Origin: Burkholderiaceae bacterium
Lineage (GTDB): Bacteria; Pseudomonadota; Gammaproteobacteria; Burkholderiales; Burkholderiaceae
Reading direction: 5' to 3'
Assembly (NCBI GenBank): GCA_965234555.1
Contig: OZ248347.1
Span: 1,523,270-1,555,269, forward strand
Length of the DNA: 32,000 nucleotides
In this document: in pieces, positions 1-32,000 of the stretch
How the letters are laid out: the number at the start of each line of letters is the position of its first letter
Position numbering within the stretch: the stretch's first letter is position 1
Translations under genes and position numbers: made by a program
Notes under the pieces: model-generated
What the model was told of the DNA's origin: nothing
The model's database searches: none
The model's input: only the letters and a program-made list of their open reading frames with translations

Positions 1-46
1 TAGTCATTGGGCGCTTGCGATCAACCGGCGCAGCTGCTGTAGACAT
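1..46 (-). CDS. 5' end of an unidentified CDS running off the left edge (MSTAAAPVDRKRPMT...)
   Basis: ATG at 44-46 on the minus strand with AAGGAG about 8 nt upstream; open to the window edge; only 15 codons visible. Confidence 0.3.
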   Translation of the reverse strand, partial: MSTAAAPVDRKRPMT

Positions 47-222
47 ACATTTCTCCTTTTGGGTTAAGTCTGCCTATTCTAATAGAAAAAATTAATAAAA
101 ATTATTAATAAACTTGGGGTTTTCCCTCTATTCTGCTGGCTTTTTTTATGAGAAAGTACCTCTGTCGCATGATTGCACATGCTGACAAGAATTAACGTAT
201 TTCAGTTGTCTCCAAAGGTTTA

Positions 223-251
223 ATGGATCGCTTCGGCGATCCATTTTTTTG
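223..251 (+). terminator. Rho-independent terminator-like hairpin (ATGGATCGC-TTCG-GCGATCCAT + T7)
   Basis: Perfect 9-bp stem, 4-nt loop and T-run read directly; no annotated + strand CDS upstream, so it may end a small RNA. Confidence 0.5.
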
Positions 252-426
252 CCTTCAGGTCTTTATGGCTTCAGGGATTCTGCATGCCCTATTCACCTAC
301 TCCAGCAGATGGAATTTGATGAAAACCCATTAATTTGTATTCATTTAAAGGGGTGCCCCACTCGCATTCCCCAAAATAAATAGGTCCCCGAAGAATCTGT
401 TTACACTGTGGCGGGAGAGACTAATC

Positions 427-690
427 ATGCGCATGATTCTTTATTTACTCATTGCTTTAATACCAATTGCAATTGTGTACTCACGCTTTTTGGACGGCAG
501 TAAGCTCAAAGACTTTTTACTGGCAGTCTCTTATCTTAGTGTGATGGCCTGGGCCTTCTTCTTTGCCCTGATTCTTGAAATGCTCTTACGCATTCCTCTC
601 AAATACTCGGTGGCGATTTTGGCAATCGTCTTAGCCTATCTTCACTTTCGCACGATTTCGCATCTTCGTAAAAAGCGAGGGCAAGACTAA
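427..690 (+). CDS. small hydrophobic membrane protein (87 aa)
   Basis: ORF track; three hydrophobic segments; no family recognised. Confidence 0.45.
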   Translation: MRMILYLLIALIPIAIVYSRFLDGSKLKDFLLAVSYLSVMAWAFFFALILEMLLRIPLKYSVAILAIVLAYLHFRTISHLRKKRGQD

Positions 691-872
691 GACTTATTAG
701 ATTTAGGCTTTTCGGTAATTTCTTGTTGCATCGCCTCATCTTGAGGCTGATTCAGATTTAGCGGAGGGTGCGCCATTTTCTCGCCATCCCATTTTTGACC
801 ACACCAGCATTCTCCAGCATCATTAATGATGCAAACACCTGATCCACAGCAACGACTATCGGGTTTTTTCAT
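687..872 (-). CDS. small cysteine-rich protein (61 aa, CCGSGVC...CWC)
   Basis: ORF track; lies immediately downstream of 882..1310 on the same strand, so probably an operon. Confidence 0.45.
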   Translation of the reverse strand: MKKPDSRCCGSGVCIINDAGECWCGQKWDGEKMAHPPLNLNQPQDEAMQQEITEKPKSNKS

Positions 873-881
873 AGTGCATCC

Positions 882-1310
882 TTATAGAGAATCTTCCTCA
901 ACGATTTCCCAAGTACTATCGCCTAACTTACGTACCGCTTGGCAAAATGACCACCCGTTTGGAATGCCACAACTCCATTCGCGTGGCGAGTTCTGAACTA
1001 AACGATAGCCACTAATTGCCTCATCCTGATAAAGATAATATTTTTTTCCATAAACAGGATTAAAGGAAAATTTAGCCGCATGGACCATCTCGGTTGCATC
1101 GAGCCGCGCTTGTAGCGCCTTCGCTTGACGCATTAAGACTGTAGCCTGCTCCATAATGCGCTCGTACTCTTGATTTGCATGCTGCCTGGCAATATTGATC
1201 GCCTTATCTTTTTCTTCCTTGATGGGCACGGGTGCAAATTTAGGAGCGCCGACCTCCATGGGGTACTCAATGGCATTATGTCTATCAGGGTCTTTGTCTT
1301 CGATACGCAT
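882..1310 (-). CDS. conserved hypothetical protein (142 aa)
   Basis: ORF track; uninterrupted ORF with normal composition; family not securely recognised. Confidence 0.55.
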   Translation of the reverse strand: MRIEDKDPDRHNAIEYPMEVGAPKFAPVPIKEEKDKAINIARQHANQEYERIMEQATVLMRQAKALQARLDATEMVHAAKFSFNPVYGKKYYLYQDEAISGYRLVQNSPREWSCGIPNGWSFCQAVRKLGDSTWEIVEEDSL

Positions 1311-1506
1311 GCTTTTTCTTTGGGGGCTGGCAAGGGTAAATTCTAGTGCCTAATGCCTGAAATCACAGGGCTCCAGAGAGAATCGGGCCCTAAGGCCGGA
1401 TCACGTAGAACGAGGGCCCTAAGGGTTTTTAATTACTGATAAATCGGTATGGCTGGCTTGATCGAGCTACTTTCTAATGAAAGTAGATTTATTTCCTTTG
1501 AATTTA

Positions 1507-1531
1507 AGCCCCGCAAGGGGCTTCTTTTTTG
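1507..1531 (+). terminator. hairpin AAGCCCC-GCAA-GGGGCTT followed by CTTTTTT
   Basis: Read directly; abuts the stop of the convergent fpr gene, so it may act bidirectionally. Confidence 0.5.
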
Positions 1532-2308
1532 CTACTTCTCGACAAAGGCTCGTTCGAAGACGTAATCACCCAGCTCGCCAGAGGAAGGCGAGACTTTGAA
1601 GCCCCGCTGATCCAATAGCTCACTGGTCTCTTTGAGCATTGCCGGACTGCCACAGATCATGGCGCGATCTACTTTGGGATCCAATGGGGGCAAACCAATA
1701 TCGGCAAATAGCTTGCCCGACTCAATCGCTGTGGTCAACCGACCAGTGTGCGCATAGGCCTCTCGAGTCACCGTGGGGTAATAGATCAACTTCTCTCTTA
1801 CAAGCTCACCCAAATACTCATCATTGGGCAACTCCTTGGTCAGATACTCTTGATATGCAAGCTCATTCACCACGCGTACCCCATGAATTAACACGATCTT
1901 CTCAAAACGTTCATAGGTATCTGGATCACGAATGATGCTTAAGAATGGTGCTAATCCAGTACCGGTGCTAAATAGATATAAATGCTTACCCGGATTGAGA
2001 TCATCAATGACCAAAGTGCCAACAGACTTCTCACTCACCAATATCGAGTCACCAACCTGAATATGCTGCAAGCGGGATGTTAATGGGCCATTGGGAACCT
2101 TAATACTAAAGAACTCGAGGTGCTCAGCGTAATTGGGGCTGACCACACTGTAGGCACGAGCCAAAGGTCTGCCATCCACTTCCAAACCAATCATTAAGAA
2201 ATGGCCGTTCCGAAAGCGCAAACTTTGATTGCGGGTCGTTGTAAAACTAAAAAGGCTTTCGTTCCAATGCGTAACGCTCAGCACGCGCTCAGTTTGATAG
2301 GTGGCCAT
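1532..2308 (-). CDS. fpr: ferredoxin--NADP(+) reductase (plant-type FNR fold, bacterial Fpr subclass)
   Basis: 258 aa. RAYS FAD-binding motif, GTGLAPF NADP-binding motif and C-terminal ...YVFERAFVEK are typical of Azotobacter/Pseudomonas-type Fpr. Confidence 0.9.
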   Translation of the reverse strand: MATYQTERVLSVTHWNESLFSFTTTRNQSLRFRNGHFLMIGLEVDGRPLARAYSVVSPNYAEHLEFFSIKVPNGPLTSRLQHIQVGDSILVSEKSVGTLVIDDLNPGKHLYLFSTGTGLAPFLSIIRDPDTYERFEKIVLIHGVRVVNELAYQEYLTKELPNDEYLGELVREKLIYYPTVTREAYAHTGRLTTAIESGKLFADIGLPPLDPKVDRAMICGSPAMLKETSELLDQRGFKVSPSSGELGDYVFERAFVEK

Positions 2309-2363
2309 AGTCTATTCGGATCGTTGTCTAATTTAATGATCCTTTTCATTGTAATGAAAGCGC

Positions 2364-3452
2364 TTAGAGCATTGGATAGTCCGTATAGCCTTTCTCATTA
2401 CCGCCATAGAATGTTTTACGGTCATATGGGCTGAGACTGGCCTTTAACTCAAAACGTCTTGGTAAATCTGGATTAGAAATAAAGAGTCTGCCAAAGGCAA
2501 TCGCATCGGCCTCGCCCTCGGCAAGCGCCCTCTCTGCTCCTGCTTGATCAAAGCCACCCGCCAAAACTACCTTACCCGTAAATAATTTACGGAATAACTG
2601 ACCGGTTCGTGGCGCATCTGCGACTAATTGATCACTACCTCCAGCGGTGGTGGCACGGGGCTCAATCAAATGTAAATAAGAAAGATTGAGCGGATTGAGC
2701 GCATTAATCAAATACGAGAACAGTTTTTGAGGATCGGAGTCAGCAATATCATTAAAACTGCCATAGGGTGACAAACGAATACCAACTCGGCCACTGCCCC
2801 AGATCGGAATAATGTCTTGCAGTATCTCAAGGACTAATTTGCAGCGATTCTCAATCGAGCCGCCGTATTCATCCGTTCGCTGATTAGTACCATCTTGCAA
2901 AAATTGATCAAGAAGATAGCCATTCGCCGCATGCAACTCAACGCCATCAAAACCTGCTAACTTGGCTTGTTTTGCGGCATGCACATACTCTGCACGTAAT
3001 TTTTTGATCTCATCCATGCTTAATGCGCGCGGTGTTTCATAATCCGCCAAGGCCCAAGCTGCGGTATAGACCTTGCCAGTGGGTTTAATCGCCGAGGGCG
3101 CAACCGGTAGGCCATCATTGGGATGCAAAGAGGAATGCGATATACGTCCTACGTGCCATAACTGCAAAAAGATCTTGCCTCCTTTGGCATGAACTGCATC
3201 AGTGATGTTGCGCCACGCATCCACTTGCGCATCGCTATAGATACCTGGGGTTGCTGGATAGCCCTTACCCAACTCCGAGATTTGAGTTGCCTCACTGATA
3301 ATCAAACCAGCAGTGGCCCGCTGCGCATAGTACTCAATGGCTAATGGGCTAGGTATCCCCTCGTTATCTGCACGCATGCGCGTTAATGGCGCCATCAAAA
3401 TTCGGTTCTCAAGTGAGACTGCACCTATGGTCACGGGGGATAACAAATTCAT
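2364..3452 (-). CDS. NADH:flavin oxidoreductase / alkene reductase, Old Yellow Enzyme family (NemA/XenB-like)
   Basis: 362 aa. N-terminal ...LENRILMAPLTR..., HAANGYLLDQFL and GRLFISNPDLPRRF motifs are typical of the OYE family. Confidence 0.9.
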   Translation of the reverse strand: MNLLSPVTIGAVSLENRILMAPLTRMRADNEGIPSPLAIEYYAQRATAGLIISEATQISELGKGYPATPGIYSDAQVDAWRNITDAVHAKGGKIFLQLWHVGRISHSSLHPNDGLPVAPSAIKPTGKVYTAAWALADYETPRALSMDEIKKLRAEYVHAAKQAKLAGFDGVELHAANGYLLDQFLQDGTNQRTDEYGGSIENRCKLVLEILQDIIPIWGSGRVGIRLSPYGSFNDIADSDPQKLFSYLINALNPLNLSYLHLIEPRATTAGGSDQLVADAPRTGQLFRKLFTGKVVLAGGFDQAGAERALAEGEADAIAFGRLFISNPDLPRRFELKASLSPYDRKTFYGGNEKGYTDYPML

Positions 3453-3515
3453 TTCAAGCCCTTATTAAGATCAATGTAAAGTGGAGATTTTATAGACTAT
3501 CTCTATAATTTTCTG

Positions 3516-3716
3516 ATGAGCTCTTCACCTAAATTTCAAGTTGGCGATCGCCTACAGCACCTCAAGACTGGCGGCTTTTATCGTGTCCTTTGTCTTGCTA
3601 AGATTGAAGCAACGCTTGAGGATGCCTATGTATATGAAGCACTGATCAATGGCAGTTATTGGGTTCGCCCACAGACCGAAATGGAAGACGGGCGTTTTAT
3701 TCAGGTCGGCGAATAA
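3516..3716 (+). CDS. DUF1653-like small protein (66 aa)
   Basis: Pattern G.FYRVL...YVYEAL....YWVRP recalled as DUF1653-like; recognition from memory only. Confidence 0.55.
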   Translation: MSSSPKFQVGDRLQHLKTGGFYRVLCLAKIEATLEDAYVYEALINGSYWVRPQTEMEDGRFIQVGE

Positions 3717-3724
3717 GGAATCCT

Positions 3725-4159
3725 ATGTTCTTGCAGGATACTGATTTCGAGAGTGATGCTGATTTAAGTTTGCTGCAATCCAAACTGGAGCAGATTCGCT
3801 CATTTACAGCCGCTCTCTTTGTAGATATTACGGATGATGAGAAACAAAAGTATCAGGGCGTTAAAGAACGTTTTGAGCAACTAAAGCAATCCCTTTTCAC
3901 TAACTCGGATCATCTTCTCGAGAAAGCCGGTTTGAGTGGCAAGAATTCGGAACAAGAGGCAATGCGGGAAGCACAAATCAATCTGATGTTTGATTGGGAA
4001 CAATTTGGCTTAACCGAGGACATGTTTCTAAAAATGTATCAATGCCAACGCAATCAAAGTGCTAGTAATCCACAAAGTCAAGAGCGGGCTGTGATCTTGA
4101 GCCAGATTCTAGCGATCCAGACTGATCTTCTATTGTTATTTAAAGTGCGGCAAGGCTGA
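3725..4159 (+). CDS. hypothetical protein (144 aa from ATG 3725)
   Basis: ORF track 3659..4159. The in-frame ATG at 3725 is preceded by AAGGAA and avoids overlap with the upstream CDS. Confidence 0.45.
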   Translation: MFLQDTDFESDADLSLLQSKLEQIRSFTAALFVDITDDEKQKYQGVKERFEQLKQSLFTNSDHLLEKAGLSGKNSEQEAMREAQINLMFDWEQFGLTEDMFLKMYQCQRNQSASNPQSQERAVILSQILAIQTDLLLLFKVRQG

Positions 4160-4160
4160 T

Positions 4161-4922
4161 ATGTCTGCGTATATCAAATCGCTCATTGCTGTGGTTCTTT
4201 TTTTTATTGCCAACCATTGCTGGGCTCAAACGACCTTTGTAGTAGTGGCAGCCAATATGAAAGATGCTTTTACCGAGATCAATGCTCAATTTCAGAAAGA
4301 GCATCCGGCCGACCTAAAAGTAATTTATGGCTCTTCGGGTAATTTTGCCTCGCAAATTATTCATGGGGCACCCTTTCATTTATTCATCTCCGCCGATGAA
4401 CAATATCCTCTCGAACTCTTTAAGAAGGGAAAAACCATTGATGAGGGCAAGATCTATGCGATTGGAAAATTAGCATTGATTGCCAATCAAGCAAAAGGAA
4501 TTCGTCTGAGTGAGTCTAAGGATGAGCTAGCAGAGATCATTAAAAAGGCGAACAAGATTTCTCTAGCCAAACCAGAATTAGCTCCCTACGGAAGAGCCAG
4601 CGTGGAGTACCTAAAAATCAGTGGTCTTTGGGATCTAGCCAAGGGCAAAATTGTGTATGCCGATAATATTGCGATGGCGGCCATGTTTGTAACTACGGGG
4701 TCTGCTGATATCGGCTTTACAGCACTCTCAATTGCTAAATCTCCAGCAATCCAAAAGAGCGCAAATTCTTTAGCCCTAAACCCCGGTCTTTACCAACCCA
4801 TTAAACAAAGAATGGTTCTCATTCAAAATCCCACCAAGGATGCCATCGCCCTATACAACTTTATGCAATCTCCCAAGGCCAAGGAGATTCTAGGACGGTA
4901 TGGGTATCAAACCCCCAACTAG
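4161..4922 (+). CDS. ModA-family (molybdate/tungstate-type) periplasmic substrate-binding protein, orphan
   Basis: 253 aa with a signal peptide; layout ...GSSG.F..QI..GAP...F.SAD... is ModA-like; no modBC genes adjacent. Confidence 0.75.
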   Translation: MSAYIKSLIAVVLFFIANHCWAQTTFVVVAANMKDAFTEINAQFQKEHPADLKVIYGSSGNFASQIIHGAPFHLFISADEQYPLELFKKGKTIDEGKIYAIGKLALIANQAKGIRLSESKDELAEIIKKANKISLAKPELAPYGRASVEYLKISGLWDLAKGKIVYADNIAMAAMFVTTGSADIGFTALSIAKSPAIQKSANSLALNPGLYQPIKQRMVLIQNPTKDAIALYNFMQSPKAKEILGRYGYQTPN

Positions 4923-5317
4923 GGGCCTTGTATAAGTGGTTGAACAAATGCAAACCATCCACCAATAATTAGTAAACCTAAACTAATCCAATAAATTCGT
5001 TGTGAGATCTTGCGTGTTTTTAAGCAGGCATCGCGCTGCTTGGCGTCAATCGGGCATGGAGCATTTCGATTGCGCCACTGCAATACCCCACCAATACACA
5101 TCAATGCAGTACTGACCATAAATATTGCTTCTTTATGTTCGCTAATCCACACAATCTTTGGAAAGACCGCTACTAAAGAAGCTAGAGTTGCCCCCGCACC
5201 CAAACTCACAAGGAGTGCGGGAATCGCACAGCAAATGAGCGTGCTCGAACTTGCAAAGAGGCTAATTAAAGAACTGATATAGCCTGTCTTTGTTTCATTC
5301 AAGCCATCGTGACTCAT
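4919..5317 (-). CDS. MerT-like heavy-metal transport membrane protein (copy 1)
   Basis: 132 aa. First TM carries a CC pair (LICCAIPALL), a loop carries a Cys pair (CPIDAKQRDAC), and there are three TM segments, matching MerT architecture. Confidence 0.6.
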   Translation of the reverse strand: MSHDGLNETKTGYISSLISLFASSSTLICCAIPALLVSLGAGATLASLVAVFPKIVWISEHKEAIFMVSTALMCIGGVLQWRNRNAPCPIDAKQRDACLKTRKISQRIYWISLGLLIIGGWFAFVQPLIQGP

Positions 5318-5640
5318 TTTTTATCTTTCTGCTGAGCTCTAAATTGAGCCACTGTCTGAGGGATGGTCTCAATCTTGACCACATCGTAGCCCGAGTCTTT
5401 AATCTCTTGACTAATTAGCTTCTCGTTTAAGGTTTTACCTTCTTTAGGCTCTACCACCACCACTTTATTTTTGAGATCCACAAAAACGGCTTTGGTCTCA
5501 TCCATTTTTGAAATACTTTTTTCAATCCCTTGAGCACAAAAGGAACAAACCATTCCATTAACCGTGACCTTCATACTGGCCAGGGCGGCTTGGCTTAAAC
5601 CCATTAATGCAACTGCAATAATTACGTTAAGCTGTTTCAT
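5314..5640 (-). CDS. periplasmic heavy-metal-associated (HMA) domain protein, MerP/CopZ-like (copy 1)
   Basis: 108 aa; signal peptide followed by the GMVCSFC (CxxC) metal-binding motif. Confidence 0.85.
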   Translation of the reverse strand: MKQLNVIIAVALMGLSQAALASMKVTVNGMVCSFCAQGIEKSISKMDETKAVFVDLKNKVVVVEPKEGKTLNEKLISQEIKDSGYDVVKIETIPQTVAQFRAQQKDKK

Positions 5641-5650
5641 AATAATTCTC

Positions 5651-6301
5651 CTAATAGTTATACATAAAGTTAAAACGTAGCTGTCCTGATAAATTGGCGC
5701 CCGCCTCTACAAAGTACCGTTTGTGGATCACTCTCAACATCGGTGTGAACTCATACTGCTTAGACACAAAGGTCATACGCCTTGCTTCAATCACGACCCA
5801 GGGTTGGGGTTCATCGTAGTCAGCCTCATAAAAGGATGCGCCTAAACGGGCTGTGGTGATATTGCTGGTTGCACCCTGTGCTGCATAGACCCGAGCCGAT
5901 GCCATCGAATAAAAGCGGGTGGTTTCATAGTCCACCTGAATTCCGGGGGAGGCCATCGCCTTTGAGCCATTAAAGGTATTTCCAGTTGTGGAACCAAGAC
6001 CGCCGATAAACCAGATATTGGCTTGAGCCTCTGGCATATTCCAGCGAGCTAGCTTGCGCGTATAGACAGCCTCGAGATTTTGTTGCTTCGACACTGAGTT
6101 ATCGGTTTGCATAGCGCTTGCTGAAACTCCAAATGCATCATTTGCTGTGGTGGCATAGTTCAAACCTAACTCTTGATAGGTTTTACTAAAGTCCCCCATC
6201 AGCATCCAACTGTTCTTAAATCCCATGGGTGCCGCAAATGAATTTGGGACAGTGCCCACCAACAATAGCAAGAAACTTGCCAGAGCAATCACATGCTTCA
6301 T
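5651..6301 (-). CDS. putative outer-membrane beta-barrel protein (copy 1)
   Basis: 216 aa; signal peptide (..SFAAP), alternating beta-strand pattern, C-terminal ...FNFMYNY aromatic end. Confidence 0.55.
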   Translation of the reverse strand: MKHVIALASFLLLLVGTVPNSFAAPMGFKNSWMLMGDFSKTYQELGLNYATTANDAFGVSASAMQTDNSVSKQQNLEAVYTRKLARWNMPEAQANIWFIGGLGSTTGNTFNGSKAMASPGIQVDYETTRFYSMASARVYAAQGATSNITTARLGASFYEADYDEPQPWVVIEARRMTFVSKQYEFTPMLRVIHKRYFVEAGANLSGQLRFNFMYNY

Positions 6302-6579
6302 TTGAGTTTTTCCATGACTGTAATGTCAAGTGTCCCATCGACAACTTTGATCTGGAATCGAACCTTGTCACCTGGTCGATATTGGTCCAAAGGAATTTCT
6401 TTAACTACTCCAAACGGCATCGTCATTGGGGCCATCTTGATACTAGGAATGTACTCATGCTTAAGCACAATACGATTGCGCGCTTGGTCAACCCGAACCA
6501 CTTCACCATTCACCCATTCGGGACTAGCAACAACTTGTAAAGCAACCAAACTGAGTAGTGCAGCAATAACTTTTTTCAT
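6298..6579 (-). CDS. CusF-like periplasmic Cu(I)/Ag(I)-binding protein (copy 1)
   Basis: Motif ...IVLKHEYIPSIKMAPMTMPF... matches the CusF H/M-x-M site. Start moved to the MKKVIAALL codon (GGAGAG RBS) by analogy with the 93-aa copy 2. Confidence 0.8.
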   Translation of the reverse strand: MKKVIAALLSLVALQVVASPEWVNGEVVRVDQARNRIVLKHEYIPSIKMAPMTMPFGVVKEIPLDQYRPGDKVRFQIKVVDGTLDITVMEKLK

Positions 6580-6636
6580 GAAACTCTCCAAAAAATAAGG
6601 CAAGCCCAAAATTTGGGCGGACTAATCCTAGGGGAG

Positions 6637-7002
6637 TTAAAGAATGGGTGGTTTGCTAAGCACTGTACGGTCAATACCCGCCAGTGTTTTTAGAGAGGTG
6701 TGGAGTGTTTGTGAATAATGGTCTGCTACCAACAAACCGAGTGAATTAGGCAATAACCCAAAGGCCATGCACAAGGTACACGAGTAGCAGCGATCGCCGC
6801 TATCCTTTTGTACCAGCTGGCTATCGATGGAGTGCTCAGAAGAGACCGAATCAAGCACTTGATGACAAGGGTGGGAGGCCACAGTCTCATGACTTACCGT
6901 AACAGGGGTAACAAGTTGCTTTTGCATACTCATATCCAATACCGCCCAAGATTGGACAGGTATTAATGCAATTAAGGAAATAAGCAATAACCTCTTGAAC
7001 AT
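6637..7002 (-). CDS. small secreted Cys/His-rich protein (HPCHQ ... CYSCTLC), putative metal-binding (copy 1)
   Basis: 121 aa; signal peptide; first gene of the metal cluster; possibly CzcI/DUF2946-like, but the family is not verified. Confidence 0.55.
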   Translation of the reverse strand: MFKRLLLISLIALIPVQSWAVLDMSMQKQLVTPVTVSHETVASHPCHQVLDSVSSEHSIDSQLVQKDSGDRCYSCTLCMAFGLLPNSLGLLVADHYSQTLHTSLKTLAGIDRTVLSKPPIL

Positions 7003-7085
7003 GGGTACAGCTTAGCACCATCAGAATAACTCTGCAGATGAGGCATATCAGCCAAAAATTGGCAATTTGCTACAATTCACAGTTC

Positions 7086-7124
7086 GGCGAATTAGCTCAG
7101 CTGGTTAGAGCGACGGAATCATAA
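7086..7124 (+). pseudogene. tRNA-Met(CAU) 5' half (positions 1-38), left att-type remnant
   Basis: 39/39 identity to 27011-27049 of the intact tRNA; identity stops at the end of the anticodon loop (..CATAA|). Confidence 0.9.
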
Positions 7125-7313
7125 GCTCGAAGTTTCTGAAAAATCCTCAATCGTTTCAAAGACATAACGAAACCACAAATGTTGGTGTCCGCACTTTGTG
7201 CTGAACACTTGACTACACACAGCTTGGAAGCCTTATGGCTAAAGGCTGGTGGGTTAGGCACACGGAGTCCACGAGAAAATGTGCGGTGATTGTGTGTGAA
7301 GAATCATTGATTG

Positions 7314-7514
7314 CTATAGTTTGACGTGTCGTTTAAAACGACATTTTTCTACTATTTTTTCAAACTCTACTGCCTCTTCAAACTGTTTGCGTAGTATCTC
7401 TTTGTCTTTGATGCGTTGAACTACTTCACGACCTGTCAGTACCGATTTATCGTTCAGAAGTTCAGATAAGGTCTTTTTGGGTGGTCTGATTTTCTTCTGC
7501 AATTTTTCACTCAT
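7314..7514 (-). CDS. hypothetical small basic protein (66 aa)
   Basis: ORF track; its last 9 codons (..CRFKRHVKL) are encoded across PAL-1. Confidence 0.4.
   Translation of the reverse strand: MSEKLQKKIRPPKKTLSELLNDKSVLTGREVVQRIKDKEILRKQFEEAVEFEKIVEKCRFKRHVKL
7327..7343. repeat. PAL-1: TGTCGTTTAAAACGACA (perfect, centre A)
   Basis: Read directly; one of 12 island-restricted copies. Confidence 0.95.
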
Positions 7515-7827
7515 ACATCTTCACACCTCAACAAATCCTTTCATCTATTTAATATTCAAGGTAGTAATAAATTTAATAAACCTATTAAACTTATGGTTAT
7601 TTTTTGACCAATAACAGTGTACCCTTGAGTTGTAAATATTACAGAACATTAGTCAACTTTTATATGACAGAAGAATCGAATTCTCAAAAATTAACTTTAG
7701 ATTTCTCTGGGATTTTTGTAATCTTTATTTTTGGAGGATTGTTTCTTGCTACATTGATAGCAGGGATATATATATTTCTGTTCCTGTTAGTCTATTTTTT
7801 TTCATTATTTACAAAACTCTAAGTAAG

Positions 7828-7992
7828 TCATACATCGTCACACCACCACCAATCCTTCTCATCTCGTTCATATTGAAGGTCAGGGTCGGTTGGTCGTTTC
7901 TTTAATTCCTGTTGAGTAAGCGAGTGATGCTCTTCATCCTGTAACTTACGTGAACGATATTGGGGTTTACCAAGGATTTCCACATCTGACAT
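7828..7992 (-). CDS. possible small ORF (54 aa, MSDVEILGKPQYRSRK...WWWCDDV)
   Basis: Translated by hand; below the ORF-track size cut-off; no strong RBS seen. Confidence 0.25.
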   Translation of the reverse strand: MSDVEILGKPQYRSRKLQDEEHHSLTQQELKKRPTDPDLQYERDEKDWWWCDDV

Positions 7993-8218
7993 ACACACTA
8001 GATTAGCACTTTTGACTAGGTTCAGAAAGTGTCAGGAATGGGTATTGATGGAATAACGGTTGGAGAGATTAAAAATGACACTATTTTTACTATACCCCTT
8101 AGTTCTTAACCAGCAGGGCCTATTAACAAACTTCAAACGCCTAAAACCCCCTGATTTTGAATCAAATGACGTATTTTTAACCTATGGTCAAAATTCACCT
8201 AGGGGTGAGAAAAAGTAG

Positions 8219-8434
8219 TTAAGGCTTGATTTTTTGTTGACTGAGTTTTTGCTGCTGTAAAACCAATTTGTGTTGCTTTTGAAAGGCACGCTCGCGTTTG
8301 AGAGCTTGTCTAGCAAGTTCAGCATTGCGCTTTAGATTAGCAATTCGTGCCTGTGCTGGTGTGAGTGGCCCCTTGGGTTTAATGGGTTTGAATTCATCAA
8401 AGCGCATGATTTTATTTATACCCTCAAGTTCCAC
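8219..8434 (-). CDS. hypothetical basic coiled-coil-like protein (about 60-71 aa)
   Basis: ORF track; the start is uncertain, with an alternative internal MRFDEF start. Confidence 0.4.
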   Translation of the reverse strand: MELEGINKIMRFDEFKPIKPKGPLTPAQARIANLKRNAELARQALKRERAFQKQHKLVLQQQKLSQQKIKP

Positions 8435-8439
8435 GGTTT

Positions 8440-8660
8440 AAATCATGTCGCATTCGGCTCTAGGCCAGCTGGCTCGCCTCTGCGATGTGGGCTTCAGCCC
8501 CCAACTCATTTCTATTCCCGCCAGCTGGCGAGAAATTCGTTGACGCCGTTACCCCTAAAGCGCACCAGCTGGTGCGGAGTCAACGGCTTGTGCTTCGCTG
8601 GTAGGGGTGATAGCTATCACCCCTCTTTGGGACTACCTTCGGTGCGCCCCATATACAAAT
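8440..8660. other. palindrome-dense non-coding region (candidate oriT, ori, or structured RNA)
   Basis: Perfect palindromes GCCAGCTGGC (8464-8473), CGCCAGCTGGCG (8519-8530), CGCACCAGCTGGTGCG (8561-8576) and AGGGGTGATAGCTATCACCCCT (8603-8624). GCGCACC (8560-8566) is complementary to GGTGCGC (8641-8647). Confidence 0.5.
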
Positions 8661-8662
8661 TA

Positions 8663-8679
8663 TGTCTTTTAAAACGACA
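8663..8679. repeat. PAL-2: TGTCTTTTAAAACGACA (1 mismatch)
   Basis: Read directly; abuts the stop codon of the 8680..9117 CDS. Confidence 0.85.
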
Positions 8680-9117
8680 CTACTTTCTAAAGCCAGCTCG
8701 TACTGCACCACTTGCCTGCTCAATTTGACCGTCGAGCTCACCAGCCTCTACAGCCCCTTTGATAATTTCCAGTGCTTTGATGAGCTCTTCGGGACTATTA
8801 ACCTCAACCGCTGATTTGCCTTTGACAAATTCAATGGTTTTAGCGCCGTATTTGACGTTTAGACAAACCTTGCCATCTTGCGCCACATACCACCAAGGTC
8901 GTACCCGCTTATTAATCTCCACGCTCTTGCGATTGCCCTCAAGGTCTTTGATAGTCTTAAACTTTTTGACAGTGAATATGCCACCTTCTTGCTGGGCTTT
9001 AGCAAACTGAATCTGCTCCCAGACTTTGGTTGCTAGCTTATTACGCCTGTGTAATACGGGCGGCATCGCAGTGGGTTTTTTGCTATTGGTTAATTTCAAG
9101 CTGTTTAATGCACTCAT
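8680..9117 (-). CDS. conserved island-associated hypothetical protein (145 aa, MSALNSLKLT...)
   Basis: ORF track 8680..9198, start moved to the ATG at 9115-9117 behind a strong AGGAGG RBS. I vaguely recall homologues in proteobacterial islands (possibly DUF6641); unverified. Confidence 0.6.
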   Translation of the reverse strand: MSALNSLKLTNSKKPTAMPPVLHRRNKLATKVWEQIQFAKAQQEGGIFTVKKFKTIKDLEGNRKSVEINKRVRPWWYVAQDGKVCLNVKYGAKTIEFVKGKSAVEVNSPEELIKALEIIKGAVEAGELDGQIEQASGAVRAGFRK

Positions 9118-9837
9118 ATTTCCTCCTATTAGTGAATGAGTACATACACAGTAGTTTCGGTCTTGCATATTGGGCAACCAGTTTTGCCAATCTGCCACAG
9201 AACCTAATAAATTTCGCCAGAATTCCCCTTCTTTTATTAGATCTCGCTAAATAAACAGGACAGCAGAGCAATCTGTATGCCATGTACCACTACTGAAATG
9301 AGCAGCGATACTCAATGTTTTATCGCCCTAAACCTAGTCAAGCGTGTTCGTAGGGATGGAAATTCTGAAGCAGTAGCAGAGACTTAGATTCACTACCCGC
9401 GAGGATGCCGTTGGCCTAGCTAGCCAGCATGAATTAAGTATATGAATAAGCTCAAAGATCGTAAGACTCAGTCTTACAGGATCACGAGAAAGCCCTGCTC
9501 ACACAGCAACTTTCAAACAAGACAGCGGTAGCCACTTCATGCTGTTGTCTATGTTGCGTTTTATAGCCGCATGTAAAAGGAGACCGCAAAACCGCCCTTG
9601 CCCATTTGGGTTGTGCCTGAAGTGGTGTAGTCAAGAACTCAGCGAAAGTCTATTTCGAAAGTCTTCTCTATCACTGAGCCTATTGCTTAAGGCTCAGTGT
9701 AGGTTGAATCTAGCGAAAATCAATCAAACTACTATCAAAAGAAGAAAGGGGTGATGAGCGACAAGCGAAATCACTGGTGAACGTAGTTCGCCATTGAATA
9801 TTTGTGTAATATATTGTTATAAATTTTTGGAGGATAT

Positions 9838-10212
9838 ATGGCTACAAAAAAACCAGCACCGACAAAGAAAACAGCTAAAGAAAAATTACTTGAAGAACAT
9901 ACTAGGGATTTAGATAGGCGTATGTGGAATATTCAAGATGAAATGATCGAGATGGGCAACAATATCGTTTCAGTATGGCTATCTGATGCAGATAGCCAAA
10001 ATATTTTTGAAGAATCAGTTGATTGGATATTAAGTTCCGAAGCCCAAAAAATGTTTGAATCCCAATCAGGAGTAATGGCGATTGAGTCTGTTAAATGTGC
10101 AATCTATCAATTTGAAAGACATCGTGAAGATAATTGGGACGAGGAAGATAATGAAGAGGAAACTAATACCTCGAAACTGTATGACGATGTGCGTGAATTC
10201 TTTAATGTTTAG
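9838..10212 (+). CDS. acidic hypothetical protein (124 aa, D/E-rich C-terminus)
   Basis: ORF track; GGAGG RBS 6 nt upstream; AT-rich codon usage. Confidence 0.55.
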   Translation: MATKKPAPTKKTAKEKLLEEHTRDLDRRMWNIQDEMIEMGNNIVSVWLSDADSQNIFEESVDWILSSEAQKMFESQSGVMAIESVKCAIYQFERHREDNWDEEDNEEETNTSKLYDDVREFFNV

Positions 10213-10372
10213 CTGTAAATACGAAGTAAGACTCTTATATCTCCCTTCCATACGTTTTTAAAATACTTTGTGGAATATCGTGGCAAAAATGCCACAAAAA
10301 ACCTAATAGAACTGCGCTTCTATTAGGTTTTATAGCTAAGTCATTGAATTTACAGAGGTCTTAAATCTGCCA

Positions 10373-10387
10373 TTTTCGGTTGCCCAA
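10373..10387 (+). promoter_or_regulatory. shared upstream motif TTTTCGGTTGCCCAA, 58 nt before the short recombinase start
   Basis: The same motif, in the same orientation relative to the gene, lies upstream of the integrase (15787-15801) and the GNAT gene (26895-26909). Confidence 0.5.
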
Positions 10388-10445
10388 ACCGAACCTAAGA
10401 AAACATACTGTAGTTGCTTATTTATTACTTTAAGGAGCTACTTTT

Positions 10446-11012
10446 ATGTCACAAGCAAAGGTTTTGAATTCTGTAGAACTGCGTCGCGTATTGGATTACG
10501 TGGCAACACGTAAACACAGCGCACGTAATCGCGCTATGCTGCTTTTAACCCACTTCGCGGGTATGCGGGTAGCGGAGGTGGCTAGTTTGCGCTTATACGA
10601 CGTTTTAAACGACAGCGGCACAATTAAAGAAGAAGTGCGCTTGAAACCCGATCAAACCAAAGGCAAATATGCCCGCACTGTCTACCTGAATTTACGTATA
10701 CAAAAGGAATTGGCGCAGTACATCAAATGTATTAATACCAGTGATCTCCAAAAGCCACTGTTCTATACCCAAAAGCGAGCGAGTTTTTCCCCAAATACCC
10801 TAGCGCAATACTTTTTATTCCTCTATCGCAATGTGGGCTTAGAAGGAGCCAGTAGTCATAGTGGGCGCAGAAGCTTTCTCACGCATTTGGCTAATAAAGG
10901 CACAGCCATTCACATCCTAAAGAGCTTGGCAGGTCATCGCAATATCAGCACCACTGCGGCCTATCTATATAGCAGCCCCGATCAACTCAAAGCGGCGGTG
11001 GAGCTGGTCTGA
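10446..11012 (+). CDS. short tyrosine recombinase (188 aa, catalytic domain only)
   Basis: Catalytic residues in order: R (FAGMRVAEV), HSGRRSF (HxxR), GHRNISTTAAYLY (H...Y). No N-terminal SAM-like or arm-binding domain. Confidence 0.85.
   Translation: MSQAKVLNSVELRRVLDYVATRKHSARNRAMLLLTHFAGMRVAEVASLRLYDVLNDSGTIKEEVRLKPDQTKGKYARTVYLNLRIQKELAQYIKCINTSDLQKPLFYTQKRASFSPNTLAQYFLFLYRNVGLEGASSHSGRRSFLTHLANKGTAIHILKSLAGHRNISTTAAYLYSSPDQLKAAVELV
10598..10614. repeat. PAL-3: CGACGTTTTAAACGACA (2 mismatches), inside the short recombinase CDS
   Basis: Read directly; encodes ..DVLND.. Confidence 0.7.
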
Positions 11013-11411
11013 TTATTTGGTCTTTTTAGACTTAGCTTTTGGTTTAGCCTTTACTTTAGCTTCAATTGCTTTGGGATTCTTACCGATATCCACAACCACT
11101 TTGCCCGTGTAATTTTCAATCACTTCGGTGTGGTTAGGATCTAAGGTCAACTCTGGAAAGTCTGTTTGAATCTGATGTCCGTACCACGTACAAAAGACTT
11201 TTTTCGTATGCTTTCCCGATTTAGAAACTTTGATATCCCGACCATTGACCACGGCAAACACACCCTCAATGGTTGCTAATCGGTATTTGGCATTTTTTAC
11301 TTGAATGACTGTGACATTACTTAATTTCTGAGTCTTCAAAGGAGTGGCATGCGAATCAGTATCTGGACATTTCTTACTATTCCACTTCTCTGCCTTTAGA
11401 TAAAAATCCAT
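11013..11411 (-). CDS. hypothetical protein with a lysine-rich C-terminal tail (132 aa)
   Basis: ORF track; GGAGG RBS; its stop abuts the convergent recombinase stop with no spacer. Confidence 0.55.
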   Translation of the reverse strand: MDFYLKAEKWNSKKCPDTDSHATPLKTQKLSNVTVIQVKNAKYRLATIEGVFAVVNGRDIKVSKSGKHTKKVFCTWYGHQIQTDFPELTLDPNHTEVIENYTGKVVVDIGKNPKAIEAKVKAKPKAKSKKTK

Positions 11412-11483
11412 ATAGCCTCCTATAACCCTTATTAACGATCATTAACTGTTGCTAATCATTATTAGGATAGCAAAGAACTTACA

Positions 11484-12281
11484 TTACTTCTTTTTGGCTC
11501 GTTTTTGGGTAGTAGTCCAGTCATGAGGGTCTGTGCAGGGAAAACGCAGCTCAGTGGCATGCGCCATGAGGTTTTGTACCTGCTTGAGAATATCGCTGGC
11601 CACATTAGCCGCTTCAATGCGCAGATCTACGGGCACATCCACACGTTTAAGTAGTCCTCTAAACAAGCTAGGGTGTAGCTCCATGTCTTTGGCAAAGTTA
11701 TATAACTTGAAATCCTTACGATCTTTTTGTTTTTCGTAAGCACGATAGACGGTTAGCCACCGTGAGATGGTCGGATAGGTCAATTTGGTTTCACGATATT
11801 GATGCACTGGGGCAGTACTATGATCCCAGCGATCTTTATTCTCGGTGTAATAGTCACTGTGCTGGCGCAAGATCTCCTCGAACTGTTCCCGCAACGCTTT
11901 GGGGTGCAGATTTAGTGGTACCTCAATTTTTAGAATGGGCGGCTTTTTACTGCTCGTTTGAGTCTGCGTCTTAATCTGTGGCTCGGTGATTTCAATGGGT
12001 TGATAGGGAACGTCTTCTGCAAAGATCTCATAGCCTCTGGTTTTCCACCACGACGCAAAATCCGTTTTACTCAGATCGCCAAATTTTTCCCATGTCTCTT
12101 CAGCTGCTCTACTTTTAAAGACGCCACTCTCGCTACTGTCTCGATACCACGGGGATGTTTGCAGCGTTTCAAACCACGCTTCGTAGAGCGTACCTTTGGC
12201 TAATTTGGCAGAGCTGTCGATGGTCTGCGGAAAAATCCGATCCTCTGCAGACAAGCCTTTTAAGAAGAATTTCACAGTCAT
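11484..12281 (-). CDS. hypothetical protein (265 aa)
   Basis: ORF track; long ORF divergent from 12406..13182; no family recognised. Confidence 0.6.
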   Translation of the reverse strand: MTVKFFLKGLSAEDRIFPQTIDSSAKLAKGTLYEAWFETLQTSPWYRDSSESGVFKSRAAEETWEKFGDLSKTDFASWWKTRGYEIFAEDVPYQPIEITEPQIKTQTQTSSKKPPILKIEVPLNLHPKALREQFEEILRQHSDYYTENKDRWDHSTAPVHQYRETKLTYPTISRWLTVYRAYEKQKDRKDFKLYNFAKDMELHPSLFRGLLKRVDVPVDLRIEAANVASDILKQVQNLMAHATELRFPCTDPHDWTTTQKRAKKK

Positions 12282-12405
12282 TTAGGTCGATCCCATCAAC
12301 GCCAAATCCCTAATTTTTTTAGTGTTTTGGCAGTTTAATGGAACTTATTCGAGGCCACTGTTTCACCCTTTTATCAACCCGCTTCGAATATATATCGGAG
12401 GTTTT

Positions 12406-13182
12406 ATGATCGTATCAGACCAAGTAGTACCTGCAGTAATTAACGTATCAACTGTCGTTTTAAACGACAACGCTACTCCCGTTGTTGGGCCAGCTAACCT
12501 CGAACTACGTTCGATGGAAGCCAAGCGCATCGATTGGGAAACTGGAGCCTTTCGCACCAGCAATCAAGCACTCTATCAAGTGTTAGCAGAGTGTCTAGCG
12601 TATAGCGGTGAGTTGCCTGTCAGCATGGCCAAGCTGCGTAATGGTGCACTAGCAACTTTTTATAAAGAGCGTGGCTATCGCTACAAAGAAGAAGCGCCGT
12701 TGGTCACTCGTGTGGTGCGTGCGGTATTTGGTGATATTAATCGCCGTCGCATTAGCACCTACTCACTGGTGCTGCGTCAAGCACAAAAAGAAAGTATTGC
12801 GTATGCCGATTTGCCAGCGTGGATTGAAGAGCGTGGCGGTATTCAAGAGATTCGTCTTAGCCGCAGCACGACCTTTGTGAGCCCTGCGCAAAAAGCCAGT
12901 GTGGGCAAGATGTACTTTGAAGGCAAAGCTGATTTAGGAACTGTTCAGTCCGAGTGGCTCTCGGTTGAAGCAGATCCCAGCTTTATCGGACAGGCCTGCG
13001 TGTTATTGGCTGAGCAACAGTCTGATGGCAGCTTTCATGTGCGAGCAGTCATTCGTAATCAAACGGCATTAAAAGCTGCCTATGCCGCCTTGTATGTCAA
13101 GCAAAAGGATGCACAGGCTAGAGCAGAAGCAGAAGTCGCTGCTGCCAACGACGCTGACGGTGCGCTTGCACAACAGGCCTAA
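12406..13182 (+). CDS. hypothetical protein (258 aa, Ala-rich C-terminus)
   Basis: ORF track 12322..13182, start moved to the ATG at 12406 behind a GGAGG RBS; followed by a hairpin. Confidence 0.6.
   Translation: MIVSDQVVPAVINVSTVVLNDNATPVVGPANLELRSMEAKRIDWETGAFRTSNQALYQVLAECLAYSGELPVSMAKLRNGALATFYKERGYRYKEEAPLVTRVVRAVFGDINRRRISTYSLVLRQAQKESIAYADLPAWIEERGGIQEIRLSRSTTFVSPAQKASVGKMYFEGKADLGTVQSEWLSVEADPSFIGQACVLLAEQQSDGSFHVRAVIRNQTALKAAYAALYVKQKDAQARAEAEVAAANDADGALAQQA
12453..12469. repeat. PAL-4: TGTCGTTTTAAACGACA (perfect), inside a CDS
   Basis: Read directly; encodes ..VVLND.. in the same reading frame as PAL-3. Confidence 0.95.
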
Positions 13183-13189
13183 GTAAGTA

Positions 13190-13218
13190 GGGGCTACTTT
13201 CGGGTAGCCCCATCTTTC
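13190..13218 (+). terminator. hairpin GGGGCTAC-loop-GTAGCCCC with a weak T tract
   Basis: Read directly, downstream of the 12406..13182 CDS. Confidence 0.4.
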
Positions 13219-13253
13219 AACCATTCACTTAATTTCACACTACGGAGAAACCC

Positions 13254-13916
13254 ATGTATGTACCTACCTCACTTAACGACATTATTTTCGGTAATCCCGA
13301 AAGTAAGCTGCGCATCTACGACATTGTCACAGGTGCCGAAACACTACCTGCAAGCGGCAAATCAGGAATCCTTCTTTACGGAACCTGGGGCACTGGTAAA
13401 ACCACGATGGCCACAATGCTACCTGACGCAATTGAGAAAGGCAGAACCGACGAAGAGTTAACCATGTCCGCAGACTTGATTCGTTGTCAACAGGGCTTTA
13501 ATGGACCACAGGTGATTGATTTCATCGCAAAAATCTTAGATAAGAACTCACTCAATGCCAGTGGTCTGCACTACATCATTATTGATGAGGTGGACTTGCT
13601 AACTAAATCAGCGCAGGAGAGCCTAAAGTCCGCAATGAATACCAGTCGTTGCATCTTCATCTTAACCACTAATTACATTGCCTATTTAGATCGTGGTTTA
13701 TTAGATCGCTGTGTCTTAGTGGAAATGAATGCGGCTGCTATTAATGATTATTTGCCGTTAGCCAAAAACTTAGTCAGCGATATGGGCGTTGTTATGAGCG
13801 ACGATGATTTATTACCTACTATTTCTGCGGCTAAAGGCTCATTGCGAAATTTGATTCATAACGTGGAAAGGCTTGCTAGACGTAGTAATCCTCCACCACC
13901 TAACATTATTTTTTAA
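13254..13916 (+). CDS. AAA+ ATPase, clamp-loader (RFC/DnaX/gp44)-like, 220 aa
   Basis: Walker A GTWGTGKTT; Walker B IIIDEVD followed by LT..AQ..L; an SRC-like DRC motif (LLDRCVLVEM). Confidence 0.75.
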   Translation: MYVPTSLNDIIFGNPESKLRIYDIVTGAETLPASGKSGILLYGTWGTGKTTMATMLPDAIEKGRTDEELTMSADLIRCQQGFNGPQVIDFIAKILDKNSLNASGLHYIIIDEVDLLTKSAQESLKSAMNTSRCIFILTTNYIAYLDRGLLDRCVLVEMNAAAINDYLPLAKNLVSDMGVVMSDDDLLPTISAAKGSLRNLIHNVERLARRSNPPPPNIIF

Positions 13917-13925
13917 GGAGGATAT

Positions 13926-14402
13926 ATGGTTAATTCTAAATTTTTATGTTTAAGCATGAAAAATATCTTAAAGATTGCACTAAACGAACATACGCCACCT
14001 AGGTCGGCAAAAAGTTTAGTTTATGCCTCTAAGATTTTTGCGAATGCTTATTTTGATGAACTCGAATCTACTTACTCAAAAGGTAACGTACGTGCGAGGA
14101 AAAATGGTTTAGAGTTTTTTATTTTAGATTTGATTGTAAATTTTAAAGAGAGGGATGTATCTTTTCCAACCCCTGCATTAATAAACTTACTAAAATCAGA
14201 TCAAGACATTTTTTCCTTTACCAGTAATTTGATTCAAGGTGAAACGCCATTCACAAGTTTGTGGATTGAAACATCAAAAGAAAAAAGGGAGGAAATCATG
14301 AAGGCTCATAAAGTTGTTAGAGCATTTATTGAAGATCGCATTGAGAATGTATTCAACCCTTTGTATGTTTATGTGCCAAAAAGCATACAGAAAAATTACT
14401 GA
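13926..14402 (+). CDS. hypothetical protein (158 aa), AT-rich
   Basis: ORF track; strong AAGGAGG RBS; strong terminator downstream. Confidence 0.6.
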   Translation: MVNSKFLCLSMKNILKIALNEHTPPRSAKSLVYASKIFANAYFDELESTYSKGNVRARKNGLEFFILDLIVNFKERDVSFPTPALINLLKSDQDIFSFTSNLIQGETPFTSLWIETSKEKREEIMKAHKVVRAFIEDRIENVFNPLYVYVPKSIQKNY

Positions 14403-14424
14403 TTACATTAATGACTAAGTTCTT

Positions 14425-14450
14425 AGCCCACTTTCGAGTGGGCTTTTTTC
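14425..14450 (+). terminator. Rho-independent terminator AGCCCACT-TTCG-AGTGGGCT + T6
   Basis: Read directly. Confidence 0.8.
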
Positions 14451-14452
14451 TT

Positions 14453-14469
14453 TGTCGTTTTAAACGACA
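14453..14469. repeat. PAL-5: TGTCGTTTTAAACGACA (perfect)
   Basis: Read directly; lies 3 nt beyond the integrase stop codon. Confidence 0.95.
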
Positions 14470-14472
14470 ATC

Positions 14473-15738
14473 TCAAGCTAACTTATCCGCCACCATGGTT
14501 GGTGTCAATTTGGAATAGTGCCGCTCAATCATGGCGGCACTATTACCCATCTGTTTAGCCAGTGTATGAATATCCACATCACGCTCGATTAAGGATAGGG
14601 TCGCGTAAGTATGCCTAAAGCTATACATGCTGCGCCGTCGTCCGGTGTTGTCAAACAATAGGCCACAGTCTTTCATCAGCCACTTAAAAGCACTGACCAG
14701 ATCATAAGGTCGTGTGCCATCGGGGTAGCGCCACAGATACTCTTCACGCTGCTCGGCGAGCAATTCATCTAGAGATAAAAGCGCCATATCCGCAAATCTT
14801 GATTTAATGCGCTCAATCACTGGGATCGCTTCTTTTCTGGCGATTAACCAACGCCCTCCCGTTTTGCCATCCACCCAAATCCTTAGATACTTAGTACCTG
14901 ACTTATCCATGTGCCACTCCAAGTGTCGCCACTGAATAGTCAGTGACTCCGTACCATGGCGCATACCAGTAGCGAGTAGGATCTCAATGTAGTCACGCAG
15001 TAAGTGTCTGCCCGCATGAGCTTTAGCGGATTTACCACCTTCCACCCACGTAGTCATAAAGTTCATTAGATAGTCCACCTCTTGCCTAGAAAACGCGGGT
15101 CTAGCCACTCCCTTCTCACCTTTGGTGTTAAGTCTAGCGATCAAGTGACGATCACTGAGCCACCCTTTGGCAATGGCTAGGTCATAGACCTTGTTATAGG
15201 CCACCGAATGGGTGGCGAGCGTTGAGGATTTGGCCTTGCGTCCCATCTTAAGATTGCGCCATGCTTCATAGTCACCCACCACCTTGTGATTGATTTTGAC
15301 AAGATCAAAATTACCGAAAAATGGGATGAGATAGGCTTTGATCACAGCCAAATAATCCACGTAGATCTTTTTGCCCACTTCACTATCGAGATCACGTTGT
15401 AGTTCTTGTGCCAATTGCTCTGCCACCACTTTAAACTTTTTCGGGGAGATTGGAAAACCCATTTCTTCCATAAAGCGAGCCCGATCATAGATCTCACCCG
15501 CTTTCTTTTTGGCATAGTCTAGGTCTGAATAGCCTGTAGTGATGCGATACCACTGCTTGTTGTAGAGCTTAAAGGTCATCTGCCACTTGTTACTGCGGGT
15601 ACGCTTATACAACGTGACTTCACCATCGCGGATATGAACTAAACGTCCCGTGGCTAGATTTTCGAGTTTTTTGAGGTGAGGACTTGTTCTGGGCTGCTCA
15701 GCAGTTTGAGCTTCTGAAAAAGCAAGAATCTGTGCCAT
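14473..15738 (-). CDS. tyrosine-type site-specific integrase (421 aa)
   Basis: Catalytic R (ATGMRHGTE), HxxR (FRHTYATL), and H...Y at the C-terminus (GNSAAMIERHYSK); N-terminal arm-type-like domain. Confidence 0.9.
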   Translation of the reverse strand: MAQILAFSEAQTAEQPRTSPHLKKLENLATGRLVHIRDGEVTLYKRTRSNKWQMTFKLYNKQWYRITTGYSDLDYAKKKAGEIYDRARFMEEMGFPISPKKFKVVAEQLAQELQRDLDSEVGKKIYVDYLAVIKAYLIPFFGNFDLVKINHKVVGDYEAWRNLKMGRKAKSSTLATHSVAYNKVYDLAIAKGWLSDRHLIARLNTKGEKGVARPAFSRQEVDYLMNFMTTWVEGGKSAKAHAGRHLLRDYIEILLATGMRHGTESLTIQWRHLEWHMDKSGTKYLRIWVDGKTGGRWLIARKEAIPVIERIKSRFADMALLSLDELLAEQREEYLWRYPDGTRPYDLVSAFKWLMKDCGLLFDNTGRRRSMYSFRHTYATLSLIERDVDIHTLAKQMGNSAAMIERHYSKLTPTMVADKLA

Positions 15739-15786
15739 CCAACTTTTTGGTTTGTGAAAAGCACAGCTTAATTTCGAAACGGATGG

Positions 15787-15801
15787 TTGGGCAACCGAAA
15801 A
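15787..15801 (-). promoter_or_regulatory. shared upstream motif (TTTTCGGTTGCCCAA on the minus strand), 48 nt before the integrase start
   Basis: See 10373-10387; PAL-6 follows 3 nt away. Confidence 0.5.
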
Positions 15802-15804
15802 ATT

Positions 15805-15821
15805 TGTCGTTTAAAACGACA
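15805..15821. repeat. PAL-6: TGTCGTTTAAAACGACA (perfect, centre A)
   Basis: Read directly; 67 nt upstream of the integrase start. Confidence 0.95.
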
Positions 15822-16019
15822 TAGCCAGAGAGGGCTATTTGGCCTGCGGATTACTACAACATCGTAATCATAATAAACATTATGTGATTATTTGGAGAGA
15901 AGAGTTGGTACTTATAAAATTGATTGTTATTCACATTAACGAAAAACTAAAATGAATTACTTGTGATTAAGCTTTTCTTTAGCAGGCATCAATACGGAAA
16001 ATTCTAATAAGCGGGCTTT

Positions 16020-17339
16020 TTATTGAGGAAAAAGTTCTAGCTGTTTTTTTATTTTTTTCGTTTTTGGCCCACCTTTCCCAGTTTCTTTAATAACATTAGC
16101 AACACTTATTGCCTTAAGCATTTGATTCGCAACTGCTCGAATTACTGGTACACATACAGAATTACCAAACTGTTTATAGGTTTGGGCATCAGAAACTGAG
16201 TTAATAATAAATGACTCTGGGAAACCTTGTAAGCGAGCGCATTCTCTTGGCGTAAGCTTTCTTGGATTCTTATTGAGTTTACTTTGGTCAATCAAAATCT
16301 CGCTTCCATCTTTGTAATATCTTGCGCTTATAGTACTTGTGTAAGGACTTTCTTTAGAAAAAAGAGAGTACCCAAATCCATTTCCTTTTATCTGATGCTC
16401 TTCTTTTCTTCGTAAATGGCCTTGCCATAACTTATCTGACAATGTATATTTTTCATCAATTTTTTCAGAGTTTTCAAGAATGTCGCCTAATCTTGTTGGG
16501 GTCATTGGTGGGTCTGGCCAACTAAAGACGTCCTCAAAATCAACATTCTTTCCAAAGTAAGCAGTATCAAAGCCTACGATAAAGATTCGCTCTCTATTCT
16601 GTGGGACTCCAAAATCTCTTGCCCTCAAAACTTTATAGAAGACTTGGTAACGAAGTTTTGCTGATAATGCTTTTCTTGCCTCATCAGACATGGGGATAGT
16701 ATCTGGAATAATCTGTTCGCTTTTGCCTTCCAATATTTCCAAGATATGCTGAAGGGTTCTTCCTTTATCGTGGCCTTTTAATTGCTTTACATTTTCAAGA
16801 AGAAATGCTTTAGGCATCTTTTCAGCTAGGATACGTTGTATCTCAAAAAACATTGTTCCGCGAGAATCATTAAAGCCTTTTTTTAATCCTGCCTGTGAAA
16901 ATGCCTGACAGGGAAATCCACCCAATAAGATGTCATGATCAGGTATATCTTTGGCTTTTATTTTTGTAATGTCTCCATTCGGTAGGTGACCAAAGTTGGT
17001 GGCATAAACTTTTTGAGAAAACTTATCCCATTCAGATGTGAATACACATTTGCCACCAAGCTCTTGAAATGGTAAACGAATACCACCTATGCCTGCGAAA
17101 AGATCAATAAACTTAAATGAATGCTTTACTTTTGCTGGCTGTTTAAATGGAACGTGTGTAGTTAATTGTTTTATTTGCTCCCATTTGGTAGGGGAGGGCT
17201 CATGCTCACCTCTCTCCCAACCGCCTACGGTCCTCTCGCCATGGTTTTTTAAGTTCATTAGGTCTGCGAACTCTATTTGGGTTAGCCCCAATAGCTCTCT
17301 TTTTTCCCTGATATATTTGGCTTTATCTGTAGATTTCAT
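16020..17339 (-). CDS. DNA (cytosine-5)-methyltransferase with an N-terminal XRE-type HTH (439 aa)
   Basis: Motifs FIDLFAGIGG (I), GGFPCQAFS (IV), ENV (VI), QNRERIF (VIII), TPRECARLQGFP (IX), GNSV (X). The ISARYYKDGSEILI segment recalls Dcm/EcoRII/SsoII-type target-recognition domains. Confidence 0.92.
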   Translation of the reverse strand: MKSTDKAKYIREKRELLGLTQIEFADLMNLKNHGERTVGGWERGEHEPSPTKWEQIKQLTTHVPFKQPAKVKHSFKFIDLFAGIGGIRLPFQELGGKCVFTSEWDKFSQKVYATNFGHLPNGDITKIKAKDIPDHDILLGGFPCQAFSQAGLKKGFNDSRGTMFFEIQRILAEKMPKAFLLENVKQLKGHDKGRTLQHILEILEGKSEQIIPDTIPMSDEARKALSAKLRYQVFYKVLRARDFGVPQNRERIFIVGFDTAYFGKNVDFEDVFSWPDPPMTPTRLGDILENSEKIDEKYTLSDKLWQGHLRRKEEHQIKGNGFGYSLFSKESPYTSTISARYYKDGSEILIDQSKLNKNPRKLTPRECARLQGFPESFIINSVSDAQTYKQFGNSVCVPVIRAVANQMLKAISVANVIKETGKGGPKTKKIKKQLELFPQ

Positions 17340-17483
17340 AGGCTTTTAACTTTTAACTTATCCTGATTTTTACCCTGATTTTTATTTAATTTTAGCTTCA
17401 TTCTCCATAAAAGATACTCACGTCTTTGAATAGGCACGGCATCTCGTGGTATGTTGGAAGCTTCTAAATGCTAGGGCTATTTA

Positions 17484-18236
17484 ATGTCTGAAAAGGACAT
17501 AATCATCAGGCTGTTTAATGAGCGAGTTAGGGGCAGGCATCCTGAAACAACTTCATTTAATCAGCGTCACGATGGAAAGGTTGGGCATTGGCTTGAGAAA
17601 CAAATGGGTATTCATGCCAATAGCAGTAATACACCAGATTTATTTGGTTATGAAATGAAAAATGACACAACTTCTAAGACCACATTTGGGGATTGGTCCG
17701 CGAACTATTACATATTCAAGAGAAATAATCCTTATGGGCTTACTCGAAGTGACTTCCTTCGTATTTTTGGAAAACCAAATCCTCTAAAAAATGGACGTCA
17801 CTCTTGGTCAGGCGAACCCATACCATCAATAAAGGGGGTAAATAAGTTTGGGCAAAACTTATTCATAGATAGTGAAAATAATATTCACGCAAAGTATCAC
17901 TATTCAAAAGATGAACGACCAGACAAAGTCTCTATTGTTCCCTTTAGCTTGAGAATTGATGATTTGACAATAGCGCGATGGGATGCCGGTAAGCTTCAAA
18001 AAAAAGTTGAAAATAAATTTAATAAGATGGGTTGGTTTAAATGTTTACGGGATTCTACAGGCGCATACTCATCTATTGTGTTTGGTGACCCAATAAATTA
18101 TGAAACTTGGATTAGCTTAGTCAAAACTGGTGACATTTACTTTGATAGTGGTATGTATGAAGGTAACATAAGGCCTTATTCTCAATGGAGAGCTGATAAT
18201 GCTCTTTGGAACAAGCTCATAACGAGTAAACACTGA
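17484..18236 (+). CDS. type II restriction endonuclease candidate, MutH/BcnI/MvaI-like PD-(D/E)xK (250 aa)
   Basis: GHWLEKQMGI-x9-PDLFGYEMK resembles the MutH/Sau3AI/BcnI catalytic motif. Divergent from the methyltransferase and AT-rich. Confidence 0.7.
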   Translation: MSEKDIIIRLFNERVRGRHPETTSFNQRHDGKVGHWLEKQMGIHANSSNTPDLFGYEMKNDTTSKTTFGDWSANYYIFKRNNPYGLTRSDFLRIFGKPNPLKNGRHSWSGEPIPSIKGVNKFGQNLFIDSENNIHAKYHYSKDERPDKVSIVPFSLRIDDLTIARWDAGKLQKKVENKFNKMGWFKCLRDSTGAYSSIVFGDPINYETWISLVKTGDIYFDSGMYEGNIRPYSQWRADNALWNKLITSKH

Positions 18237-18247
18237 GGTAGATTAGT

Positions 18248-18781
18248 ATGATTCGCTGGACATATTTTCCTAAAAACAAACCTATTACTAAGCTAGGTTT
18301 TGAAATAGTCGAGGTATTTCAAAAGCATGAGGATACTATTTCATCCACATCCAATAATCACTTAATTGGGACCGGCACGACAGACTCTCATAGTAATAGT
18401 GTTTTAGAGAAGTTAGCTAAATCTTTGGCTAGTATAGGGTTTCAGGTAGAGACGGGAAAAAAGGCTTCCCAAAAAATTCATGTTCCTGTTCTTTATGGGG
18501 AGCAAGGTAAGCCCATCCAATCATTTGATGCTGATGCCTTCAATCCAAACGAAAAGTTTGTCCTTGAGGTAGAAGCTGGAAGAGCAGTTAGTAACTATCA
18601 ATTTCTTAAAGATTATTTTCAGGCTTGCGTAATGGTGGATGTTGACTATTTAGCAATTGCTGTCAGGCAGGTTTATAACAAACAAAAAGACTACGAAACA
18701 GTCTGTGGCTTCTTTGATACCTTGTATTCAAGTGGTCGCCTAAAAACAGAGTTAAAAGGTGTCTTGATTGTTGGATATTAA
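18248..18781 (+). CDS. second nuclease-like protein (177 aa) with a D...ExE motif
   Basis: FDADAF-x9-VLEVEAGR is reminiscent of BamHI/BglII-type PD-(D/E)xK sites; starts 12 nt after the upstream R gene. Confidence 0.45.
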   Translation: MIRWTYFPKNKPITKLGFEIVEVFQKHEDTISSTSNNHLIGTGTTDSHSNSVLEKLAKSLASIGFQVETGKKASQKIHVPVLYGEQGKPIQSFDADAFNPNEKFVLEVEAGRAVSNYQFLKDYFQACVMVDVDYLAIAVRQVYNKQKDYETVCGFFDTLYSSGRLKTELKGVLIVGY

Positions 18782-18962
18782 GACTCTCTAAATATCTCTT
18801 ATGGTAATTGTATTTTTATTATTTTTAATCTGATTTAATTTTTTGACAAACGCTGGAACTAAAAATTTTTAATTTTTTTCTTGTGAATTGTTATTAAATA
18901 GGCTGAGGCTCATCTGGTGATCTTTTAATCCCCTATGCTTAGGATACTTTATGGGAGGATCT

Positions 18963-19118
18963 ATGAAAAAACGTCTTTATAGCTTAGGTTTTGGGATCGC
19001 ATTTGTATCTTCTTTGTTTCTAAGTCAGGCAGTATTAGCCTGTACCACTCAAACCCTAATAGTAGGTGGCAAGATGACCGTGTGTACTGTCTGCGGCACA
19101 GTTGTGTCTTGTATGTAA
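18963..19118 (+). CDS. small lipoprotein (51 aa precursor, lipobox VLAC; mature peptide has 4 Cys)
   Basis: Translated by hand; GGGAGG RBS; below the ORF-track size cut-off. Confidence 0.5.
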   Translation: MKKRLYSLGFGIAFVSSLFLSQAVLACTTQTLIVGGKMTVCTVCGTVVSCM

Positions 19119-19128
19119 GGAGGTTCTT

Positions 19129-19452
19129 ATGAGATTCTTATTTTTAATCGCTGGGTTGGCCGTATTGCCCGTACAAGCACAAATCACATTCTTTAATGAT
19201 TCTTTGGGCATGCCACTGGGCACAGCCAATCAAGTAGGTAACACCACGTTTTACAGCGATGCCATGGGGTTACCTTTGGGCACAGCACAAACCATTGGTA
19301 ATACAACCTTTTATAGCAACAGTCTTGGCTTGCCGTTGGGTACGGCGAATACTCCACAACCTATCCCTTCATACACGCCCCGCTACGGTCCGCCGTCGTC
19401 TCCAACTTTTCCTACAGCGCCACTATTTCCAACCAGTCCTCGTGGTATGTGA
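19129..19452 (+). CDS. secreted tandem-repeat protein (three repeats of about 20 aa, GNTTFYSxxxGxPLGTA, plus a Pro-rich tail)
   Basis: ORF track 19102..19452, start moved to the ATG at 19129 behind an AAGGAGG RBS; signal peptide ..PVQAQ. Confidence 0.6.
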   Translation: MRFLFLIAGLAVLPVQAQITFFNDSLGMPLGTANQVGNTTFYSDAMGLPLGTAQTIGNTTFYSNSLGLPLGTANTPQPIPSYTPRYGPPSSPTFPTAPLFPTSPRGM

Positions 19453-19501
19453 TGATTTATATTTAGATTATGTGAACACTTGCTGAACGCAGATTAAAGA
19501 A

Positions 19502-19870
19502 ATGAGCCAGAAAAAGTACAAAGTAGTTACCCATGAGGCCAATTACACCCCACCTGATTTTGGCTCACTACTTCCAGTTAATGAATTTGATACAGCGGAA
19601 GAAGCAATCAAGTGCCTCAAGCAAGTCATAGATAAGCAACTATTAGCATCCCTAAATGAAGGGAAAACACCTAAAGACACATATGACTTATTTTCTCTTT
19701 ATGGTGAGATTCCCATTATTGAAGGGGAACCAAGGGTGTATGTACATCCTTTTGAATATGCTAAAAAGAGAATTCAGGAGCTGGCCTATCTGAAGATCAT
19801 AAAAAAAATTGATGATCATATGTACCTAAAAGAACAAGAAAATTTGAAGTCAATCAAAAAAGATGATTGA
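19502..19870 (+). CDS. hypothetical protein (122 aa)
   Basis: ORF track; no family recognised. Confidence 0.5.
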   Translation: MSQKKYKVVTHEANYTPPDFGSLLPVNEFDTAEEAIKCLKQVIDKQLLASLNEGKTPKDTYDLFSLYGEIPIIEGEPRVYVHPFEYAKKRIQELAYLKIIKKIDDHMYLKEQENLKSIKKDD

Positions 19871-19991
19871 TAATTACTAGATTTTGATATAGACTGAAAG
19901 TACATCAAGAGATGGCTTTGTCGCCACAGCAACCTGCTAACGCAGTAAGGTGCTAAAAAGATGAGACTCTATACGAGTAATCAAAAGCGAC

Positions 19992-20016
19992 AAACCCGTC
20001 TTTTGGCGGGTTTTTT
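19992..20016 (+). terminator. hairpin AAACCCG-loop-CGGGTTT + T tract
   Basis: Read directly; lies inside the 5' extension of ORF 19961..20770, which argues for the later start. Confidence 0.5.
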
Positions 20017-20083
20017 ATTGGGCGGATTTATTCCTACTTGCCATGCCCAGACAGGTGTCGAAATAGCTAAATTGGAGAAAGAA

Positions 20084-20770
20084 ATGAAAACTAATCACTT
20101 TGCTTTTTATCGTAAACGCATCCGCCAACCCCAAGAAAAGATTGCTGAAATACTAAATGTTCCATTAGATGTCTATATTGAATTTGAGGAGAACAAACGA
20201 GAGTCGTCTCAGCGGGTTAAAGAAGCTTTTGATTCTTTGTTAGCTCGCTTTCCCGGCAGCACAGATTTGTCATCATTAAAGATGCCTGCTATTGACCGGT
20301 ACAAAGCGGATTACCTATTTAAAACTGGTAAACAGCCTACAGGTAAGCATTGGATTCCATTTTCGTTCGCAACAAGCAAAAGAACGCTGGTTGATTTCAG
20401 TCCTTACGATGATGATTTAAATAAGGGAGTTATTAAGACTGAAGCAGAAATGAATCAATGGATCAATGAGCATGACTTACCTCCAATGATCACACCTGAA
20501 TACTTTAATCACCTAACCACACTGAATAATCGAGAGCTTCAAGAAGAGGCAGAATTTTGGGATAGATTTTATACAGCTCAGCATTATGGGAAATATAAGT
20601 CGAGAACAACACCAAAAGAACTTGAGGAGCAAATTAGGAGGAAAAGTGAGCAAACTAGAACGTATTGGATTAATAGAGTTCATAGTGTGCTGTTAAAACT
20701 ATTCGCAGGGCTAATTATTCTATGGGCTATTGCTTATCTAATTTTATGGTTAGATAGGTATAAACTTTAA
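20084..20770 (+). CDS. membrane-anchored protein with a weak N-terminal HTH-like segment and a C-terminal TM helix (228 aa)
   Basis: ORF track 19961..20770, start moved to the ATG at 20084 (GGAGAAAGAA RBS). C-terminal LLKLFAGLIILWAIAYLILWL. Confidence 0.5.
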   Translation: MKTNHFAFYRKRIRQPQEKIAEILNVPLDVYIEFEENKRESSQRVKEAFDSLLARFPGSTDLSSLKMPAIDRYKADYLFKTGKQPTGKHWIPFSFATSKRTLVDFSPYDDDLNKGVIKTEAEMNQWINEHDLPPMITPEYFNHLTTLNNRELQEEAEFWDRFYTAQHYGKYKSRTTPKELEEQIRRKSEQTRTYWINRVHSVLLKLFAGLIILWAIAYLILWLDRYKL

Positions 20771-20771
20771 T

Positions 20772-20788
20772 TGTCGTTTTAAACGACG
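20772..20788. repeat. PAL-7: TGTCGTTTTAAACGACG (1 mismatch)
   Basis: Read directly; begins 2 nt after the stop of the upstream CDS. Confidence 0.85.
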
Positions 20789-20815
20789 TTATAAATCGAG
20801 GTTATAGCTCATACT

Positions 20816-21079
20816 ATGAGCCACAATAACTTTATTCTTCCTAGAGAATCAGCTTTTTTTAAGTCGGGAGAACCCATGAGTAATGTTGAAATTCTAGGAA
20901 AATTCAAGTGCCAGCCTATTAAAGTTAGATTGCGAGATGAACTCAATCCATTTAATCAATTGAAATCCAAAACAACAGCTCTTCCCTTAACTTATACAGA
21001 TTTAGTCTATGAGCGCGATGTCACAGATCAAAATCTCACTAACTACGAAGGCTCTATGAATAAGTTAAAAACGAAATAA
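20816..21079 (+). CDS. hypothetical protein (87 aa; alternative start at 20876)
   Basis: ORF track. Confidence 0.4.
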   Translation: MSHNNFILPRESAFFKSGEPMSNVEILGKFKCQPIKVRLRDELNPFNQLKSKTTALPLTYTDLVYERDVTDQNLTNYEGSMNKLKTK

Positions 21080-21110
21080 ACAAAAGATTAATTAATTTAT
21101 CAAGGCACAC

Positions 21111-21608
21111 ATGAGAGAACTTTCACACCTTTTTACCAGAGAAACCCCAAGACAAATCATTCTTGAAGACTTCAAGATTGATCTTCCAATCACTGGCAGC
21201 TGGGGGTATGACTTTGAATCAGCCTGCGTTATTGATAAAAATGATCCGATAGTAAACCAAACTATTCCATTTAATGGTGTGAGCATTGAATATATATTTG
21301 TTGAAAAACGAATATACGAGGAGATGATTATTTTCCGCGAGGCTAATGAAAAATTCTCAGGCATTAGGTGGGATCTAGAAAAACAAGAGCTTGTCTTTCA
21401 AAATGAAAAGCCTTACGACAAGCTTACTTTTAAGGTTGTAGGCTTTGCTGATGAGGTGTGGGACGAGCTAACAAGGCGTTTTGAAGAACTCAAAAATAAA
21501 GGTCAATTAGATCTACTTCCTGAATTAGACGCCTATAGGGATTCGAAAGCCTATAGATTTACTAGAGAGTATTACTTTGATATTTCAAGCTTTTATGGTC
21601 AGCCGTGA
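21111..21608 (+). CDS. hypothetical protein (165 aa)
   Basis: ORF track. Confidence 0.5.
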   Translation: MRELSHLFTRETPRQIILEDFKIDLPITGSWGYDFESACVIDKNDPIVNQTIPFNGVSIEYIFVEKRIYEEMIIFREANEKFSGIRWDLEKQELVFQNEKPYDKLTFKVVGFADEVWDELTRRFEELKNKGQLDLLPELDAYRDSKAYRFTREYYFDISSFYGQP

Positions 21609-21635
21609 TCTGGTTTGCCCACCAAGATATGCGAC

Positions 21636-21652
21636 TGTCATTTAAAACGACA
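21636..21652. repeat. PAL-8: TGTCATTTAAAACGACA (1 mismatch, centre A)
   Basis: Read directly. Confidence 0.85.
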
Positions 21653-21684
21653 CATTCCATAACCTCACGGATGGGATATTCCCC
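21653..21684 (+). repeat. R-box copy (CATTCCATAACCTCACGGATGGGATATTCCCC)
   Basis: Near-identical to 23936-23966 and similar to 26928-26957; always immediately right of a PAL. Confidence 0.85.
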
Positions 21685-21699
21685 AGTTTGAGCTTGGCT

Positions 21700-21730
21700 G
21701 GGGCGGAATCGAACCAGGGCCGAGGATGTC
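21700..21730 (-). repeat. L-box copy; minus strand reads like a tRNA T-loop plus 3' acceptor remnant (..GGTTCGATTCCGCCCC)
   Basis: Similar to 22788-22823 and 23863-23901. Confidence 0.75.
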
Positions 21731-21869
21731 TGATCCACCCAACTAATTTACCCCTAAATCACCCACTTTGAGGAGATAGGATATGGTTGGTAGGCTTTTA
21801 GCCATCACACCCTGCTTGCATAATGAAAGGCTTGTGTTTCATATTCAATCGATGGGTTAGTGCTACCAG

Positions 21870-22691
21870 CTATTTTTTTAGATTTTGTTTTAAAAACATG
21901 GCTACTGCATCACGTGCATTTGTTGCGTCATATGTATTGTCATGACCCGTACCGCCAAGCTCAAGCGTTGTTAGCGATCCATCCATCCTTCCGTTTGAAC
22001 ATCTTGATTTTGCTTGTCCAAACCAAGGATCGATACTATATGAGATTACAAGACTCCTTACACCCTGTTCAAATCCAATACCCGTAAAACAAAAACCGCT
22101 TGATAAAACTATTCCGCGTATACCTTCTATCTGGGTTCGAGCAAGGGCCTCTGCACCTTCACTGTGTCCCATAAAAAATATGTTATCAACATCTACCCAT
22201 GATAATTTTTTAAGCTCAAGCATTGCATACGCAATCTCTTGTTCTCTATAAGGAATAGCCATTGGAAAATTATTTGTTACCGAATTAGTACGGGAGTCGC
22301 AATTTGAAATTCTTTTTGGCCTAGCAAAGCTATCTGGCAGTATCACGACAAATCCGAGATTAGCAATATATTGCCCCCATTGTTGATCATGATAAGACTG
22401 TATGCCTGCACAACCATGAAGATAGATAGCCACAGGATATTTTTGGTCTAATTTTATATTTTTGATTCTTTTTGCAAAATTACTTTCTGGAATAAAAACC
22501 ATAGCTTTATCCCAGCTATTTTCAATGCCCTTGTCCATATGAATTTTTCCTGCAGCCCTATCTTTTGCTAATTGCTCGATATACCTATCCCCATCGGCTA
22601 TAGATTCAGACCCTGGTGGCTCCTCAAGAGCATGACTACTAAATGTCAAAAATAATAGTGCTGAAAATAATAGCTTTAAGGAAAGTTTCAT
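21870..22691 (-). CDS. secreted alpha/beta hydrolase (dienelactone-hydrolase-like), 273 aa
   Basis: Signal peptide; nucleophile elbow GHSEGA. Confidence 0.7.
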   Translation of the reverse strand: MKLSLKLLFSALLFLTFSSHALEEPPGSESIADGDRYIEQLAKDRAAGKIHMDKGIENSWDKAMVFIPESNFAKRIKNIKLDQKYPVAIYLHGCAGIQSYHDQQWGQYIANLGFVVILPDSFARPKRISNCDSRTNSVTNNFPMAIPYREQEIAYAMLELKKLSWVDVDNIFFMGHSEGAEALARTQIEGIRGIVLSSGFCFTGIGFEQGVRSLVISYSIDPWFGQAKSRCSNGRMDGSLTTLELGGTGHDNTYDATNARDAVAMFLKQNLKK

Positions 22692-22787
22692 ATTTTTCTA
22701 ATATTTTTATTGAGGTTATTTAACTTTAACATTCAAATTTGATTAAGAATGAACAAATCATCTCAAGCTAGTTATGATGTTTCTTGC

Positions 22788-22823
22788 GTGGCCCGAGGCA
22801 AAATCAGCTTGGGCTGAGCATGC
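22788..22823 (-). repeat. L-box copy (diverged)
   Basis: About 30 of 36 positions match 23865-23900 by hand alignment. Confidence 0.7.
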
Positions 22824-22840
22824 TCATCGCGTGCTTATTC

Positions 22841-22857
22841 TGTCGTTTTAAACCACA
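22841..22857. repeat. PAL-9: TGTCGTTTTAAACCACA (1 mismatch)
   Basis: Read directly; followed by a degenerate R-box (..GCACAGGGATGGAACATC..). Confidence 0.85.
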
Positions 22858-23007
22858 TCTACTGGCACAGGGATGGAACATCTTTGTAGCTCCCCCCACC
22901 GCTACATGAAGCCTTGCTTTAAAGAACATTACTTAATTGCGCTCAATAAATTAACCAGGCCGCGAAAATAAGATTACGTCTAAGTAATCGTAAATGTAAA
23001 ATCTGTA

Positions 23008-23682
23008 ATGAAAATTATTACTAATTCAATATCAAATGATCTTATGCTAAAAAATTTATTTGTGATCATTGTTTCTTGTGCCTTGATAGGCTGCTCTGCA
23101 ACGATGGGGCCAAGTGGGGATCAAACTAGGCCTGGCATTATTGTATTACCCACAAGCGGCGGCGTTCATCATGAGAATTCTTATGCCTCACAACTCAGCA
23201 GAAAAGGTTTTCAGGTAGTGGTTGCTGACTACCATCAACGCGGTGGCACAGACAATATAACCTTAGCCTATGATGCTCTCCGTAAAGATCCTCGAGTTGG
23301 AAAAATTGGAATGGTTGGGTTTAGTCGTGGAGCAGTTATGGGCGCAAATCATGCTTATTTTCTCCACCAAAACAGCGATCGAAAAATTGATGCGATTGTG
23401 AGTTTTTATATTGGGCCCACAACGCCACATGCTAATACATCAATACTGCCGATATTATTTTTACAAGGTGAATTAGATAATTATGTTAAGCCAAATCAAT
23501 TGATACAGTTTTGTAACGCTTTGGATGCCAGCGGCAAGCGTTGTAAGGTAAAAGAGTTTAAAAATGTGGGGCACGCTTTTGATCAAACGAGAACCCTGCC
23601 AATTTATTCAGGCTTTAATCGCGAGGCTACTGAAGATTCCTATGATCTAACCATACAATGGCTTAATCAGTGGCTTAAATAA
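23008..23682 (+). CDS. lipoprotein alpha/beta hydrolase (dienelactone-hydrolase family), 224 aa
   Basis: Lipobox LIGC; nucleophile elbow GFSRGA; C-terminal GHAF. Confidence 0.7.
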   Translation: MKIITNSISNDLMLKNLFVIIVSCALIGCSATMGPSGDQTRPGIIVLPTSGGVHHENSYASQLSRKGFQVVVADYHQRGGTDNITLAYDALRKDPRVGKIGMVGFSRGAVMGANHAYFLHQNSDRKIDAIVSFYIGPTTPHANTSILPILFLQGELDNYVKPNQLIQFCNALDASGKRCKVKEFKNVGHAFDQTRTLPIYSGFNREATEDSYDLTIQWLNQWLK

Positions 23683-23711
23683 TTACTTTTGTTGTGCCGA
23701 CTATCAAAAAA

Positions 23712-23728
23712 TATCGTTTTAAACGACA
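23712..23728. repeat. PAL-10: TATCGTTTTAAACGACA (1 mismatch)
   Basis: Read directly. Confidence 0.85.
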
Positions 23729-23756
23729 TCGACTGACATAAGGATGAATAATTGAC

Positions 23757-23775
23757 GCGTCCTTTTAAAGGACGC
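23757..23775. repeat. variant palindrome GCGTCCTTTTAAAGGACGC (different arms, same TTTTAAA centre)
   Basis: Perfect 9-1-9 palindrome read directly, inside the gene-less PAL-10 to PAL-11 interval. Confidence 0.8.
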
Positions 23776-23862
23776 TTCATGATGGGGATATCCGGCTCTA
23801 ATGGCGTCTAAGCCTACCAAGCCCAAAAGAAAATAGCCCAACAAGTGGGCTATTGAGATTCT

Positions 23863-23901
23863 TGGTGGCCCGGGGCGGAATCAACTAGGGCTGAGGATGC
23901 C
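23863..23901 (-). repeat. L-box copy; minus strand ends ..GATTCCGCCCCGGGCCACCA (T-loop end, T-stem, 7-nt acceptor strand, A, CCA)
   Basis: The spacing is exactly that of a tRNA 3' end. The T-stem 5' strand does not pair, so this is a remnant and not a gene. Confidence 0.7.
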
Positions 23902-23918
23902 TAACTCTAACTCTAGAC

Positions 23919-23935
23919 TGTCGTTTTAAACGACA
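23919..23935. repeat. PAL-11: TGTCGTTTTAAACGACA (perfect)
   Basis: Read directly; flanked by an L-box on the left and an R-box on the right. Confidence 0.95.
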
Positions 23936-23966
23936 AATTCCATAACCTCACGGATGAGATATTCCC
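23936..23966 (+). repeat. R-box copy
   Basis: AATTCCATAACCTCACGGATGAGATATTCCC; continues into a promoter-like block homologous to 26958-27010. Confidence 0.85.
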
Positions 23967-24019
23967 ATGGTTGGGCATGGCTGGCTCTTGAGACCTTTTG
24001 ACCTTATAATTACTAGTTC

Positions 24020-24050
24020 GGCGAATTAGCTCAGCTGGTTAGAGCGACGG
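24020..24050 (+). pseudogene. tRNA-Met 5' fragment (positions 1-31) with the island-borne upstream block
   Basis: 31/31 identity to 27011-27041; the upstream ~85 nt is homologous to 26928-27010. Confidence 0.9.
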
Positions 24051-24065
24051 GATCCGACTCCGAAC

Positions 24066-24455
24066 CTACAAAAGCGGTTGAACAAACGCAAACCATCCAC
24101 CTATCATTAATAAGCTAAGGCTAATCCAATAAATTCGTTCTGAGAATTTCCGTGTTTTTAAGCAGGCATCACGCATCTTAGGATCAATCGGACATGGGGC
24201 ATTTCGATTACGCCACTGCAATATGCCGCCAATGAGCATCAAACCACTACTTAATGCAAATATCGCCTCTTTATGCTCGCTAATCCACACAATCTTTGGA
24301 AATACAGATACTAAAGAGGCGAGCGTTGCCCCCGCACCCAAACTGACCAGGAGTGCGGGGATGGCACAGCAAATGAGGGTACTCGAACTCGCAAAGAGGC
24401 TAATTAAAGAACTGATATAGCTTGTCTTTGTTTCATTCAAGCCGTCTTGACTCAT
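24066..24455 (-). CDS. MerT-like heavy-metal transport membrane protein (copy 2)
   Basis: 129 aa; same CC and C..C motifs as copy 1. Confidence 0.6.
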   Translation of the reverse strand: MSQDGLNETKTSYISSLISLFASSSTLICCAIPALLVSLGAGATLASLVSVFPKIVWISEHKEAIFALSSGLMLIGGILQWRNRNAPCPIDPKMRDACLKTRKFSERIYWISLSLLMIGGWFAFVQPLL

Positions 24456-24778
24456 TTTTTATCCTTCTGCTGAGCCCTAAACTGGGCAACTGTCTGGGAG
24501 ATCGTTTCAATCTTGACCACGTCGTAGCCTGAGTCTTTAATCTCTTGACTAATCAGCTTCTCGTTTAAGGTTTTACCTTCCTTTGCCTCAACGACCACTA
24601 CTTTATTTTTGAGATCCACAAAAACGGCTTTGGTCTCATCCATCTTTGAAATACTTTTTTCAATACCTTGGGCACAAAACGAGCAAACCATGCCATTGAC
24701 AGTGACCTTCATGCTTGCCAGTGCGGTCTGACTCAAACCCATTAATGCGATTGCGATGATTAAGTTGATCTGTTTCAT
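24452..24778 (-). CDS. periplasmic HMA-domain protein (copy 2)
   Basis: 108 aa, GMVCSFC; 6 differences from copy 1. Confidence 0.85.
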   Translation of the reverse strand: MKQINLIIAIALMGLSQTALASMKVTVNGMVCSFCAQGIEKSISKMDETKAVFVDLKNKVVVVEAKEGKTLNEKLISQEIKDSGYDVVKIETISQTVAQFRAQQKDKK

Positions 24779-24788
24779 CTTGATTCTC

Positions 24789-25439
24789 CTAATAGTTATA
24801 CATAAAGTTAAAACGCAGTTGTCCTGATAAATTGGCGCCTGCCTCTACAAAGTACCGTTTATGAATGACCCTTACCATCGGGGTGAACTCATACTGCTTA
24901 GAAACAAAGGTCATACGCCTTGCCTCAACCACGATCCAGGGCTGAGGCTCATCGTAGTCAGCCTCATAAAAGGAGGCGCCCAAACGAGCCGTAGTGATAT
25001 TGCTCGTGGCCCCCTGTGCCGCATAGACCCGGGCTGATGCCATGGAATAAAAGCGGGTAGTCTCATAATCCACCTGAATACCGGGTGACGCCATGGCTTT
25101 TGAGCCACCAAAGGTATTTCCGGTTGTAGAGCCAAGGCCGCCAATAAACCAGATATTGGCTTGAGCCTCTGGCAGATTCCAGCGCGCTACCTTGCGGGTG
25201 TAAACCGCTTCAAGATTTTGCTGTTTTGACACAGAGTTATCCGTTTGCATAGCGCTTGCTGAAATTCCAAATGCATCGTTTGCGGTAGTGGCATAGTTCA
25301 AGCCAAACTCCTGATAGGTTTTACTAAAGTCACCCATCAGCATCCAGCTGTTCTTAAACCCCATCGGTGCCGCAAATGAATTTGAGACAGCTCCCACCAC
25401 TAGCAGAAAAAAACTCGCCAGACTAATCGCTTGCTTCAT
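24789..25439 (-). CDS. putative outer-membrane beta-barrel protein (copy 2)
   Basis: 216 aa; mature part nearly identical to copy 1. Confidence 0.55.
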   Translation of the reverse strand: MKQAISLASFFLLVVGAVSNSFAAPMGFKNSWMLMGDFSKTYQEFGLNYATTANDAFGISASAMQTDNSVSKQQNLEAVYTRKVARWNLPEAQANIWFIGGLGSTTGNTFGGSKAMASPGIQVDYETTRFYSMASARVYAAQGATSNITTARLGASFYEADYDEPQPWIVVEARRMTFVSKQYEFTPMVRVIHKRYFVEAGANLSGQLRFNFMYNY

Positions 25440-25717
25440 TTGAGTTTTTCCATCACTGTGATATCAAGCGTTCCATCAACAACCTTAATCTGGAATCGAA
25501 CCCTGTCTCCAGGTCGATATTGATCCAATGGAATCTCCTTAACCACCCCAAAAGGCATGGTCATCGGGGCCATCTTGATACTGGGTATGTACTCATGCTT
25601 GAGCACAATACGGCTACGTGATTGATCAACACGCACTACTTCGCCATTAACCCATTCGGGGCTGGCATAGACATAGACCGAAAATAGACTGAGGAATACA
25701 ACAATCAATCGCTTCAT
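25436..25717 (-). CDS. CusF-like periplasmic metal-binding protein (copy 2)
   Basis: 93 aa; MAPMTMPF motif. Confidence 0.8.
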   Translation of the reverse strand: MKRLIVVFLSLFSVYVYASPEWVNGEVVRVDQSRSRIVLKHEYIPSIKMAPMTMPFGVVKEIPLDQYRPGDRVRFQIKVVDGTLDITVMEKLK

Positions 25718-25772
25718 TTAACTCTCCAAAAAAGATCAAACCCAAAATTTGGGCGGACTTATCCTAGGGGAG

Positions 25773-26138
25773 TTAAAGAATGGGTGGCTTATTAGCGACC
25801 GAGAGGTCGATACCCGTTAGTGTTTTGAGGGAGGTAGAAAAAGTTTGTGTAAATCGATCTGTTATTAGCGCAGGAACAGAATTTGGTAATAAACCAAAGG
25901 CCATGCATAAAGTACATGAGTAGCATCGATCCCCATTCACTTCAATGGCTTGGTGACTATCCATGGAATGTTGAGCTGCATCACCATTTTGGTGACAAGG
26001 ATGGGCTGCTACCGACTCCTGCATCTGGCTCACGGGGGTGACAAGCATTTTTTGCATGCCCATATCCAACACCGCCCAAGCTTGGACAGGTATTAGAGCA
26101 ATCAAGGAAACAAGCAATAATCTTTTAAACATAGACAT
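25773..26138 (-). CDS. small secreted Cys/His-rich protein (copy 2, most diverged member)
   Basis: 121 aa; HPCHQ and CYSCTLC conserved, central region differs from copy 1. Confidence 0.55.
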   Translation of the reverse strand: MSMFKRLLLVSLIALIPVQAWAVLDMGMQKMLVTPVSQMQESVAAHPCHQNGDAAQHSMDSHQAIEVNGDRCYSCTLCMAFGLLPNSVPALITDRFTQTFSTSLKTLTGIDLSVANKPPIL

Positions 26139-26215
26139 AGCTTAGCACCATCAGAATAAGTCTGCAGAGTAGCTTTGTCAGCTAAAAATCCCCAATTTGC
26201 TGCAGTCCACAATTT

Positions 26216-26249
26216 GGTGAAATAGCTCAGCTGGTTAGAGCGATGGAAT
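26216..26249 (+). pseudogene. diverged tRNA-Met-like 5' fragment (GGTGAAATAGCTCAGCTGGTTAGAGCGATGGAAT)
   Basis: 3 substitutions relative to 27011-27044 (2 in the acceptor stem, 1 in the anticodon stem); same upstream context as fragment 7086. Confidence 0.8.
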
Positions 26250-26855
26250 GGACAATCGAAAACTCAAATTAGCATCTACTGCTGGGAATTCGTCTGCCAA
26301 AATACTGTAAACACAAGTATCTCGAATACTAGCTTTGGCATCTGGGTGACGATTAATTTGATGACTTCGTAATACGCCATCTAATTTCGCCCCCAATCTC
26401 TCAATACCTCGACGACTTTGATGATTAAAGAAATGAGTACGAAATTCCACTGCAATACAATCAAATTTTGTGAATGCGTGACGTAACAATAGCAATTTAC
26501 ATTCCGTATTAATTGCTGTTCGCTGAGCCGACTGTCGATACCAAGTAGACCCTATCTCGAGTCTGCGATTATCCTGATCAATATTCATGTAAGTTGTCAT
26601 TCCAATGGGGCTCCCTTTGGCATCCAAAACACAAAATGGATTCATAGAGCCCAACTGCTGTAAGCCCAAACGCCTATCAATCTCCTTTGCCATTGCCTCA
26701 GGCGAAGGAATGCTTGTGTACCAAAGTTTCCAAAGTTCACCATCTCTAACAGCTTCACATAAACCATCATGATGCGCCATTGTTAATGGCACTAATGTGG
26801 CATGCTTACCTTGTAGGGTTACTGATTCCGAGAATTTCATAGCGGGATATGTCAA
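26235..26855 (-). CDS. GNAT-family N-acetyltransferase (RimJ/RimL-like), 206 aa
   Basis: Length and layout (..LRHAF......IAVEFRTHFFNHQSRRGIERLGAKLDGVLR..) are typical of the GNAT fold. The last ~5 codons are encoded by the tRNA remnant. Confidence 0.75.
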   Translation of the reverse strand: MTYPAMKFSESVTLQGKHATLVPLTMAHHDGLCEAVRDGELWKLWYTSIPSPEAMAKEIDRRLGLQQLGSMNPFCVLDAKGSPIGMTTYMNIDQDNRRLEIGSTWYRQSAQRTAINTECKLLLLRHAFTKFDCIAVEFRTHFFNHQSRRGIERLGAKLDGVLRSHQINRHPDAKASIRDTCVYSILADEFPAVDANLSFRLSIPSL

Positions 26856-26894
26856 TGGCTGTGAATCTTCATTCTGCCATACGGATGGAGAACT

Positions 26895-26909
26895 TTGGGT
26901 AACCGAAAA
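26895..26909 (-). promoter_or_regulatory. shared upstream motif (TTTTCGGTTACCCAA on the minus strand), 39 nt before the GNAT start
   Basis: See 10373-10387; PAL-12 follows 1 nt away. Confidence 0.45.
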
Positions 26910-26910
26910 C

Positions 26911-26927
26911 TGTCGTTTTAAACGTCA
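26911..26927. repeat. PAL-12: TGTCGTTTTAAACGTCA (1 mismatch)
   Basis: Read directly; 83 nt upstream of the intact tRNA. Confidence 0.85.
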
Positions 26928-26957
26928 CACCCACAACCTCACGGATCGGATATTCCC
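26928..26957 (+). repeat. R-box copy (CACCCACAACCTCACGGATCGGATATTCCC)
   Basis: Homologous to 21653-21684 and 23936-23966. Confidence 0.8.
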
Positions 26958-26995
26958 GTGGTTGAGCTTGGCTGGCTCTTGAGCCCTTTTGACCT

Positions 26996-27001
26996 TATAA
27001 T
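26996..27001 (+). promoter_or_regulatory. consensus -10 hexamer TATAAT, 9 nt before the tRNA 5' end (island-borne promoter candidate)
   Basis: Read directly; duplicated at 24005-24010; no convincing -35 (TGGCTC at 17-nt spacing). Confidence 0.35.
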
Positions 27002-27010
27002 ACCTAGTTC

Positions 27011-27087
27011 GGCGAATTAGCTCAGCTGGTTAGAGCGACGGAATCATAATCCGCAGGTCCGGGGTTCAAATCCCTGATTCGCCACCA
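27011..27087 (+). tRNA. tRNA-Met (anticodon CAT); could instead be tRNA-Ile2 if C34 is lysidinylated
   Basis: Hand-folded cloverleaf: acceptor GGCGAAT/ATTCGCC, D arm GCTC..GAGC, anticodon arm ACGGA-ATCATAA-TCCGC, V loop AGGTC, T arm CGGGG-TTCAAAT-CCCTG, encoded CCA; 77 nt. Confidence 0.9.
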
Positions 27088-27096
27088 AATTTTCCT

Positions 27097-27127
27097 GCCC
27101 TCAGCCTTGTCTGGGGGCTTTGTTTTT
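27097..27127 (+). terminator. Rho-independent terminator after the tRNA (GCCCTCAG-CCTTGT-CTGGGGGC + T-rich tail)
   Basis: Read directly; 8-bp stem with one G-U pair. Confidence 0.7.
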
Positions 27128-27153
27128 GTGTCAATTGTTGGTAAGGTATCTCA

Positions 27154-27300
27154 ATGATTACTAGAAAATGGTGGATGATCTTTGGGTTCATTGCCCTGGC
27201 GATGGGGTTTTATATGTATATCCGGGATCGTGATCTGATTGGTATTGTGATTGCTATCTTAATTTTGCTGGGCGCGTTCTCGGCAAAACAAAAGAACTAA
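27154..27300 (+). CDS. possible small membrane protein (48 aa)
   Basis: Translated by hand; two hydrophobic helices; below the ORF-track cut-off. Confidence 0.3.
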   Translation: MITRKWWMIFGFIALAMGFYMYIRDRDLIGIVIAILILLGAFSAKQKN

Positions 27301-27404
27301 GTTTTCTATGGATCCCAAGACTCAAAAAGAGCGTGATGAGGCGGTTAAACGTAAATACATTTACAAGCCTGTCTTTATTATTTTTGGCATCCTCAATATT
27401 TTGA

Positions 27405-28664
27405 TCATTGCTCTTTTTGTGATTTCTCTTTAGCGGACTCCTTGAGTTCCCCTGGGCTTGGATTTAAGTTATAGGGCTTTGCTATTTTCCAGACATGTTC
27501 TGGGATCATGTTCTTCATCTTTTTGGGTAACTCTCGTCTGAGGTGAAGAACCGTTTCAATTGCTTTCATCTCAACGCGAGCCCTGGCGAACTCCAACCCT
27601 TTTGGCCCAATCTTGGGCATTAACCAACCCACAATCGGTCTTAGCCAATTGGGCATTTGTCGCAAAGGCAAACCACCAGCCGCTAATTCAACATTCTTCA
27701 TAAATCCTTTTACAGGACCCACTCGATTACCACCACTCTCTGGATTGCTGAGCTTTACTGCATCCCCCAGAAGAGCAAGTAGATCCTCGCCCTGTTGATT
27801 GCGCACGATTAACCACTGCTCCCCCGTTCCCCCCATATAGCCAACGGTGATGTCAGAGAGTGCATTGGTGTAGTCCACACAGGTTCTGCACGTAAGAGGG
27901 AAAAAGTCTGGTCTGAGTTTAGATAGTGGCAGCATCAAGAATGGAATTGTTCGCTTCTCTCCATTGGTATATCGGATCTCCACATGATAGTCAGCCCTGA
28001 ACTCCAAATACGTAATTGCATCAGGCTTGGTGTCGATGAGCTTGAGGAACTCATGGAAGTTCTCGGTAGAAGTGTTGTCGGAGCAAGGTGTACCAATCAC
28101 ATAGAGTTTTTCTAGTTCAAGCTCTTTTTCTAAAGCGCGCAGTGCATACACTTGGCAAGGAATGCCGATTACCCCAAGCCGTTTGTAGCCTTTCTCTTTA
28201 GCAACATCGAGTAATGCCAGAAGTGGCGCATAGCCCATACGCATACCGCGTGCTTGCTCCATATCTTTAGAGTCTGTGATTAAAACTGGTATGGGCCGCC
28301 ATGAATCACTTGGGTCTGGTGCCATGGTTAAGACTGCATCTACTAAGTGATTTTGAAGAAGTCGTTCAGCAATCGTGGTGGTAATACCCGTCCACTGCGC
28401 ACCCTCTTTAGGAGCACGCATACTAGCTCGGTACATCTTGCGATATACCCCAAAGAAAAGTTGATCGCTATTTTCAAGTGAACGCGTTTGCCCATGGATC
28501 TCGCTCTCAAGAGACTCATACTGGGGATCAATAAACTGACAGGCTCGGCCGCAGCGCTTGGGGTCCGATGAGCGAGAGATACCGCAATCAGTACAAAGCT
28601 CGCGCTCGGGCGGAGAGCCCGAGTACGCAAGCGAATAAATTGATGCTACTTTTTTACCATCCAA
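27405..28664 (-). CDS. coenzyme F420 hydrogenase/dehydrogenase beta subunit (FrhB)-family protein, 419 aa
   Basis: N-terminal Cys cluster (CTDCG...CGRACQF) and overall FrhB-like layout; recognition from memory. Confidence 0.65.
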   Translation of the reverse strand: MDGKKVASIYSLAYSGSPPERELCTDCGISRSSDPKRCGRACQFIDPQYESLESEIHGQTRSLENSDQLFFGVYRKMYRASMRAPKEGAQWTGITTTIAERLLQNHLVDAVLTMAPDPSDSWRPIPVLITDSKDMEQARGMRMGYAPLLALLDVAKEKGYKRLGVIGIPCQVYALRALEKELELEKLYVIGTPCSDNTSTENFHEFLKLIDTKPDAITYLEFRADYHVEIRYTNGEKRTIPFLMLPLSKLRPDFFPLTCRTCVDYTNALSDITVGYMGGTGEQWLIVRNQQGEDLLALLGDAVKLSNPESGGNRVGPVKGFMKNVELAAGGLPLRQMPNWLRPIVGWLMPKIGPKGLEFARARVEMKAIETVLHLRRELPKKMKNMIPEHVWKIAKPYNLNPSPGELKESAKEKSQKEQ

Positions 28665-29979
28665 TTAATTTAGGCAGCCATAGCGAAATTTGCGGGAACT
28701 GGAACACTAAGTATAGCGTTACACCCTGCATCGCAATGAATGGAATGGCTCCCTTGTAAAGATGCTTAATCAGAACCTCGGGTGGAGCAACTCCCTTCAA
28801 GTAGAAAAGTGCCCAACCAAAAGGTGGTGTCAAGAACGAGGATTGCAAGCAAACCGTGATCATCATCGCCACCCAAACTGGATCTGCTCCCTGGGATAAC
28901 AAAATAGGCATGAAGAGAGGTACGGCAATATAGCTAATCTCAATCCATTCCAAAAAGAATCCCAAAACAAAGATCAATAAGAGCATCAGCCAAATATCGC
29001 TATTAAGACCTCCTGGTACTACGTTAAATAGCTTGGCAATTAACTCTTCGCCGTTCAGTCCTCGAAAAGCTAAGGAAAACACTTGAGCGCAAATCAAGAT
29101 GAACATCATCAGCGCGCTGATTTTGGTAGTGTCAATCATCACCGCCTTTAAGCGATCCCATGTAAATCGTCCTGAAAATACGGTGACTAAAATTGATCCG
29201 AATGATCCCATCGCTGCCGCTTCAGTTGGAGCAGCAACACCACCCACAATCGAGCCTAATACGGCAACAACTAACAAAATGGGTGGGAACACAACCTTCC
29301 AAAAACGAACCCATAACTCTTTACCCGAAACCCGACTGCGCTCCTCAAGGGGAATGGGCGGCATCATCTCTGGCTTTAACCATCCTTGGATGAGCAAGTA
29401 GATGATATAGACGAGTGTGAGAAGTAAACCAGGCATCACTGCAGCGGCAAACAAGGTGCCCACAGACAATTGCAAGATATCGGAGAGCAAAATCAAAATG
29501 AGGCTGGGTGGGATGATTTGTCCCAAAGTTCCGGATGCCATGATGGTTCCACAGGCAATCCCTTTGTCATAACCTCGACGCAGCAAAGTGGGTAAGGTAA
29601 GAAGACCTAAGGTAATAATGGTAGCGCCAACAATGCCGGTGGTAGCGCCCATCAAGGCACCAAACAAAATAATACCTACAGCCATACCGCCTTTAACACC
29701 GCCTGATAAATGTCCGATGACGTCCAAGAGATCATCGGCCAGTCCAGATTTTTCCAGCATGATCCCCATAAAGATAAAAAGCGGGATAGCTAACCACTGA
29801 TAGCCTGCAGCAACGCCGAAAATTCGGGCGGGTAATAAATTAAATAAGGTATCGCCAAAGCCAATAAAACCAAAAACAAAACCAACCGTTGCCAAAGAGA
29901 TTGCCACGGGGACGCCGATCATGAGCATGGCAAAAAAGCCGCCCAACATTAAAAAGGCGATGATTTCTGGATTAAACAT
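28654..29979 (-). CDS. TRAP transporter large permease subunit (DctM family)
   Basis: 441 aa polytopic membrane protein; overlaps the small-subunit gene upstream in the typical QM arrangement. Confidence 0.9.
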   Translation of the reverse strand: MFNPEIIAFLMLGGFFAMLMIGVPVAISLATVGFVFGFIGFGDTLFNLLPARIFGVAAGYQWLAIPLFIFMGIMLEKSGLADDLLDVIGHLSGGVKGGMAVGIILFGALMGATTGIVGATIITLGLLTLPTLLRRGYDKGIACGTIMASGTLGQIIPPSLILILLSDILQLSVGTLFAAAVMPGLLLTLVYIIYLLIQGWLKPEMMPPIPLEERSRVSGKELWVRFWKVVFPPILLVVAVLGSIVGGVAAPTEAAAMGSFGSILVTVFSGRFTWDRLKAVMIDTTKISALMMFILICAQVFSLAFRGLNGEELIAKLFNVVPGGLNSDIWLMLLLIFVLGFFLEWIEISYIAVPLFMPILLSQGADPVWVAMMITVCLQSSFLTPPFGWALFYLKGVAPPEVLIKHLYKGAIPFIAMQGVTLYLVFQFPQISLWLPKLIGW

Positions 29980-30496
29980 GCTGTTTACCTCCTGCAGCTG
30001 GACGGTTCATGATGACCCGCAACATTTCAGCAAAACCTTGCAAGGCGAGGAGTGAGAAGCCGATTGGTATTAAAGACTTGACTAACCAGCGCATTGGAAT
30101 ACCGCCAGGATCGGGAGACTTTTCTCCGATGGAGAAGGACTGCCCAACATAGTTGATCGAGAGCTTGACAAAAAAGACCGCAATAATAATGGTCAAAATT
30201 GCTGAGACTAAATCGACGATGTATTTTTTCTGGGGCGTGTAGTTTGCATAAAACAAGTCAACGCGCACATTATCACCGCGCAACAATGAGAAACTAATCC
30301 CAAATAAGATCATGGCAGCTAATAGATGCCACTCAAGTTCCTGGGCCCAAACAGAGCCTAAGCTCATGCTGTAGCGCAAAATCACATTGACAACGATTAA
30401 AAGAACGATTGACAAGGTAAGCCAAGAGGCCACCTTGCCAAACAGGTCAATTACGCTTTCAATGCGTTCAGCAATTACTAAAGATGCTTTCTGCAT
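29972..30496 (-). CDS. TRAP transporter small permease subunit (DctQ family)
   Basis: 174 aa with 4 TM segments, positioned between the P and M genes. Confidence 0.85.
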   Translation of the reverse strand: MQKASLVIAERIESVIDLFGKVASWLTLSIVLLIVVNVILRYSMSLGSVWAQELEWHLLAAMILFGISFSLLRGDNVRVDLFYANYTPQKKYIVDLVSAILTIIIAVFFVKLSINYVGQSFSIGEKSPDPGGIPMRWLVKSLIPIGFSLLALQGFAEMLRVIMNRPAAGGKQHV

Positions 30497-30516
30497 TTAA
30501 AACCTTTACGTATTAA

Positions 30517-31617
30517 TTAACCACGAACTTTATTGTGATAAGTTGCCTCACTATAAACAGCCCATGCATCGTATTTTTTCTTGTAAGCAAAATACGAGTC
30601 ATACACTTTTTTCGTCATCGGATCTTTTGCAGCTTCCTCACTCAGAATCTTCATGGTTTCATCACGCATAGCCTTAACGACAGAGTCTGGTAACTGTAAG
30701 GCTTGAACACCCTGCTTCTTCACCAGATCTTCCATCGCATCGGCATTGTTTTTCTGACACCAAGCCTCGCCAATTACATTACAAGCGGCTGATGCATTGC
30801 TAACGATTTCTTGTAAATCCTTAGGCAACTTCATCCATGCTGCTTTGTTAATCAGCAACTCAGAAACTGTTGCGGGCTCATGCCAACCAGTGGTGTAGTA
30901 AAACTTCGCTGCCTTTTGTAAGCCGAGACGACGATCTTGGAATGGGCCAACAAACTCTGCAGCATCAATCACACCGCGCTCTAGGGCTGGGAAAATTTCG
31001 CCGGCTGGCAAAACCTTCACGTCAACGCCAAGCTTTGCGTATACCTTACCGGCTAAACCAGGGATGCGCATCTTTAGACCTTTAAGATCGGCAACGGAAT
31101 TAATTTTTTTCTTGAACCAACCCGTCATTTGTACACCGGTGTTACCGCATGGCATAGCAACCATACCGAATGGTGCATAAACCTCATTCCAAAGATCCAT
31201 ACCGCCACCGTCATACAACCAACCATTCATGCCCTGAAAATTGAGTCCAAATGGAACTGCAGTGAAGTACTGAGCAGCAGCTGTTTTGCCCGTCCAAAAA
31301 TATGCATTCGCATGATTCATTTCAACGGTTCCAGCACGTACCGCATCAAAACCTTCAAAGGCTGGAATAAGTTCACCGGCACCAAAGACTTGAATCTTCA
31401 AACGTCCGCCAGACATTTCCAAAATTCGTTTGGCTAAATCAGTAGCGCTACCTGGGCCGTCCATATAAAAAGGTGCGCCTTTAGGATATGCACTGGTCAT
31501 TTTCCAGTTAAAGGTTTGAGCCGATTGTGCCTTTACAATTGCTGGTGCGGCAAGTGCAGCACCAGCAACACCGGCACCTAAACTGGTACTTAAAAATTTA
31601 CGACGACTAGAACTCAT
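30517..31617 (-). CDS. TRAP transporter substrate-binding protein (DctP family) with a Tat-type signal
   Basis: 366 aa; SRRKFL twin-arginine signal peptide; first gene of the P-Q-M operon. Confidence 0.88.
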   Translation of the reverse strand: MSSSRRKFLSTSLGAGVAGAALAAPAIVKAQSAQTFNWKMTSAYPKGAPFYMDGPGSATDLAKRILEMSGGRLKIQVFGAGELIPAFEGFDAVRAGTVEMNHANAYFWTGKTAAAQYFTAVPFGLNFQGMNGWLYDGGGMDLWNEVYAPFGMVAMPCGNTGVQMTGWFKKKINSVADLKGLKMRIPGLAGKVYAKLGVDVKVLPAGEIFPALERGVIDAAEFVGPFQDRRLGLQKAAKFYYTTGWHEPATVSELLINKAAWMKLPKDLQEIVSNASAACNVIGEAWCQKNNADAMEDLVKKQGVQALQLPDSVVKAMRDETMKILSEEAAKDPMTKKVYDSYFAYKKKYDAWAVYSEATYHNKVRG

Positions 31618-31828
31618 TTGTATCCTCCGGGGTTAAAGACATCTCAGTTAATAATTAGTTAAGAAATAAATCACTCAATCCTAAAAACACAAGAATCTAT
31701 GGATCGATTTCACAAATCAATTTACAGAGGAAATTTGGAGCTCTCGTTGACATATTCCTCATATCAGTGCACACATTCTTCAATTTGGGGAACATCTTCC
31801 CCAATCTAGTTCAAAGGAAAATATTGCT

Positions 31829-32000
31829 ATGCAACCAAAATGGGGTATTCGTGGGATGGCGGTCGCGCCCCACTCTCTTGCTTCTCAATCTGCCCTCGCG
31901 GTATTACGCGAAGGAGGCAATGCCCTAGAGGCCATGATTGCCGCGGCTGCCACCATTGCTGTGGTCTACCCACACATGAACTCCATTGGCGGCGACTCCT
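31829..32000 (+). CDS. gamma-glutamyltransferase-family protein, N-terminal fragment (runs off the window)
   Basis: Hand translation MQPKWGIRGMAVAPHSLASQSALAVLREGGNALEAMIAAAATIAVVYPHMNSIGGD is typical of GGT-family N-termini. Confidence 0.7.
   Translation, partial: MQPKWGIRGMAVAPHSLASQSALAVLREGGNALEAMIAAAATIAVVYPHMNSIGGDS

Follow-up and report, generated by a model that had tools for sequence, protein, structure and literature searches.

Elements that integrate into tRNA genes carry the 3' part of the gene almost universally, and this rule is usually explained by the keeping of the host promoter. In the accretion of cis-mobilisable elements (CIME), known from ICESt1/ICESt3 of Streptococcus thermophilus, att-bounded units without recombination genes accumulate beside an integrase-bearing element. 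The symmetric sublocation (Williams 2002, as described in PMC8371274) places the crossover in the anticodon loop, whose 7 nt lie between the arms of the stem dyad. Islander listed 159 of 3919 islands with a 5' fragment and 3760 with a 3' fragment (PMC4383910 Table 1). Elements of the pTN3/TKV4 type in Thermococcales use the 5' half of a tRNA gene as attB, and the rebuilt tRNA, parted from the promoter it had before, is expressed from DNA of the element (PMC8371274; PMC5495485).

In this study, we analysed a window of 32,000 nt (GCA_965234555.1, contig OZ248347.1, 1,523,270-1,555,269, forward strand) from a Burkholderiaceae bacterium of the genus Polynucleobacter. Its genome, G000, is one closed contig of 1.76 Mb. 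The genus survey used 140 near-complete Polynucleobacter genomes; relatives are labelled G (genomes) or L (loci), and window coordinates refer to the whole stretch. The region 4923-27049 very probably consists of four integrative units, arrayed in tandem within the anticodon loop of a tRNA-Met gene in the order M(A)-E1-M(B)-GNAT. This array is the mirror image of the usual arrangement. An earlier note on this DNA had stressed that tRNA-targeting elements normally carry the 3' part; the reversed type is indeed rare, but it was already documented (PMC4383910, PMC8371274, PMC5495485).

The tRNA-Met gene and the units upstream

The intact tRNA-Met(CAT) gene is located at 27011-27087 on the plus strand, at the right end of the island as the earlier note had placed it. 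It was the sole tRNA found by ARAGORN in the window, and Rfam agreed (tRNA, 67 bits). Its 3' part occurs once in the window genome, and it is most likely the sole elongator tRNA-Met gene, essential and single-copy. A terminator-like hairpin with a T-run (27097-27118, plus strand) follows in the chromosomal right flank. BLAST and repeat searches also confirmed three 5' remnants on the plus strand. Remnant 1 (7086-7124) is tRNA nt 1-39 at 100% identity (E 1.9e-16 in a within-genome search) and ends exactly after the anticodon loop. Remnant 2 (24020-24050) is an exact copy of nt 1-31, inside a 146-nt match of 88% that takes in the upstream block. After nt 31 it reads GATCCGAC-TCCG, compared with AATCATAA-TCCG in the intact gene, and this diverged continuation, to about 24066, therefore extends the remnant to about nt 43. 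Remnant 3 (26216-26249) is nt 1-34 of a foreign allele (GGTGAAAT...GATGGAAT). This diverged copy (26216/26223-26249) was matched at E 3e-7, and its GATGG variant matches the tRNA allele of other Polynucleobacter species (L028).

The conserved chromosomal left flank holds an SBP_bac_11 solute-binding gene (4161-4922, plus strand; Pfam PF13531, E 5e-47). Unit 1, the metal cassette M(A) (4923-7085, minus strand), has five genes by Pfam, among them HMA (5314-5640), barrel (5651-6301) and CusF (6298-6609), and includes a native-like promoter stub, TACAAT (7071-7076). There was no tRNA fragment at the SBP/M(A) junction, so one array boundary is not a clean att site. Unit 2, E1 (7125-24019), is a 17-kb island with a module common to the islands of at least 12 other genomes. 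Its class (a) left arm (GCTCGAAGTTTCTG...; 7125-7344, plus strand) ends at a PAL (7328-7344) and is 85-93% identical to the arms after 5' remnants in G090, G152 and G084; an arm resembling class (a) is also present in a Ferrovaceae-labelled MAG. Pfam assigned to E1 a DUF6641 gene (8680-9198), a small tyrosine recombinase (10446-11012), an AAA ATPase (13254-13916), an R-M pair (16020-17339 and 17484-18236) and hydrolases. E1 also holds Int-W, a tyrosine integrase of 421 aa (14473-15738, minus strand), and ends in a P block of PAL, R-box and TATAAT (23916-24019, plus strand; TATAAT at 24005-24010). Unit 3 is the metal cassette M(B) (24051-26215, minus strand). Unit 4, the GNAT cassette (26250-27010, minus strand), has an acetyltransferase gene (26235-26855; Pfam PF13302) and a P block (PAL 26911-26927, TATAAT 26996-27001). 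M(A), M(B) and GNAT are without integrase, and the units are delimited by att repeats. The points against successive integration of four units include the unclean SBP/M(A) boundary, the lack of an integrase in three of the units, the ends of the remnants ahead of M(B) (nt 31) and GNAT (nt 34), both short of nt 39, and the varying combinations in which left arms and right P blocks are paired among genomes.

The metal cassette is 2.2 kb in size, and M(A) is 83% identical over 2189 nt to 24072-26249. The earlier note had taken this cluster for the chromosomal context of the leftmost remnant. This was not borne out, as in the nearest relatives the SBP gene is immediately followed by the tRNA, and the cassette was not found at the tRNA-Met site in G011 or G152. 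Its barrel gene is present in only 23 of the 140 genomes, at varied loci. Moreover, the cassette lies between 5' halves in this window (copy B), G084 (L036 3156-5397) and G158 (L053 6006-8260). Because these flanking 5' halves recur in three genomes, we count the cluster as a unit, which brings the array to four; and since it is a cassette and not chromosomal context, the leftmost remnant is probably cassette-borne too.

The GNAT protein is 99% identical in G084, at the same position, where the preceding 5' half likewise stops at nt 34, and this identity is found between species whose flanking FrhB is 89% identical. G084 has the order P block, 5' half, M, 5' half, GNAT, P block, tRNA, which is shared with the window, and it carries one more class (a) island, precisely at the place of the window's hybrid-looking remnant 3. 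The array, or its M(B)-GNAT-tRNA part, might accordingly have been imported pre-assembled from another Polynucleobacter species by homologous recombination through the tRNA and its flanks, followed by deletions between the 5'-half repeats. Polynucleobacter island flanks have been reported as hotspots of such recombination (PMC5644125). We consider this explanation rather unlikely: it accounts for transfer but not for origin, and the anticodon-loop junctions would still need site-specific recombination somewhere. It is compatible with successive integration and may be part of it.

Empty and occupied sites across Polynucleobacter

The closest island-free relative, G011, has the SBP gene, a TACAAT promoter, the tRNA and the same downstream DNA (85% identity), in this order, and the SBP orthologue ends about 50 nt upstream of the tRNA. 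In the occupied G152, the SBP orthologue precedes a 5' remnant. Its upstream 110 nt are identical to those of G011 and are joined to tRNA nt 1-39 only; a 9-kb island follows, and the intact tRNA stands behind a PAL block. This pair reconstructs attB, attL and attR, a comparison that the earlier note had proposed. The reversed polarity described in that note stands, as the PAL/R-box block was not found upstream of the tRNA in the island-free G011, L012-L016 and L019. The native promoters of island-free relatives are TAGACA-17-TACAAT, or TACAAT behind the SBP gene, and native promoters remain beside the remnants at occupied sites. The note's central reading, that several events placed islands upstream of the tRNA and supplied its 5' half and upstream DNA, was likewise supported. 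In the window, tRNA nt 1-39 would be element-borne and nt 40-77 chromosomal.

The 5'-half type is the commonest island arrangement at tRNA-Met across Polynucleobacter. The earlier note had asked how often such elements occur; extra upstream 5' copies were found in about 21 of the 140 genomes, compared with extra 3' copies (the classical type, all downstream) in 6. On the tRNA's own contig there were 24 extra 5' copies in 17 genomes, all of them upstream and on the same strand, and in about 4 further genomes the copies were split over contigs. Allele differences were seen between T16 in the intact gene and C16 in the remnants of G096, in remnant 3 of the window and in GGTGAATT of G084, and these indicate separate origins of the 5' halves. 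Assembly artefacts were rejected as a source of the remnants because the assembly is a single contig and other genomes show this architecture too. A wider reading, in which classical 3'-carrying elements were later rearranged, or the tRNA segment was duplicated by chance or in assembly, is extremely improbable. Classical islands do occur at the same tRNA in the genus, but the 24 of 24 upstream copies, the remnant ends in or beside the anticodon loop and the native promoters kept with the remnants all speak against it, and chance alone would not be expected to yield exact matches of 31-39 nt in a 1.76-Mb genome.

On the side of the tRNA, each unit very probably ends in a promoter-like block followed by a separate copy of tRNA nt 1-39. 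We propose that a tyrosine integrase exchanges strands inside the 8-bp core. With the 5' and not the 3' part carried on attP, each integration would shift the previous promoter and 5' half upstream, leaving a dead remnant, and the promoter block and 5' half of the newcomer would become joined to the chromosomal 3' half and terminator. Int-W, the only candidate integrase in the window genome, is presumably the acting enzyme, and the integrase-less units would need moving in trans. The order of the integration events is likewise a proposal, and part of the array may already have been assembled on arrival. The resemblance to CIME accretion lies in att-bounded, integrase-less units at one site next to an integrase-bearing element. 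The window differs in that its repeats are 5' tRNA halves with promoters; mobilisation in trans may apply here.

Integrases and the anticodon-loop core

Across 13 genomes, every 5' remnant retrieved at a single island or a left end stops at nt 39, and all 3' remnants fetched (n=5) start at nt 32. These results indicate a shared core, AATCATAA, which is the anticodon loop and lies at 27042-27049 in the intact gene. Some internal array remnants stop earlier, at nt 31-37 (this window, G084, G154 and G080). As in other anticodon-loop tyrosine-integrase islands, the site has an integrase, a tRNA with a same-strand fragment, identity ending at the loop and an empty counterpart. Classical anticodon-loop islands and prophages have the same crossover site, and members of the integrase family found here use it in this way at tRNA-Met (G046, G083) and tRNA-Phe (L058). 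They carry nt 32-77 and keep the host promoter, whereas the window units carry nt 1-39 and an upstream block on the element side. The 5'-fragment islands of Islander also have a tyrosine integrase, an intact tRNA downstream and a same-strand 5' fragment upstream. They are a minority there, whereas the 5' type is the majority at the Polynucleobacter site, where islands share one 8-bp core with classical relatives and arrays reach four units, most without integrase.

Int-W is located between remnant 1 and tRNA-Met and is the only family member in G000. It has the catalytic motifs ATGMRHGTE, SFRHTYAT and ERHYSK. Its match to PF00589 (E 1.4e-4) is below the Pfam cut-off; among its more than 2000 homologues, many have precomputed PF00589 matches, and homologues adjoin att sites in relatives. 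The integrases of G096, G077 and G173 share 65% identity with it, and Int-b 40%. Int-W lies 7-8 kb from either end of E1, unlike Int-b, which abuts its own att site, and this distance speaks against the proposed integration. Both are intact open frames (421 and 403 aa) away from tRNA fragments, and the split integrase gene of the SSV type was not seen in either. The archaeal pTN3/TKV4-type elements resemble the window in their 5'-half attB and in cutting the gene off from its original promoter, but their attP is inside the integrase gene, which is split on integration, whereas the integrases here are intact and beside or far from att. The class (a) islands of G090, G152 and G084 had no integrase-family ORF, and G090 had genome-wide only a 22%-identical homologue.

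The integrase subfamily follows polarity, with Int-W and Int-b at 5'-type islands and 3'A and 3'B at 3'-type islands. Sister clades use the same 8-bp tRNA-Met core in both polarities. Outside the genus, a 48%-identical integrase is at a tRNA-Phe anticodon loop in classical polarity, with a remnant from nt 32. A 63%-identical Int-W in another MAG is accompanied by an nt 1-39 remnant and a class (a) arm. Some arms have decayed 3' halves directly behind the core (z 2.6-5.0 relative to shuffles), which suggests that any switch of polarity passed through carriers of a whole tRNA gene. We tentatively offer, as a possibility somewhat short of even, that the Polynucleobacter anticodon-loop integrase family switched tRNA half via such carriers, and that integrase-less cassettes with conserved, PAL-bounded att modules of about 360 bp then pile up in an integron-like manner, each newcomer taking over transcription of an essential tRNA.

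The PAL/R-box/TATAAT block

The full block occurs at 26907-27010 and 23916-24019, 89% alike (the match is listed to 26931-27053), in agreement with the earlier note that it precedes both the functional gene and the 24020 remnant. The same P block is upstream of the tRNA or 5' halves in G041, G090, G152 and G084. That note had also held that the island supplies the promoter of the tRNA. This agrees with the topology and with a perfect TATAAT 9 nt upstream of the intact gene, but no canonical sigma-70 -35 partner was found for it; the block is a putative active promoter of tRNA-Met.

Nine copies of the PAL core CGTTTWAAACG are present in the 1.76-Mb genome, and every one lies within 7330-26914 of the window, in the island region. 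Most 5'-type islands contain PAL (G120 and G080 do not), as against 0 of 5 examined 3'-type islands. The conserved DNA of class (a) islands stops exactly at PAL on both sides of cargo that is unrelated between genomes. Int-W is bracketed by PAL in this window and in a MAG, the segment 7330-14456 has, with respect to Int-W, the opposite orientation to that in G096, G077 and G173, and a third, truncated block copy (21633-21701, plus strand) lacks a 5' half and is fused to a reverse-complement tRNA-Phe T-arm fragment (21702-21730). These features could point to internal repeats that are not scars of integration at the tRNA but junction modules of about 360 bp (PAL, P block, tRNA 1-39, a-arm, PAL) between which a PAL recombinase swaps cargo, integron-like, with the outermost junctions alone made by the tRNA integrase. 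This is unlikely, as the M and GNAT left junctions have no PAL, and native-promoter remnants ending at nt 39 (G152, G010, G129, G120 and G095) need an anticodon-loop crossover. No PAL-acting enzyme was identified, and the small recombinase is also present in PAL-free islands. The likeness to integrons is in short, mostly promoter-less cargo units between conserved recombination modules, but the array has no IntI-type integrase and is anchored in a tRNA gene. Integron identity was rejected: with the NCBIfam integron models the small recombinase scored 39 bits for TIGR02249 against a cut-off of 265, Int-W had no match, and there was no attI/attC structure.

The genus offers a natural comparison: related integrases use one tRNA and one 8-bp core in both polarities, with the reversed type the more frequent. 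What determines polarity can be tested through the genus, and so can the cost of leaving an essential single-copy tRNA with a promoter that belongs to a mobile element. Island finders would miss or mis-delimit such arrays if they require a 3' fragment, or an integrase in each unit. In annotation, the 2.2-kb metal cluster belongs with island cargo and not with the core genome.

The tRNA-Met gene, its partial copies and the upstream block

The window contains one tRNA gene, tRNA-Met(CAT) at 27011-27087, as detected by ARAGORN and in agreement with Rfam. The earlier note had described three partial copies of this gene; repeat and BLAST searches bore them out, all on the same strand. Remnant 1 (7086-7124, +) equals tRNA nt 1-39 with zero mismatches. 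Remnant 2 (24020-24050, +) equals nt 1-31 and then reads GATCCGAC-TCCG, compared to AATCATAA-TCCG in the tRNA, and remnant 3 (26216-26249, +) is a distinct allele, GGTGAAAT...GATGGAAT. The block of about 100 nt with PAL (core CGTTTWAAACG), R-box and TATAAT (P block) was also confirmed before both the intact gene and the 24020 copy. The two blocks, starting at 26907 and 23916, were 89% alike, and a third, truncated copy was found at 21633. Across the 1.76-Mb single-contig genome the PAL core was counted nine times, always within 7330-26914 of the window, which marks the P block as island-type DNA.

An Rfam hit to the Polynucleobacter-1 RNA, the sources named for protein homologues and hits to Burkholderiales MAGs assign the genome to Polynucleobacter. 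Of its 40 tRNA genes, three carry the CAT anticodon. These were tentatively divided into initiator, Ile2 and elongator Met by E. coli sequences and TilS determinants. One gene has initiator features, another has the C4/C5 acceptor stem, presumably the TilS determinant of tRNA-Ile2, and the gene in the window has G4/A5. The 3' part of the window's tRNA-Met occurs once in the genome. Whether this is the only elongator Met or Ile2 copy had been raised before, and we found one copy, with three CAT genes for three roles. Since the three CAT genes cover three essential functions and the 3' part is unique, the window's tRNA is single-copy and essential, whichever non-initiator role it has. Outside the window, at G000:C1:648430-648505 of the same genome and about 1.5 kb from tRNA-Asn, ARAGORN reported a tRNA-like gene whose anticodon has four bases (aaaa).

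Empty and occupied sites and the layout of the array

The closest relative with matching downstream DNA (85% over 390 nt) was genome G011. Its order is the SBP gene (the solute-binding gene of the left chromosomal flank, 4161-4922 in the window), about 50 nt including TACAAT, the tRNA, and the same downstream DNA as in the window; neither the PAL block nor the metal cluster is present at this site. In G152, 110 nt of the SBP end and promoter, identical to G011, are joined to tRNA nt 1-39 only and followed by a 9-kb island, and the intact tRNA stands directly after a PAL/R-box/TATAAT block. The reconstruction of attB from an island-free relative was thus achieved, as this pair yields attB, attL and attR directly. 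In another clade, the tRNA of the island-free loci L012-L016 and L019 is preceded by TAGACA-17-TACAAT and, before that, by an ORF with the C-terminus ...FQIK. In the island-bearing genomes G010, G129, G120 and G095, the native context stays with the nt 1-39 remnant and island DNA precedes the intact gene. No island-free relative examined (G011, L012-L016, L019) has an upstream PAL block, which supports the element-borne origin proposed for it.

Neither the island-type nor the native-like upstream region gave a -35/-10 pair in a sigma-70 consensus scan. The P block carries a perfect TATAAT (26996-27001) 9 nt before the tRNA, at the same position as the native TACAAT, and no good -35. The term promoter therefore rests on TATAAT/TACAAT at a conserved distance and on topology. 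Because mobile DNA fills the 22 kb upstream of nt 39 and GNAT, the nearest gene on that side, is transcribed divergently, it follows from the topology that the element supplies the putative promoter of the tRNA. The claim that the island provides the 5' half and upstream DNA was upheld; for the promoter, topology and the TATAAT stand, and a -35 was not found.

The metal cluster beside the leftmost remnant had been regarded as chromosomal upstream context. The window has two copies of it, at 4934-7119 and 24072-26249, which share 83% identity across 2.2 kb. Copy B has 5' halves on both sides, and a metal cassette between 5' halves is also found in G084 (locus L036, 3156 and 5359) and G158 (locus L053, 6006 and 8222). 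The barrel gene of the cassette occurs in 23 of 140 genomes at varied loci, and in G011 and G152 the tRNA promoter is abutted by the SBP gene, not by the metal cluster. The flanking 5' halves, the varied occurrence and the G011/G152 site rule out the cluster as ancestral context and identify it as cargo. Therefore, the array is read after the SBP gene as metal cassette M(A) leading to remnant 1, the 17-kb island E1 (7125-24019) leading to a P block with remnant 2, metal cassette M(B) leading to remnant 3, and the GNAT cassette, whose P block leads into the chromosomal 3' half. At the SBP/M(A) junction the adjoining genes share 4 nt, and no piece of the tRNA is present; a deletion seems to have removed the chromosome's own promoter and 5' half. 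In the G084 cassette (L036, 3928-4579) the barrel gene is broken into two frames, so that this copy appears to be decaying.

Other features were observed inside E1. A Polynucleobacter-1 RNA motif (9300-9439, +; Rfam 79 bits against a cut-off of 37) lies just upstream of, and divergent from, the conserved island gene DUF6641, and may be part of the mobile element rather than of the host. A 269-aa ORF (19961-20770) without a Pfam match begins within a SAM-I/IV riboswitch (19897-19994, +; 66 bits, cut-off 41). A type II restriction-modification pair at 16020-18236 consists of a C5 cytosine methylase with an N-terminal HTH (-) and an LlaMI/MvaI-type endonuclease (+).

Polarity, the shared core and the integrases

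The frequency of both polarities was surveyed in 140 genomes of the genus with completeness of at least 95%, 115 of which have this tRNA variant. For 5'-half carriage, which the earlier note had proposed to survey for this integrase clade, the genus gave 24 extra copies of nt 1-31 in 17 genomes, on the same contig as the gene; all 24 were upstream and on the same strand, and about four further genomes have copies split over contigs. Extra copies of the 3' pattern were found in six genomes only, all downstream. G001, G092 and G195 show two apparent full tRNA copies each, on separate contigs. An apparent second full copy in G225 was a contig-end duplicate and not a whole-tRNA island.

Junctions were compared in 22 extracted loci. 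Where a 5' remnant belongs to a single island or marks a left end, it stops at nt 39 (...GACGGAATCATAA); some array-internal ones end sooner, at nt 31-37, and all five 3' remnants begin at nt 32 (AATCATAATCCGC). The 5' and 3' remnants overlap in AATCATAA, which comprises the anticodon loop and one base of the stem. An overlap region of this type is the expected one when a tyrosine recombinase acts on the stem dyad (PMC8371274).

The island integrases all fall in one protein cluster with four subfamilies, and polarity tracks the subfamily. Int-W is found in this window, G096, G077 and G173, its members being 65% identical to each other. Int-b, from eight genomes, is 40% identical to Int-W and lies about 240 nt right of the left 5' remnant. 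Subfamily 3'A (30% identical to Int-W) adjoins the intact tRNA, and 3'B (about 22% identical) adjoins the right-hand 3' remnant. NCBIfam has no curated family for any of the four, and a homologue search gave more than 2000 relatives. A small tyrosine recombinase and the DUF6641 gene are common to 5' and 3'A islands. In the window, the module at 7330-14456 (DUF6641, small recombinase, p265, p286, AAA ATPase) is bounded by PAL copies and is inverted relative to Int-W in comparison with G096, G077 and G173.

Outside the genus, a 48%-identical integrase lies beside tRNA-Phe with a classical remnant, again starting at nt 32, and a Ferrovaceae-labelled MAG has a 63%-identical Int-W where a class (a) arm, the arm being the element DNA after the core, again comes behind a tRNA-Met nt 1-39 remnant. 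Therefore, this is an anticodon-loop integrase family in which the carried tRNA half appears to have switched. Class (c) arms and the M-cassette arm in G084 retain significant similarity to tRNA nt 40-77 right after the core (2000 shuffles, z 2.6 to 5.0); the same test gave none for the arms of classes (a), (b) and GNAT. Judged from these sequences, the reversed polarity would fit ancestors with a whole tRNA gene in attP, one half of which then decayed.

Fragments of the tRNA-Phe(GAA) 3' end lie at 21702-21730 and 23856-23900 (reverse complement) beside PAL/P blocks in E1, and the genomic tRNA-Phe gene has a further, diverged fragment about 870 nt downstream, at G000:C1:1742426-1742457. As the anticodon loop of tRNA-Phe is the target of out-of-genus integrase relatives, the two tRNA sites may exchange cargo.

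Islands without an integrase and the place among known systems

Class (a) islands share a left arm (GCTCGAAGTTTCTG..., about 205 nt) that runs up to a PAL, and on the right a stretch from a PAL through the P block; in the window this arm lies at 7125-7344. PAL there marks the exact boundary between conserved att arms and unrelated cargo. Most 5'-type islands have it, with G120 and G080 as exceptions, and the five 3'-type islands examined all lack it (loci L029-L056). The class (a) islands of G090, G152 and G084 encode no integrase; a different integrase was considered, and none is encoded there. The whole G090 genome has no close integrase homologue. Among the cargo proteins of these islands are a CopA-type ATPase, GGDEF and HD-GYP proteins, and a CzcA-type pump. 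From genome to genome, left arms are paired with different right blocks, as expected if composite excision from tandem arrays came first and internal deletion later. Between the window and G084, identity is 99% for the GNAT protein and 89% for the flanking FrhB; this difference indicates that DNA recently passed from one species to another, perhaps as a part of the array that was already assembled.

The usual rule in bacteria, in the part of PMC8371274 that cites Williams 2002, is that the 3' part is carried and the host promoter kept, "with very few exceptions". In Islander, 159 islands have a 5' tDNA fragment and 3760 a 3' one (PMC4383910), and pTN3-like elements of archaea, which use the 5' half, detach the tRNA from its promoter (PMC8371274, PMC5495485). 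With these exceptions already on record, the reversed polarity in the window thus belongs to a known but rare kind. In the literature searched on Polynucleobacter islands, we found no mention of tRNA integration and no account of 5'-half arrays. What stands out is the frequency of this arrangement in the genus, the core shared with classical relatives, and a four-unit array at a single-copy essential tRNA.

Follow-up and report, generated by a model that had tools for sequence, protein, structure and literature searches.

The 17-bp palindrome TGTCGTTTWAAACGACA (PAL), present in twelve copies in the 32,000-bp stretch of DNA analysed here (the window), which comes from a freshwater Polynucleobacter, is in our opinion, which we hold with moderate confidence, the box bound by a cognate sequence-specific protein that is encoded by a family of integrative islands or co-evolves with them, and not a crossover site. 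In Polynucleobacter, the target of these islands is the anticodon loop of a tRNA-Met or tRNA-Phe gene. PAL, which would be read as a dyad of 17 bp, has three types of location: it is the conserved element lying farthest out in each att arm, it immediately follows the stop codons of both element and cargo genes, and it brackets the integrase gene and falls among the first ~20 codons of o286. Most likely PAL forms a nucleoprotein site of one of two kinds. One is an integrase arm-type (intasome) site with an additional role in the autoregulation of int; the other is a distributed operator, or a roadblock to transcription, comparable to the stoperators of mycobacteriophages, which would act as an insulator between modules and hold int and o286 in check. 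Since all modules end in these 17 bp, the box is also a portable patch of homology, and mosaic junctions pile up there. The candidate binders are the λ-Int-like integrase and the o286 protein, as suggested by the co-segregation of their genes with the alleles of the box.

Copies of the palindrome in the window

PAL occurs far above chance and is island-restricted. All twelve copies with two or fewer mismatches lie within 7327–26927, and the expectation from 100 dinucleotide shuffles of the window is 0.00. Five copies are perfect (7327, 12453, 14453, 15805 and 23919), six have one mismatch (8663, 20772, 21636, 22841, 23712 and 26911) and one has two (10598), exactly the count given in an earlier note on this DNA; its statement that the flanks are free of the motif also holds at two or fewer mismatches (positions 1–7326 and 26928–32000), and a literature search found no description of PAL, in agreement with its view that the motif matches no named site. 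A search for isolated half-sites found none. The thirteenth palindrome of the window is a related one of a second class, CGTCCTTTTAAAGGACG (PAL2), at 23758–23774. Conservation is limited to the 17 bp, the flanks of 135 unique copies being random, and 32 of 38 single mismatches fall in the arms, the central 7 bp being better conserved. The perfect copies in the window differ only at the centre base (A or T), as had been noted earlier, but the orientation classes that this base was thought to define are not seen; relative to the upstream gene it is T in 36 cases and A in 24, and shows no polarity.

Organization of the insertions

What had looked like one island is three tandem insertions in the tRNA-Met gene, delimited by 5' tRNA-Met halves at 7086–7124, 24020–24050 and 26223–26249. 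The first of these is a displaced plus-strand copy of tRNA positions 1–39 (100% identity) whose end at 7124 is in the anticodon loop, and it is the true left junction of the insertions; the three halves show that the crossover in the window is in the tRNA-Met anticodon loop. The intact tRNA-Met(CAT) gene is at 27011–27087 on the plus strand, its 5' half having been brought by the last inserted element. The boxes on either side of the real cores, in both arms, are element-borne, and the host-side flank has none. On the left, the conserved arm has the perfect copy at 7327–7343 as its outer edge, at a distance of 203 nt from the crossover at 7124/7125, and homology to locus L024 (6735–7344) ends at the edge of this box; the native chromosomal copy of the tRNA-Met upstream region (7003–7085) has no box. 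On the right, 84 nt separate tRNA-Met from the one-mismatch copy upstream of it (26911–26927), which lies in the element-borne arm. A complete attP-like junction unit occupies 23712–23935 and reads, in minus-strand order, PAL (23919–23935), 32 nt, the tRNA-Phe 3' end (23857–23882), a terminator (23832–23854), ~55 nt, PAL2 (23758–23774), 29 nt and the one-mismatch PAL (23712–23728). The region 23700–23939 is matched by dozens of loci, and the matches stop at the two outer boxes. After the one-mismatch copy at 21636–21652 come 48 nt of arm sequence and then a 3' tRNA-Phe fragment in reversed orientation (21700–21733).

The remaining copies are associated with genes. Both tyrosine recombinases previously recognised in the island, of 421 and 188 aa, are real. 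The larger, λ-Int-like one (int421, 14473–15738, minus strand) is bracketed by perfect boxes, one at 14453–14469 between a true terminator (14425–14444) and the int421 stop codon, where homology to L035, L102 and L003 begins, and one at 15805–15821, 67 nt upstream of its start; the latter forms the end of a 61-nt remnant of the N-terminus of another integrase (15805–15865, minus strand, ...RRPNSPLWLCRFKRQ). The perfect copy at 12453–12469 forms codons 16–21 (VVLND) of the 258-aa o286 gene (12406–13182, plus strand), whose real start is 12406. One-mismatch copies abut the stop codon of the DUF6641 gene (8663–8679; gene 8680–9198, minus strand), with a box at the same position in L065 and L098, lie 1 nt past the stop of a 269-aa ORF (20772–20788), and occupy the divergent region between two dienelactone-hydrolase genes (22841–22857), with a decayed PAL2 ~58 nt downstream. 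The doubtful two-mismatch copy at 10598–10614, in codons YDVLND of the 188-aa recombinase gene (int188, 10446–11012, plus strand, catalytic domain only), may be a coding coincidence; its exact inner 15-mer is found in only 3 of 140 loci. The proposal that the copies lie at module borders is mostly borne out; two copies, 12453 and 10598, are inside genes.

The crossover site

The earlier note took PAL to be the core site of a tyrosine recombinase. Judging from comparison of the insertions, it is not the site of strand exchange: in the window that site is the tRNA-Met anticodon loop discussed above, and elements with G-type and C-type boxes share the same tRNA-Phe anticodon-loop core. The 50 presence/absence differences between related loci have mostly 3' tRNA-Phe repeats as their boundaries, with one repeat at the empty site, and none of the 50 shows a palindrome on both sides and a single palindrome at the empty site. 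The breakpoints that were expected to fall in PAL are bounded by tRNA fragments and never by two palindromes, and the resemblance of the 5-7-5 layout to an anticodon stem-loop is formal only.

We nevertheless considered whether PAL might be a crossover site for an element tyrosine recombinase (the FimB-like 188-aa enzyme or the integrase), at which PAL-bounded modules are exchanged, inverted or captured, in the way suggested for the pdif modules of Acinetobacter plasmids and for integron cassettes, with the allele setting which sites are compatible. Homology blocks do end at the far edge of a box ~13 times more often than chance predicts (16.4% of 1414 ends, versus 1.2% at random), all four borders of three replacement modules (L013, L076 and L112) are boxes, the integrase fragment at 15805–15865 is cut exactly at a box, in L057 a direct repeat of 543 bp extends as far as a box edge, and module order and orientation vary between elements with boxes at the joints. 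The TTTWAAA centre is the best conserved part of the box, and the sites are homogenised within an element, even the asymmetric allele with its centre base; conservation of the central 7 bp and identical asymmetric copies are a pattern also expected of a recombination site. Rare G/C hybrid boxes occur as well (L007, L030 and L141). Against this, besides the 0 of 50 insertion/deletion differences, most of them bounded by tRNA-Phe, box-bounded replacements number only 3 of 76, and no clean box-to-box inversion was found, the lone candidate (L057/L103) having no second box where one is required. Moreover, the centre base flips between orthologous sites, the conserved arm is only 5 bp, int188 has no allele-specific residues, exchange between the o286 and int coding boxes, which are in different frames, would destroy the genes, and an end-of-homology signal is also expected whenever gene units share a terminal element. 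We regard a crossover role as unlikely.

Alleles of the box and candidate binding proteins

There are three alleles of PAL, GTCG, GTCC and an asymmetric GTCC/GTCT, with class counts of 120 G/C and 37 C/G symmetric boxes versus 18 asymmetric ones; A/T is never found. Alleles agree within a locus in 121 of 137 pairs (shuffle mean 85; 0 of 5000 shuffles reach the observed value). Among loci found through their proteins and not the motif, the C-allele ones are L128 (CCCCCCC), L130 and L132 (CCCC each) and L133 (CCC), and the G-allele ones L138 (GGGGGG) and L140 (GGGGG). The thirteen copies of the asymmetric allele are identical, centre base included, and are co-oriented with the adjacent gene in five of five unambiguous cases. 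In 117 o286 homologues the 80 coding copies of the box read VVLND (50) or VLLKD (30) and never a hybrid, and boxes in 5' coding regions use all three reading frames (VVLND, CRFKR and SFKTT), which points to selection at the DNA level. Since each element lineage has one allele at all positions, the reader of the box must be linked to the element.

Discriminating positions number 21 each in o286 and int421, which the allele tracks, and 1, 0 and 1 in int188, AAA220 and o265, respectively, which it does not track; the elements are mosaics, and int421 and o286 are the only element genes that co-segregate with it, a relationship based on essentially one GTCC clade and one asymmetric lineage that could reflect phylogenetic linkage. 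The int421 protein has the fold of full-length λ Int, with a three-domain architecture that includes an arm-binding-type N-terminal domain (residues 34–92). The prediction that Lys in its β-strand 2 accompanies the G box, and Arg the C box, failed on new contigs. A search for a recognisable fold in o286 found none; its N-terminus is hypervariable and disordered, yet the box is kept. The int188 protein is similar in length to FimB and FimE and among the most conserved element proteins (76–99% identity; DUF6641 is comparable at 72–89%). Searches of the small element ORFs revealed neither an HTH nor any other known DNA-binding domain.

Position relative to genes

Among 60 gene-end-proximal copies, 44 lie 0–10 nt past a stop codon, and PAL is enriched between convergent genes and, in two element genes, o286 and int, is sometimes found within the 5' coding region. 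Such 3'-end placement, together with a perfect dyad, a hairpin predicted at -7 to -8.6 kcal/mol and symmetric G:C to C:G covariation with hybrids almost absent, is what might be expected if PAL were a hairpin in single-stranded DNA or RNA (REP-like, a 3'-end stabiliser or a terminator) kept by base pairing. This seems quite improbable to us: a single stem position covaries, as G:C or C:G only and with no other compensated variants, the centre of the loop is always A or T, and the asymmetric allele would give a C-A mismatch in the mRNA orientation, the one found with genes. There is no T-tract, real terminators adjoin the box, no HUH/RAYT gene is seen in the window, the box is island-restricted and not genome-wide among the matches listed, and uniformity of alleles within an element requires a trans-acting reader.

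Distribution

PAL is limited to islands linked to tRNA genes, in Polynucleobacter and in MAG contigs of related freshwater betaproteobacteria. In a scan of GTDB genomes for exact PAL by 8-kb blocks (at least 120 blocks listed), copies are clustered in one or two neighbouring blocks per >1-Mb Polynucleobacter contig among the matches listed, the contrast of islands with core that the earlier note had suggested checking; viral contigs gave background only (seven single matches). A genus-wide host-factor site or uptake-type sequence merely common in islands (a DNA uptake sequence or nucleoid-protein site, for example) would account for the same 17-mer in dozens of Polynucleobacter species and related MAGs and for G+C box pairs downstream of tRNA-Phe whatever the resident element, but it is scarcely credible given this clustering among the matches listed, the box-free chromosomal flank of tRNA-Met in the window, and alleles that follow the element and not the host.

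Comparison with known systems

Two systems resemble the binding box proposed here. Like λ-type integrase arm sites, PAL is element-borne, lies in both arms roughly 50–280 bp from the true core, bounds the conserved att unit on the outside, is absent from the host flank, and has an allele that follows the integrase clade while the tRNA-Phe anticodon-loop core is constant. Classical arm sites (λ, L5 and HP1) are 9–11-bp non-palindromic repeats found only in attP. PAL differs in being a perfect palindrome, and most copies are kilobases from any core, unlike usual arm-type sites, some of them within coding regions. The stoperators of cluster A mycobacteriophages (L5 gp71-type repressors) are short sites present ~20–35 times per genome, for the most part at gene borders or overlapping start or stop codons, and PAL is similar in having twelve copies over 20 kb, the majority at borders of genes, and alleles uniform within an element. 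However, stoperators are 13-bp asymmetric phage sites bound by a monomeric HTH repressor, whereas PAL is a 17-bp perfect dyad of a non-phage island in which no repressor gene was recognised, and copies are also in the att arms; cargo of the island presumably needs to be expressed, another difference from stoperator systems.

The KorB operators (OB) of IncP plasmids are a 13-bp palindrome in 12 copies over the backbone, some in promoters and others distant or inside genes, all read by one element-encoded global regulator; the PAL element is an integrated island and not a plasmid, and no ParB/KorB-like protein was detected in it. At pdif (XerC/XerD) and attC, short inverted-repeat sites flank 1–5-kb modules and similarity between replicons stops at the site, and homology blocks likewise stop at PAL. 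However, pdif is 28 bp (11-6-11) and attC a 57–141-bp imperfect hairpin beside IntI/attI, whereas PAL is 17 bp with a centre that has no polarity, the insertion borders are tRNA fragments, and no integron integrase is present in the element (score far below the cut-off).

From one cluster A phage to another, stoperator motifs vary, and they follow the repressors (PMC6550527), the known parallel to the alleles of PAL. Tycheposons and additive flexible genomic islands are seeded at tRNA genes, with tandem insertions split by partial tRNAs (10.1101/2020.12.28.424599; PMC10872708); a term search of the two sources gave no repeated palindromic box. The islands described here resemble them: they are tRNA-seeded, have an inward-facing tyrosine recombinase and a small AAA+/unknown module, and carry cargo such as RM systems and metal genes, and they can bring along a co-transferred foreign chromosomal flank. 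The hallmark proteins of the present islands are DUF6641, int188, o286 and AAA220, and the likeness to tycheposons is one of organization.

Copies and sequence of the box

All twelve copies of the palindrome TGTCGTTTWAAACGACA (PAL, here also called the box) that the earlier note had counted were recovered at identical coordinates, all within 7327–26927, when up to two mismatches were allowed (none is expected from 100 shuffles), and the window contains no isolated PAL half-sites. The copy at 10598 was discounted, since it probably just reflects the codons for the recombinase motif YDVLND. A second palindrome class, PAL2, lies at 23758 (CGTCCTTTTAAAGGACG; duplex sequence TGTCCTTTWAAAGGACA) and a third, asymmetric class, PAL3, has the sequence TGTCCTTTTAAAAGACA; we call boxes with GTCG arms G-type and those with GTCC arms C-type. 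Conservation is limited to 17 bp, with the information content of 135 unique copies at background 1–2 bases beyond the box, and the random flanks rule out a longer concealed repeat or MITE. At position 5/13, 120 copies have G/C, 37 have C/G and 18 are asymmetric, A/T never occurring; the centre base is always A or T (61 vs 61), and the outer arms hold 32 of the 38 single mismatches. Each arm is conserved over no more than 5 bp and, weakly, an AA/TT; a 5-7-5 layout is formally possible, an 8-1-8 dyad equally so. Boxes that combine a G-type half with a C-type half (GTCGTTTTAAAGGAC) are rare and are found in the related loci L007 (7816), L030 (5489) and L141 (3273), the first two of them directly before a 3' tRNA-Phe fragment.

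Tandem insertions into tRNA genes

The intact tRNA-Met(CAT) gene of the window is at 27011–27087, and exact 5' portions of it lie at 7086–7124 (tRNA positions 1–39), 24020–24050 and 26223–26249. These displaced 5' halves, which form the junctions of the window, indicate three tandem insertions into the anticodon loop; each inserted segment brought a new 5' tRNA-Met half and promoter. The window has two copies of a five-gene copper/HMA/CusF cluster with the tRNA-Met promoter, at 4919–7124 and 24066–26249 (75–83% identity), and the second copy has 5' tRNA-Met halves on both flanks. This middle segment looks like a chromosomal flank from another strain that was carried in with the element; capture of a foreign chromosomal flank is proposed for tycheposons (10.1101/2020.12.28.424599). 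The native chromosomal flank (4919–7085) has no box, and the element-borne tRNA-Met upstream copies have one box each (23919 and 26911), 84 nt 5' of the tRNA sequence.

Related elements also occupy the tRNA-Phe anticodon loop, as in locus L140, where 16.9 kb extend from a full tRNA-Phe to a 5' half. A recurrent unit of ~220 bp consists of PAL, 32 nt, the 3' 25 nt of tRNA-Phe, a terminator, ~55 nt, PAL2, 29 nt and PAL; it is found at 23712–23935 in the window, and dozens of loci match it, the matches ending at the outer boxes. It resembles a P-core-P' junction between tandem elements. We note that a G-type and a C-type box form a fixed pair, at a distance of 45–46 bp and separated by 29 conserved nt (tcgactgacacagggatgaataattgac), in L001, L017, L032, L059, L060, L113, L114 and the window (23712–23774), downstream of tRNA-Phe and independent of the allele of the resident element.

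Box alleles and the element genes that follow them

The proteins most commonly encoded near boxes are the 188-aa recombinase int188 (10446–11012, + strand), the 421-aa tyrosine recombinase int421 (14473–15738, − strand), DUF6641, AAA220, o286 (258 aa, 12406–13182, + strand) and o265, which together represent a conserved element; compared gene by gene, the elements are mosaics. Since o286 starts at 12406, the box at 12453 is inside its codons 16–21, within an N-terminus that is disordered and hypervariable. Of 117 o286 homologues, 50 have VVLND here, as PAL encodes, and 30 have VLLKD, as PAL2 encodes; neither possible hybrid occurs. The forms VVSND and VVQND were rejected as extra alleles because each is a lone decayed site in an element whose other boxes are G-type.

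Most comparison loci were picked by the presence of an exact box, and loci retrieved by protein were used instead for the allele tests. Contigs retrieved through VLLKD proteins have C-type boxes only over 10–18 kb, cargo included, and VVLND contigs have G-type boxes only. Two metagenome contigs from ENA, L128 and L129, carry the third allele, PAL3, in 13 of 13 copies, identical even at the centre base, and this asymmetric box is always co-oriented with the adjacent gene. Alleles agree within loci in 121 of 137 pairs, where 85 are expected and none of 5000 shuffles reaches the observed value. Of the element genes, just o286 and int421 co-segregate with the allele, with the scope that the GTCC allele is essentially one clade, as are the o286 proteins of C-type elements; C-type int421 integrases are 90–98% identical among themselves, and 7 of the 25 fixed differences between G-type and C-type int421 are at residues 48–71 (at clade level). 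The other proteins compared do not co-segregate with the allele (one discriminating position in int188, none in AAA220 and one in o265), and the tRNA-Phe core, the crossover site in the anticodon loop, is shared by G-type and C-type elements.

The AlphaFold2 model of int421 is a confident one (pLDDT 86) and has a beta-sheet and helix at residues 34–92, and its best fold matches are to full-length λ Int (1z1g and 1z1b, ~400 columns); int421 is thus predicted to be a three-domain λ-Int-like integrase with an arm-binding-type N-terminal domain. A rule by which Lys in beta-strand 2 goes with G boxes and Arg with C boxes held in 11 integrases and was then refuted by those of the new contigs P0123 and P0125, which have Arg and G boxes. 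The o286 model is moderate (pLDDT 77) and has no PDB fold or sequence match. The o286 family has 411 database homologues, is abundant in freshwater metagenomes and has no Pfam match; 43 residues are invariant in an alignment of 60 sequences, and a clamp-loader-like AAA+ ATPase always adjoins. Searches of all element ORFs with Pfam, PHROGs and NCBIfam gave no HTH, ParB or Xis candidate binder, and the small element ORFs are acidic or non-DNA-binding in appearance.

Position relative to genes and transcription signals

Boxes are nearly always outside long ORFs, between convergent (48), tandem (70) or divergent (15) genes, and are enriched between convergent ones. The proximity to stop codons that the earlier note had described holds, 44 of 60 stop-proximal copies being no more than 10 nt from the stop, and the distance to downstream starts is 30–100 nt. 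Conserved copies are also present within o286, after the DUF6641 and int188 genes and in cargo, and nearly every element has a further box after the integrase stop. Some integrase genes carry a box in their coding sequence, read as CRFKR (L035, L135 and L138) or SFKTT (P0123), and others have it 67–108 nt upstream instead. Boxes are thus read in all three frames, which argues for selection on the DNA.

Intrinsic terminators have a G+C-rich stem followed by a U-tract at the 3' end of a gene. None of the 60 stop-proximal copies has a T-run on its 3' side, only 2 of the 12 window copies pass a terminator scan, and separate bona fide terminators adjoin boxes (for example at 14425–14444), so PAL was rejected as an intrinsic terminator. 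It was likewise rejected as a promoter element, since a promoter scan had fewer hits than shuffled sequence gives.

A putative binding site

The most economical reading of these sequence patterns, to which we give about even credence, is that the box is the cognate, co-evolving site of a putative binding protein. It is suggested by the sharp 17-bp limit, the strict dyad and the two symmetric alleles with almost no hybrids; by an allele that is uniform across an element, cargo included, and co-segregates with two of its genes; and by the location of boxes at att arms, at the borders of transcription units and at the 5' ends of int and o286. The box would then act as an arm-type (intasome) site of the integrase, as a distributed operator of the stoperator type, or as both.

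Each of these known systems resembles the box in part. The arm sites of λ-type integrases are bound by an N-terminal domain of the kind predicted in the int421 model, and they are on both attP arms, element-borne and absent from attB, as boxes are: those at 26911 and 7327 flank the tRNA-Met core, 23712–23935 has the same layout and L140 shows the same pattern. Arm sites are, however, confined to the att region, and boxes are not. A distributed operator has many copies of one short site at gene borders over the element, in a lineage-specific variant that co-varies with an element gene, and the box matches on both counts; such a system also has a cognate repressor whose binding blocks transcription, and no recognisable DNA-binding regulator was found among the element ORFs. 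If the box is an operator or arm site, it would give a tractable handle on island silencing, excision and non-interference with tandem neighbours, and the allele co-variation offers a direct experimental test of the reader protein.

The box as a possible recombination site

Tyrosine-recombinase core sites have inverted arms around a 6–8-bp overlap and take their polarity from asymmetry of that overlap. The earlier note had read PAL as such a core, with the centre base defining orientation classes. We searched all-against-all alignments of 76 loci for an empty site with one box opposite an insert with two, and none of 50 indels is bounded in this way. Most borders of these presence/absence differences are 3' tRNA-Phe repeats, of which the empty site has a single one; these repeats explain the indels, and PAL was rejected as an insertion border. 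Among 76 replacements all four borders are at boxes in 3, and three or four borders are at tRNA repeats in 21. Box-to-box inversions were dismissed too, the one ambiguous pair (L057/L103) lacking the required second box. The centre base flips between orthologues (A in L001, T in L033 and L042) and relative to the gene is T in 36 cases and A in 24, and int188 has no allele-tracking residues (a single discriminating position). The core-site interpretation therefore fails on insertion borders, polarity and recombinase co-variation alike.

Boxes are nonetheless frequent joints of mosaics: 16.4% of 1414 alignment ends are within 12 nt of a box centre (vs 1.2% at random), and they are most frequent at the far box edge. 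A 61-nt N-terminal remnant of a different integrase (15805–15865, − strand; ...RRPNSPLWLCRFKRQ / VVVIRRPNSPLWLCRFKRQ) ends exactly at the PAL a short way upstream of the intact integrase gene (421 aa); a match to tRNA-Met positions 37–47 inside this remnant (15843–15853) was set aside as coincidence. With a pile-up of junctions at boxes and tRNA borders at indels, the box is a very frequent mosaic junction and not a demonstrable insertion site. Because of this pile-up, the highly conserved centre and the homogenisation of boxes within elements, we keep a small, appreciable probability for the box being a crossover joint of an element-encoded recombinase. An elaborated form, which we think improbable, has the 188-aa FimB-like enzyme or the integrase join boxes of the same allele, so that box-ended genes are shuffled, inverted and passed from island to island among streamlined freshwater bacteria. 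Integration directed by tRNA genes would then be overlaid by a second cassette system, akin to integrons and pdif modules, with the three alleles as compatibility groups. If the box is a recombination joint, the cassette system would be new.

Integron attC sites are built of R'', L'', L' and R' boxes and occur beside an IntI integrase with attI and Pc. They are imperfect hairpins of 57–141 bp, whereas PAL is a perfect 17-bp palindrome without conserved flanks; the integron-integrase models, whose cut-offs are 265 and 435 bits, reach only 39 and 23, and PAL does not qualify as attC. A purely structural role of the box as a hairpin fits the data poorly and is very unlikely.

In L057, a 6.5-kb long-read contig, a 543-bp direct repeat (2–542 and 5269–5811, 98% identity) comprises a 116-aa gene together with its PAL. 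On the right the repeat stops where the box stops, and the two copies are followed by different DNA. In related loci, 0.5–2-kb cassettes lie between arrayed 3' tRNA-Phe repeats, of which 8 kb can contain as many as nine. In L037, L015, L113 and L032 the final 25 nt of tRNA-Phe occur as 6–9 direct repeats, and repeat pairs enclose 1–3 small genes (toxin-antitoxin pairs, an acyltransferase, DUF3024 and others); these arrays look like cassettes, with no integrase within the block.

Distribution outside the window

PAL matched at least 120 eight-kb blocks in a scan of 185,579 species genomes. Among the matches listed, most are in Polynucleobacter and freshwater betaproteobacterial MAG contigs, and those in unrelated taxa are single, background-like copies; exact copies occupy one or two neighbouring 8-kb blocks per >1-Mb Polynucleobacter contig, often beside tRNA-Phe or tRNA-Met. 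A phage origin was rejected, there being 7 single matches in 2.9 M viral contigs. The literature search gave no match to the PAL sequence and no palindrome described for Polynucleobacter islands.

DNA uptake sequences have thousands of genome-wide copies and are enriched in core genes, whereas the box is clustered and island-linked and does not occur in the window's 12 kb of core DNA; as a host or uptake signal it fits poorly, and that reading is scarcely credible. RAYT-dependent REP/BIME repeats have hundreds of extragenic copies chromosome-wide and a RAYT gene; the box, among the matches listed, is confined to its one or two adjacent blocks, and no HUH/Y1 transposase domain was found in the window ORFs.

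Few genera of freshwater bacteria are as abundant as Polynucleobacter, in which genomic islands drive ecology at the strain level. The comparisons define an island family in tRNA-Met and tRNA-Phe anticodon loops that carries restriction-modification systems, metal genes and hydrolases and is wired with a private 17-bp box of at least three lineage-specific alleles. Whether binding site or joint, the box is a cheap and specific marker for islands and module borders in metagenomes.

Cargo and RNAs of the window

The window (G+C ~43%) encodes, besides the two tyrosine recombinases and two copper clusters, a C5-methylase/LlaMI-like restriction-modification pair, an AAA+ ATPase, a DUF6641 protein and two dienelactone hydrolases. 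At 16020–18236 the C5 cytosine methylase, with an N-terminal HTH, adjoins a divergent LlaMI/MvaI-BcnI-type endonuclease, and related elements have other restriction-modification or defence cargo in the same place (Type I, Type ISP, Eco57I-like and DUF6339). A full-length match to the Rfam Polynucleobacter-1 RNA (RF01718, 79 bits, E 2e-15) at 9300–9439 (+ strand) is within the conserved mobile element, with the DUF6641 gene on one side and the 188-aa recombinase on the other, so this orphan RNA motif may belong to the island family. A SAM-I/IV riboswitch (66 bits) at 19897–19994 (+ strand), with its own terminator at 19992–20013, precedes a 269-aa ORF of unknown function in the island cargo.

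Follow-up and report, generated by a model that had tools for sequence, protein, structure and literature searches.

A 17-base palindrome marks probable exchange points of gene modules in a composite tRNA-Met island

In a 32,000-nucleotide stretch of Burkholderiaceae DNA, which comes from Polynucleobacter (hereafter the window), twelve copies of a short palindrome, PAL, mark swap points of gene modules, which would amount to an undescribed, integron-like cassette exchange atop ordinary tRNA-targeted island insertion. Sequence comparison makes it probable that a family of integrative elements, found in Polynucleobacter and related freshwater Betaproteobacteria, carries a system for exchanging cassettes and that PAL is where this system recombines. 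The evidence lies in the observed homology breakpoints, in pairs of empty and occupied loci, in the diversity of the partners joined and in the conserved position of the site. The searchable literature yielded no account of a PAL cassette system.

Results

PAL sites lie in a composite island inside tRNA-Met

PAL (TGTCGTTTWAAACGACA) is a 17-base perfect palindrome made of two 8-bp arms (TGTCGTTT) flanking a central A or T, and the central base gives no consistent orientation across junctions. With up to three mismatches allowed, 12 sites were found in the window, against 0.09 expected from shuffled sequence; none of 100 shuffles reached 12. Within the window PAL is restricted to the island. Polynucleobacter genomes contain it in large numbers and in clusters; in viral contigs its count is at chance level.

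Two flanks of PAL that the sequence-only reading had named R-box and L-box, without giving their identity, proved to be tRNA-derived: the R-box together with a further ~85 nt corresponds to the tRNA-Met promoter and the 5' half of that gene, and the L-box is what remains of a tRNA-Phe 3' end. Since four copies of the tRNA-Met 5' half are present, the region 7125-27053 is a composite island within tRNA-Met. The tRNA origin of both boxes also means that flank sharing stems in part from classical tRNA-gene integration and tandem accretion. The tRNA-derived parts are as follows.

7086..7124, + strand: native tRNA-Met 5' half with native promoter TTTGCTACAAT; tRNA identity stops in the anticodon loop, after GGAATCATAA; left junction of the island
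21653..21733, + strand: R-box remnant ending at 21701 and, fused to it, the remnant of a tRNA-Phe T-arm with island arm, GGCGGAATCGAACC being joined to AGGGCCGAGGATGTCTGA
22764..22823, - strand: the L-box beside PAL-9, a degenerate remnant of the tRNA-Phe 3' end with island arm
23729..23918, - strand: 190-nt PAL-bounded module of tRNA-Phe downstream region, 3' remnant and island arm (flank families F1 and F4), containing a CAGGGATG-like motif, the variant palindrome PAL2 (23758-23774), a terminator and the tRNA-Phe 3' remnant (23863-23887)
23936..24062, + strand: R-box, tRNA-Met promoter and 5' part, copy 2, bounded by PAL-11 and the anticodon-loop crossover
26216..26249, + strand: third, partial copy of the tRNA-Met 5' half with 3 mismatches, where a foreign copper-gene segment ends
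26928..27010, + strand: R-box and promoter, immediately upstream of the intact tRNA-Met
27011..27087, + strand: intact tRNA-Met(CAT), right end of the composite island

The twelve PAL sites have the following surroundings.

PAL-1, 7327..7343: perfect, centre A; homology to L025 (native tRNA-Met 5' half and 200 nt) stops here
PAL-2, 8663..8679: 1 mismatch; adjoins the DUF6641 stop codon; left edge of the conserved backbone
PAL-3, 10598..10614: 2 mismatches; within the rec188 coding sequence, where it encodes DVLND; kept in close homologs, probably through coding constraint
PAL-4, 12453..12469: perfect; within orf258, at its 5' end; from this site on, L004 and L036 show protein homology
PAL-5, 14453..14469: perfect; follows the int421 stop codon at a distance of 3 nt, a position kept in most int421-family loci
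PAL-6, 15805..15821: perfect, centre A; upstream of int421 and 67 nt from its start codon, a position that may be likened to attI; the cargo array starts here
PAL-7, 20772..20788: 1 nt beyond the stop codon of orf269; bounds the orf87-orf165 cassette on the left
PAL-8, 21636..21652: right boundary of that cassette, followed by a 48-nt R-box remnant
PAL-9, 22841..22857: left flank, L-box (tRNA-Phe remnant); right flank, start of F1-type (tRNA-Phe downstream) sequence
PAL-10, 23712..23728: 29 nt after the dienelactone hydrolase stop codon; left boundary of the 190-nt tRNA-Phe-downstream module
PAL-11, 23919..23935: perfect; on its left the tRNA-Phe island arm, on its right the R-box with the tRNA-Met 5' half
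PAL-12, 26911..26927: left, int-promoter remnant and GNAT gene; right, R-box, promoter and intact tRNA-Met

The element encodes two tyrosine recombinases

The genes and modules to which the argument refers are these.

8680..14402: conserved element backbone (DUF6641, Polynucleobacter-1 RNA, orf124, rec188, orf132, orf265, orf258, a clamp-loader-like AAA+ gene, orf158)
10446..11012, + strand: rec188, catalytic-domain-only Xer-like tyrosine recombinase, best-conserved backbone gene and candidate PAL recombinase
14473..15738, - strand: int421, divergent tyrosine integrase between PAL-5 and PAL-6
15822..20771: first cargo block after PAL-6 (C5 methyltransferase, LlaMI-like restriction enzyme, orf177, orf116, orf122, SAM riboswitch with orf269), replaced by other cargo in related backbones
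20789..21635, + strand: orf87-orf165 cassette, 847 nt, absent from L158

rec188 matches Xer catalytic domains only, and the catalytic R, K, HxxR, H and Y motifs are readable in its sequence. Integron-integrase models scored both recombinases far below their cut-offs. Both genes always accompany the backbone in related loci; arrays of cassettes on the downstream side of tRNA-Phe frequently lack a recombinase gene within the 8-kb block covered. In most int421-family lineages the int stop codon has a PAL no more than about 25 nt away, while the int421 homologs in L129 and L134 have no adjacent PAL. int421-family genes directly adjoin tRNA-Met anticodon-loop junctions in L069, L164 and L177, and tRNA-Met may be the sole target of these integrases. 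The enzyme acting on PAL is most likely an element-encoded tyrosine recombinase, with rec188 and int421 as the candidates.

Flank similarity in the window changes at PAL

Left and right flanks had been described from the letters alone as shuffled exactly at PAL, in direct evidence of crossover. When 200-nt PAL flanks were compared by the Smith-Waterman procedure, similarities rose well above background, with scores of up to 97 against a shuffle maximum of 14.5. The right flank common to PAL-11 and PAL-12, plus ~85 nt, was recovered as proposed (23940-24062 versus 26931-27053, score 97, 89% identity) and has its far end in the tRNA-Met anticodon loop. So was the pairing, at PAL-8, of an unrelated left flank with the R-box (21654-21701; score 36 against the right flank of PAL-11, 35 against that of PAL-12); the left flanks of these three sites are mutually unrelated. 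Homology edges lie, as claimed, within a few nucleotides of PAL in most cases (1–4 nt for the start of the R-box), but the L-box common to the left flanks of PAL-9 (22764-22823) and PAL-11 (23842-23900), although found (score 28), stops ~18 nt short of the edge of PAL. The similarity between the left flanks of PAL-6 and PAL-12 does abut PAL, with a 14/15 match (TTGGGYAACCGAAAA), and includes ACGGATGG with a 5-nt indel, but it is short, and its score of 13 is reached by ~0.1% of shuffles.

Other details of the sequence-only reading were not borne out. The right flanks of PAL-9 and PAL-10, taken for degenerate R-boxes, form a separate family corresponding to the tRNA-Phe downstream region and have only a CAGGGATG-like motif in common with the R-box. 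The heptamer ACGGATG, proposed as an arm-type binding site, lies at 21667 and 23950 as reported and at 15779 and 26881, each one position from where it had been placed. Six copies occur in the window (1.96 expected; 3 of 100 shuffles reach 6), but they fall into two or three homologous flank families, and GGATG showed no enrichment beside PAL across 293 non-redundant flanks.

Junctions in other genomes break at PAL

Homologous junctions were gathered from other genomes and metagenomes, and their breakpoints map to PAL at many independent junctions. At 222 PAL-like sites, 353 of 677 in-register flank HSPs begin 0–4 nt from PAL, and one-sided matches number 232 versus 52 two-sided ones. In pairs of sites sharing F1, the region downstream of tRNA-Phe, identity is ~0.4–1.0 in F1, ~1.0 in PAL and ~0.25–0.35 directly beyond it; at least ten different partner families are joined to F1 at PAL. 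Five contigs with backbones 93–97% identical to that of the window (L135, L137, L138, L142, L143) lose homology to it at 15821/15822, the last base of PAL-6, and so do three with more distant backbones (L158, L184, L196); beyond PAL-6, at least three different cargos are found across these eight contigs and the window. The R-box side of 47 PAL-R-box junctions is ~81% identical, whereas their left flanks form 24 unrelated clusters; the spacer between PAL and the conserved R-box is 0, 8 or 9 nt.

Three pairs of empty and occupied loci were found, with cassettes of one or two genes and PAL on both sides. L118 reads F1-PAL-F9 where L104 has F1, PAL, an 801-nt one-gene cassette, PAL and F9. L002 and L034 read F16-PAL-F1 where L043 has a 778-nt cassette between two PALs. 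L158 reads orf269-PAL-R-box where the window has orf269, PAL-7, orf87-orf165, PAL-8 and the R-box. In L099 a PAL-bounded backbone module is inverted relative to the window. A Ferrovaceae element (L133) has the same backbone with PAL2 (TGTCCTTTWAAAGGACA) in place of PAL, at four perfect sites, one of which follows the int stop codon by 2 nt; in L135 a restriction-modification module has PAL2 on both sides. Exchange of flanks at PAL is thus strongly supported, in the window and at many outside junctions, by evidence that is comparative rather than, as had been claimed, direct.

Discussion

Alternative explanations

tRNA-targeted integration and tandem accretion might account for everything, the flanks being att remnants and PAL just a conserved feature close to element ends, such as an accessory or arm-type attP site, at which no crossover occurs. 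The four copies of the tRNA-Met 5' part, with identity stopping in the anticodon loop, the tRNA-Phe origin of the L-box and the int421-family genes adjoining tRNA-Met junctions all agree with this, as does the distance of PAL from the tRNA crossovers (~100 nt for tRNA-Met, ~30 or ~150 nt for tRNA-Phe), which resembles attP arm-site spacing. However, integration into a tRNA cannot put breakpoints 100 nt from the tRNA crossover. Sharp PAL breakpoints occur with no tRNA fragment nearby (PAL-6 in the eight contigs, PAL-7 versus L158), the one-gene cassettes of L104 and L043 are bounded by PALs alone, and the R-box is joined to 24 left flanks of unrelated sequence, each time with the junction exactly at PAL. 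This explanation is therefore unlikely.

It is similarly improbable that PAL is an operator or gene-end element, like the KorB and KorA operators of IncP plasmids, and that modules are swapped by homologous or short-homology recombination over its 17 bp. Some PALs are promoter-proximal, lying 67 nt ahead of int421 or 56 nt ahead of the GNAT gene. PAL or PAL-like sequence also lies within backbone genes, in part at their 5' ends (rec188, the 5' end of orf258, the int N-terminal region of L036 and L129), and such locations would fit a regulatory binding site. The switch from PAL to PAL2 with element lineage shows that an element protein, of whatever kind, recognises the site, and backbone mosaic breakpoints away from PAL (11018-11459, 13735-14437) show that homologous recombination acts too. 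Yet most PALs are at the 3' ends of genes rather than at promoters, and the backbone encodes two tyrosine recombinases. Nearly all module boundaries examined coincide with PAL, with many independent partners, despite its mere 17 bp, a length below that for efficient RecA-dependent exchange. A one-gene cassette with two PALs, against a single PAL when empty, is a signature of conservative site-specific recombination.

That PAL acts as a single-stranded hairpin cleaved at its foot, as in integron attC sites, HUH transposases or REP/RAYT, is very improbable: a perfect palindrome with breakpoints at its edges would suit it, but the hairpin is short and weak (7-bp stem, 3-nt loop, -5.7 kcal/mol, no bulged bases), PAL has 17 bp where integron attC sites have ~57–141 bp, and no HUH, RAYT or IntI-type gene was found in the window or related loci.

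A two-layer model

Under the preferred reading, PAL as a site of cassette exchange, the island 7125-27053 would have been built by two layers of site-specific recombination. In the first, classical layer, elements with int421-type integrases would insert into the tRNA-Met anticodon loop, each bringing a new promoter and 5' half, and repetition would have left the four copies of the 5' half; remnants of tRNA-Phe-targeting elements would also have been carried in. In the second, any two PAL sites could recombine, so that PAL-bounded segments would act as cassettes to be inserted, excised, swapped and probably inverted. Arrays would grow at anchor PALs beside the int421 promoter, ~100 nt upstream of tRNA-Met and ~125–200 nt downstream of tRNA-Phe. 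Exchange between two PALs presumably occurs inside the palindrome, by way of a circular intermediate. With the same palindrome in both partners, PAL would be restored at every junction formed, and relatives would cease to be homologous at its edge; the identity of the two copies also hides the position of strand exchange within them. Several observations weigh against this reading: int421 homologs with no adjacent PAL, tRNA-Phe-side arrays lacking a nearby recombinase gene, PALs inside backbone genes, backbone breakpoints away from PAL, the L-box edge 18 nt from PAL-9, the variable spacer before the R-box and the inconsistent orientation given by the central base. A minimal, catalytic-domain-only protein such as rec188 would suit a short symmetric site; int421, whose gene is bracketed by PALs, is the alternative catalyst.

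Comparison with known systems

Integrons likewise have a tyrosine recombinase gene with a primary site by its promoter (here PAL-6) and a variable array of small gene modules separated by palindromic site copies, the site usually lying just past a stop codon, in one copy when empty and two when occupied. In contrast to the imperfect attC with its bulged bases and 57–141 bp, PAL is a 17-bp perfect palindrome. Neither recombinase of the window is an IntI, PAL cassettes occur in both orientations and some are multi-gene, and their platform is a mobile element integrated in a tRNA gene.

Shufflons and FimB/FimE-type invertases combine a small tyrosine recombinase with multiple short repeats; rec188 has the domain architecture of the ~200-aa invertases, and the inverted module of L099 recalls their activity. 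Those systems, however, invert segments to switch expression or protein variants and capture no foreign genes, and rec188 scores far below the invertase family cut-offs (35 versus 221 bits).

Tycheposons and additive flexible genomic islands (bioRxiv 10.1101/2020.12.28.424599; PMC10872708) also comprise a tyrosine-recombinase element at tRNA-Met with integration, replication-like and cargo modules, and they too show partial tRNA copies, tandem accretion and decayed remnants in a streamlined planktonic host. In those accounts cargo turns over as whole elements enter and leave tRNA att sites, whereas the PAL island exchanges cargo at an internal repeated palindrome; the string 'palindrom' is absent from both texts.

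In the pdif modules of Acinetobacter plasmids (PMC6449649, PMC13141974), discrete accessory modules are again delimited by copies of a short recombination site and combined in many ways, relatives lose homology at the sites, and an Xer-like recombinase is implicated. pdif sites are 28-bp XerC-spacer-XerD sites that resemble chromosomal dif and use the host XerCD (PMC6449649, PMC13141974). PAL, by contrast, is 17 bp long and symmetric with a single central base, its candidate enzyme is element-encoded and devoid of an N-terminal domain, and its modules are in chromosomal islands by tRNA genes rather than on plasmids. By analogy, then, the PAL system may be viewed as a variant akin to integron-like or dif-module-like systems.

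Number and placement of PAL

PAL, the 17-bp palindrome TGTCGTTTWAAACGACA, consists of 8-bp arms about a 1-bp centre, with no 6-bp central region. Twelve sites with at most three mismatches occur in the window, against 0.09 expected from shuffled sequence; all lie within 7327-26927, and the island's chromosomal flanks, 12 kb in the window, hold none. Most follow stop codons (PAL-2, -5, -7, -8 and -10), three lie upstream of genes (PAL-6, -9 and -12) and two inside genes (PAL-3 and PAL-4). Genes of the family of int421, a divergent integrase, likewise have a PAL within ~25 nt of their stop codon in most lineages, the exceptions being L129 and L134. An exact scan of one genome per species returned at least 120 blocks, and the matches listed come mostly from isolates of Polynucleobacter or from MAGs of freshwater Betaproteobacteria, in which 2-6 PALs per 8 kb are common.

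Several other roles or origins of PAL were considered and rejected. Viral contigs gave seven single PAL hits, which is the chance level and rules out a phage origin. PAL does not behave as a terminator or REP-like element: no T run follows it and its stem is AT-rich. The central base (W) was dropped as an orientation marker, as it is T in 19 and A in 7 sites of F1, the flank family downstream of tRNA-Phe, and T in 28 and A in 19 R-box sites, and the L104 cassette is flanked by opposite centres.

PAL also affects gene calling. Several listed ORFs of the window run through it, among them 7314-7514 (-) and 26797-26982 (+); translation of PAL as CRFKR(H/Q) contributes to their length, and they are probably not genes. 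In some int421 homologs a PAL falls within the sequence for the N-terminus and is translated as WQCRFKRQN (L036 5828-5844; L129 10032-10048). The 30 nt to the right of PAL-6 (15822-15850) are a remnant of such a PAL-containing int 5' coding part, the integrase gene having apparently been cut at its internal PAL.

Homology breakpoints at PAL

The sequence-only reading, whose PAL numbering agrees with that used here, held that recognisable flank types are combined differently around PAL. When the 200-nt flanks were compared by the Smith-Waterman procedure, the R-box and L-box flanks it had named scored 28-97, above the shuffle maximum of 14.5. The right flanks of PAL-11 and PAL-12 (23940-24062 and 26931-27053) are 89% identical and score 97, and that of PAL-8 scores 36 and 35 against them, respectively. 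Sharing of this right flank, the R-box, is thus confirmed: similarity sets in 1-4 nt beyond PAL, and the flanks on the other side are not related. The left flank claimed to be common to PAL-6 and PAL-12 is present as a 14/15 match abutting PAL, plus ACGGATGG, but it is short and about 0.1% of shuffles reach it. Similarity between the left flanks of PAL-9 and PAL-11 (the L-box) is real, with a score of 28, but stops ~18 nt before PAL. By contrast, the supposed degenerate R-boxes at PAL-9 and PAL-10 belong to the tRNA-Phe-downstream family and not to the R-box.

The heptamer ACGGATG, which had been taken for an arm-type binding site, does recur (6 copies against 1.96 expected), but 3 of 100 shuffles also reach 6. 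The data do not support the arm-type reading: GGATG is not enriched beside PAL over 293 non-redundant flanks, and neither motif can be a general neighbour of PAL. Near PAL, ACGGATG is found as three homologous copies in the R-box family and two in the int-upstream block, and the F1 family carries CAGGGATG at a similar distance. A role as arm site in the attP of tRNA-Met integration is conceivable but unsupported. As to the int-upstream block itself, TTGGGYAACCGAAA is the reverse complement of the GGTTGCCCAA motif, which is conserved upstream of int421-family genes (L132, L133, L036 and L135-L143), and the left flank of PAL-12 is therefore read as the remnant of an int promoter.

Junctions gathered from other genomes bear out the proposed exchange at PAL. 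When both flanks were read outward from 222 PAL-like sites, 353 of 677 in-register HSPs began 0-4 nt from PAL; in a separate comparison of oriented segments, 232 in-register HSPs were one-sided, versus 52 two-sided. The breakpoint is sharp in 288 pairs that have a common F1 flank but different partner flanks: per-position identity is ~0.4-1.0 in the common flank, ~1.0 in PAL and ~0.25-0.35 from the first bases beyond. F1 is joined at PAL to at least 10 different families and 8 singletons. Similarly, a metagenome scan for the R-box yielded 47 PAL-R-box junctions, ~81% identical on the R-box side, whose left flanks form 24 unrelated clusters, three of them matching PAL-8, PAL-11 and PAL-12 of the window. 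At the other end, L025, which has the native tRNA-Met 5' half and 200 nt in common with the window, loses homology to it at PAL-1.

PAL-6, which ends at 15821, is the clearest case. Five contigs whose backbone is 93-97% identical to that of the window (L135, L137, L138, L142 and L143) align to it up to 15822, and three more distant ones (L158, L184 and L196) up to 15821. Beyond this point the window has a C5-methyltransferase/LlaMI restriction-modification system, L135 a ResIII/N6-methyltransferase system, and L137, L138, L142 and L143 a copper-resistance block that ends at the next PAL. The window system is a type II pair (16020-18236, directly after PAL-6) in which a C5 cytosine methyltransferase (Pfam E = 1e-99), bearing an N-terminal HTH, is paired with a LlaMI-like endonuclease (E = 6.5e-60).

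Empty and occupied sites

Three pairs of loci differ by a single PAL-bounded insert. L118 has the order F1/PAL/F9 (F9 being another flank family), versus F1/PAL/801 nt/PAL/F9 in L104, where the insert is one 204-aa methyltransferase gene. L002 and L034 have F16/PAL/F1 (F16, a third family), and in L043 this position has two PALs, separated by a 778-nt insert with one gene. Finally, orf269/PAL/R-box-tRNA-Met in L158 corresponds to orf269/PAL-7/orf87-orf165 (847 nt)/PAL-8/R-box in the window, a comparison that is based on BLAST HSPs and includes indels. One PAL in the empty site, two in the occupied site and no further duplication form the signature of conservative site-specific recombination in which two copies of one site take part. 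The orf269 gene (19961-20770) encodes a protein with no Pfam domain and a hydrophobic N-terminus; a SAM-I/IV riboswitch (19897-19994 (+), 66 bits, cut-off 41) precedes it and overlaps its annotated start, and the pair is kept within the island cargo of L158 (riboswitch at 9224-9321).

That PAL is instead an operator, with exchange brought about by short-homology recombination, is less likely: such a process would agree poorly with the empty/occupied pairs and with the positions of PAL 3' of genes. A mechanism acting on a single-stranded hairpin is unlikely, since the hairpin of PAL (7-bp stem, no bulges) reaches only -5.7 kcal/mol and HUH and IntI genes are absent from the window and related loci.

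A composite island in tRNA-Met

ARAGORN and Rfam place a tRNA-Met(CAT) gene at 27011-27087, just right of PAL-12. The R-box and the ~85 nt that follow it therefore correspond to the region upstream of this gene, its promoter and its first 43 nt, and the homology between PAL-11 and PAL-12 ends in the anticodon loop. Four copies of the first 31 nt of the tRNA are present, three as partial repeats at 7086, 24020 and 26216 (3 mismatches) and one in the full gene at one end. The 7086 copy still has the native promoter, as in other genomes, and its tRNA identity stops at the end of GGAATCATAA. The segment 7125-27053 is therefore a composite island inside tRNA-Met; it grew through successive element insertions, each supplying a new tRNA-Met 5' half. 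Accretion at tRNA att sites alone, however, cannot account for the sharp breakpoints at PALs with no tRNA fragment nearby.

The L-box combines the 3' end of tRNA-Phe(GAA), on the minus strand, with a conserved island arm (AGGGCCGAGGATGYCTRACTCTA). PAL-10 and PAL-11 enclose 190 nt that in many genomes lie downstream of an intact tRNA-Phe; this region holds a terminator, the PAL2 site (TGTCCTTTWAAAGGACA), the CAGGGATG motif and then PAL. The L-box and the right flank of PAL-8 were also considered as minus-strand tRNA genes and rejected: ARAGORN finds only tRNA-Met in the window, and alignment with other genomes shows tRNA-Phe 3' remnants.

A further segment, 24063-26249, holds a second copper/metal gene cluster and a tRNA-Met 5' half and corresponds to 4934-7119. 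It is a foreign copy of the chromosomal region natively upstream of tRNA-Met; its identity is ~80% with the window's native counterpart and 87-90% with L069 and L154. The island has received flanking chromosomal DNA of another Polynucleobacter lineage.

Variant sites

PAL2 differs from PAL by a symmetric G-to-C change in both arms. The window copy lies at 23758-23774, and its position 27 nt from PAL downstream of tRNA-Phe is conserved. In L133, a Ferrovaceae element with the same backbone and an integrase 63% identical to int421, four perfect PAL2 copies (1458, 1886, 4545 and 8097) are the sole site type, and one lies 2 nt past the stop codon of int. PAL2 also stands on either side of the restriction-modification module of L135 (6181 and 10431), and the homology between L135 and L142 ends within PAL2. 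A third variant, GCGTCGMTTWAAKCGACGC, stands in for PAL downstream of tRNA-Phe in some genomes.

The window also has a degenerate PAL (AATCGTTTCAAAGACA) at 7149-7165, ~25 nt past the tRNA-Met anticodon-loop junction at 7124. L167 has a good PAL at this position, and the tRNA-Met att region is therefore itself a PAL-bounded module of ~190 nt, in the order PAL, R-box, promoter, 5' half, 24 nt, PAL, which parallels the tRNA-Phe module at 23729-23918.

The conserved backbone and its recombinases

Conserved backbone and copies of the Polynucleobacter-1 RNA
Window 8680-15738: conserved backbone, recurring in many loci (DUF6641, Polynucleobacter-1 RNA, orf124, rec188, orf132, orf265, orf258, clamp-loader-like AAA+, orf158, int421)
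Window 9300-9439 (+): Polynucleobacter-1 RNA (RF01718), 79 bits
Window 10446..11012 (+): rec188, tyrosine recombinase
Window 14473..15738 (-): int421, tyrosine recombinase
L036 527-662: Polynucleobacter-1 RNA
L048 1229-1366: Polynucleobacter-1 RNA
L013 6967-7103: Polynucleobacter-1 RNA
L066 2294-2429: Polynucleobacter-1 RNA
L169 4565-4702: Polynucleobacter-1 RNA
L142 1-132: Polynucleobacter-1 RNA

In the window, L158, L184 and L196 the backbone and int421 are followed by PAL, 8-11 kb of cassettes, PAL, the R-box and tRNA-Met. Integration and cargo modules are clear, while the 'replication' part comprises only the clamp-loader-like AAA+ protein and unknown ORFs, primase and helicase being absent. 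The Polynucleobacter-1 RNA, an orphan Rfam family of unknown function, is a fixed part of the backbone and adjoins the DUF6641 gene in seven independent loci; it thereby gains a genomic context, that of an integrative element.

The backbone is itself rearranged in places. In L099 (6028-7957, compared with window 10446-13916) the module made up of orf258 and the AAA+ gene has the reverse orientation with respect to rec188, and PALs lie at its junctions (6637 and 7304), consistent with inversion by PAL-mediated recombination. Two window segments, 11018-11459 (spanning orf132) and 13735-14437 (the end of the AAA+ gene and orf158), are replaced by unrelated sequence relative to backbones that are otherwise 93-97% identical. 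No PAL is present at their boundaries, and homologous recombination therefore also shapes these elements.

The recurring, integron-like architecture led to the proposal that rec188 or int421 acts at PAL. Among the backbone genes rec188 is the most conserved; it has 4570 relatives at E <= 1e-10, and many of those listed are near 80% identity. In a PDB sequence search its product aligned only to the catalytic domains of XerA, XerD and XerH, and the R, K, HxxR, H and Y motifs are readable in its sequence. int421 has more than 2000 relatives, and the same search gave no match for it. Members of its family (38% identity) directly follow the tRNA-Met 5'-half junction in L069, L164 and L177, which suggests that tRNA-Met integration is its primary job; in the window, 11 kb separate it from tRNA-Met and 7 kb from the left junction. 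I infer that one of the two enzymes acts at PAL, and a minimal recombinase devoid of a core-binding domain would fit a short symmetric site.

Significance and comparison with known systems

Polynucleobacter is among the most abundant genera of freshwater bacterioplankton. Its strains differ mainly by 'additive' islands, which consist of gene cassettes that serve nitrate assimilation, resistance to heavy metals and comparable functions (10.1101/2022.03.25.485477). So far these cassettes are known only descriptively, and their exchange is ascribed loosely to integrases and tRNA genes. The searchable literature contained no paper with the PAL sequence and none that connects a palindromic junction with the islands of Polynucleobacter. 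With PAL as a defined 17-bp junction, cassette exchange gains a concrete, testable mechanism, for which there are clean pairs of empty and occupied sites, numerous partner combinations and a variant class of specificity. PAL would also be a simple tag by which to recognise flexible genes in metagenomes from fresh water.

The evidence for the PAL system is comparative throughout. Taken together, it gives an even chance to the reading that PAL cassettes represent a hitherto unrecognised integron-like form of gene capture, in which one or two non-IntI tyrosine recombinases, one candidate being a minimal, catalytic-domain-only Xer-like protein encoded on a tRNA-integrating element, would act on a 17-bp perfect palindrome to assemble and reshuffle the additive islands of Polynucleobacter and neighbouring freshwater Betaproteobacteria, with PAL2 as a second specificity class.

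PAL cassettes resemble those of integrons in having one site copy per cassette boundary, with three empty/occupied pairs, and in forming an array at a primary site beside the integrase promoter: the cargo of the window and of eight related contigs starts at PAL-6, which lies 67 nt upstream of int421. Integron attC sites, however, are imperfect palindromes of 57-141 bp that fold as single strands with extrahelical bases, whereas PAL is a perfect palindrome with no bulges. Neither enzyme is an IntI, a tyrosine recombinase with the IntI-specific insertion: rec188 matched the NCBIfam integron-integrase models in part, at 39 bits for a cut-off of 265 and at 23 bits for a cut-off of 435, and int421 gave no hit. 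Likewise, rec188 resembles FimB/FimE-type invertases in architecture alone (PRK09870, 35 bits, cut-off 221; PRK09871, 25 bits, cut-off 222).

The 28-bp pdif sites are dif-like, bind XerC and XerD and are recombined by the XerCD of the host. The geometry of PAL departs from theirs, but PAL and Xer modules are alike in being site-bounded, in occurring in many combinations and in losing homology at the sites. The modular shuffling of Acinetobacter dif modules resembles that of PAL modules (PMC6449649, PMC13141974), and tycheposons and additive flexible islands resemble the element that hosts PAL (10.1101/2020.12.28.424599; PMC10872708). PAL and its candidate enzymes nevertheless have none of the defining features of the integron or dif-module families. 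If the integron-like reading is true, PAL cassettes would be a third cassette/module system beside integrons and dif modules, and they would offer a very small symmetric site and a candidate 188-aa recombinase, attractive for biochemistry and possibly as a tool.

Follow-up and report, generated by a model that had tools for sequence, protein, structure and literature searches.

The locus considered here lies in the window, by which we mean the whole 32,000-nt stretch of DNA analysed, and it raises the question of whether small genes that are parted by copies of a 17-bp palindrome (PAL, TGTCGTTTWAAACGACA) form an integron-like array of mobile cassettes, or reflect some other mode of exchange. 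The original prediction likened the array to an integron lacking its integrase, with folded, attC-like junctions of about 105 nt (L-box, PAL and R-box), carried by a tRNA-integrating element that provides a secondary landing pad for cassettes.

Results

An island of about 20 kb that is specific to this freshwater Polynucleobacter strain occupies the tRNA-Met gene within the window (Table 1). The chromosomal 5′ half of this gene is displaced to the attL at 7086-7124, and the island therefore extends from 7125 to 27049; the intact tRNA-Met that closes it has an island-derived promoter and 5′ half, and a chromosomal 3′ half. A conspecific contig (L132), 99.1-99.8% identical to both flanks, is empty at this site and links window position 7124 to 27006 through an overlap of 44 nt, which is the tRNA 5′ half, and it contains no PAL; primary accretion is therefore by tandem integration at the tRNA-Met anticodon loop. 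Two more contigs (L131 and L134) are likewise empty, another (L130) carries two other tandem islands at the same tRNA-Met site, and a U2-type left junction is present in L068. At least three units stand in tandem, each closing with a promoter and a tRNA 5′ half, copies of which lie at 7086-7124, 24020-24053, 26216-26249 and, as part of the intact gene, 27011-27049. Unit U2 ends without a PAL, and is 83% identical to chromosomal cluster A (4934-7124). Tyrosine-recombinase elements that integrate into the anticodon loop have built an additive genomic island: each arrival supplies its promoter together with a fresh tRNA 5′ half, and the elements already in place, along with the previous 5′ half, are shifted upstream. 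The prediction of a tRNA-integrating island with its own promoter and tRNA 5′ half is borne out, as is the order in which the array ends (PAL-12, R-box, TATAAT box, tRNA-Met).

Six PALs divide positions 20772-27010 into modules with the sizes and contents first described, namely the 87- and 165-aa hypotheticals, two proteins of dienelactone-hydrolase type, the HMA/CusF metal cluster and the GNAT gene, and the cargo indeed consists of short, PAL-bounded modules in mixed orientation. A 77%-identical homologue of the 165-aa protein, followed by a PAL, lies in a tRNA-Phe island (L077), and relatives of the module 3 hydrolase have different neighbours in other PAL arrays (L148-L155). PAL-9 is a recent breakpoint, from which L155 is 97% identical rightwards and unrelated leftwards; the o269-DLH224 interval holds one module in L155 and two in the window, which is cassette-level variation among related arrays of the kind that had been foreseen. 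The modules stand, but several of their boundaries prove to be products of ordinary tandem integration at tRNA genes. The 3 kb from PAL-11 to PAL-12, previously taken for one module, hold two units, split by the tRNA-Met 5′-half copy at 26216-26249 rather than by a PAL, and the supposedly empty 0.2-kb interval (23712-23935) is a conserved tRNA-Phe downstream region with an att remnant, which matches about 50 other loci.

Nor are the L-box and R-box parts of one junction, since they are remnants of the attachment sites of two different tRNA genes. The L-box comprises the reverse-complemented last ~25 nt of tRNA-Phe and an island arm, and aligns to real tRNA-Phe genes; the R-box is the arm usually found upstream of the island-borne tRNA-Met promoter and 5′ half. 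The 21.6-24 kb stretch of U1 carries units put together earlier at the tRNA-Phe 3′ end, the remnants of which were read as L-boxes. Folding as single-stranded DNA does not support a long imperfect inverted repeat of ~105 nt: positions 23863-23966 reach -12.4 kcal/mol (shuffles, -9.35 ± 2.1; z -1.43), and 23863-23985 a z of -1.16. The centroid structure retains only the PAL stem, a 7-bp mini-hairpin; the 31 nt around PAL (23912-23942) do fold better than shuffles (-5.7 kcal/mol, z -3.4), but the junction as a whole is no attC-like folded site.

Table 1. Features of the island and its module array (window positions; sites of PAL-1 to PAL-6 are start positions)
Feature	Position	Strand	Remarks
Displaced chromosomal tRNA-Met 5′ half with native promoter (attL)	7086-7124	+	
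Tandem unit U1	7125-24053		right end: R-box copy 2, TATAAT promoter box, tRNA-Met 5′ half
Conserved backbone of element family	7327-15821		PAL-1, PAL-2, DUF6641, Polynucleobacter-1 RNA, 188-aa recombinase, 265-aa ORF, 258-aa ORF, AAA+, PAL-5, 421-aa integrase, PAL-6
PAL-1 to PAL-6	7327, 8663, 10598, 12453, 14453, 15805		
DUF6641	8680-9198	-	
Polynucleobacter-1 RNA	9300-9439		
188-aa Xer/FimB-like recombinase	10446-11012		
258-aa ORF			PAL-4 in codons 16-21
Clamp-loader-like AAA+ protein			between 258-aa ORF and PAL-5
421-aa integrase	14473-15738	-	
PAL-7 TGTCGTTTTAAACGACG	20772-20788		starts 1 nt past stop codon of 269-aa ORF
Module 1	20816-21608	+	hypotheticals of 87 aa (20816-21079) and 165 aa (21111-21608)
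PAL-8 TGTCATTTAAAACGACA	21636-21652		
R-box copy 1	21653-21701	+	fused to tRNA-Phe 3′ remnant (reverse complement, about 21694-21716)
Module 2	21870-22691	-	273-aa secreted alpha/beta (dienelactone-type) hydrolase
'L-box' of PAL-9	22785-22840	-	decayed tRNA-Phe 3′-end remnant, terminator remnant, island arm
PAL-9 TGTCGTTTTAAACCACA	22841-22857		
Module 3	23008-23682	+	224-aa lipoprotein dienelactone hydrolase
Composite junction	23712-23935		PAL-10 to PAL-11
PAL-10	23712-23728		followed by R2 box
PAL2 CGTCCTTTTAAAGGACG	23758-23774		within composite junction
tRNA-Phe terminator remnant	23832-23854	-	
Last 25 nt of tRNA-Phe, including CCA	23863-23887	-	reverse complement; followed by island arm
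PAL-11	23919-23935		
R-box copy 2, TATAAT promoter box, tRNA-Met 5′ half	23936-24053	+	5′ half at 24020-24053
Tandem unit U2 (metal cluster B)	24054-26249	-	129-aa membrane protein, HMA, 216-aa protein, CusF, 121-aa protein; native-type promoter; tRNA-Met 5′ half (26216-26249)
GNAT acetyltransferase (U3)	26235-26855	-	ORF as mechanically listed (TTG start) overruns left border of U3 by 15 nt, into tRNA-Met half copy
Tandem unit U3	26250-27049		GNAT, PAL-12, R-box copy 3, promoter, tRNA-Met 5′ half (27011-27049)
PAL-12	26911-26927		
R-box copy 3	26928-26975		followed by promoter
Intact tRNA-Met (CAT)	27011-27087	+	

PAL occurs 12 times between 7327 and 26927 at no more than 3 mismatches, where shuffles gave an expectation of 0.12 and none reached that count. 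Its geometry is strict: 5-nt arms (TGTCG/CGACA) enclose a spacer (TTTWAAA) that is 7 nt long in 149 of 156 GTCG..CGAC pairs, and conservation ends at the edges of the 17-mer. The arms form two symmetric classes (G5..C13, n = 147; C5..G13, n = 48), and PAL/PAL2 hybrids are almost absent (n = 3), which indicates that the two classes do not freely recombine with each other. Nearly all sites (156/167) lie outside any ORF of at least 150 aa, often 0-10 nt past a stop codon. PAL is specific to Polynucleobacter islands, and genus-wide: a scan of species genomes gave at least 120 stretches, and of the 120 listed about half belong to Polynucleobacter or betaproteobacterial assemblies, where 8 kb often hold 2-6 sites; viral contigs yielded just 7 single matches. 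The copy at 10598 (PAL-3) was rejected as a true PAL, as DVLN codons of the small recombinase gene happen to spell it; the closest relatives alone (~77% nucleotide identity; L159, L163, L165) retain the palindrome, which farther homologues have lost.

Crossovers map inside PAL. Flank families are shuffled across it; in other taxa, by contrast, the partners of chance PAL matches stay fixed. Among the loci analysed, most of which were chosen for containing PAL, the ends of homology blocks fall no farther than 15 nt from a PAL centre in 116 of 932 cases (12 expected, maximum 23), and the ends of recent blocks are some 8-10 times commoner at PAL edges than by chance. When blocks of at least 90% identity are considered, 20 of 243 ends coincide with PAL edges (2.5 expected, maximum 8), many of them with no tRNA remnant within 700 nt. 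In statistics built on non-independent pairs, the centre base differs in 38% of site pairs sharing one flank, against 5% of those sharing both, and the PAL half beside the shared flank is better kept than the opposite half (53 versus 79 differences); junction PALs look chimeric. PAL does, in line with the original prediction, behave as a module-exchange point in related islands. The search found no excised circle or circular cassette, no clean single-PAL empty site and no clean PAL-bounded inversion between near-identical genomes, and presence/absence candidates at PAL are confounded by tRNA-Phe remnants which they also carry; the secondary landing pad for cassette capture stays conjectural.

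PAL accompanies the backbone: all loci chosen by homology to the 258-aa ORF, rather than by PAL, carry PALs at matching backbone positions. The large integrase gene has PALs on both sides in the window, as it does in L159 (upstream PAL 323, downstream PAL 2020), and occupies two alternative positions and orientations among backbones of ~77% nucleotide identity. In L164 there is no PAL between the AAA+ and integrase genes, and some rearrangement junctions therefore carry no PAL. The 188-aa recombinase gives full-length alignments to the FimB/E-type invertase and Xer catalytic models, and candidates for all tyrosine-recombinase catalytic residues (R, K, HxxR, H, Y) can be read by eye in its sequence; it looks like an invertase-type enzyme consisting of the catalytic domain only. 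Both tyrosine recombinases score far under the integron-integrase cut-off, consistent with the earlier statement that the window holds no IntI.

Discussion

We propose that this locus is an additive tRNA-Met island in which PAL serves as the module-exchange core site of an element-encoded tyrosine recombinase, a reading to which we give an even chance. A second level of recombination would then overlie tRNA integration, with PAL as a secondary crossover site; its copies lie in the arms of the tRNA-Met and the tRNA-Phe attP, and between genes within backbone and cargo alike. Exchange would be enzymatic and site-specific, and could proceed in either orientation because the site is nearly symmetric. 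The likeliest enzyme is the 188-aa, catalytic-domain-only Xer/FimB-like protein of the conserved backbone, whose putative tie to PAL is one of co-occurrence only. Arms of 5 bp are short for the core site of a tyrosine recombinase, which counts against the proposal, as do the scarcity of PAL/PAL2 hybrids and the rearranged junction without a PAL in L164; the 7-bp PAL stem would suit a protein that binds hairpins, or one that binds DNA as a dimer, just as well.

Rather unlikely, in our judgement, is that PAL binds an element-encoded dimeric protein, whether as a repressor or 'stoperator' site, as a global operator or centromere of the KorB/ParB kind, or for an accessory factor shaping attP arms, and that exchange there is a by-product of short-homology recombination between heterologous elements. 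A sharply bounded, perfect 17-bp palindrome in two symmetric classes is as expected of homodimer operators, and one PAL lies in each arm of the tRNA-Met and tRNA-Phe attPs alike, ~50-200 nt from the crossover; a PAL is also kept among the 5′ codons of the 258-aa backbone gene, which are variable apart from it, and PAL is exact in elements whose backbone proteins are down to 40-50% identity (L087, L101). However, no HTH or ParB domain is recognisable among the backbone proteins, the modelled 258-aa ORF is without a fold match, and many PALs abut stop codons or sit between convergent genes, away from promoters. Moreover, although 17 bp is under the usual length for efficient RecA exchange, it is within PAL that breakpoints fall, and not within the longer conserved boxes alongside.

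We consider it improbable that PAL is a REP-like structural palindrome of unspecified dispersal (an mRNA 3′-end stabiliser, weak terminator hairpin or cruciform), at which rearrangements would cluster because such palindromes attract illegitimate recombination. The ~12 kb of core flank and the empty-site contigs are free of copies, a search of the window turned up no HUH/RAYT-type gene, and no T-run follows PAL; PAL-5 lies directly behind a canonical terminator, and PAL is therefore unnecessary for termination. The stable stem (7 bp, 3-nt loop), the compensatory G-C to C-G swaps that set PAL and PAL2 apart, the unconstrained centre base (114 T, 109 A) and the bias to gene 3′ ends and convergent intergenic regions would all suit such a structure, but the sequence itself, beyond its pairing, is kept across distant elements, and PAL3 keeps the arms although its asymmetric spacer breaks the stem. 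Less probable still is an attC-like folded site of ~105 nt in an integron analogue that captures circular cassettes, a model that both the folding and the flank analyses already contradict. Modules of one to few genes, the frequent position of PAL directly past a stop codon, like attC, and the recurrence of the composite of tRNA-Phe arm, PAL and R-box in another array (L153) are set against a long hairpin no better than shuffles, conservation confined to the 17-mer, and tRNA-derived boxes that are missing from most PALs; there is neither IntI, a GTTRRRY core nor a shared cassette orientation, and an Rfam search gave no attC-type match.

As an island, the locus resembles tycheposons and additive flexible genomic islands, in which tyrosine-recombinase elements form tandem arrays seeded at tRNA genes (Prochlorococcus, bioRxiv 10.1101/2020.12.28.424599; Methylophilaceae, PMC10872708), with tRNA-Met as one described tycheposon target. 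Common to them are the seat at a tRNA gene, partial tRNA repeats that part successive units, the piling up of integrase remnants and cargo modules, and an empty site or different island in conspecific strains. Unlike tycheposons, which replace the tRNA 3′ end, the Polynucleobacter element replaces the tRNA-Met 5′ half and brings its own promoter, its attP arms have 100-250 nt in common with the target region, and an extra repeated 17-bp palindrome marks exchange points through its backbone and cargo.

The array itself has counterparts in the dif modules of Acinetobacter plasmids, which are bounded by pdif (XerC/XerD) sites (PMC6449649, PMC13141974). In both, one to few genes in either orientation lie between short, nearly palindromic recombination-type sites, the same modules appear in differing contexts, the evidence is comparative, and there is no dedicated integron integrase. 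The pdif site, however, is 28 bp (11-6-11) and matches the host dif, whereas PAL is 17 bp (5-7-5) and by inspection without dif-like arms, sits in a chromosomal tRNA island rather than a plasmid, and has an element-encoded candidate enzyme in place of host XerCD. With integrons and CALINs the array shares compact cassettes, a repeat right past the stop codon and cargo of unknown or adaptive function, but it lacks attI and Pc, and PAL is conserved in sequence over 17 bp, whereas attC is conserved in structure over 57-141 bp; orientation is mixed, and an extended hairpin finds no support. FimB/FimE-type invertons and shufflons, whose small tyrosine invertases act at short inverted repeats, likewise pair a ~190-aa recombinase lacking the N-terminal core-binding domain with short sites of AT-rich centre, and with segments in either orientation among related elements, yet many PALs spread over 20 kb stand in place of one invertible switch, and bound segments that differ in content as well as orientation. 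Neisseria dRS3/NIME and enterobacterial REP/BIME are also short palindromic intergenic repeats that flank small mosaic units and coincide with rearrangement or insertion points, but these occur genome-wide in hundreds of copies, and PAL is confined to mobile islands in all sequence examined here.

We therefore read the PAL system as one that probably works in the manner of dif modules, not integrons. This palindrome-based system appears to be undescribed, and through it modules would be exchanged, inverted or relocated between related Polynucleobacter islands.

A tandem island at tRNA-Met

At tRNA-Met the array forms an additive island of tycheposon-like kind, as judged from its tRNA-integration layout, and tandem integration into this gene is the primary mechanism by which it was built. 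A metagenome contig (L132) that is 99.1-99.8% identical to both flanks joins window position 7124 directly to 27006, the overlap at the join being 44 nt and corresponding to the tRNA-Met 5' half; the island therefore spans 7125-27049. Two further contigs (L131, L134) are likewise empty sites, and none of the three carries a copy of the 17-bp palindrome PAL at the empty site. A 39-44-nt tRNA-Met 5' half is repeated at both ends of the island, and extra copies within it delimit three units (U1-U3; see Table). The locus thus combines tRNA integration, a partial-tRNA direct repeat and an empty site in relatives with tandem units between partial tRNA copies and recombinase genes (421 aa and 188 aa), as in tRNA-seeded additive islands. 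In another contig (L130), two other islands lie in tandem at the same tRNA-Met site.

Table. Features of the island and its flanks (window coordinates)
Feature	Position	Strand	Remarks
Chromosomal metal cluster	4934-7124		Membrane protein, HMA, 216-aa protein, CusF, 121-aa protein
Displaced chromosomal tRNA-Met 5' half	7086-7124		
Unit U1	7125-24053		
Polynucleobacter-1 RNA (RF01718)	9300-9439	+	79 bits; divergent; adjoins DUF6641 gene
188-aa recombinase	10446-11012		
421-aa integrase	14473-15738	-	Flanked by PAL-5 and PAL-6
Type II restriction-modification system	16020-18781		C5 cytosine methyltransferase with N-terminal HTH (439 aa); LlaMI/BcnI-family endonuclease (250 aa); then 177-aa unknown protein
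SAM-I/IV riboswitch	19897-19994	+	66 bits (gathering score 41)
Module			Two hypothetical genes
Module		-	273-aa hydrolase
Module		+	224-aa dienelactone-hydrolase lipoprotein (DLH224)
0.2-kb stretch without genes			
Composite making up the 0.2-kb stretch ("empty cassette")	23712-23935		PAL-10, R2 box, PAL2 (TGTCCTTTWAAAGGACA type), tRNA-Phe terminator remnant, tRNA-Phe 3' remnant, arm, PAL-11
3-kb stretch			HMA/CusF metal cluster and GNAT
Extra tRNA-Met 5' half	24020-24053		
Unit U2	24054-26249		Second metal cluster; no PAL at end
Island metal cluster	24072-26249		Between two tRNA-Met 5' halves
Extra tRNA-Met 5' half	26216-26249		
Unit U3	26250-27049		GNAT gene, PAL-12, R-box, promoter
Intact tRNA-Met gene	27011-27087		Island-supplied 5' half and promoter

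The original prediction that PAL copies divide the right part of the island into short modules was borne out: those at 20772, 21636, 22841, 23712, 23919 and 26911 cut it exactly as proposed, with the expected contents, including the gene-free 0.2-kb and the 3-kb stretches. The latter does contain the HMA/CusF metal cluster and the GNAT gene, but it is not one module; because a tRNA half divides the interval, it comprises two units. The metal cluster of U2 is 83% identical (nucleotide) to the chromosomal cluster, and its left junction is that of L068, in which a metal cluster (1493-3759) is preceded by a decayed tRNA half. The L068 cluster is similarly close to both window clusters (84% nucleotide identity to the chromosomal cluster A, 83% to the island cluster B), and it may be that the "native" cluster, too, goes back to an old integration event.

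The crossover falls after CATAA in the tRNA-Met anticodon loop, where elements replace the 5' half and bring a promoter, of which at least two island-borne types occur (an R-box type and a native-like type, the latter in L072, L090, L098 and L130). In the conspecific contig L133 (4150-4420), the tRNA-Met 3' half is joined, at this same crossover, to another island that supplies no 5' half; the tRNA-Met gene there appears disrupted, without being restored by the island. To our knowledge, it is nearly always the 3' part of the tRNA gene that integrating elements replace, and replacement of the 5' part is unusual. In other respects the island is built up in the manner of tycheposons and additive islands (10.1101/2020.12.28.424599; PMC10872708), in which, unlike here, the 3' part is replaced. 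No primase or helicase is recognisable in the backbone, which does encode a clamp-loader-like AAA+ protein.

The array is not an integron

Sites of the attC type are imperfect inverted repeats of 57-141 nt, with R''/L''-L'/R' boxes and a GTTRRRY core, which fold as single-stranded DNA. The suggestion that the ~105-nt junction of L-box, PAL and R-box forms such a hairpin did not survive folding, as the single-stranded junction gave z scores of -1.2 to -1.4 and its centroid structure keeps only the PAL hairpin (7-bp stem, 3-nt loop); across five junction-containing stretches folded as single-stranded DNA, z ranged from -0.3 to -1.4. PAL lacks a GTTRRRY core, Rfam returned no attC-type match at E <= 1, and sequence conservation falls off sharply on either side of the 17-mer. 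Against the integron-integrase model TIGR02249 (cut-off 265), the 188-aa recombinase reaches 39 bits, and the 421-aa integrase matches no integron-integrase model at E <= 0.01. As originally proposed, the array has no IntI-type integrase and cassette orientation is mixed (+, +, -, +, -); neither recombinase gene adjoins the array's end. Neither the combination of IntI, attI and Pc, nor attC sites, nor co-oriented cassettes behind a common promoter, by which integrons and CALINs are recognised, are therefore present, and the integron/attC reading is excluded.

Both boxes have another origin. The L-box corresponds, in reverse complement, to the final ~25 nt of tRNA-Phe(GAA) with its CCA, after which comes a conserved island arm; it can be aligned position by position with genuine tRNA-Phe genes as far as the T-loop, beyond which it diverges. 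The island contains three tRNA-Phe 3' remnants, and many Polynucleobacter genomes have an intact tRNA-Phe gene 70-160 nt from PAL or the variant palindrome PAL2. The R-box, which the window carries three times and which recurs in L130 and L135 at the corresponding position, is an arm lying upstream of the island-borne TATAAT box and tRNA-Met 5' half. The composite between PAL-10 and PAL-11, the supposed empty cassette, matches ~50 other loci.

PAL and the element family

PAL (NEVERTHELESS) is a feature in its own right. The window holds 12 copies of TGTCGTTTWAAACGACA with at most 3 mismatches, all within 7327-26927, against a mean expectation of 0.12 in dinucleotide-preserving shuffles, none of which (0/100) reached 12. 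An exact-pattern scan of one genome per species returned at least 120 stretches; among those listed, about half derive from assemblies of Polynucleobacter or other Betaproteobacteria, in which 2-6 sites per 8 kb are frequent and matches from one genome stand in adjacent blocks, and the remainder are single sites in unrelated taxa. Seven single matches in viral contigs correspond to chance level. The geometry is strict: the GTCG..CGAC arms enclose a 7-nt spacer in 149/156 sites, which reads TTTWAAA in 130 and as the asymmetric variant CTTAAAT in 8. Positions 5/13 are G..C (147) or C..G (48) and rarely hybrid (3), and the centre base is T (114) or A (109). Most sites (156/167) lie outside any ORF of at least 150 aa; flanking ORFs end 0-10 nt from PAL in 38/173 cases, none starts less than 4 nt away and a single one less than 11 nt. 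The first codons of the 258-aa backbone gene, otherwise variable, contain a PAL, which encodes VVLND there and is kept in homologues. PAL-3 was rejected as a functional site, as small-recombinase homologues beyond the closest relatives keep the DVLN codons and have lost the palindrome.

A second palindromic motif (about ATATGCGTATATACGCATAT) recurs directly beside PAL in other Polynucleobacter islands, and a ~290-nt non-coding box (TTTATAGACACTATGGTGGTTGACTGG...) bounded by PAL stands beside unrelated sequences; the sites concerned are L020 ~1140, L029 ~1170, L092 ~1100, L105 ~2290 and ~7200, L108 ~5000 and L112 ~5860.

Many loci share a conserved backbone of DUF6641, Polynucleobacter-1 RNA, the 188-aa tyrosine recombinase, 265-aa and 258-aa ORFs, the AAA+ protein and a ~420-aa integrase. 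Four loci chosen through the 258-aa protein rather than PAL (L159, L163, L164, L165) have PALs, without exception, at corresponding places in the backbone; their cargo is copper, czc or chromate resistance, that of the window hydrolases and a restriction-modification system. In L159 and L163 the large integrase gene is on the plus strand to the left of DUF6641, and in the window and L164 it is on the minus strand to the right of the AAA+ gene; the relative orientation of integrase module and backbone block thus differs, though between genomes that are not near-identical. Relatives of DLH224 sit in other PAL arrays with different neighbours, and the interval from the 269-aa ORF before PAL-7 to DLH224 holds one module in the related contig L155 against two in the window. 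Because cargo, integrase position, DLH224 neighbours and module number all differ, related arrays do vary at the level of the cassette, as the original prediction anticipated. Exact-protein look-ups (DLH224, a 165-aa ORF, the 421-aa integrase, GNAT) returned contigs of identical arrangement or nothing, and no close variant of the island occurs in the collection searched. The 258-aa ORF has no Pfam, NCBIfam, PHROG or PDB sequence match, and its AlphaFold model (pLDDT 70) has no Foldseek match at E <= 0.001.

Polynucleobacter-1 RNA, an orphan Rfam motif, occupies the same position in five other loci (L035 527-662, L047 1229-1366, L012 6967-7103, L065 2294-2429, L094 3043-3192); its recurrence beside DUF6641 indicates that the motif belongs to this family of integrative elements. 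Since the window contains this RNA and all its close relatives are Polynucleobacter assemblies, its source is Polynucleobacter. PAL arrays also occur in contigs binned elsewhere, namely L101 (Methylophilaceae MAG), L088 (Limnohabitans MAG), L102 (Comamonadaceae MAG) and L087 (GC 52%), with backbone genes in L101 and L087, a large-integrase homologue in L102 and neither in L088; either the element family crosses genera of freshwater Betaproteobacteria, or these contigs are mis-binned. In the window's cargo, the SAM-I/IV riboswitch lies directly upstream of, and overlaps the start of, the gene for the 269-aa hypothetical membrane protein, and its region is kept in L155 (79% identity).

PAL as a candidate crossover site

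Homology between loci tends to break at PAL. Internal ends of homology blocks fall within 15 nt of a PAL centre in 116/932 cases (randomised mean 12, maximum 23) and are most frequent at +/-8, where the 17-mer begins and ends. Among blocks of at least 90% identity, 20/243 ends lie at PAL edges (2.5 expected, maximum 8), many of them with no tRNA remnant within 700 nt, and the overall enrichment is 8-10 times. Flanking sequence families are shuffled, the R2 family having more than 15 different partners across PAL, whereas chance matches in Pelagibacteraceae and Bacillales always have the same two flanks. L155 is 97% identical to the window rightwards from PAL-9 and unrelated leftwards, and the same one-sided pattern is seen in L064/L103 (99%), L105/L114 (98%) and L151/L152 (98%). 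Such pairs have rare variants in common in the PAL half beside the shared flank, and differ in the other half and centre base. The centre base differs in 3/58 site pairs that share both flanks and in 55/144 that share one, and in the latter pairs 53 differences fall in the half beside the shared flank against 79 in the other. On these counts, junction PALs look like chimeras arising from exchange within the palindrome. Clean insertions (one PAL against two) are limited to the candidates L042/L033 and L103/L117, which are ambiguous because tRNA-Phe remnants are also present, and a search for one gene module with different outer flanks recovered mostly the non-coding PAL-R2-PAL2 composite.

These observations are best read as a two-layered mechanism. 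Large integrases insert at tRNA-Met (anticodon loop) and tRNA-Phe (T-loop), yielding tandem arrays, upon which exchange at PAL would be superimposed. In layout PAL resembles the core site of a small tyrosine recombinase, with inverted 5-nt arms and a 7-nt AT-rich overlap, and, being nearly symmetric, it could work in either orientation. The obvious candidate for the enzyme, from its co-occurrence with PAL, is the conserved 188-aa recombinase, whose entire length can be aligned to FimB/E-type invertase and Xer catalytic-domain models (against invertase model PRK09870, E 1e-8, below cut-off) and, when read by eye, offers candidates for all tyrosine-recombinase catalytic residues.

PAL may alternatively be an operator, a centromere or an intasome-accessory site, with exchange relying on short homology; such a role suits both the symmetry of the arm classes and the presence of PAL in each attP arm, and the concentration of breakpoints and half-site differences at the palindrome fits a crossover site. 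A role of PAL as a promoter spacer or operator found no support, as -35/-10 boxes around PAL and PAL2, sought by eye and by consensus scan, formed no consistent pattern. PAL may also be a REP-like hairpin; relevant to this comparison, the core flanks and empty-site contigs carry no PAL, and the window has no HUH-type (RAYT) match. We regard PAL as a conserved palindromic crossover site of which our literature searches found no description, as they returned no paper with its sequence or on palindromes in Polynucleobacter islands. The system works like dif modules in that the same modules turn up in varying surroundings and breakpoints coincide with the sites (flank shuffling, 8-10 times enrichment, DLH224). 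It lies outside that family, PAL having 17 bp, 5-nt arms and a strict 7-nt spacer where pdif is a 28-bp XerC-6 bp-XerD site resembling host dif, and it is no integron either. A broader proposal, which we consider possible and rather doubtful, is that PAL and a catalytic-domain-only tyrosine recombinase form an undescribed cassette-exchange platform of freshwater Betaproteobacteria that arose within tycheposon-like elements and is a functional counterpart of integrons and dif modules. Through its 17-bp symmetric core, modules of one to a few genes, the integrase gene of the element itself included, would be excised, inverted and re-inserted among tRNA-Met and tRNA-Phe islands.

Conclusions

Polynucleobacter are among the most abundant freshwater bacteria, and their strains differ mainly in genomic islands. 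The present findings touch on the open question of how small gene sets are shuffled in genome-streamlined plankton without conjugative elements, and a crossover site defined by sequence makes such shuffling directly testable by PCR, long reads and two-site reporter plasmids. As a minimal pair, the 17-bp site and the 188-aa recombinase could also be developed into a compact recombination tool. An element that replaces the tRNA 5' half and supplies its promoter matters as a departure from the usual 3' replacement, and Polynucleobacter-1 RNA, an orphan motif so far, gains a place on a mobile element. For the islands by which these strains differ, PAL would act as a search key to boundaries in metagenomes.

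Follow-up and report, generated by a model that had tools for sequence, protein, structure and literature searches.

A composite genomic island in the tRNA-Met gene of a freshwater Polynucleobacter probably carries a captured flank of another species' chromosome

The DNA analyzed here (32,000 nucleotides, hereafter the window) was taken from a Polynucleobacter-type chromosome, and its source is a freshwater Polynucleobacter. The natural chromosomal order at this locus is a solute-binding protein (SBP) gene, a five-gene cluster of putative periplasmic metal-handling proteins, tRNA-Met, and FrhB-like and DctMQP genes. In the window, an island interrupts this order within tRNA-Met, and the metal cluster occurs twice, once beside the SBP gene (copy 1) and once inside the island (copy 2). 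The features of the locus are listed in table 1.

Table 1. Features of the tRNA-Met island and its surroundings, in coordinates of the window
Feature	Position	Strand	Remarks
Native SBP gene, ModA-like	4161..4922	+	Pfam SBP_bac_11, E=4.8e-47; found in empty-site contigs
Copy 1, five-gene metal cluster	4919..7002	-	Pfam HMA and CusF_Ec; weak MerT match
Copy 1 MerT-like membrane protein	4919-5317	-	
Copy 1 periplasmic HMA protein	5314-5640	-	
Copy 1 216-aa secreted protein	5651-6301	-	
Copy 1 CusF-like protein	6298-6579	-	
Copy 1 Cys/His-rich protein	6637-7002	-	
Native tRNA-Met upstream/promoter region, type A	7003..7085	+	Has CAATTTGCTACAAT
Displaced chromosomal tRNA-Met 5' part, positions 1-39	7086..7124	+	attL side
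Composite genomic island, 19,925 bp	7125..27049		Absent from L044
Conserved left arm of island	7125..7344	+	Ends at first 15-nt palindrome (7328-7342)
Tyrosine recombinase, small (188 aa), catalytic domain only	10446..11012	+	Pfam Phage_integrase, E=1e-24
421-aa tyrosine-recombinase-like protein	14473..15738	-	Pfam Phage_integrase, E=1.4e-4, under curated cutoff
Element-type tRNA upstream region, type B; right end of core island	23916..24019	+	Palindrome and promoter-like TTGAGA...TATAAT
Internal tRNA-Met 5' fragment, positions 1-35	24020..24054	+	A32G
Putative donor SBP gene 3' end remnant, CGACTCCGAACCTACAAAAGC	24055..24075	+	Overlaps stop codon of copy 2 MerT-like gene
Copy 2 of metal cluster, mosaic of two allele types	24066..26138	-	All ORFs intact
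Copy 2 MerT-like	24066-24455	-	
Copy 2 HMA	24452-24778	-	
Copy 2 216-aa protein	24789-25439	-	
Copy 2 CusF-like	25436-25717	-	
Copy 2 Cys/His-rich	25773-26138	-	
Donor-type native tRNA-Met upstream region (type A spacer)	26139..26215	+	Probably captured with cluster
Donor tRNA-Met 5' fragment, positions 1-34, probably captured	26216..26249	+	C3T, T7A, C29T
GNAT acetyltransferase gene	26235..26855	-	Pfam Acetyltransf_3, E=8e-15
Type B upstream region, now driving reconstituted tRNA-Met	26907..27010	+	
Intact tRNA-Met (CAT)	27011..27087	+	ARAGORN; Rfam tRNA, 67 bits

Two Pfam domains in the cluster, HMA (E=4.6e-9) and CusF_Ec (E=2.2e-19), together with the gene neighborhood, suggest metal handling of Cu/Ag or Hg type in the periplasm. 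The cluster resembles known genes for periplasmic handling of Cu/Ag and Hg (CusF, HMA/MerP-like, MerT-like) in these domains, in an HMA protein with a signal peptide and a GMxCxxC motif, and in a Cys-rich membrane protein, but it differs from them in having no RND pump, ATPase or regulator inside the cluster. In other contigs, homologous clusters adjoin the gene of a P1B-type ATPase (copA). No curated family matched the 216-aa and Cys/His-rich proteins. For the 216-aa protein, a candidate outer-membrane beta-barrel, searches of Pfam, NCBIfam and PDB sequences gave no match and AlphaFold2, run on a 2-sequence alignment, gave a pLDDT of 29; its only visible features are the signal peptide and a C-terminal ...FNFMYNY.

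The island is bounded by an exact 44-nt direct repeat (left 7081-7124, right 27006-27049), and its empty site was found in contig L044. This contig consists of window positions 3375-7124 (1 mismatch) and 27006-28739 (0 mismatches) with nothing between, in the order SBP gene, copy 1, intact tRNA-Met and right flank; the whole 19.9 kb (7125-27049) is a single indel relative to it, an indirect hint that the composite may excise through its outer sites. The same empty-site structure is present in L036, L037, L039 and L040 at 96-98% identity. Because all of these contigs carry the SBP gene, copy 1 and tRNA-Met in this order, copy 1 is the native, resident cluster of the chromosome, as an earlier note on this DNA had assumed. 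Copy 1 is 97-100% identical to island-free conspecific contigs, with a dS of 0.01-0.08 to L036, and genes of the flanks have a dS of about 0.1 to conspecifics versus at least 0.9 to other species. The CAATTTGCTACAAT sequence is shared by L002, L030, L031 and L036-L045, where it precedes the leftmost tRNA-Met fragment or intact gene.

The 5' parts of tRNA-Met were located by the 20-mer TAGCTCAGCTGGTTAGAGCG, which occurs four times in the window versus 0 expected. ARAGORN identified only one intact tRNA-Met, whose 5' part up to position 39 is island-derived and whose 3' part is chromosomal. Three well-resolved breakpoints on the tRNA side (positions 39, 35 and 34) all lie within the 7-nt anticodon loop. 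Two internal att-derived repeats (24020-24054 and 26216-26249) separate the modules of the island, and the region just before the first of them (23916-24019) is 89% identical to 26931-27053. The core element is discrete: in L064, its right end (23817-24054) is joined straight to the left arm (7125 onward), and L062-L064 and L067 have the type B upstream region joined to the arm, with tRNA positions 1-39 together with both. The left arm, which had no Rfam match, follows tRNA-Met positions 1-39 in L025, L031 and L002 and positions 1-32 in L030, and all four contigs diverge directly past the arm palindrome.

Two genes of the island encode tyrosine recombinases or recombinase-like proteins, and neither adjoins an island end. 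The 421-aa protein, whose gene sits mid-island, is 38% identical (BLASTP E=1.6e-96) to a 403-aa integrase in L002 that adjoins a tRNA-Met fragment and passes the Pfam cutoff. It and the 188-aa protein are both candidates, neither of them certain, for the recombinase that targets tRNA-Met. An AAA ATPase is encoded at 13254-13916; no primase or helicase match was obtained in the island, many of whose ORFs are without annotation. ORF and Pfam annotation revealed no recombinase in the cluster and GNAT modules, which would thus need to be moved in cis or in trans. The GNAT gene, whose last four codons and stop lie inside the tRNA fragment 26216-26249, is a later single-gene module.

The earlier note had described a diverged second copy of the cluster collinear with 4930-7124. 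This was confirmed at 83% nucleotide identity, with the bounds refined to 24052-26249 and ~4908-7124, a stretch of five genes, the intergenic region and the tRNA-Met 5' part. In-register repeat blocks have identities of 83% (4934-5233/24072-24371), 75% (6592-6798/25728-25934) and 79% (6859-7119/25989-26249), and a megablast alignment of copy 2 with L044 (the same as copy 1 except for one mismatch) gave 82.99% over 2193 columns with 18 gap openings. Such similarity is far beyond chance. At the protein level, the HMA proteins differ at 6 of 108 residues, the same count as reported before; the 216-aa proteins have 15 differences (seven of them in the signal peptide); and identical residues number 81/94 in the CusF-like, 114/133 in the MerT-like and 82/124 in the Cys/His-rich proteins. 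Values of dS between the copies are 0.63-1.58 and those of dN/dS are 0.03-0.13; both copies are under purifying selection with strong constraint. Copy 2 is probably expressed and useful.

Copy 2 is itself a mosaic. Positions 23900-24350 and 25700-27000 are 97-100% identical to L046-L048, and positions 24350-25650 are 98-100% identical to the copA-linked type of L029, so that the central 1.3 kb matches alleles found elsewhere beside copA-type ATPase genes. The uneven divergence between the copies, pointed out previously, comes in part from this recombinant patch inside copy 2. In the mosaic map, the identity of copy 1 to copy 2 exceeds 91% in no segment, and hence the two show no trace of exchange.

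Phylogenetic analyses placed the two copies apart. In a neighbor-joining tree, copy 1 is sister to a group of copy 2, L001, L025 and L002 (bootstrap 100), and in a 36-taxon tree copy 1 falls among the conspecific native copies with support 100, and copy 2 elsewhere. The copies are therefore not each other's closest relatives, and the proposal that copy 2 came from another lineage in which the cluster also neighbors tRNA-Met is borne out by L059-L061, which have this arrangement natively at the same locus. L060 carries an SBP remnant, the cluster, intact tRNA-Met and the right flank (at 84%), and the arrangement in L059 and L061 is similar. The L060 cluster is 87.8% identical to copy 2 versus 82.9% to copy 1, and the spacer between cluster and tRNA in copy 2 is 93-94% identical to L060 and L059 versus 79% to copy 1. 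L060 and L059 are island-free chromosomes of another species, and the island segment is collinear with their native att-adjoining DNA, including the spacer and the SBP remnant. Since they are only 79-94% identical to copy 2, varying by segment, they represent the donor type and not the donor. Judging from these comparisons, copy 2 is xenologous, most likely acquired from the same chromosomal spot in another species.

It had also been suggested that the three stem substitutions in fragment 26216-26249 mark a foreign tRNA in need of compensatory changes. This was not upheld: relatives carry 0, 1, 2 or 3 of these substitutions, and all intact tRNA-Met copies seen have one sequence, even in hosts whose flanks are only 84% identical, so the changes reflect stepwise decay of a dead fragment. 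A functional foreign tRNA allele was rejected, as none of these intact copies shares the substitutions together with compensatory partners.

Comparison with L060 places the start of the collinear DNA at ~24052-24055, in the last SBP codons (~4908 in copy 1). The SBP gene is the left chromosomal neighbor of copy 1, and the homolog of its last codons is the leftmost DNA of the segment that carries copy 2, where CGACTCCGAACCTACAAAAGC matches the native L060 sequence CAACTCCGAACTTACAGAAGC, encoding ...YGYPTPN. Since the Pfam SBP domain reaches residue 250 of 253, the SBP 3' end is genuine coding DNA. Fragment 24020-24054 is fused to this chromosomal DNA in the anticodon loop, in agreement with the anticodon-arm breakpoint proposed in the earlier note. 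Junction support was assessed with independent assembled contigs. The distal junction is also present in L057 (99.5%, spanning 21768-24125), L046, L048 and L052; the proximal junction and the GNAT module are spanned by ten contigs from different samples and assemblers (L046-L055), of which L047, L049 and L055 continue into intact tRNA-Met; and contig L058 equals window positions 7939-24042 at 100%. Both internal junctions are thus real, being present in independent metagenome assemblies. For the attL junction (7124/7125), the equivalent was seen in contigs of other genomes, not of this exact strain. As the capture junction is common to several genomes, capture predates this strain; it did not happen in this genome.

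The overall explanation is likely to be a composite island in tRNA-Met with a captured flank of another species' chromosome. Site-specific recombination in the anticodon loop would have brought the island into tRNA-Met. Elements of its family would bring their own promoter and tRNA 5' half, so that the resident 5' half (7086-7124) was pushed far to the left and the functional tRNA combines an island half with a chromosomal one. Three layers may be distinguished: the core element (7125-24054); a captured stretch (~24052-26249) running from the last SBP codons through the cluster and the native tRNA promoter to the 5' part of tRNA-Met; and a GNAT module of one gene (26250-27049), which adds a new promoter and another tRNA 5' half. 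The captured stretch would correspond to the DNA directly left of tRNA-Met in island-free chromosomes such as L060. In a donor lineage, either aberrant excision or recombination between the element and the SBP 3' end would have joined it, at tRNA position 35, to the core element's right end. Routes other than imprecise excision also give this structure, and both integrase-mediated and illegitimate recombination fit the data. The likeness of the SBP 3' end to the tRNA anticodon arm does not exceed chance (41% of background windows score as well), so an integrase-mediated event at a secondary site is no more than a candidate. The composite may since have moved along with the island while its inner tRNA fragments decayed, and in the central 1.3 kb of copy 2 recombination would have substituted a widespread allele, one found elsewhere next to a copA-type ATPase. 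In L025, the resemblance of the junction to the tRNA extends to position 48, as could result from more than one capture or from patching of the junction by conversion. We infer the order of these events and the enzyme behind the capture junction.

Several other explanations were considered. It is rather unlikely that the cluster, promoter and tRNA 5' half never were a captured flank and instead form the usual cargo of an independent, non-autonomous (CIME-like) integrative module, in which case the "native" arrangement here and in L060 would be an old integration that lost its left att site. Such a module would agree with the occurrence of the cluster in at least four junction contexts (SBP gene; tRNA fragment; 12 nt from the arm palindrome in L030, L031 and L035; copA) and with L030, where the tRNA fragment directly follows the SBP gene and the cluster is inside the island. 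However, copy 2, like the L060 cluster, is flanked on its left by an SBP 3' end, which is genuine coding DNA; the copy 2 spacer has the native type A promoter, not the type B of the element; and neither the window's species nor L060 has a tRNA fragment left of the cluster.

It is very improbable that homologous recombination, instead of site-specific integration, brought in the island with copy 2 by using similar sequence on either side (on the left the cluster, on the right tRNA and flank). Copy 2 does provide 2.2 kb homeologous to the resident cluster, the 1.3-kb recombinant patch shows that homologous exchange acts on the cluster, and cargo varies between genomes, with homology stopping at conserved short palindromes. 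On the other hand, the insertion is framed by an exact 44-nt repeat whose end is in the anticodon loop, and apart from this its flanks are identical to the empty site; the 91% ceiling on identity between the copies speaks against exchange, and the junction of type B upstream region, tRNA 1-39 and arm, expected of a circle or tandem array, was found in four to five contigs.

An assembly artifact, with the locus of one strain or species joined in tandem to its variant from another through the tRNA sequence they share, is hardly credible. Repeats such as the tRNA parts and clusters are indeed apt to break assemblies or cause misjoins, tRNA fragments form the ends of many related contigs, and L050 (proximal end island-type, distal end copA-type) may be a chimera; yet both junctions recur in the contigs named above, a Logan contig reproduces the island body at 100%, and at 83% identity the copies diverge too much for an assembly graph to collapse or cross them. 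A recent duplication of cluster and tRNA 5' half inside this genome, followed by fast divergence under relaxed selection, can be dismissed: the copies run collinear in one orientation at a distance of only 19 kb, but their dS is as large as that between species, their dN/dS indicates strong constraint, copy 2 groups with copies of other genomes at bootstrap 100, a contig with near-identical flanks lacks it wholly, and copy 2 with both its junctions is present in other metagenomes at 90-97% identity.

Beyond the captured flank, the island is punctuated by a 15-nt palindrome, (T)GTCG-TTTWAAA-CGAC(A), whose geometry (5-nt arms around a 7-nt asymmetric center) is the same as that of the anticodon-arm att core. 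One joint reading, which we consider unlikely, is that the island belongs to an undescribed Polynucleobacter element family that replaces the tRNA-Met 5' half and has a conserved 220-nt arm and exchangeable palindrome-punctuated cassettes, the palindrome being a possible recombination site. If so, the palindrome would be the site for one of the two island tyrosine recombinases, forming an integron-like cassette system anchored in a tRNA gene, and capture of the chromosomal cluster would be one outcome of such promiscuous recombination. An integron gene-cassette array proper was rejected, as the sites are perfect 15-nt palindromes rather than attC-like imperfect sites of 60-120 nt, and the sole IntI-type integrase match was a sub-threshold NCBIfam hit (E=0.005, 16 bits vs a cutoff of 220).

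In specialized transduction by lambda gal/bio and in aberrant island excision, host DNA adjacent to the attachment site enters a mobile element. The island probably likewise delivered att-adjacent host DNA to a new host, which became a partial merodiploid. In contrast to the lambda type, both att-derived cores are kept here, no element genes were lost and no phage genes are evident, and the event is old, its product having spread and recombined. An island capturing host DNA is tidy but not unprecedented; it is an ordinary kind of event, well documented here. Displacement of a 5' tDNA fragment is known from a minority of the islands collected by Islander (159 of 3919; PMC4383910). The anticodon-centered class of Islander and the present island share an intact tRNA gene at one end with a cognate fragment as direct repeat at the other, an anticodon-loop crossover, tyrosine recombinase genes inside, and absence from a close relative. 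The features by which Islander recognizes an island, tDNA with a displaced fragment, an integrase gene in the interval and absence of the interval from a near relative, are all found here. The present island differs in that its displaced piece is the 5' half, which means that promoter and 5' half of the functional tRNA are of island origin, and in that the recombinase gene adjoins neither end.

Tandem accretion of integrative and cis-mobilizable elements has been reviewed (PMC5704250), and related systems are "additive" flexible genomic islands and stacked tycheposon remnants (bioRxiv 10.1101/2020.12.28.424599; PMC10872708). As in accreted elements, modules are split here by partial tRNA copies, the inner att remnants are decayed and the outer ones perfect, some modules (cluster, GNAT) are without an integrase of their own, and the composite acts as one insertion/deletion unit. 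An integrase in each module, as Islander expects of a tandem array, is not found; tycheposons have a tyrosine (or serine) recombinase beside a tRNA att site and a replication/primase-helicase module, whereas in this island no replication/primase module is seen and the recombinases are not att-adjacent, which makes it no more than a possible member of that group. What distinguishes the present island from accreted elements is that one of its modules, rather than being foreign cargo, is the ortholog of the recipient's own neighboring genes, from the same locus of another species.

By exact look-up of the HMA protein of the native metal cluster (copy 1), we located island-free contigs in which the left flank is followed by a solute-binding protein (SBP) gene, copy 1, an intact tRNA-Met gene, an FrhB-like gene and DctMQP. 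The closest of these (L044) differs from the window by one mismatch over 3375-7124 and by none over 27006-28739, and four others (L036, L037, L039 and L040), which are 96-98% identical to the window, also lack the island. Relative to these contigs, the window contains a single insertion of 19,925 bp (7125-27049), bounded by an exact direct repeat. Since the island-free contigs carry copy 1 only, copy 1 is the cluster resident on the chromosome and copy 2 is part of the island. The original 5' half of the tRNA gene is displaced by the island, which brings a new promoter region and 5' half; such displacement of a 5' fragment was recorded for 159 of 3919 islands in Islander (PMC4383910). Contig L064 has the right end (23817-24054) of the core element fused directly to the left arm (7125 onward), and in three others (L062, L063 and L067) the element-type upstream region, tRNA positions 1-39 and the arm form one stretch. 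These joins indicate that the core element is a discrete unit, existing without copy 2 either in circular form or in tandem.

Features of the island and its attachment site (window positions)
Feature	Position	Strand	Detail
Direct repeat, left	7081-7124		44 nt, exact; ends at last base of anticodon loop
Direct repeat, right	27006-27049		44 nt, exact; ends at last base of anticodon loop
tRNA-Met 5' fragment	7086-7124		tRNA positions 1-39; no substitutions
Left arm	7125-7344		~220 nt
Core element	7125-24054
Polynucleobacter-1 RNA motif (RF01718)	9300-9439	+	79 bits, full length
Tyrosine recombinase, 188 aa	10446-11012	+	catalytic domain only; one-mismatch palindrome in coding sequence (10599)
Tyrosine recombinase, 421 aa	14473-15738	-	palindromes either side (14454, 15806)
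HTH + C5 cytosine methyltransferase	16020-17339	-
LlaMI/MvaI-BcnI-like endonuclease	17484-18236	+
SAM-I/IV riboswitch (RF01725)	19897-19994	+	66 bits
Unannotated ORF, 269 aa	19961-20770
3' end-like segments of a different tRNA	21702-21745, 23863-23905	-	T-loop GGTTCGATTCC ... CCA
tRNA-Met 5' fragment	24020-24054		tRNA positions 1-35; A32G
tRNA-Met 5' fragment	26216-26249		tRNA positions 1-34; C3T, T7A, C29T
GNAT module	26250-27049
tRNA-Met (CAT), sole intact one in window	27011-27087		Rfam 67 bits
Palindrome, example sites	7328, 12454, 14454, 15806, 20773, 23920, 26912

The two copies lie in collinear blocks (~4908-7124 and ~24052-26249) of five minus-strand genes followed by an 80-nt spacer and a tRNA part, with 83% nucleotide identity over 2193 aligned columns. 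The genes encode a Cys-rich membrane protein with weak resemblance to MerT, an HMA protein with a signal peptide (Pfam E=4.6e-9), a 216-aa secreted protein, a CusF-like protein (Pfam E=2.2e-19) and a Cys/His-rich protein; in copy 2, every one of the five ORFs is intact. In a scan of species-representative genomes, the cluster occurred in Polynucleobacter and in MAGs of related Burkholderiaceae. No record matches the MerT-like protein of copy 2 exactly. For the 216-aa protein, a profile search of PDB sequences gave nothing meaningful, and AlphaFold2 models of its two window copies were unusable (pLDDT 29).

To clarify the ancestry of the copies, we built a neighbor-joining tree of a four-gene region from 24 taxa, in which copy 1 was sister to a group of copy 2 and the clusters of three other loci (L001, L025 and L002) with a bootstrap of 100. 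With more loci, copy 1 fell among native copies of the same species (support 100) and copy 2 among copies of other genomes, as the earlier note had proposed in assigning copy 2 to another lineage. The copies differ from each other by a dS of 0.63-1.58, with dN/dS of 0.03-0.13, and the dS between copy 1 and the cluster of the island-free contig L036 is 0.01-0.08. For flank genes, dS is ~0.1 to conspecific contigs and at least 0.9 to the hosts of L025, L002 and L031. Thus, the two copies are long-separated orthologues under purifying selection; the trees and the dS between them exclude paralogues that arose in this genome.

The divergence between the copies is uneven, and protein comparison agreed with the counts made from the sequence alone: the HMA proteins show 6 differences over 108 residues, the 216-aa proteins are near-identical in the mature part (15 differences over 216 residues, 7 of them in the signal peptide), and the Cys/His-rich proteins are more diverged (82 of 124 aligned positions identical). 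The dN/dS between copies is lowest for the HMA gene and highest for the Cys/His-rich gene, so constraint accounts for part of the unevenness. Another part is mosaicism within copy 2. Segment 23900-24350 is 98-99% identical to contigs of the same composite structure (L046-L048) and 77-82% to a widespread allele (L029-type); in 24350-25650 the values are 82-90% and 98-100%, respectively, and in 25700-27000 they are 97-100% and 68-82%. Similarly, the dS of the copy 2 HMA gene is 0.00 to L029 and 1.54 to L046. In six contigs (L026, L028, L029 and L032-L034) the gene immediately downstream of the widespread allele encodes a copA-type P1B ATPase, and in L027 this allele adjoins ars-type genes. The identity of copy 2 to copy 1 does not exceed 91% in any segment, so there has been no conversion between the two resident copies.

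Other genomic contexts of the cluster were also observed. In L025 (992-7057), an RND efflux system (OEP, HlyD/CusB-like and AcrB-like) lies in the island beside the cluster. In L030 (6235-6917), the native promoter and a tRNA-Met fragment come directly after the SBP gene, and the cluster is in the island after a partial arm; therefore, either the native position of the cluster varies between lineages or the cluster was lost there.

The predicted lineage in which such a cluster neighbors tRNA-Met was found in metagenomes. The exact copy 2 upstream region fused to an intact tRNA gave no metagenome match, and a relaxed, gapped pattern of copy 2-type spacer plus intact tRNA-Met matched three contigs (L059-L061), each with a complete tRNA-Met. 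L060 contains, in order, a homologue of ORF 3659-4159, a 15-codon SBP remnant, the cluster, intact tRNA-Met, and FrhB-like and DctM genes, the last two being 84% identical to the window. L060 comes from another species and is an island-free chromosome with conserved local synteny. Its cluster shares 87.8% identity with copy 2 and 82.9% with copy 1, and the spacer between cluster and tRNA in copy 2 is 93-94% identical to those of L060 and L059 and 79% identical to that of copy 1. Along its whole length, the cluster in the island of L025 matches L060 at 86-95%. The three contigs stand for the donor type, not for the actual donor.

Comparison with L060 also revealed that the bases after 24054 (CGACTCCGAACCTACAAAAGC) are not tRNA sequence but the 3' end of the donor SBP gene, encoding ...YGYPTPN. 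The distal junction therefore joins tRNA position 35 to the SBP 3' end, with ATC common to both partners, and its earlier placement in the anticodon arm holds. A tRNA fragment of positions 1-48 with a decayed anticodon arm and a shared-derived extra C was rejected, as L060 identifies the sequence after position 35 as SBP. The junction is identical in five contigs (L002, L046, L048, L052 and L057) and is patchy and more tRNA-like in L025. Its presence in several genomes implies that the capture is older than this strain; either capture was repeated or the junction was later patched by conversion. An anticodon-arm-like secondary attachment site at the SBP 3' end was also rejected, its similarity to the tRNA core being at background (41% of 252,558 windows score as high). 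Because similarity between the SBP end and the tRNA core does not exceed chance, we claim only the ATC microhomology, and the capture may or may not have been integrase-mediated.

Independent assemblies agree with this structure. A Logan contig of run ERR15093876 matches window 7939-24042 at 100%, L057 (99.5%) covers 21768-24125, and L046, L048 and L052 cross the distal junction. The Cys/His-rich gene, tRNA fragment and GNAT gene occur together in ten contigs (L046-L055) from several samples and assemblers, of which L047, L049 and L055 extend into an intact tRNA-Met.

The tRNA 5' part is present in three extra copies in the window (0 expected by chance), and their well-resolved breakpoints (39, 35 and 34) all fall within the 7-nt anticodon loop, which hints at integrase cleavage. 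Stem substitutions in the fragment after copy 2 had been taken as evidence of a foreign tRNA. This reading is not supported: the corresponding fragment has no substitutions in L053, C3T only in L025, L046-L049, L051 and L055, G1A and C29T in L054, and the same three as the window in L050, and intact tRNA-Met is one identical sequence in all loci recovered, including hosts with flanks only 84-93% identical. The substitutions thus represent decay, step by step, of a dead fragment. The GNAT ORF ends within this fragment (26235-26249), its last four codons and stop being the reverse strand of tRNA positions 20-34, and the junction is identical in at least ten other contigs.

A 15-nt palindrome, GTCGTTTWAAACGAC, occurs at 13 sites between 7328 and 26926 (up to two mismatches; 0.04 expected), all inside the island and none in the 12 kb of flanking sequence. 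Among the fetched loci (516 kb) it was found almost only in island-type contigs, plus one site in L021. Blocks of homology to other genomes stop at palindromes (7343, 23714, 23919 and 26927), and the palindrome could serve as cassette boundary, operator or recombination site. The arm also ends at a palindrome; it is conserved after tRNA-Met 1-39 in L025, L031 and L002 and after 1-32 in L030, with a strongly conserved core GGAAGCC..ATGG...GG.TGG..GGTTAGGC.CACGGAGT. Rfam gave no credible match on the arm or on 21500-24100. Neither of the two tyrosine recombinase genes in the island is beside an island end.

The island also carries a Polynucleobacter-1 RNA motif, a type II restriction-modification pair (16020-18236) and a SAM-I/IV riboswitch lying upstream of, and overlapping, the called start of a 269-aa ORF. 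Two segments resembling the 3' end of a different tRNA, on which ARAGORN and Rfam made no call, both adjoin pieces of the element-type promoter region and may be relics of another attachment site.

From the structure, ancestry and donor-type arrangement established here, we infer the following order of steps and their enzymology. An element of this island family would have resided at the tRNA-Met of a donor whose native order was SBP, cluster, tRNA-Met, and the anticodon loop of its tRNA part would have recombined with the SBP 3' end. This might have happened by aberrant excision, or by integration at the SBP end followed by accretion and excision via the outer sites; either route would enclose the native interval in the element. 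The GNAT module would have been added next, at the reconstituted tRNA. The composite then presumably moved between lineages while inner att remnants decayed and the cluster recombined with other alleles, and the last step would be normal integration into the tRNA-Met of this strain, beside the resident orthologue.

This is a natural case of flank capture, in which neighbor genes of an att site in one species were delivered beside their resident orthologues in another, leaving the recipient with two divergent metal-handling clusters, both under purifying selection. The empty site, donor-type arrangement and several intermediates are all in public data; therefore, the history can be read with little guesswork. 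The tRNA-Met locus in freshwater Polynucleobacter is a hot spot for mixing between the chromosomal and mobile gene pools, and cluster alleles recombine across genomic contexts. No new principle is involved: elements are already known to accrete at tRNA genes and to capture adjacent host DNA. Our search of a literature library, whose matches did not include a 2017 AEM paper on Polynucleobacter genomic islands, found no description of this Polynucleobacter island or the palindrome.

The island is not an integron. It qualifies as a tRNA-integrated island under the rules of Islander, is centred on the anticodon and displaces the 5' fragment. Its accreted modules recall the tandem arrays of Islander but do not each have their own integrase. 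Such accretion is similar to that of ICE, IME and CIME elements (PMC5704250) and of additive flexible islands and stacked tycheposon remnants (PMC10872708; bioRxiv 10.1101/2020.12.28.424599), and the capture of flanking host DNA by the island resembles specialized transduction.
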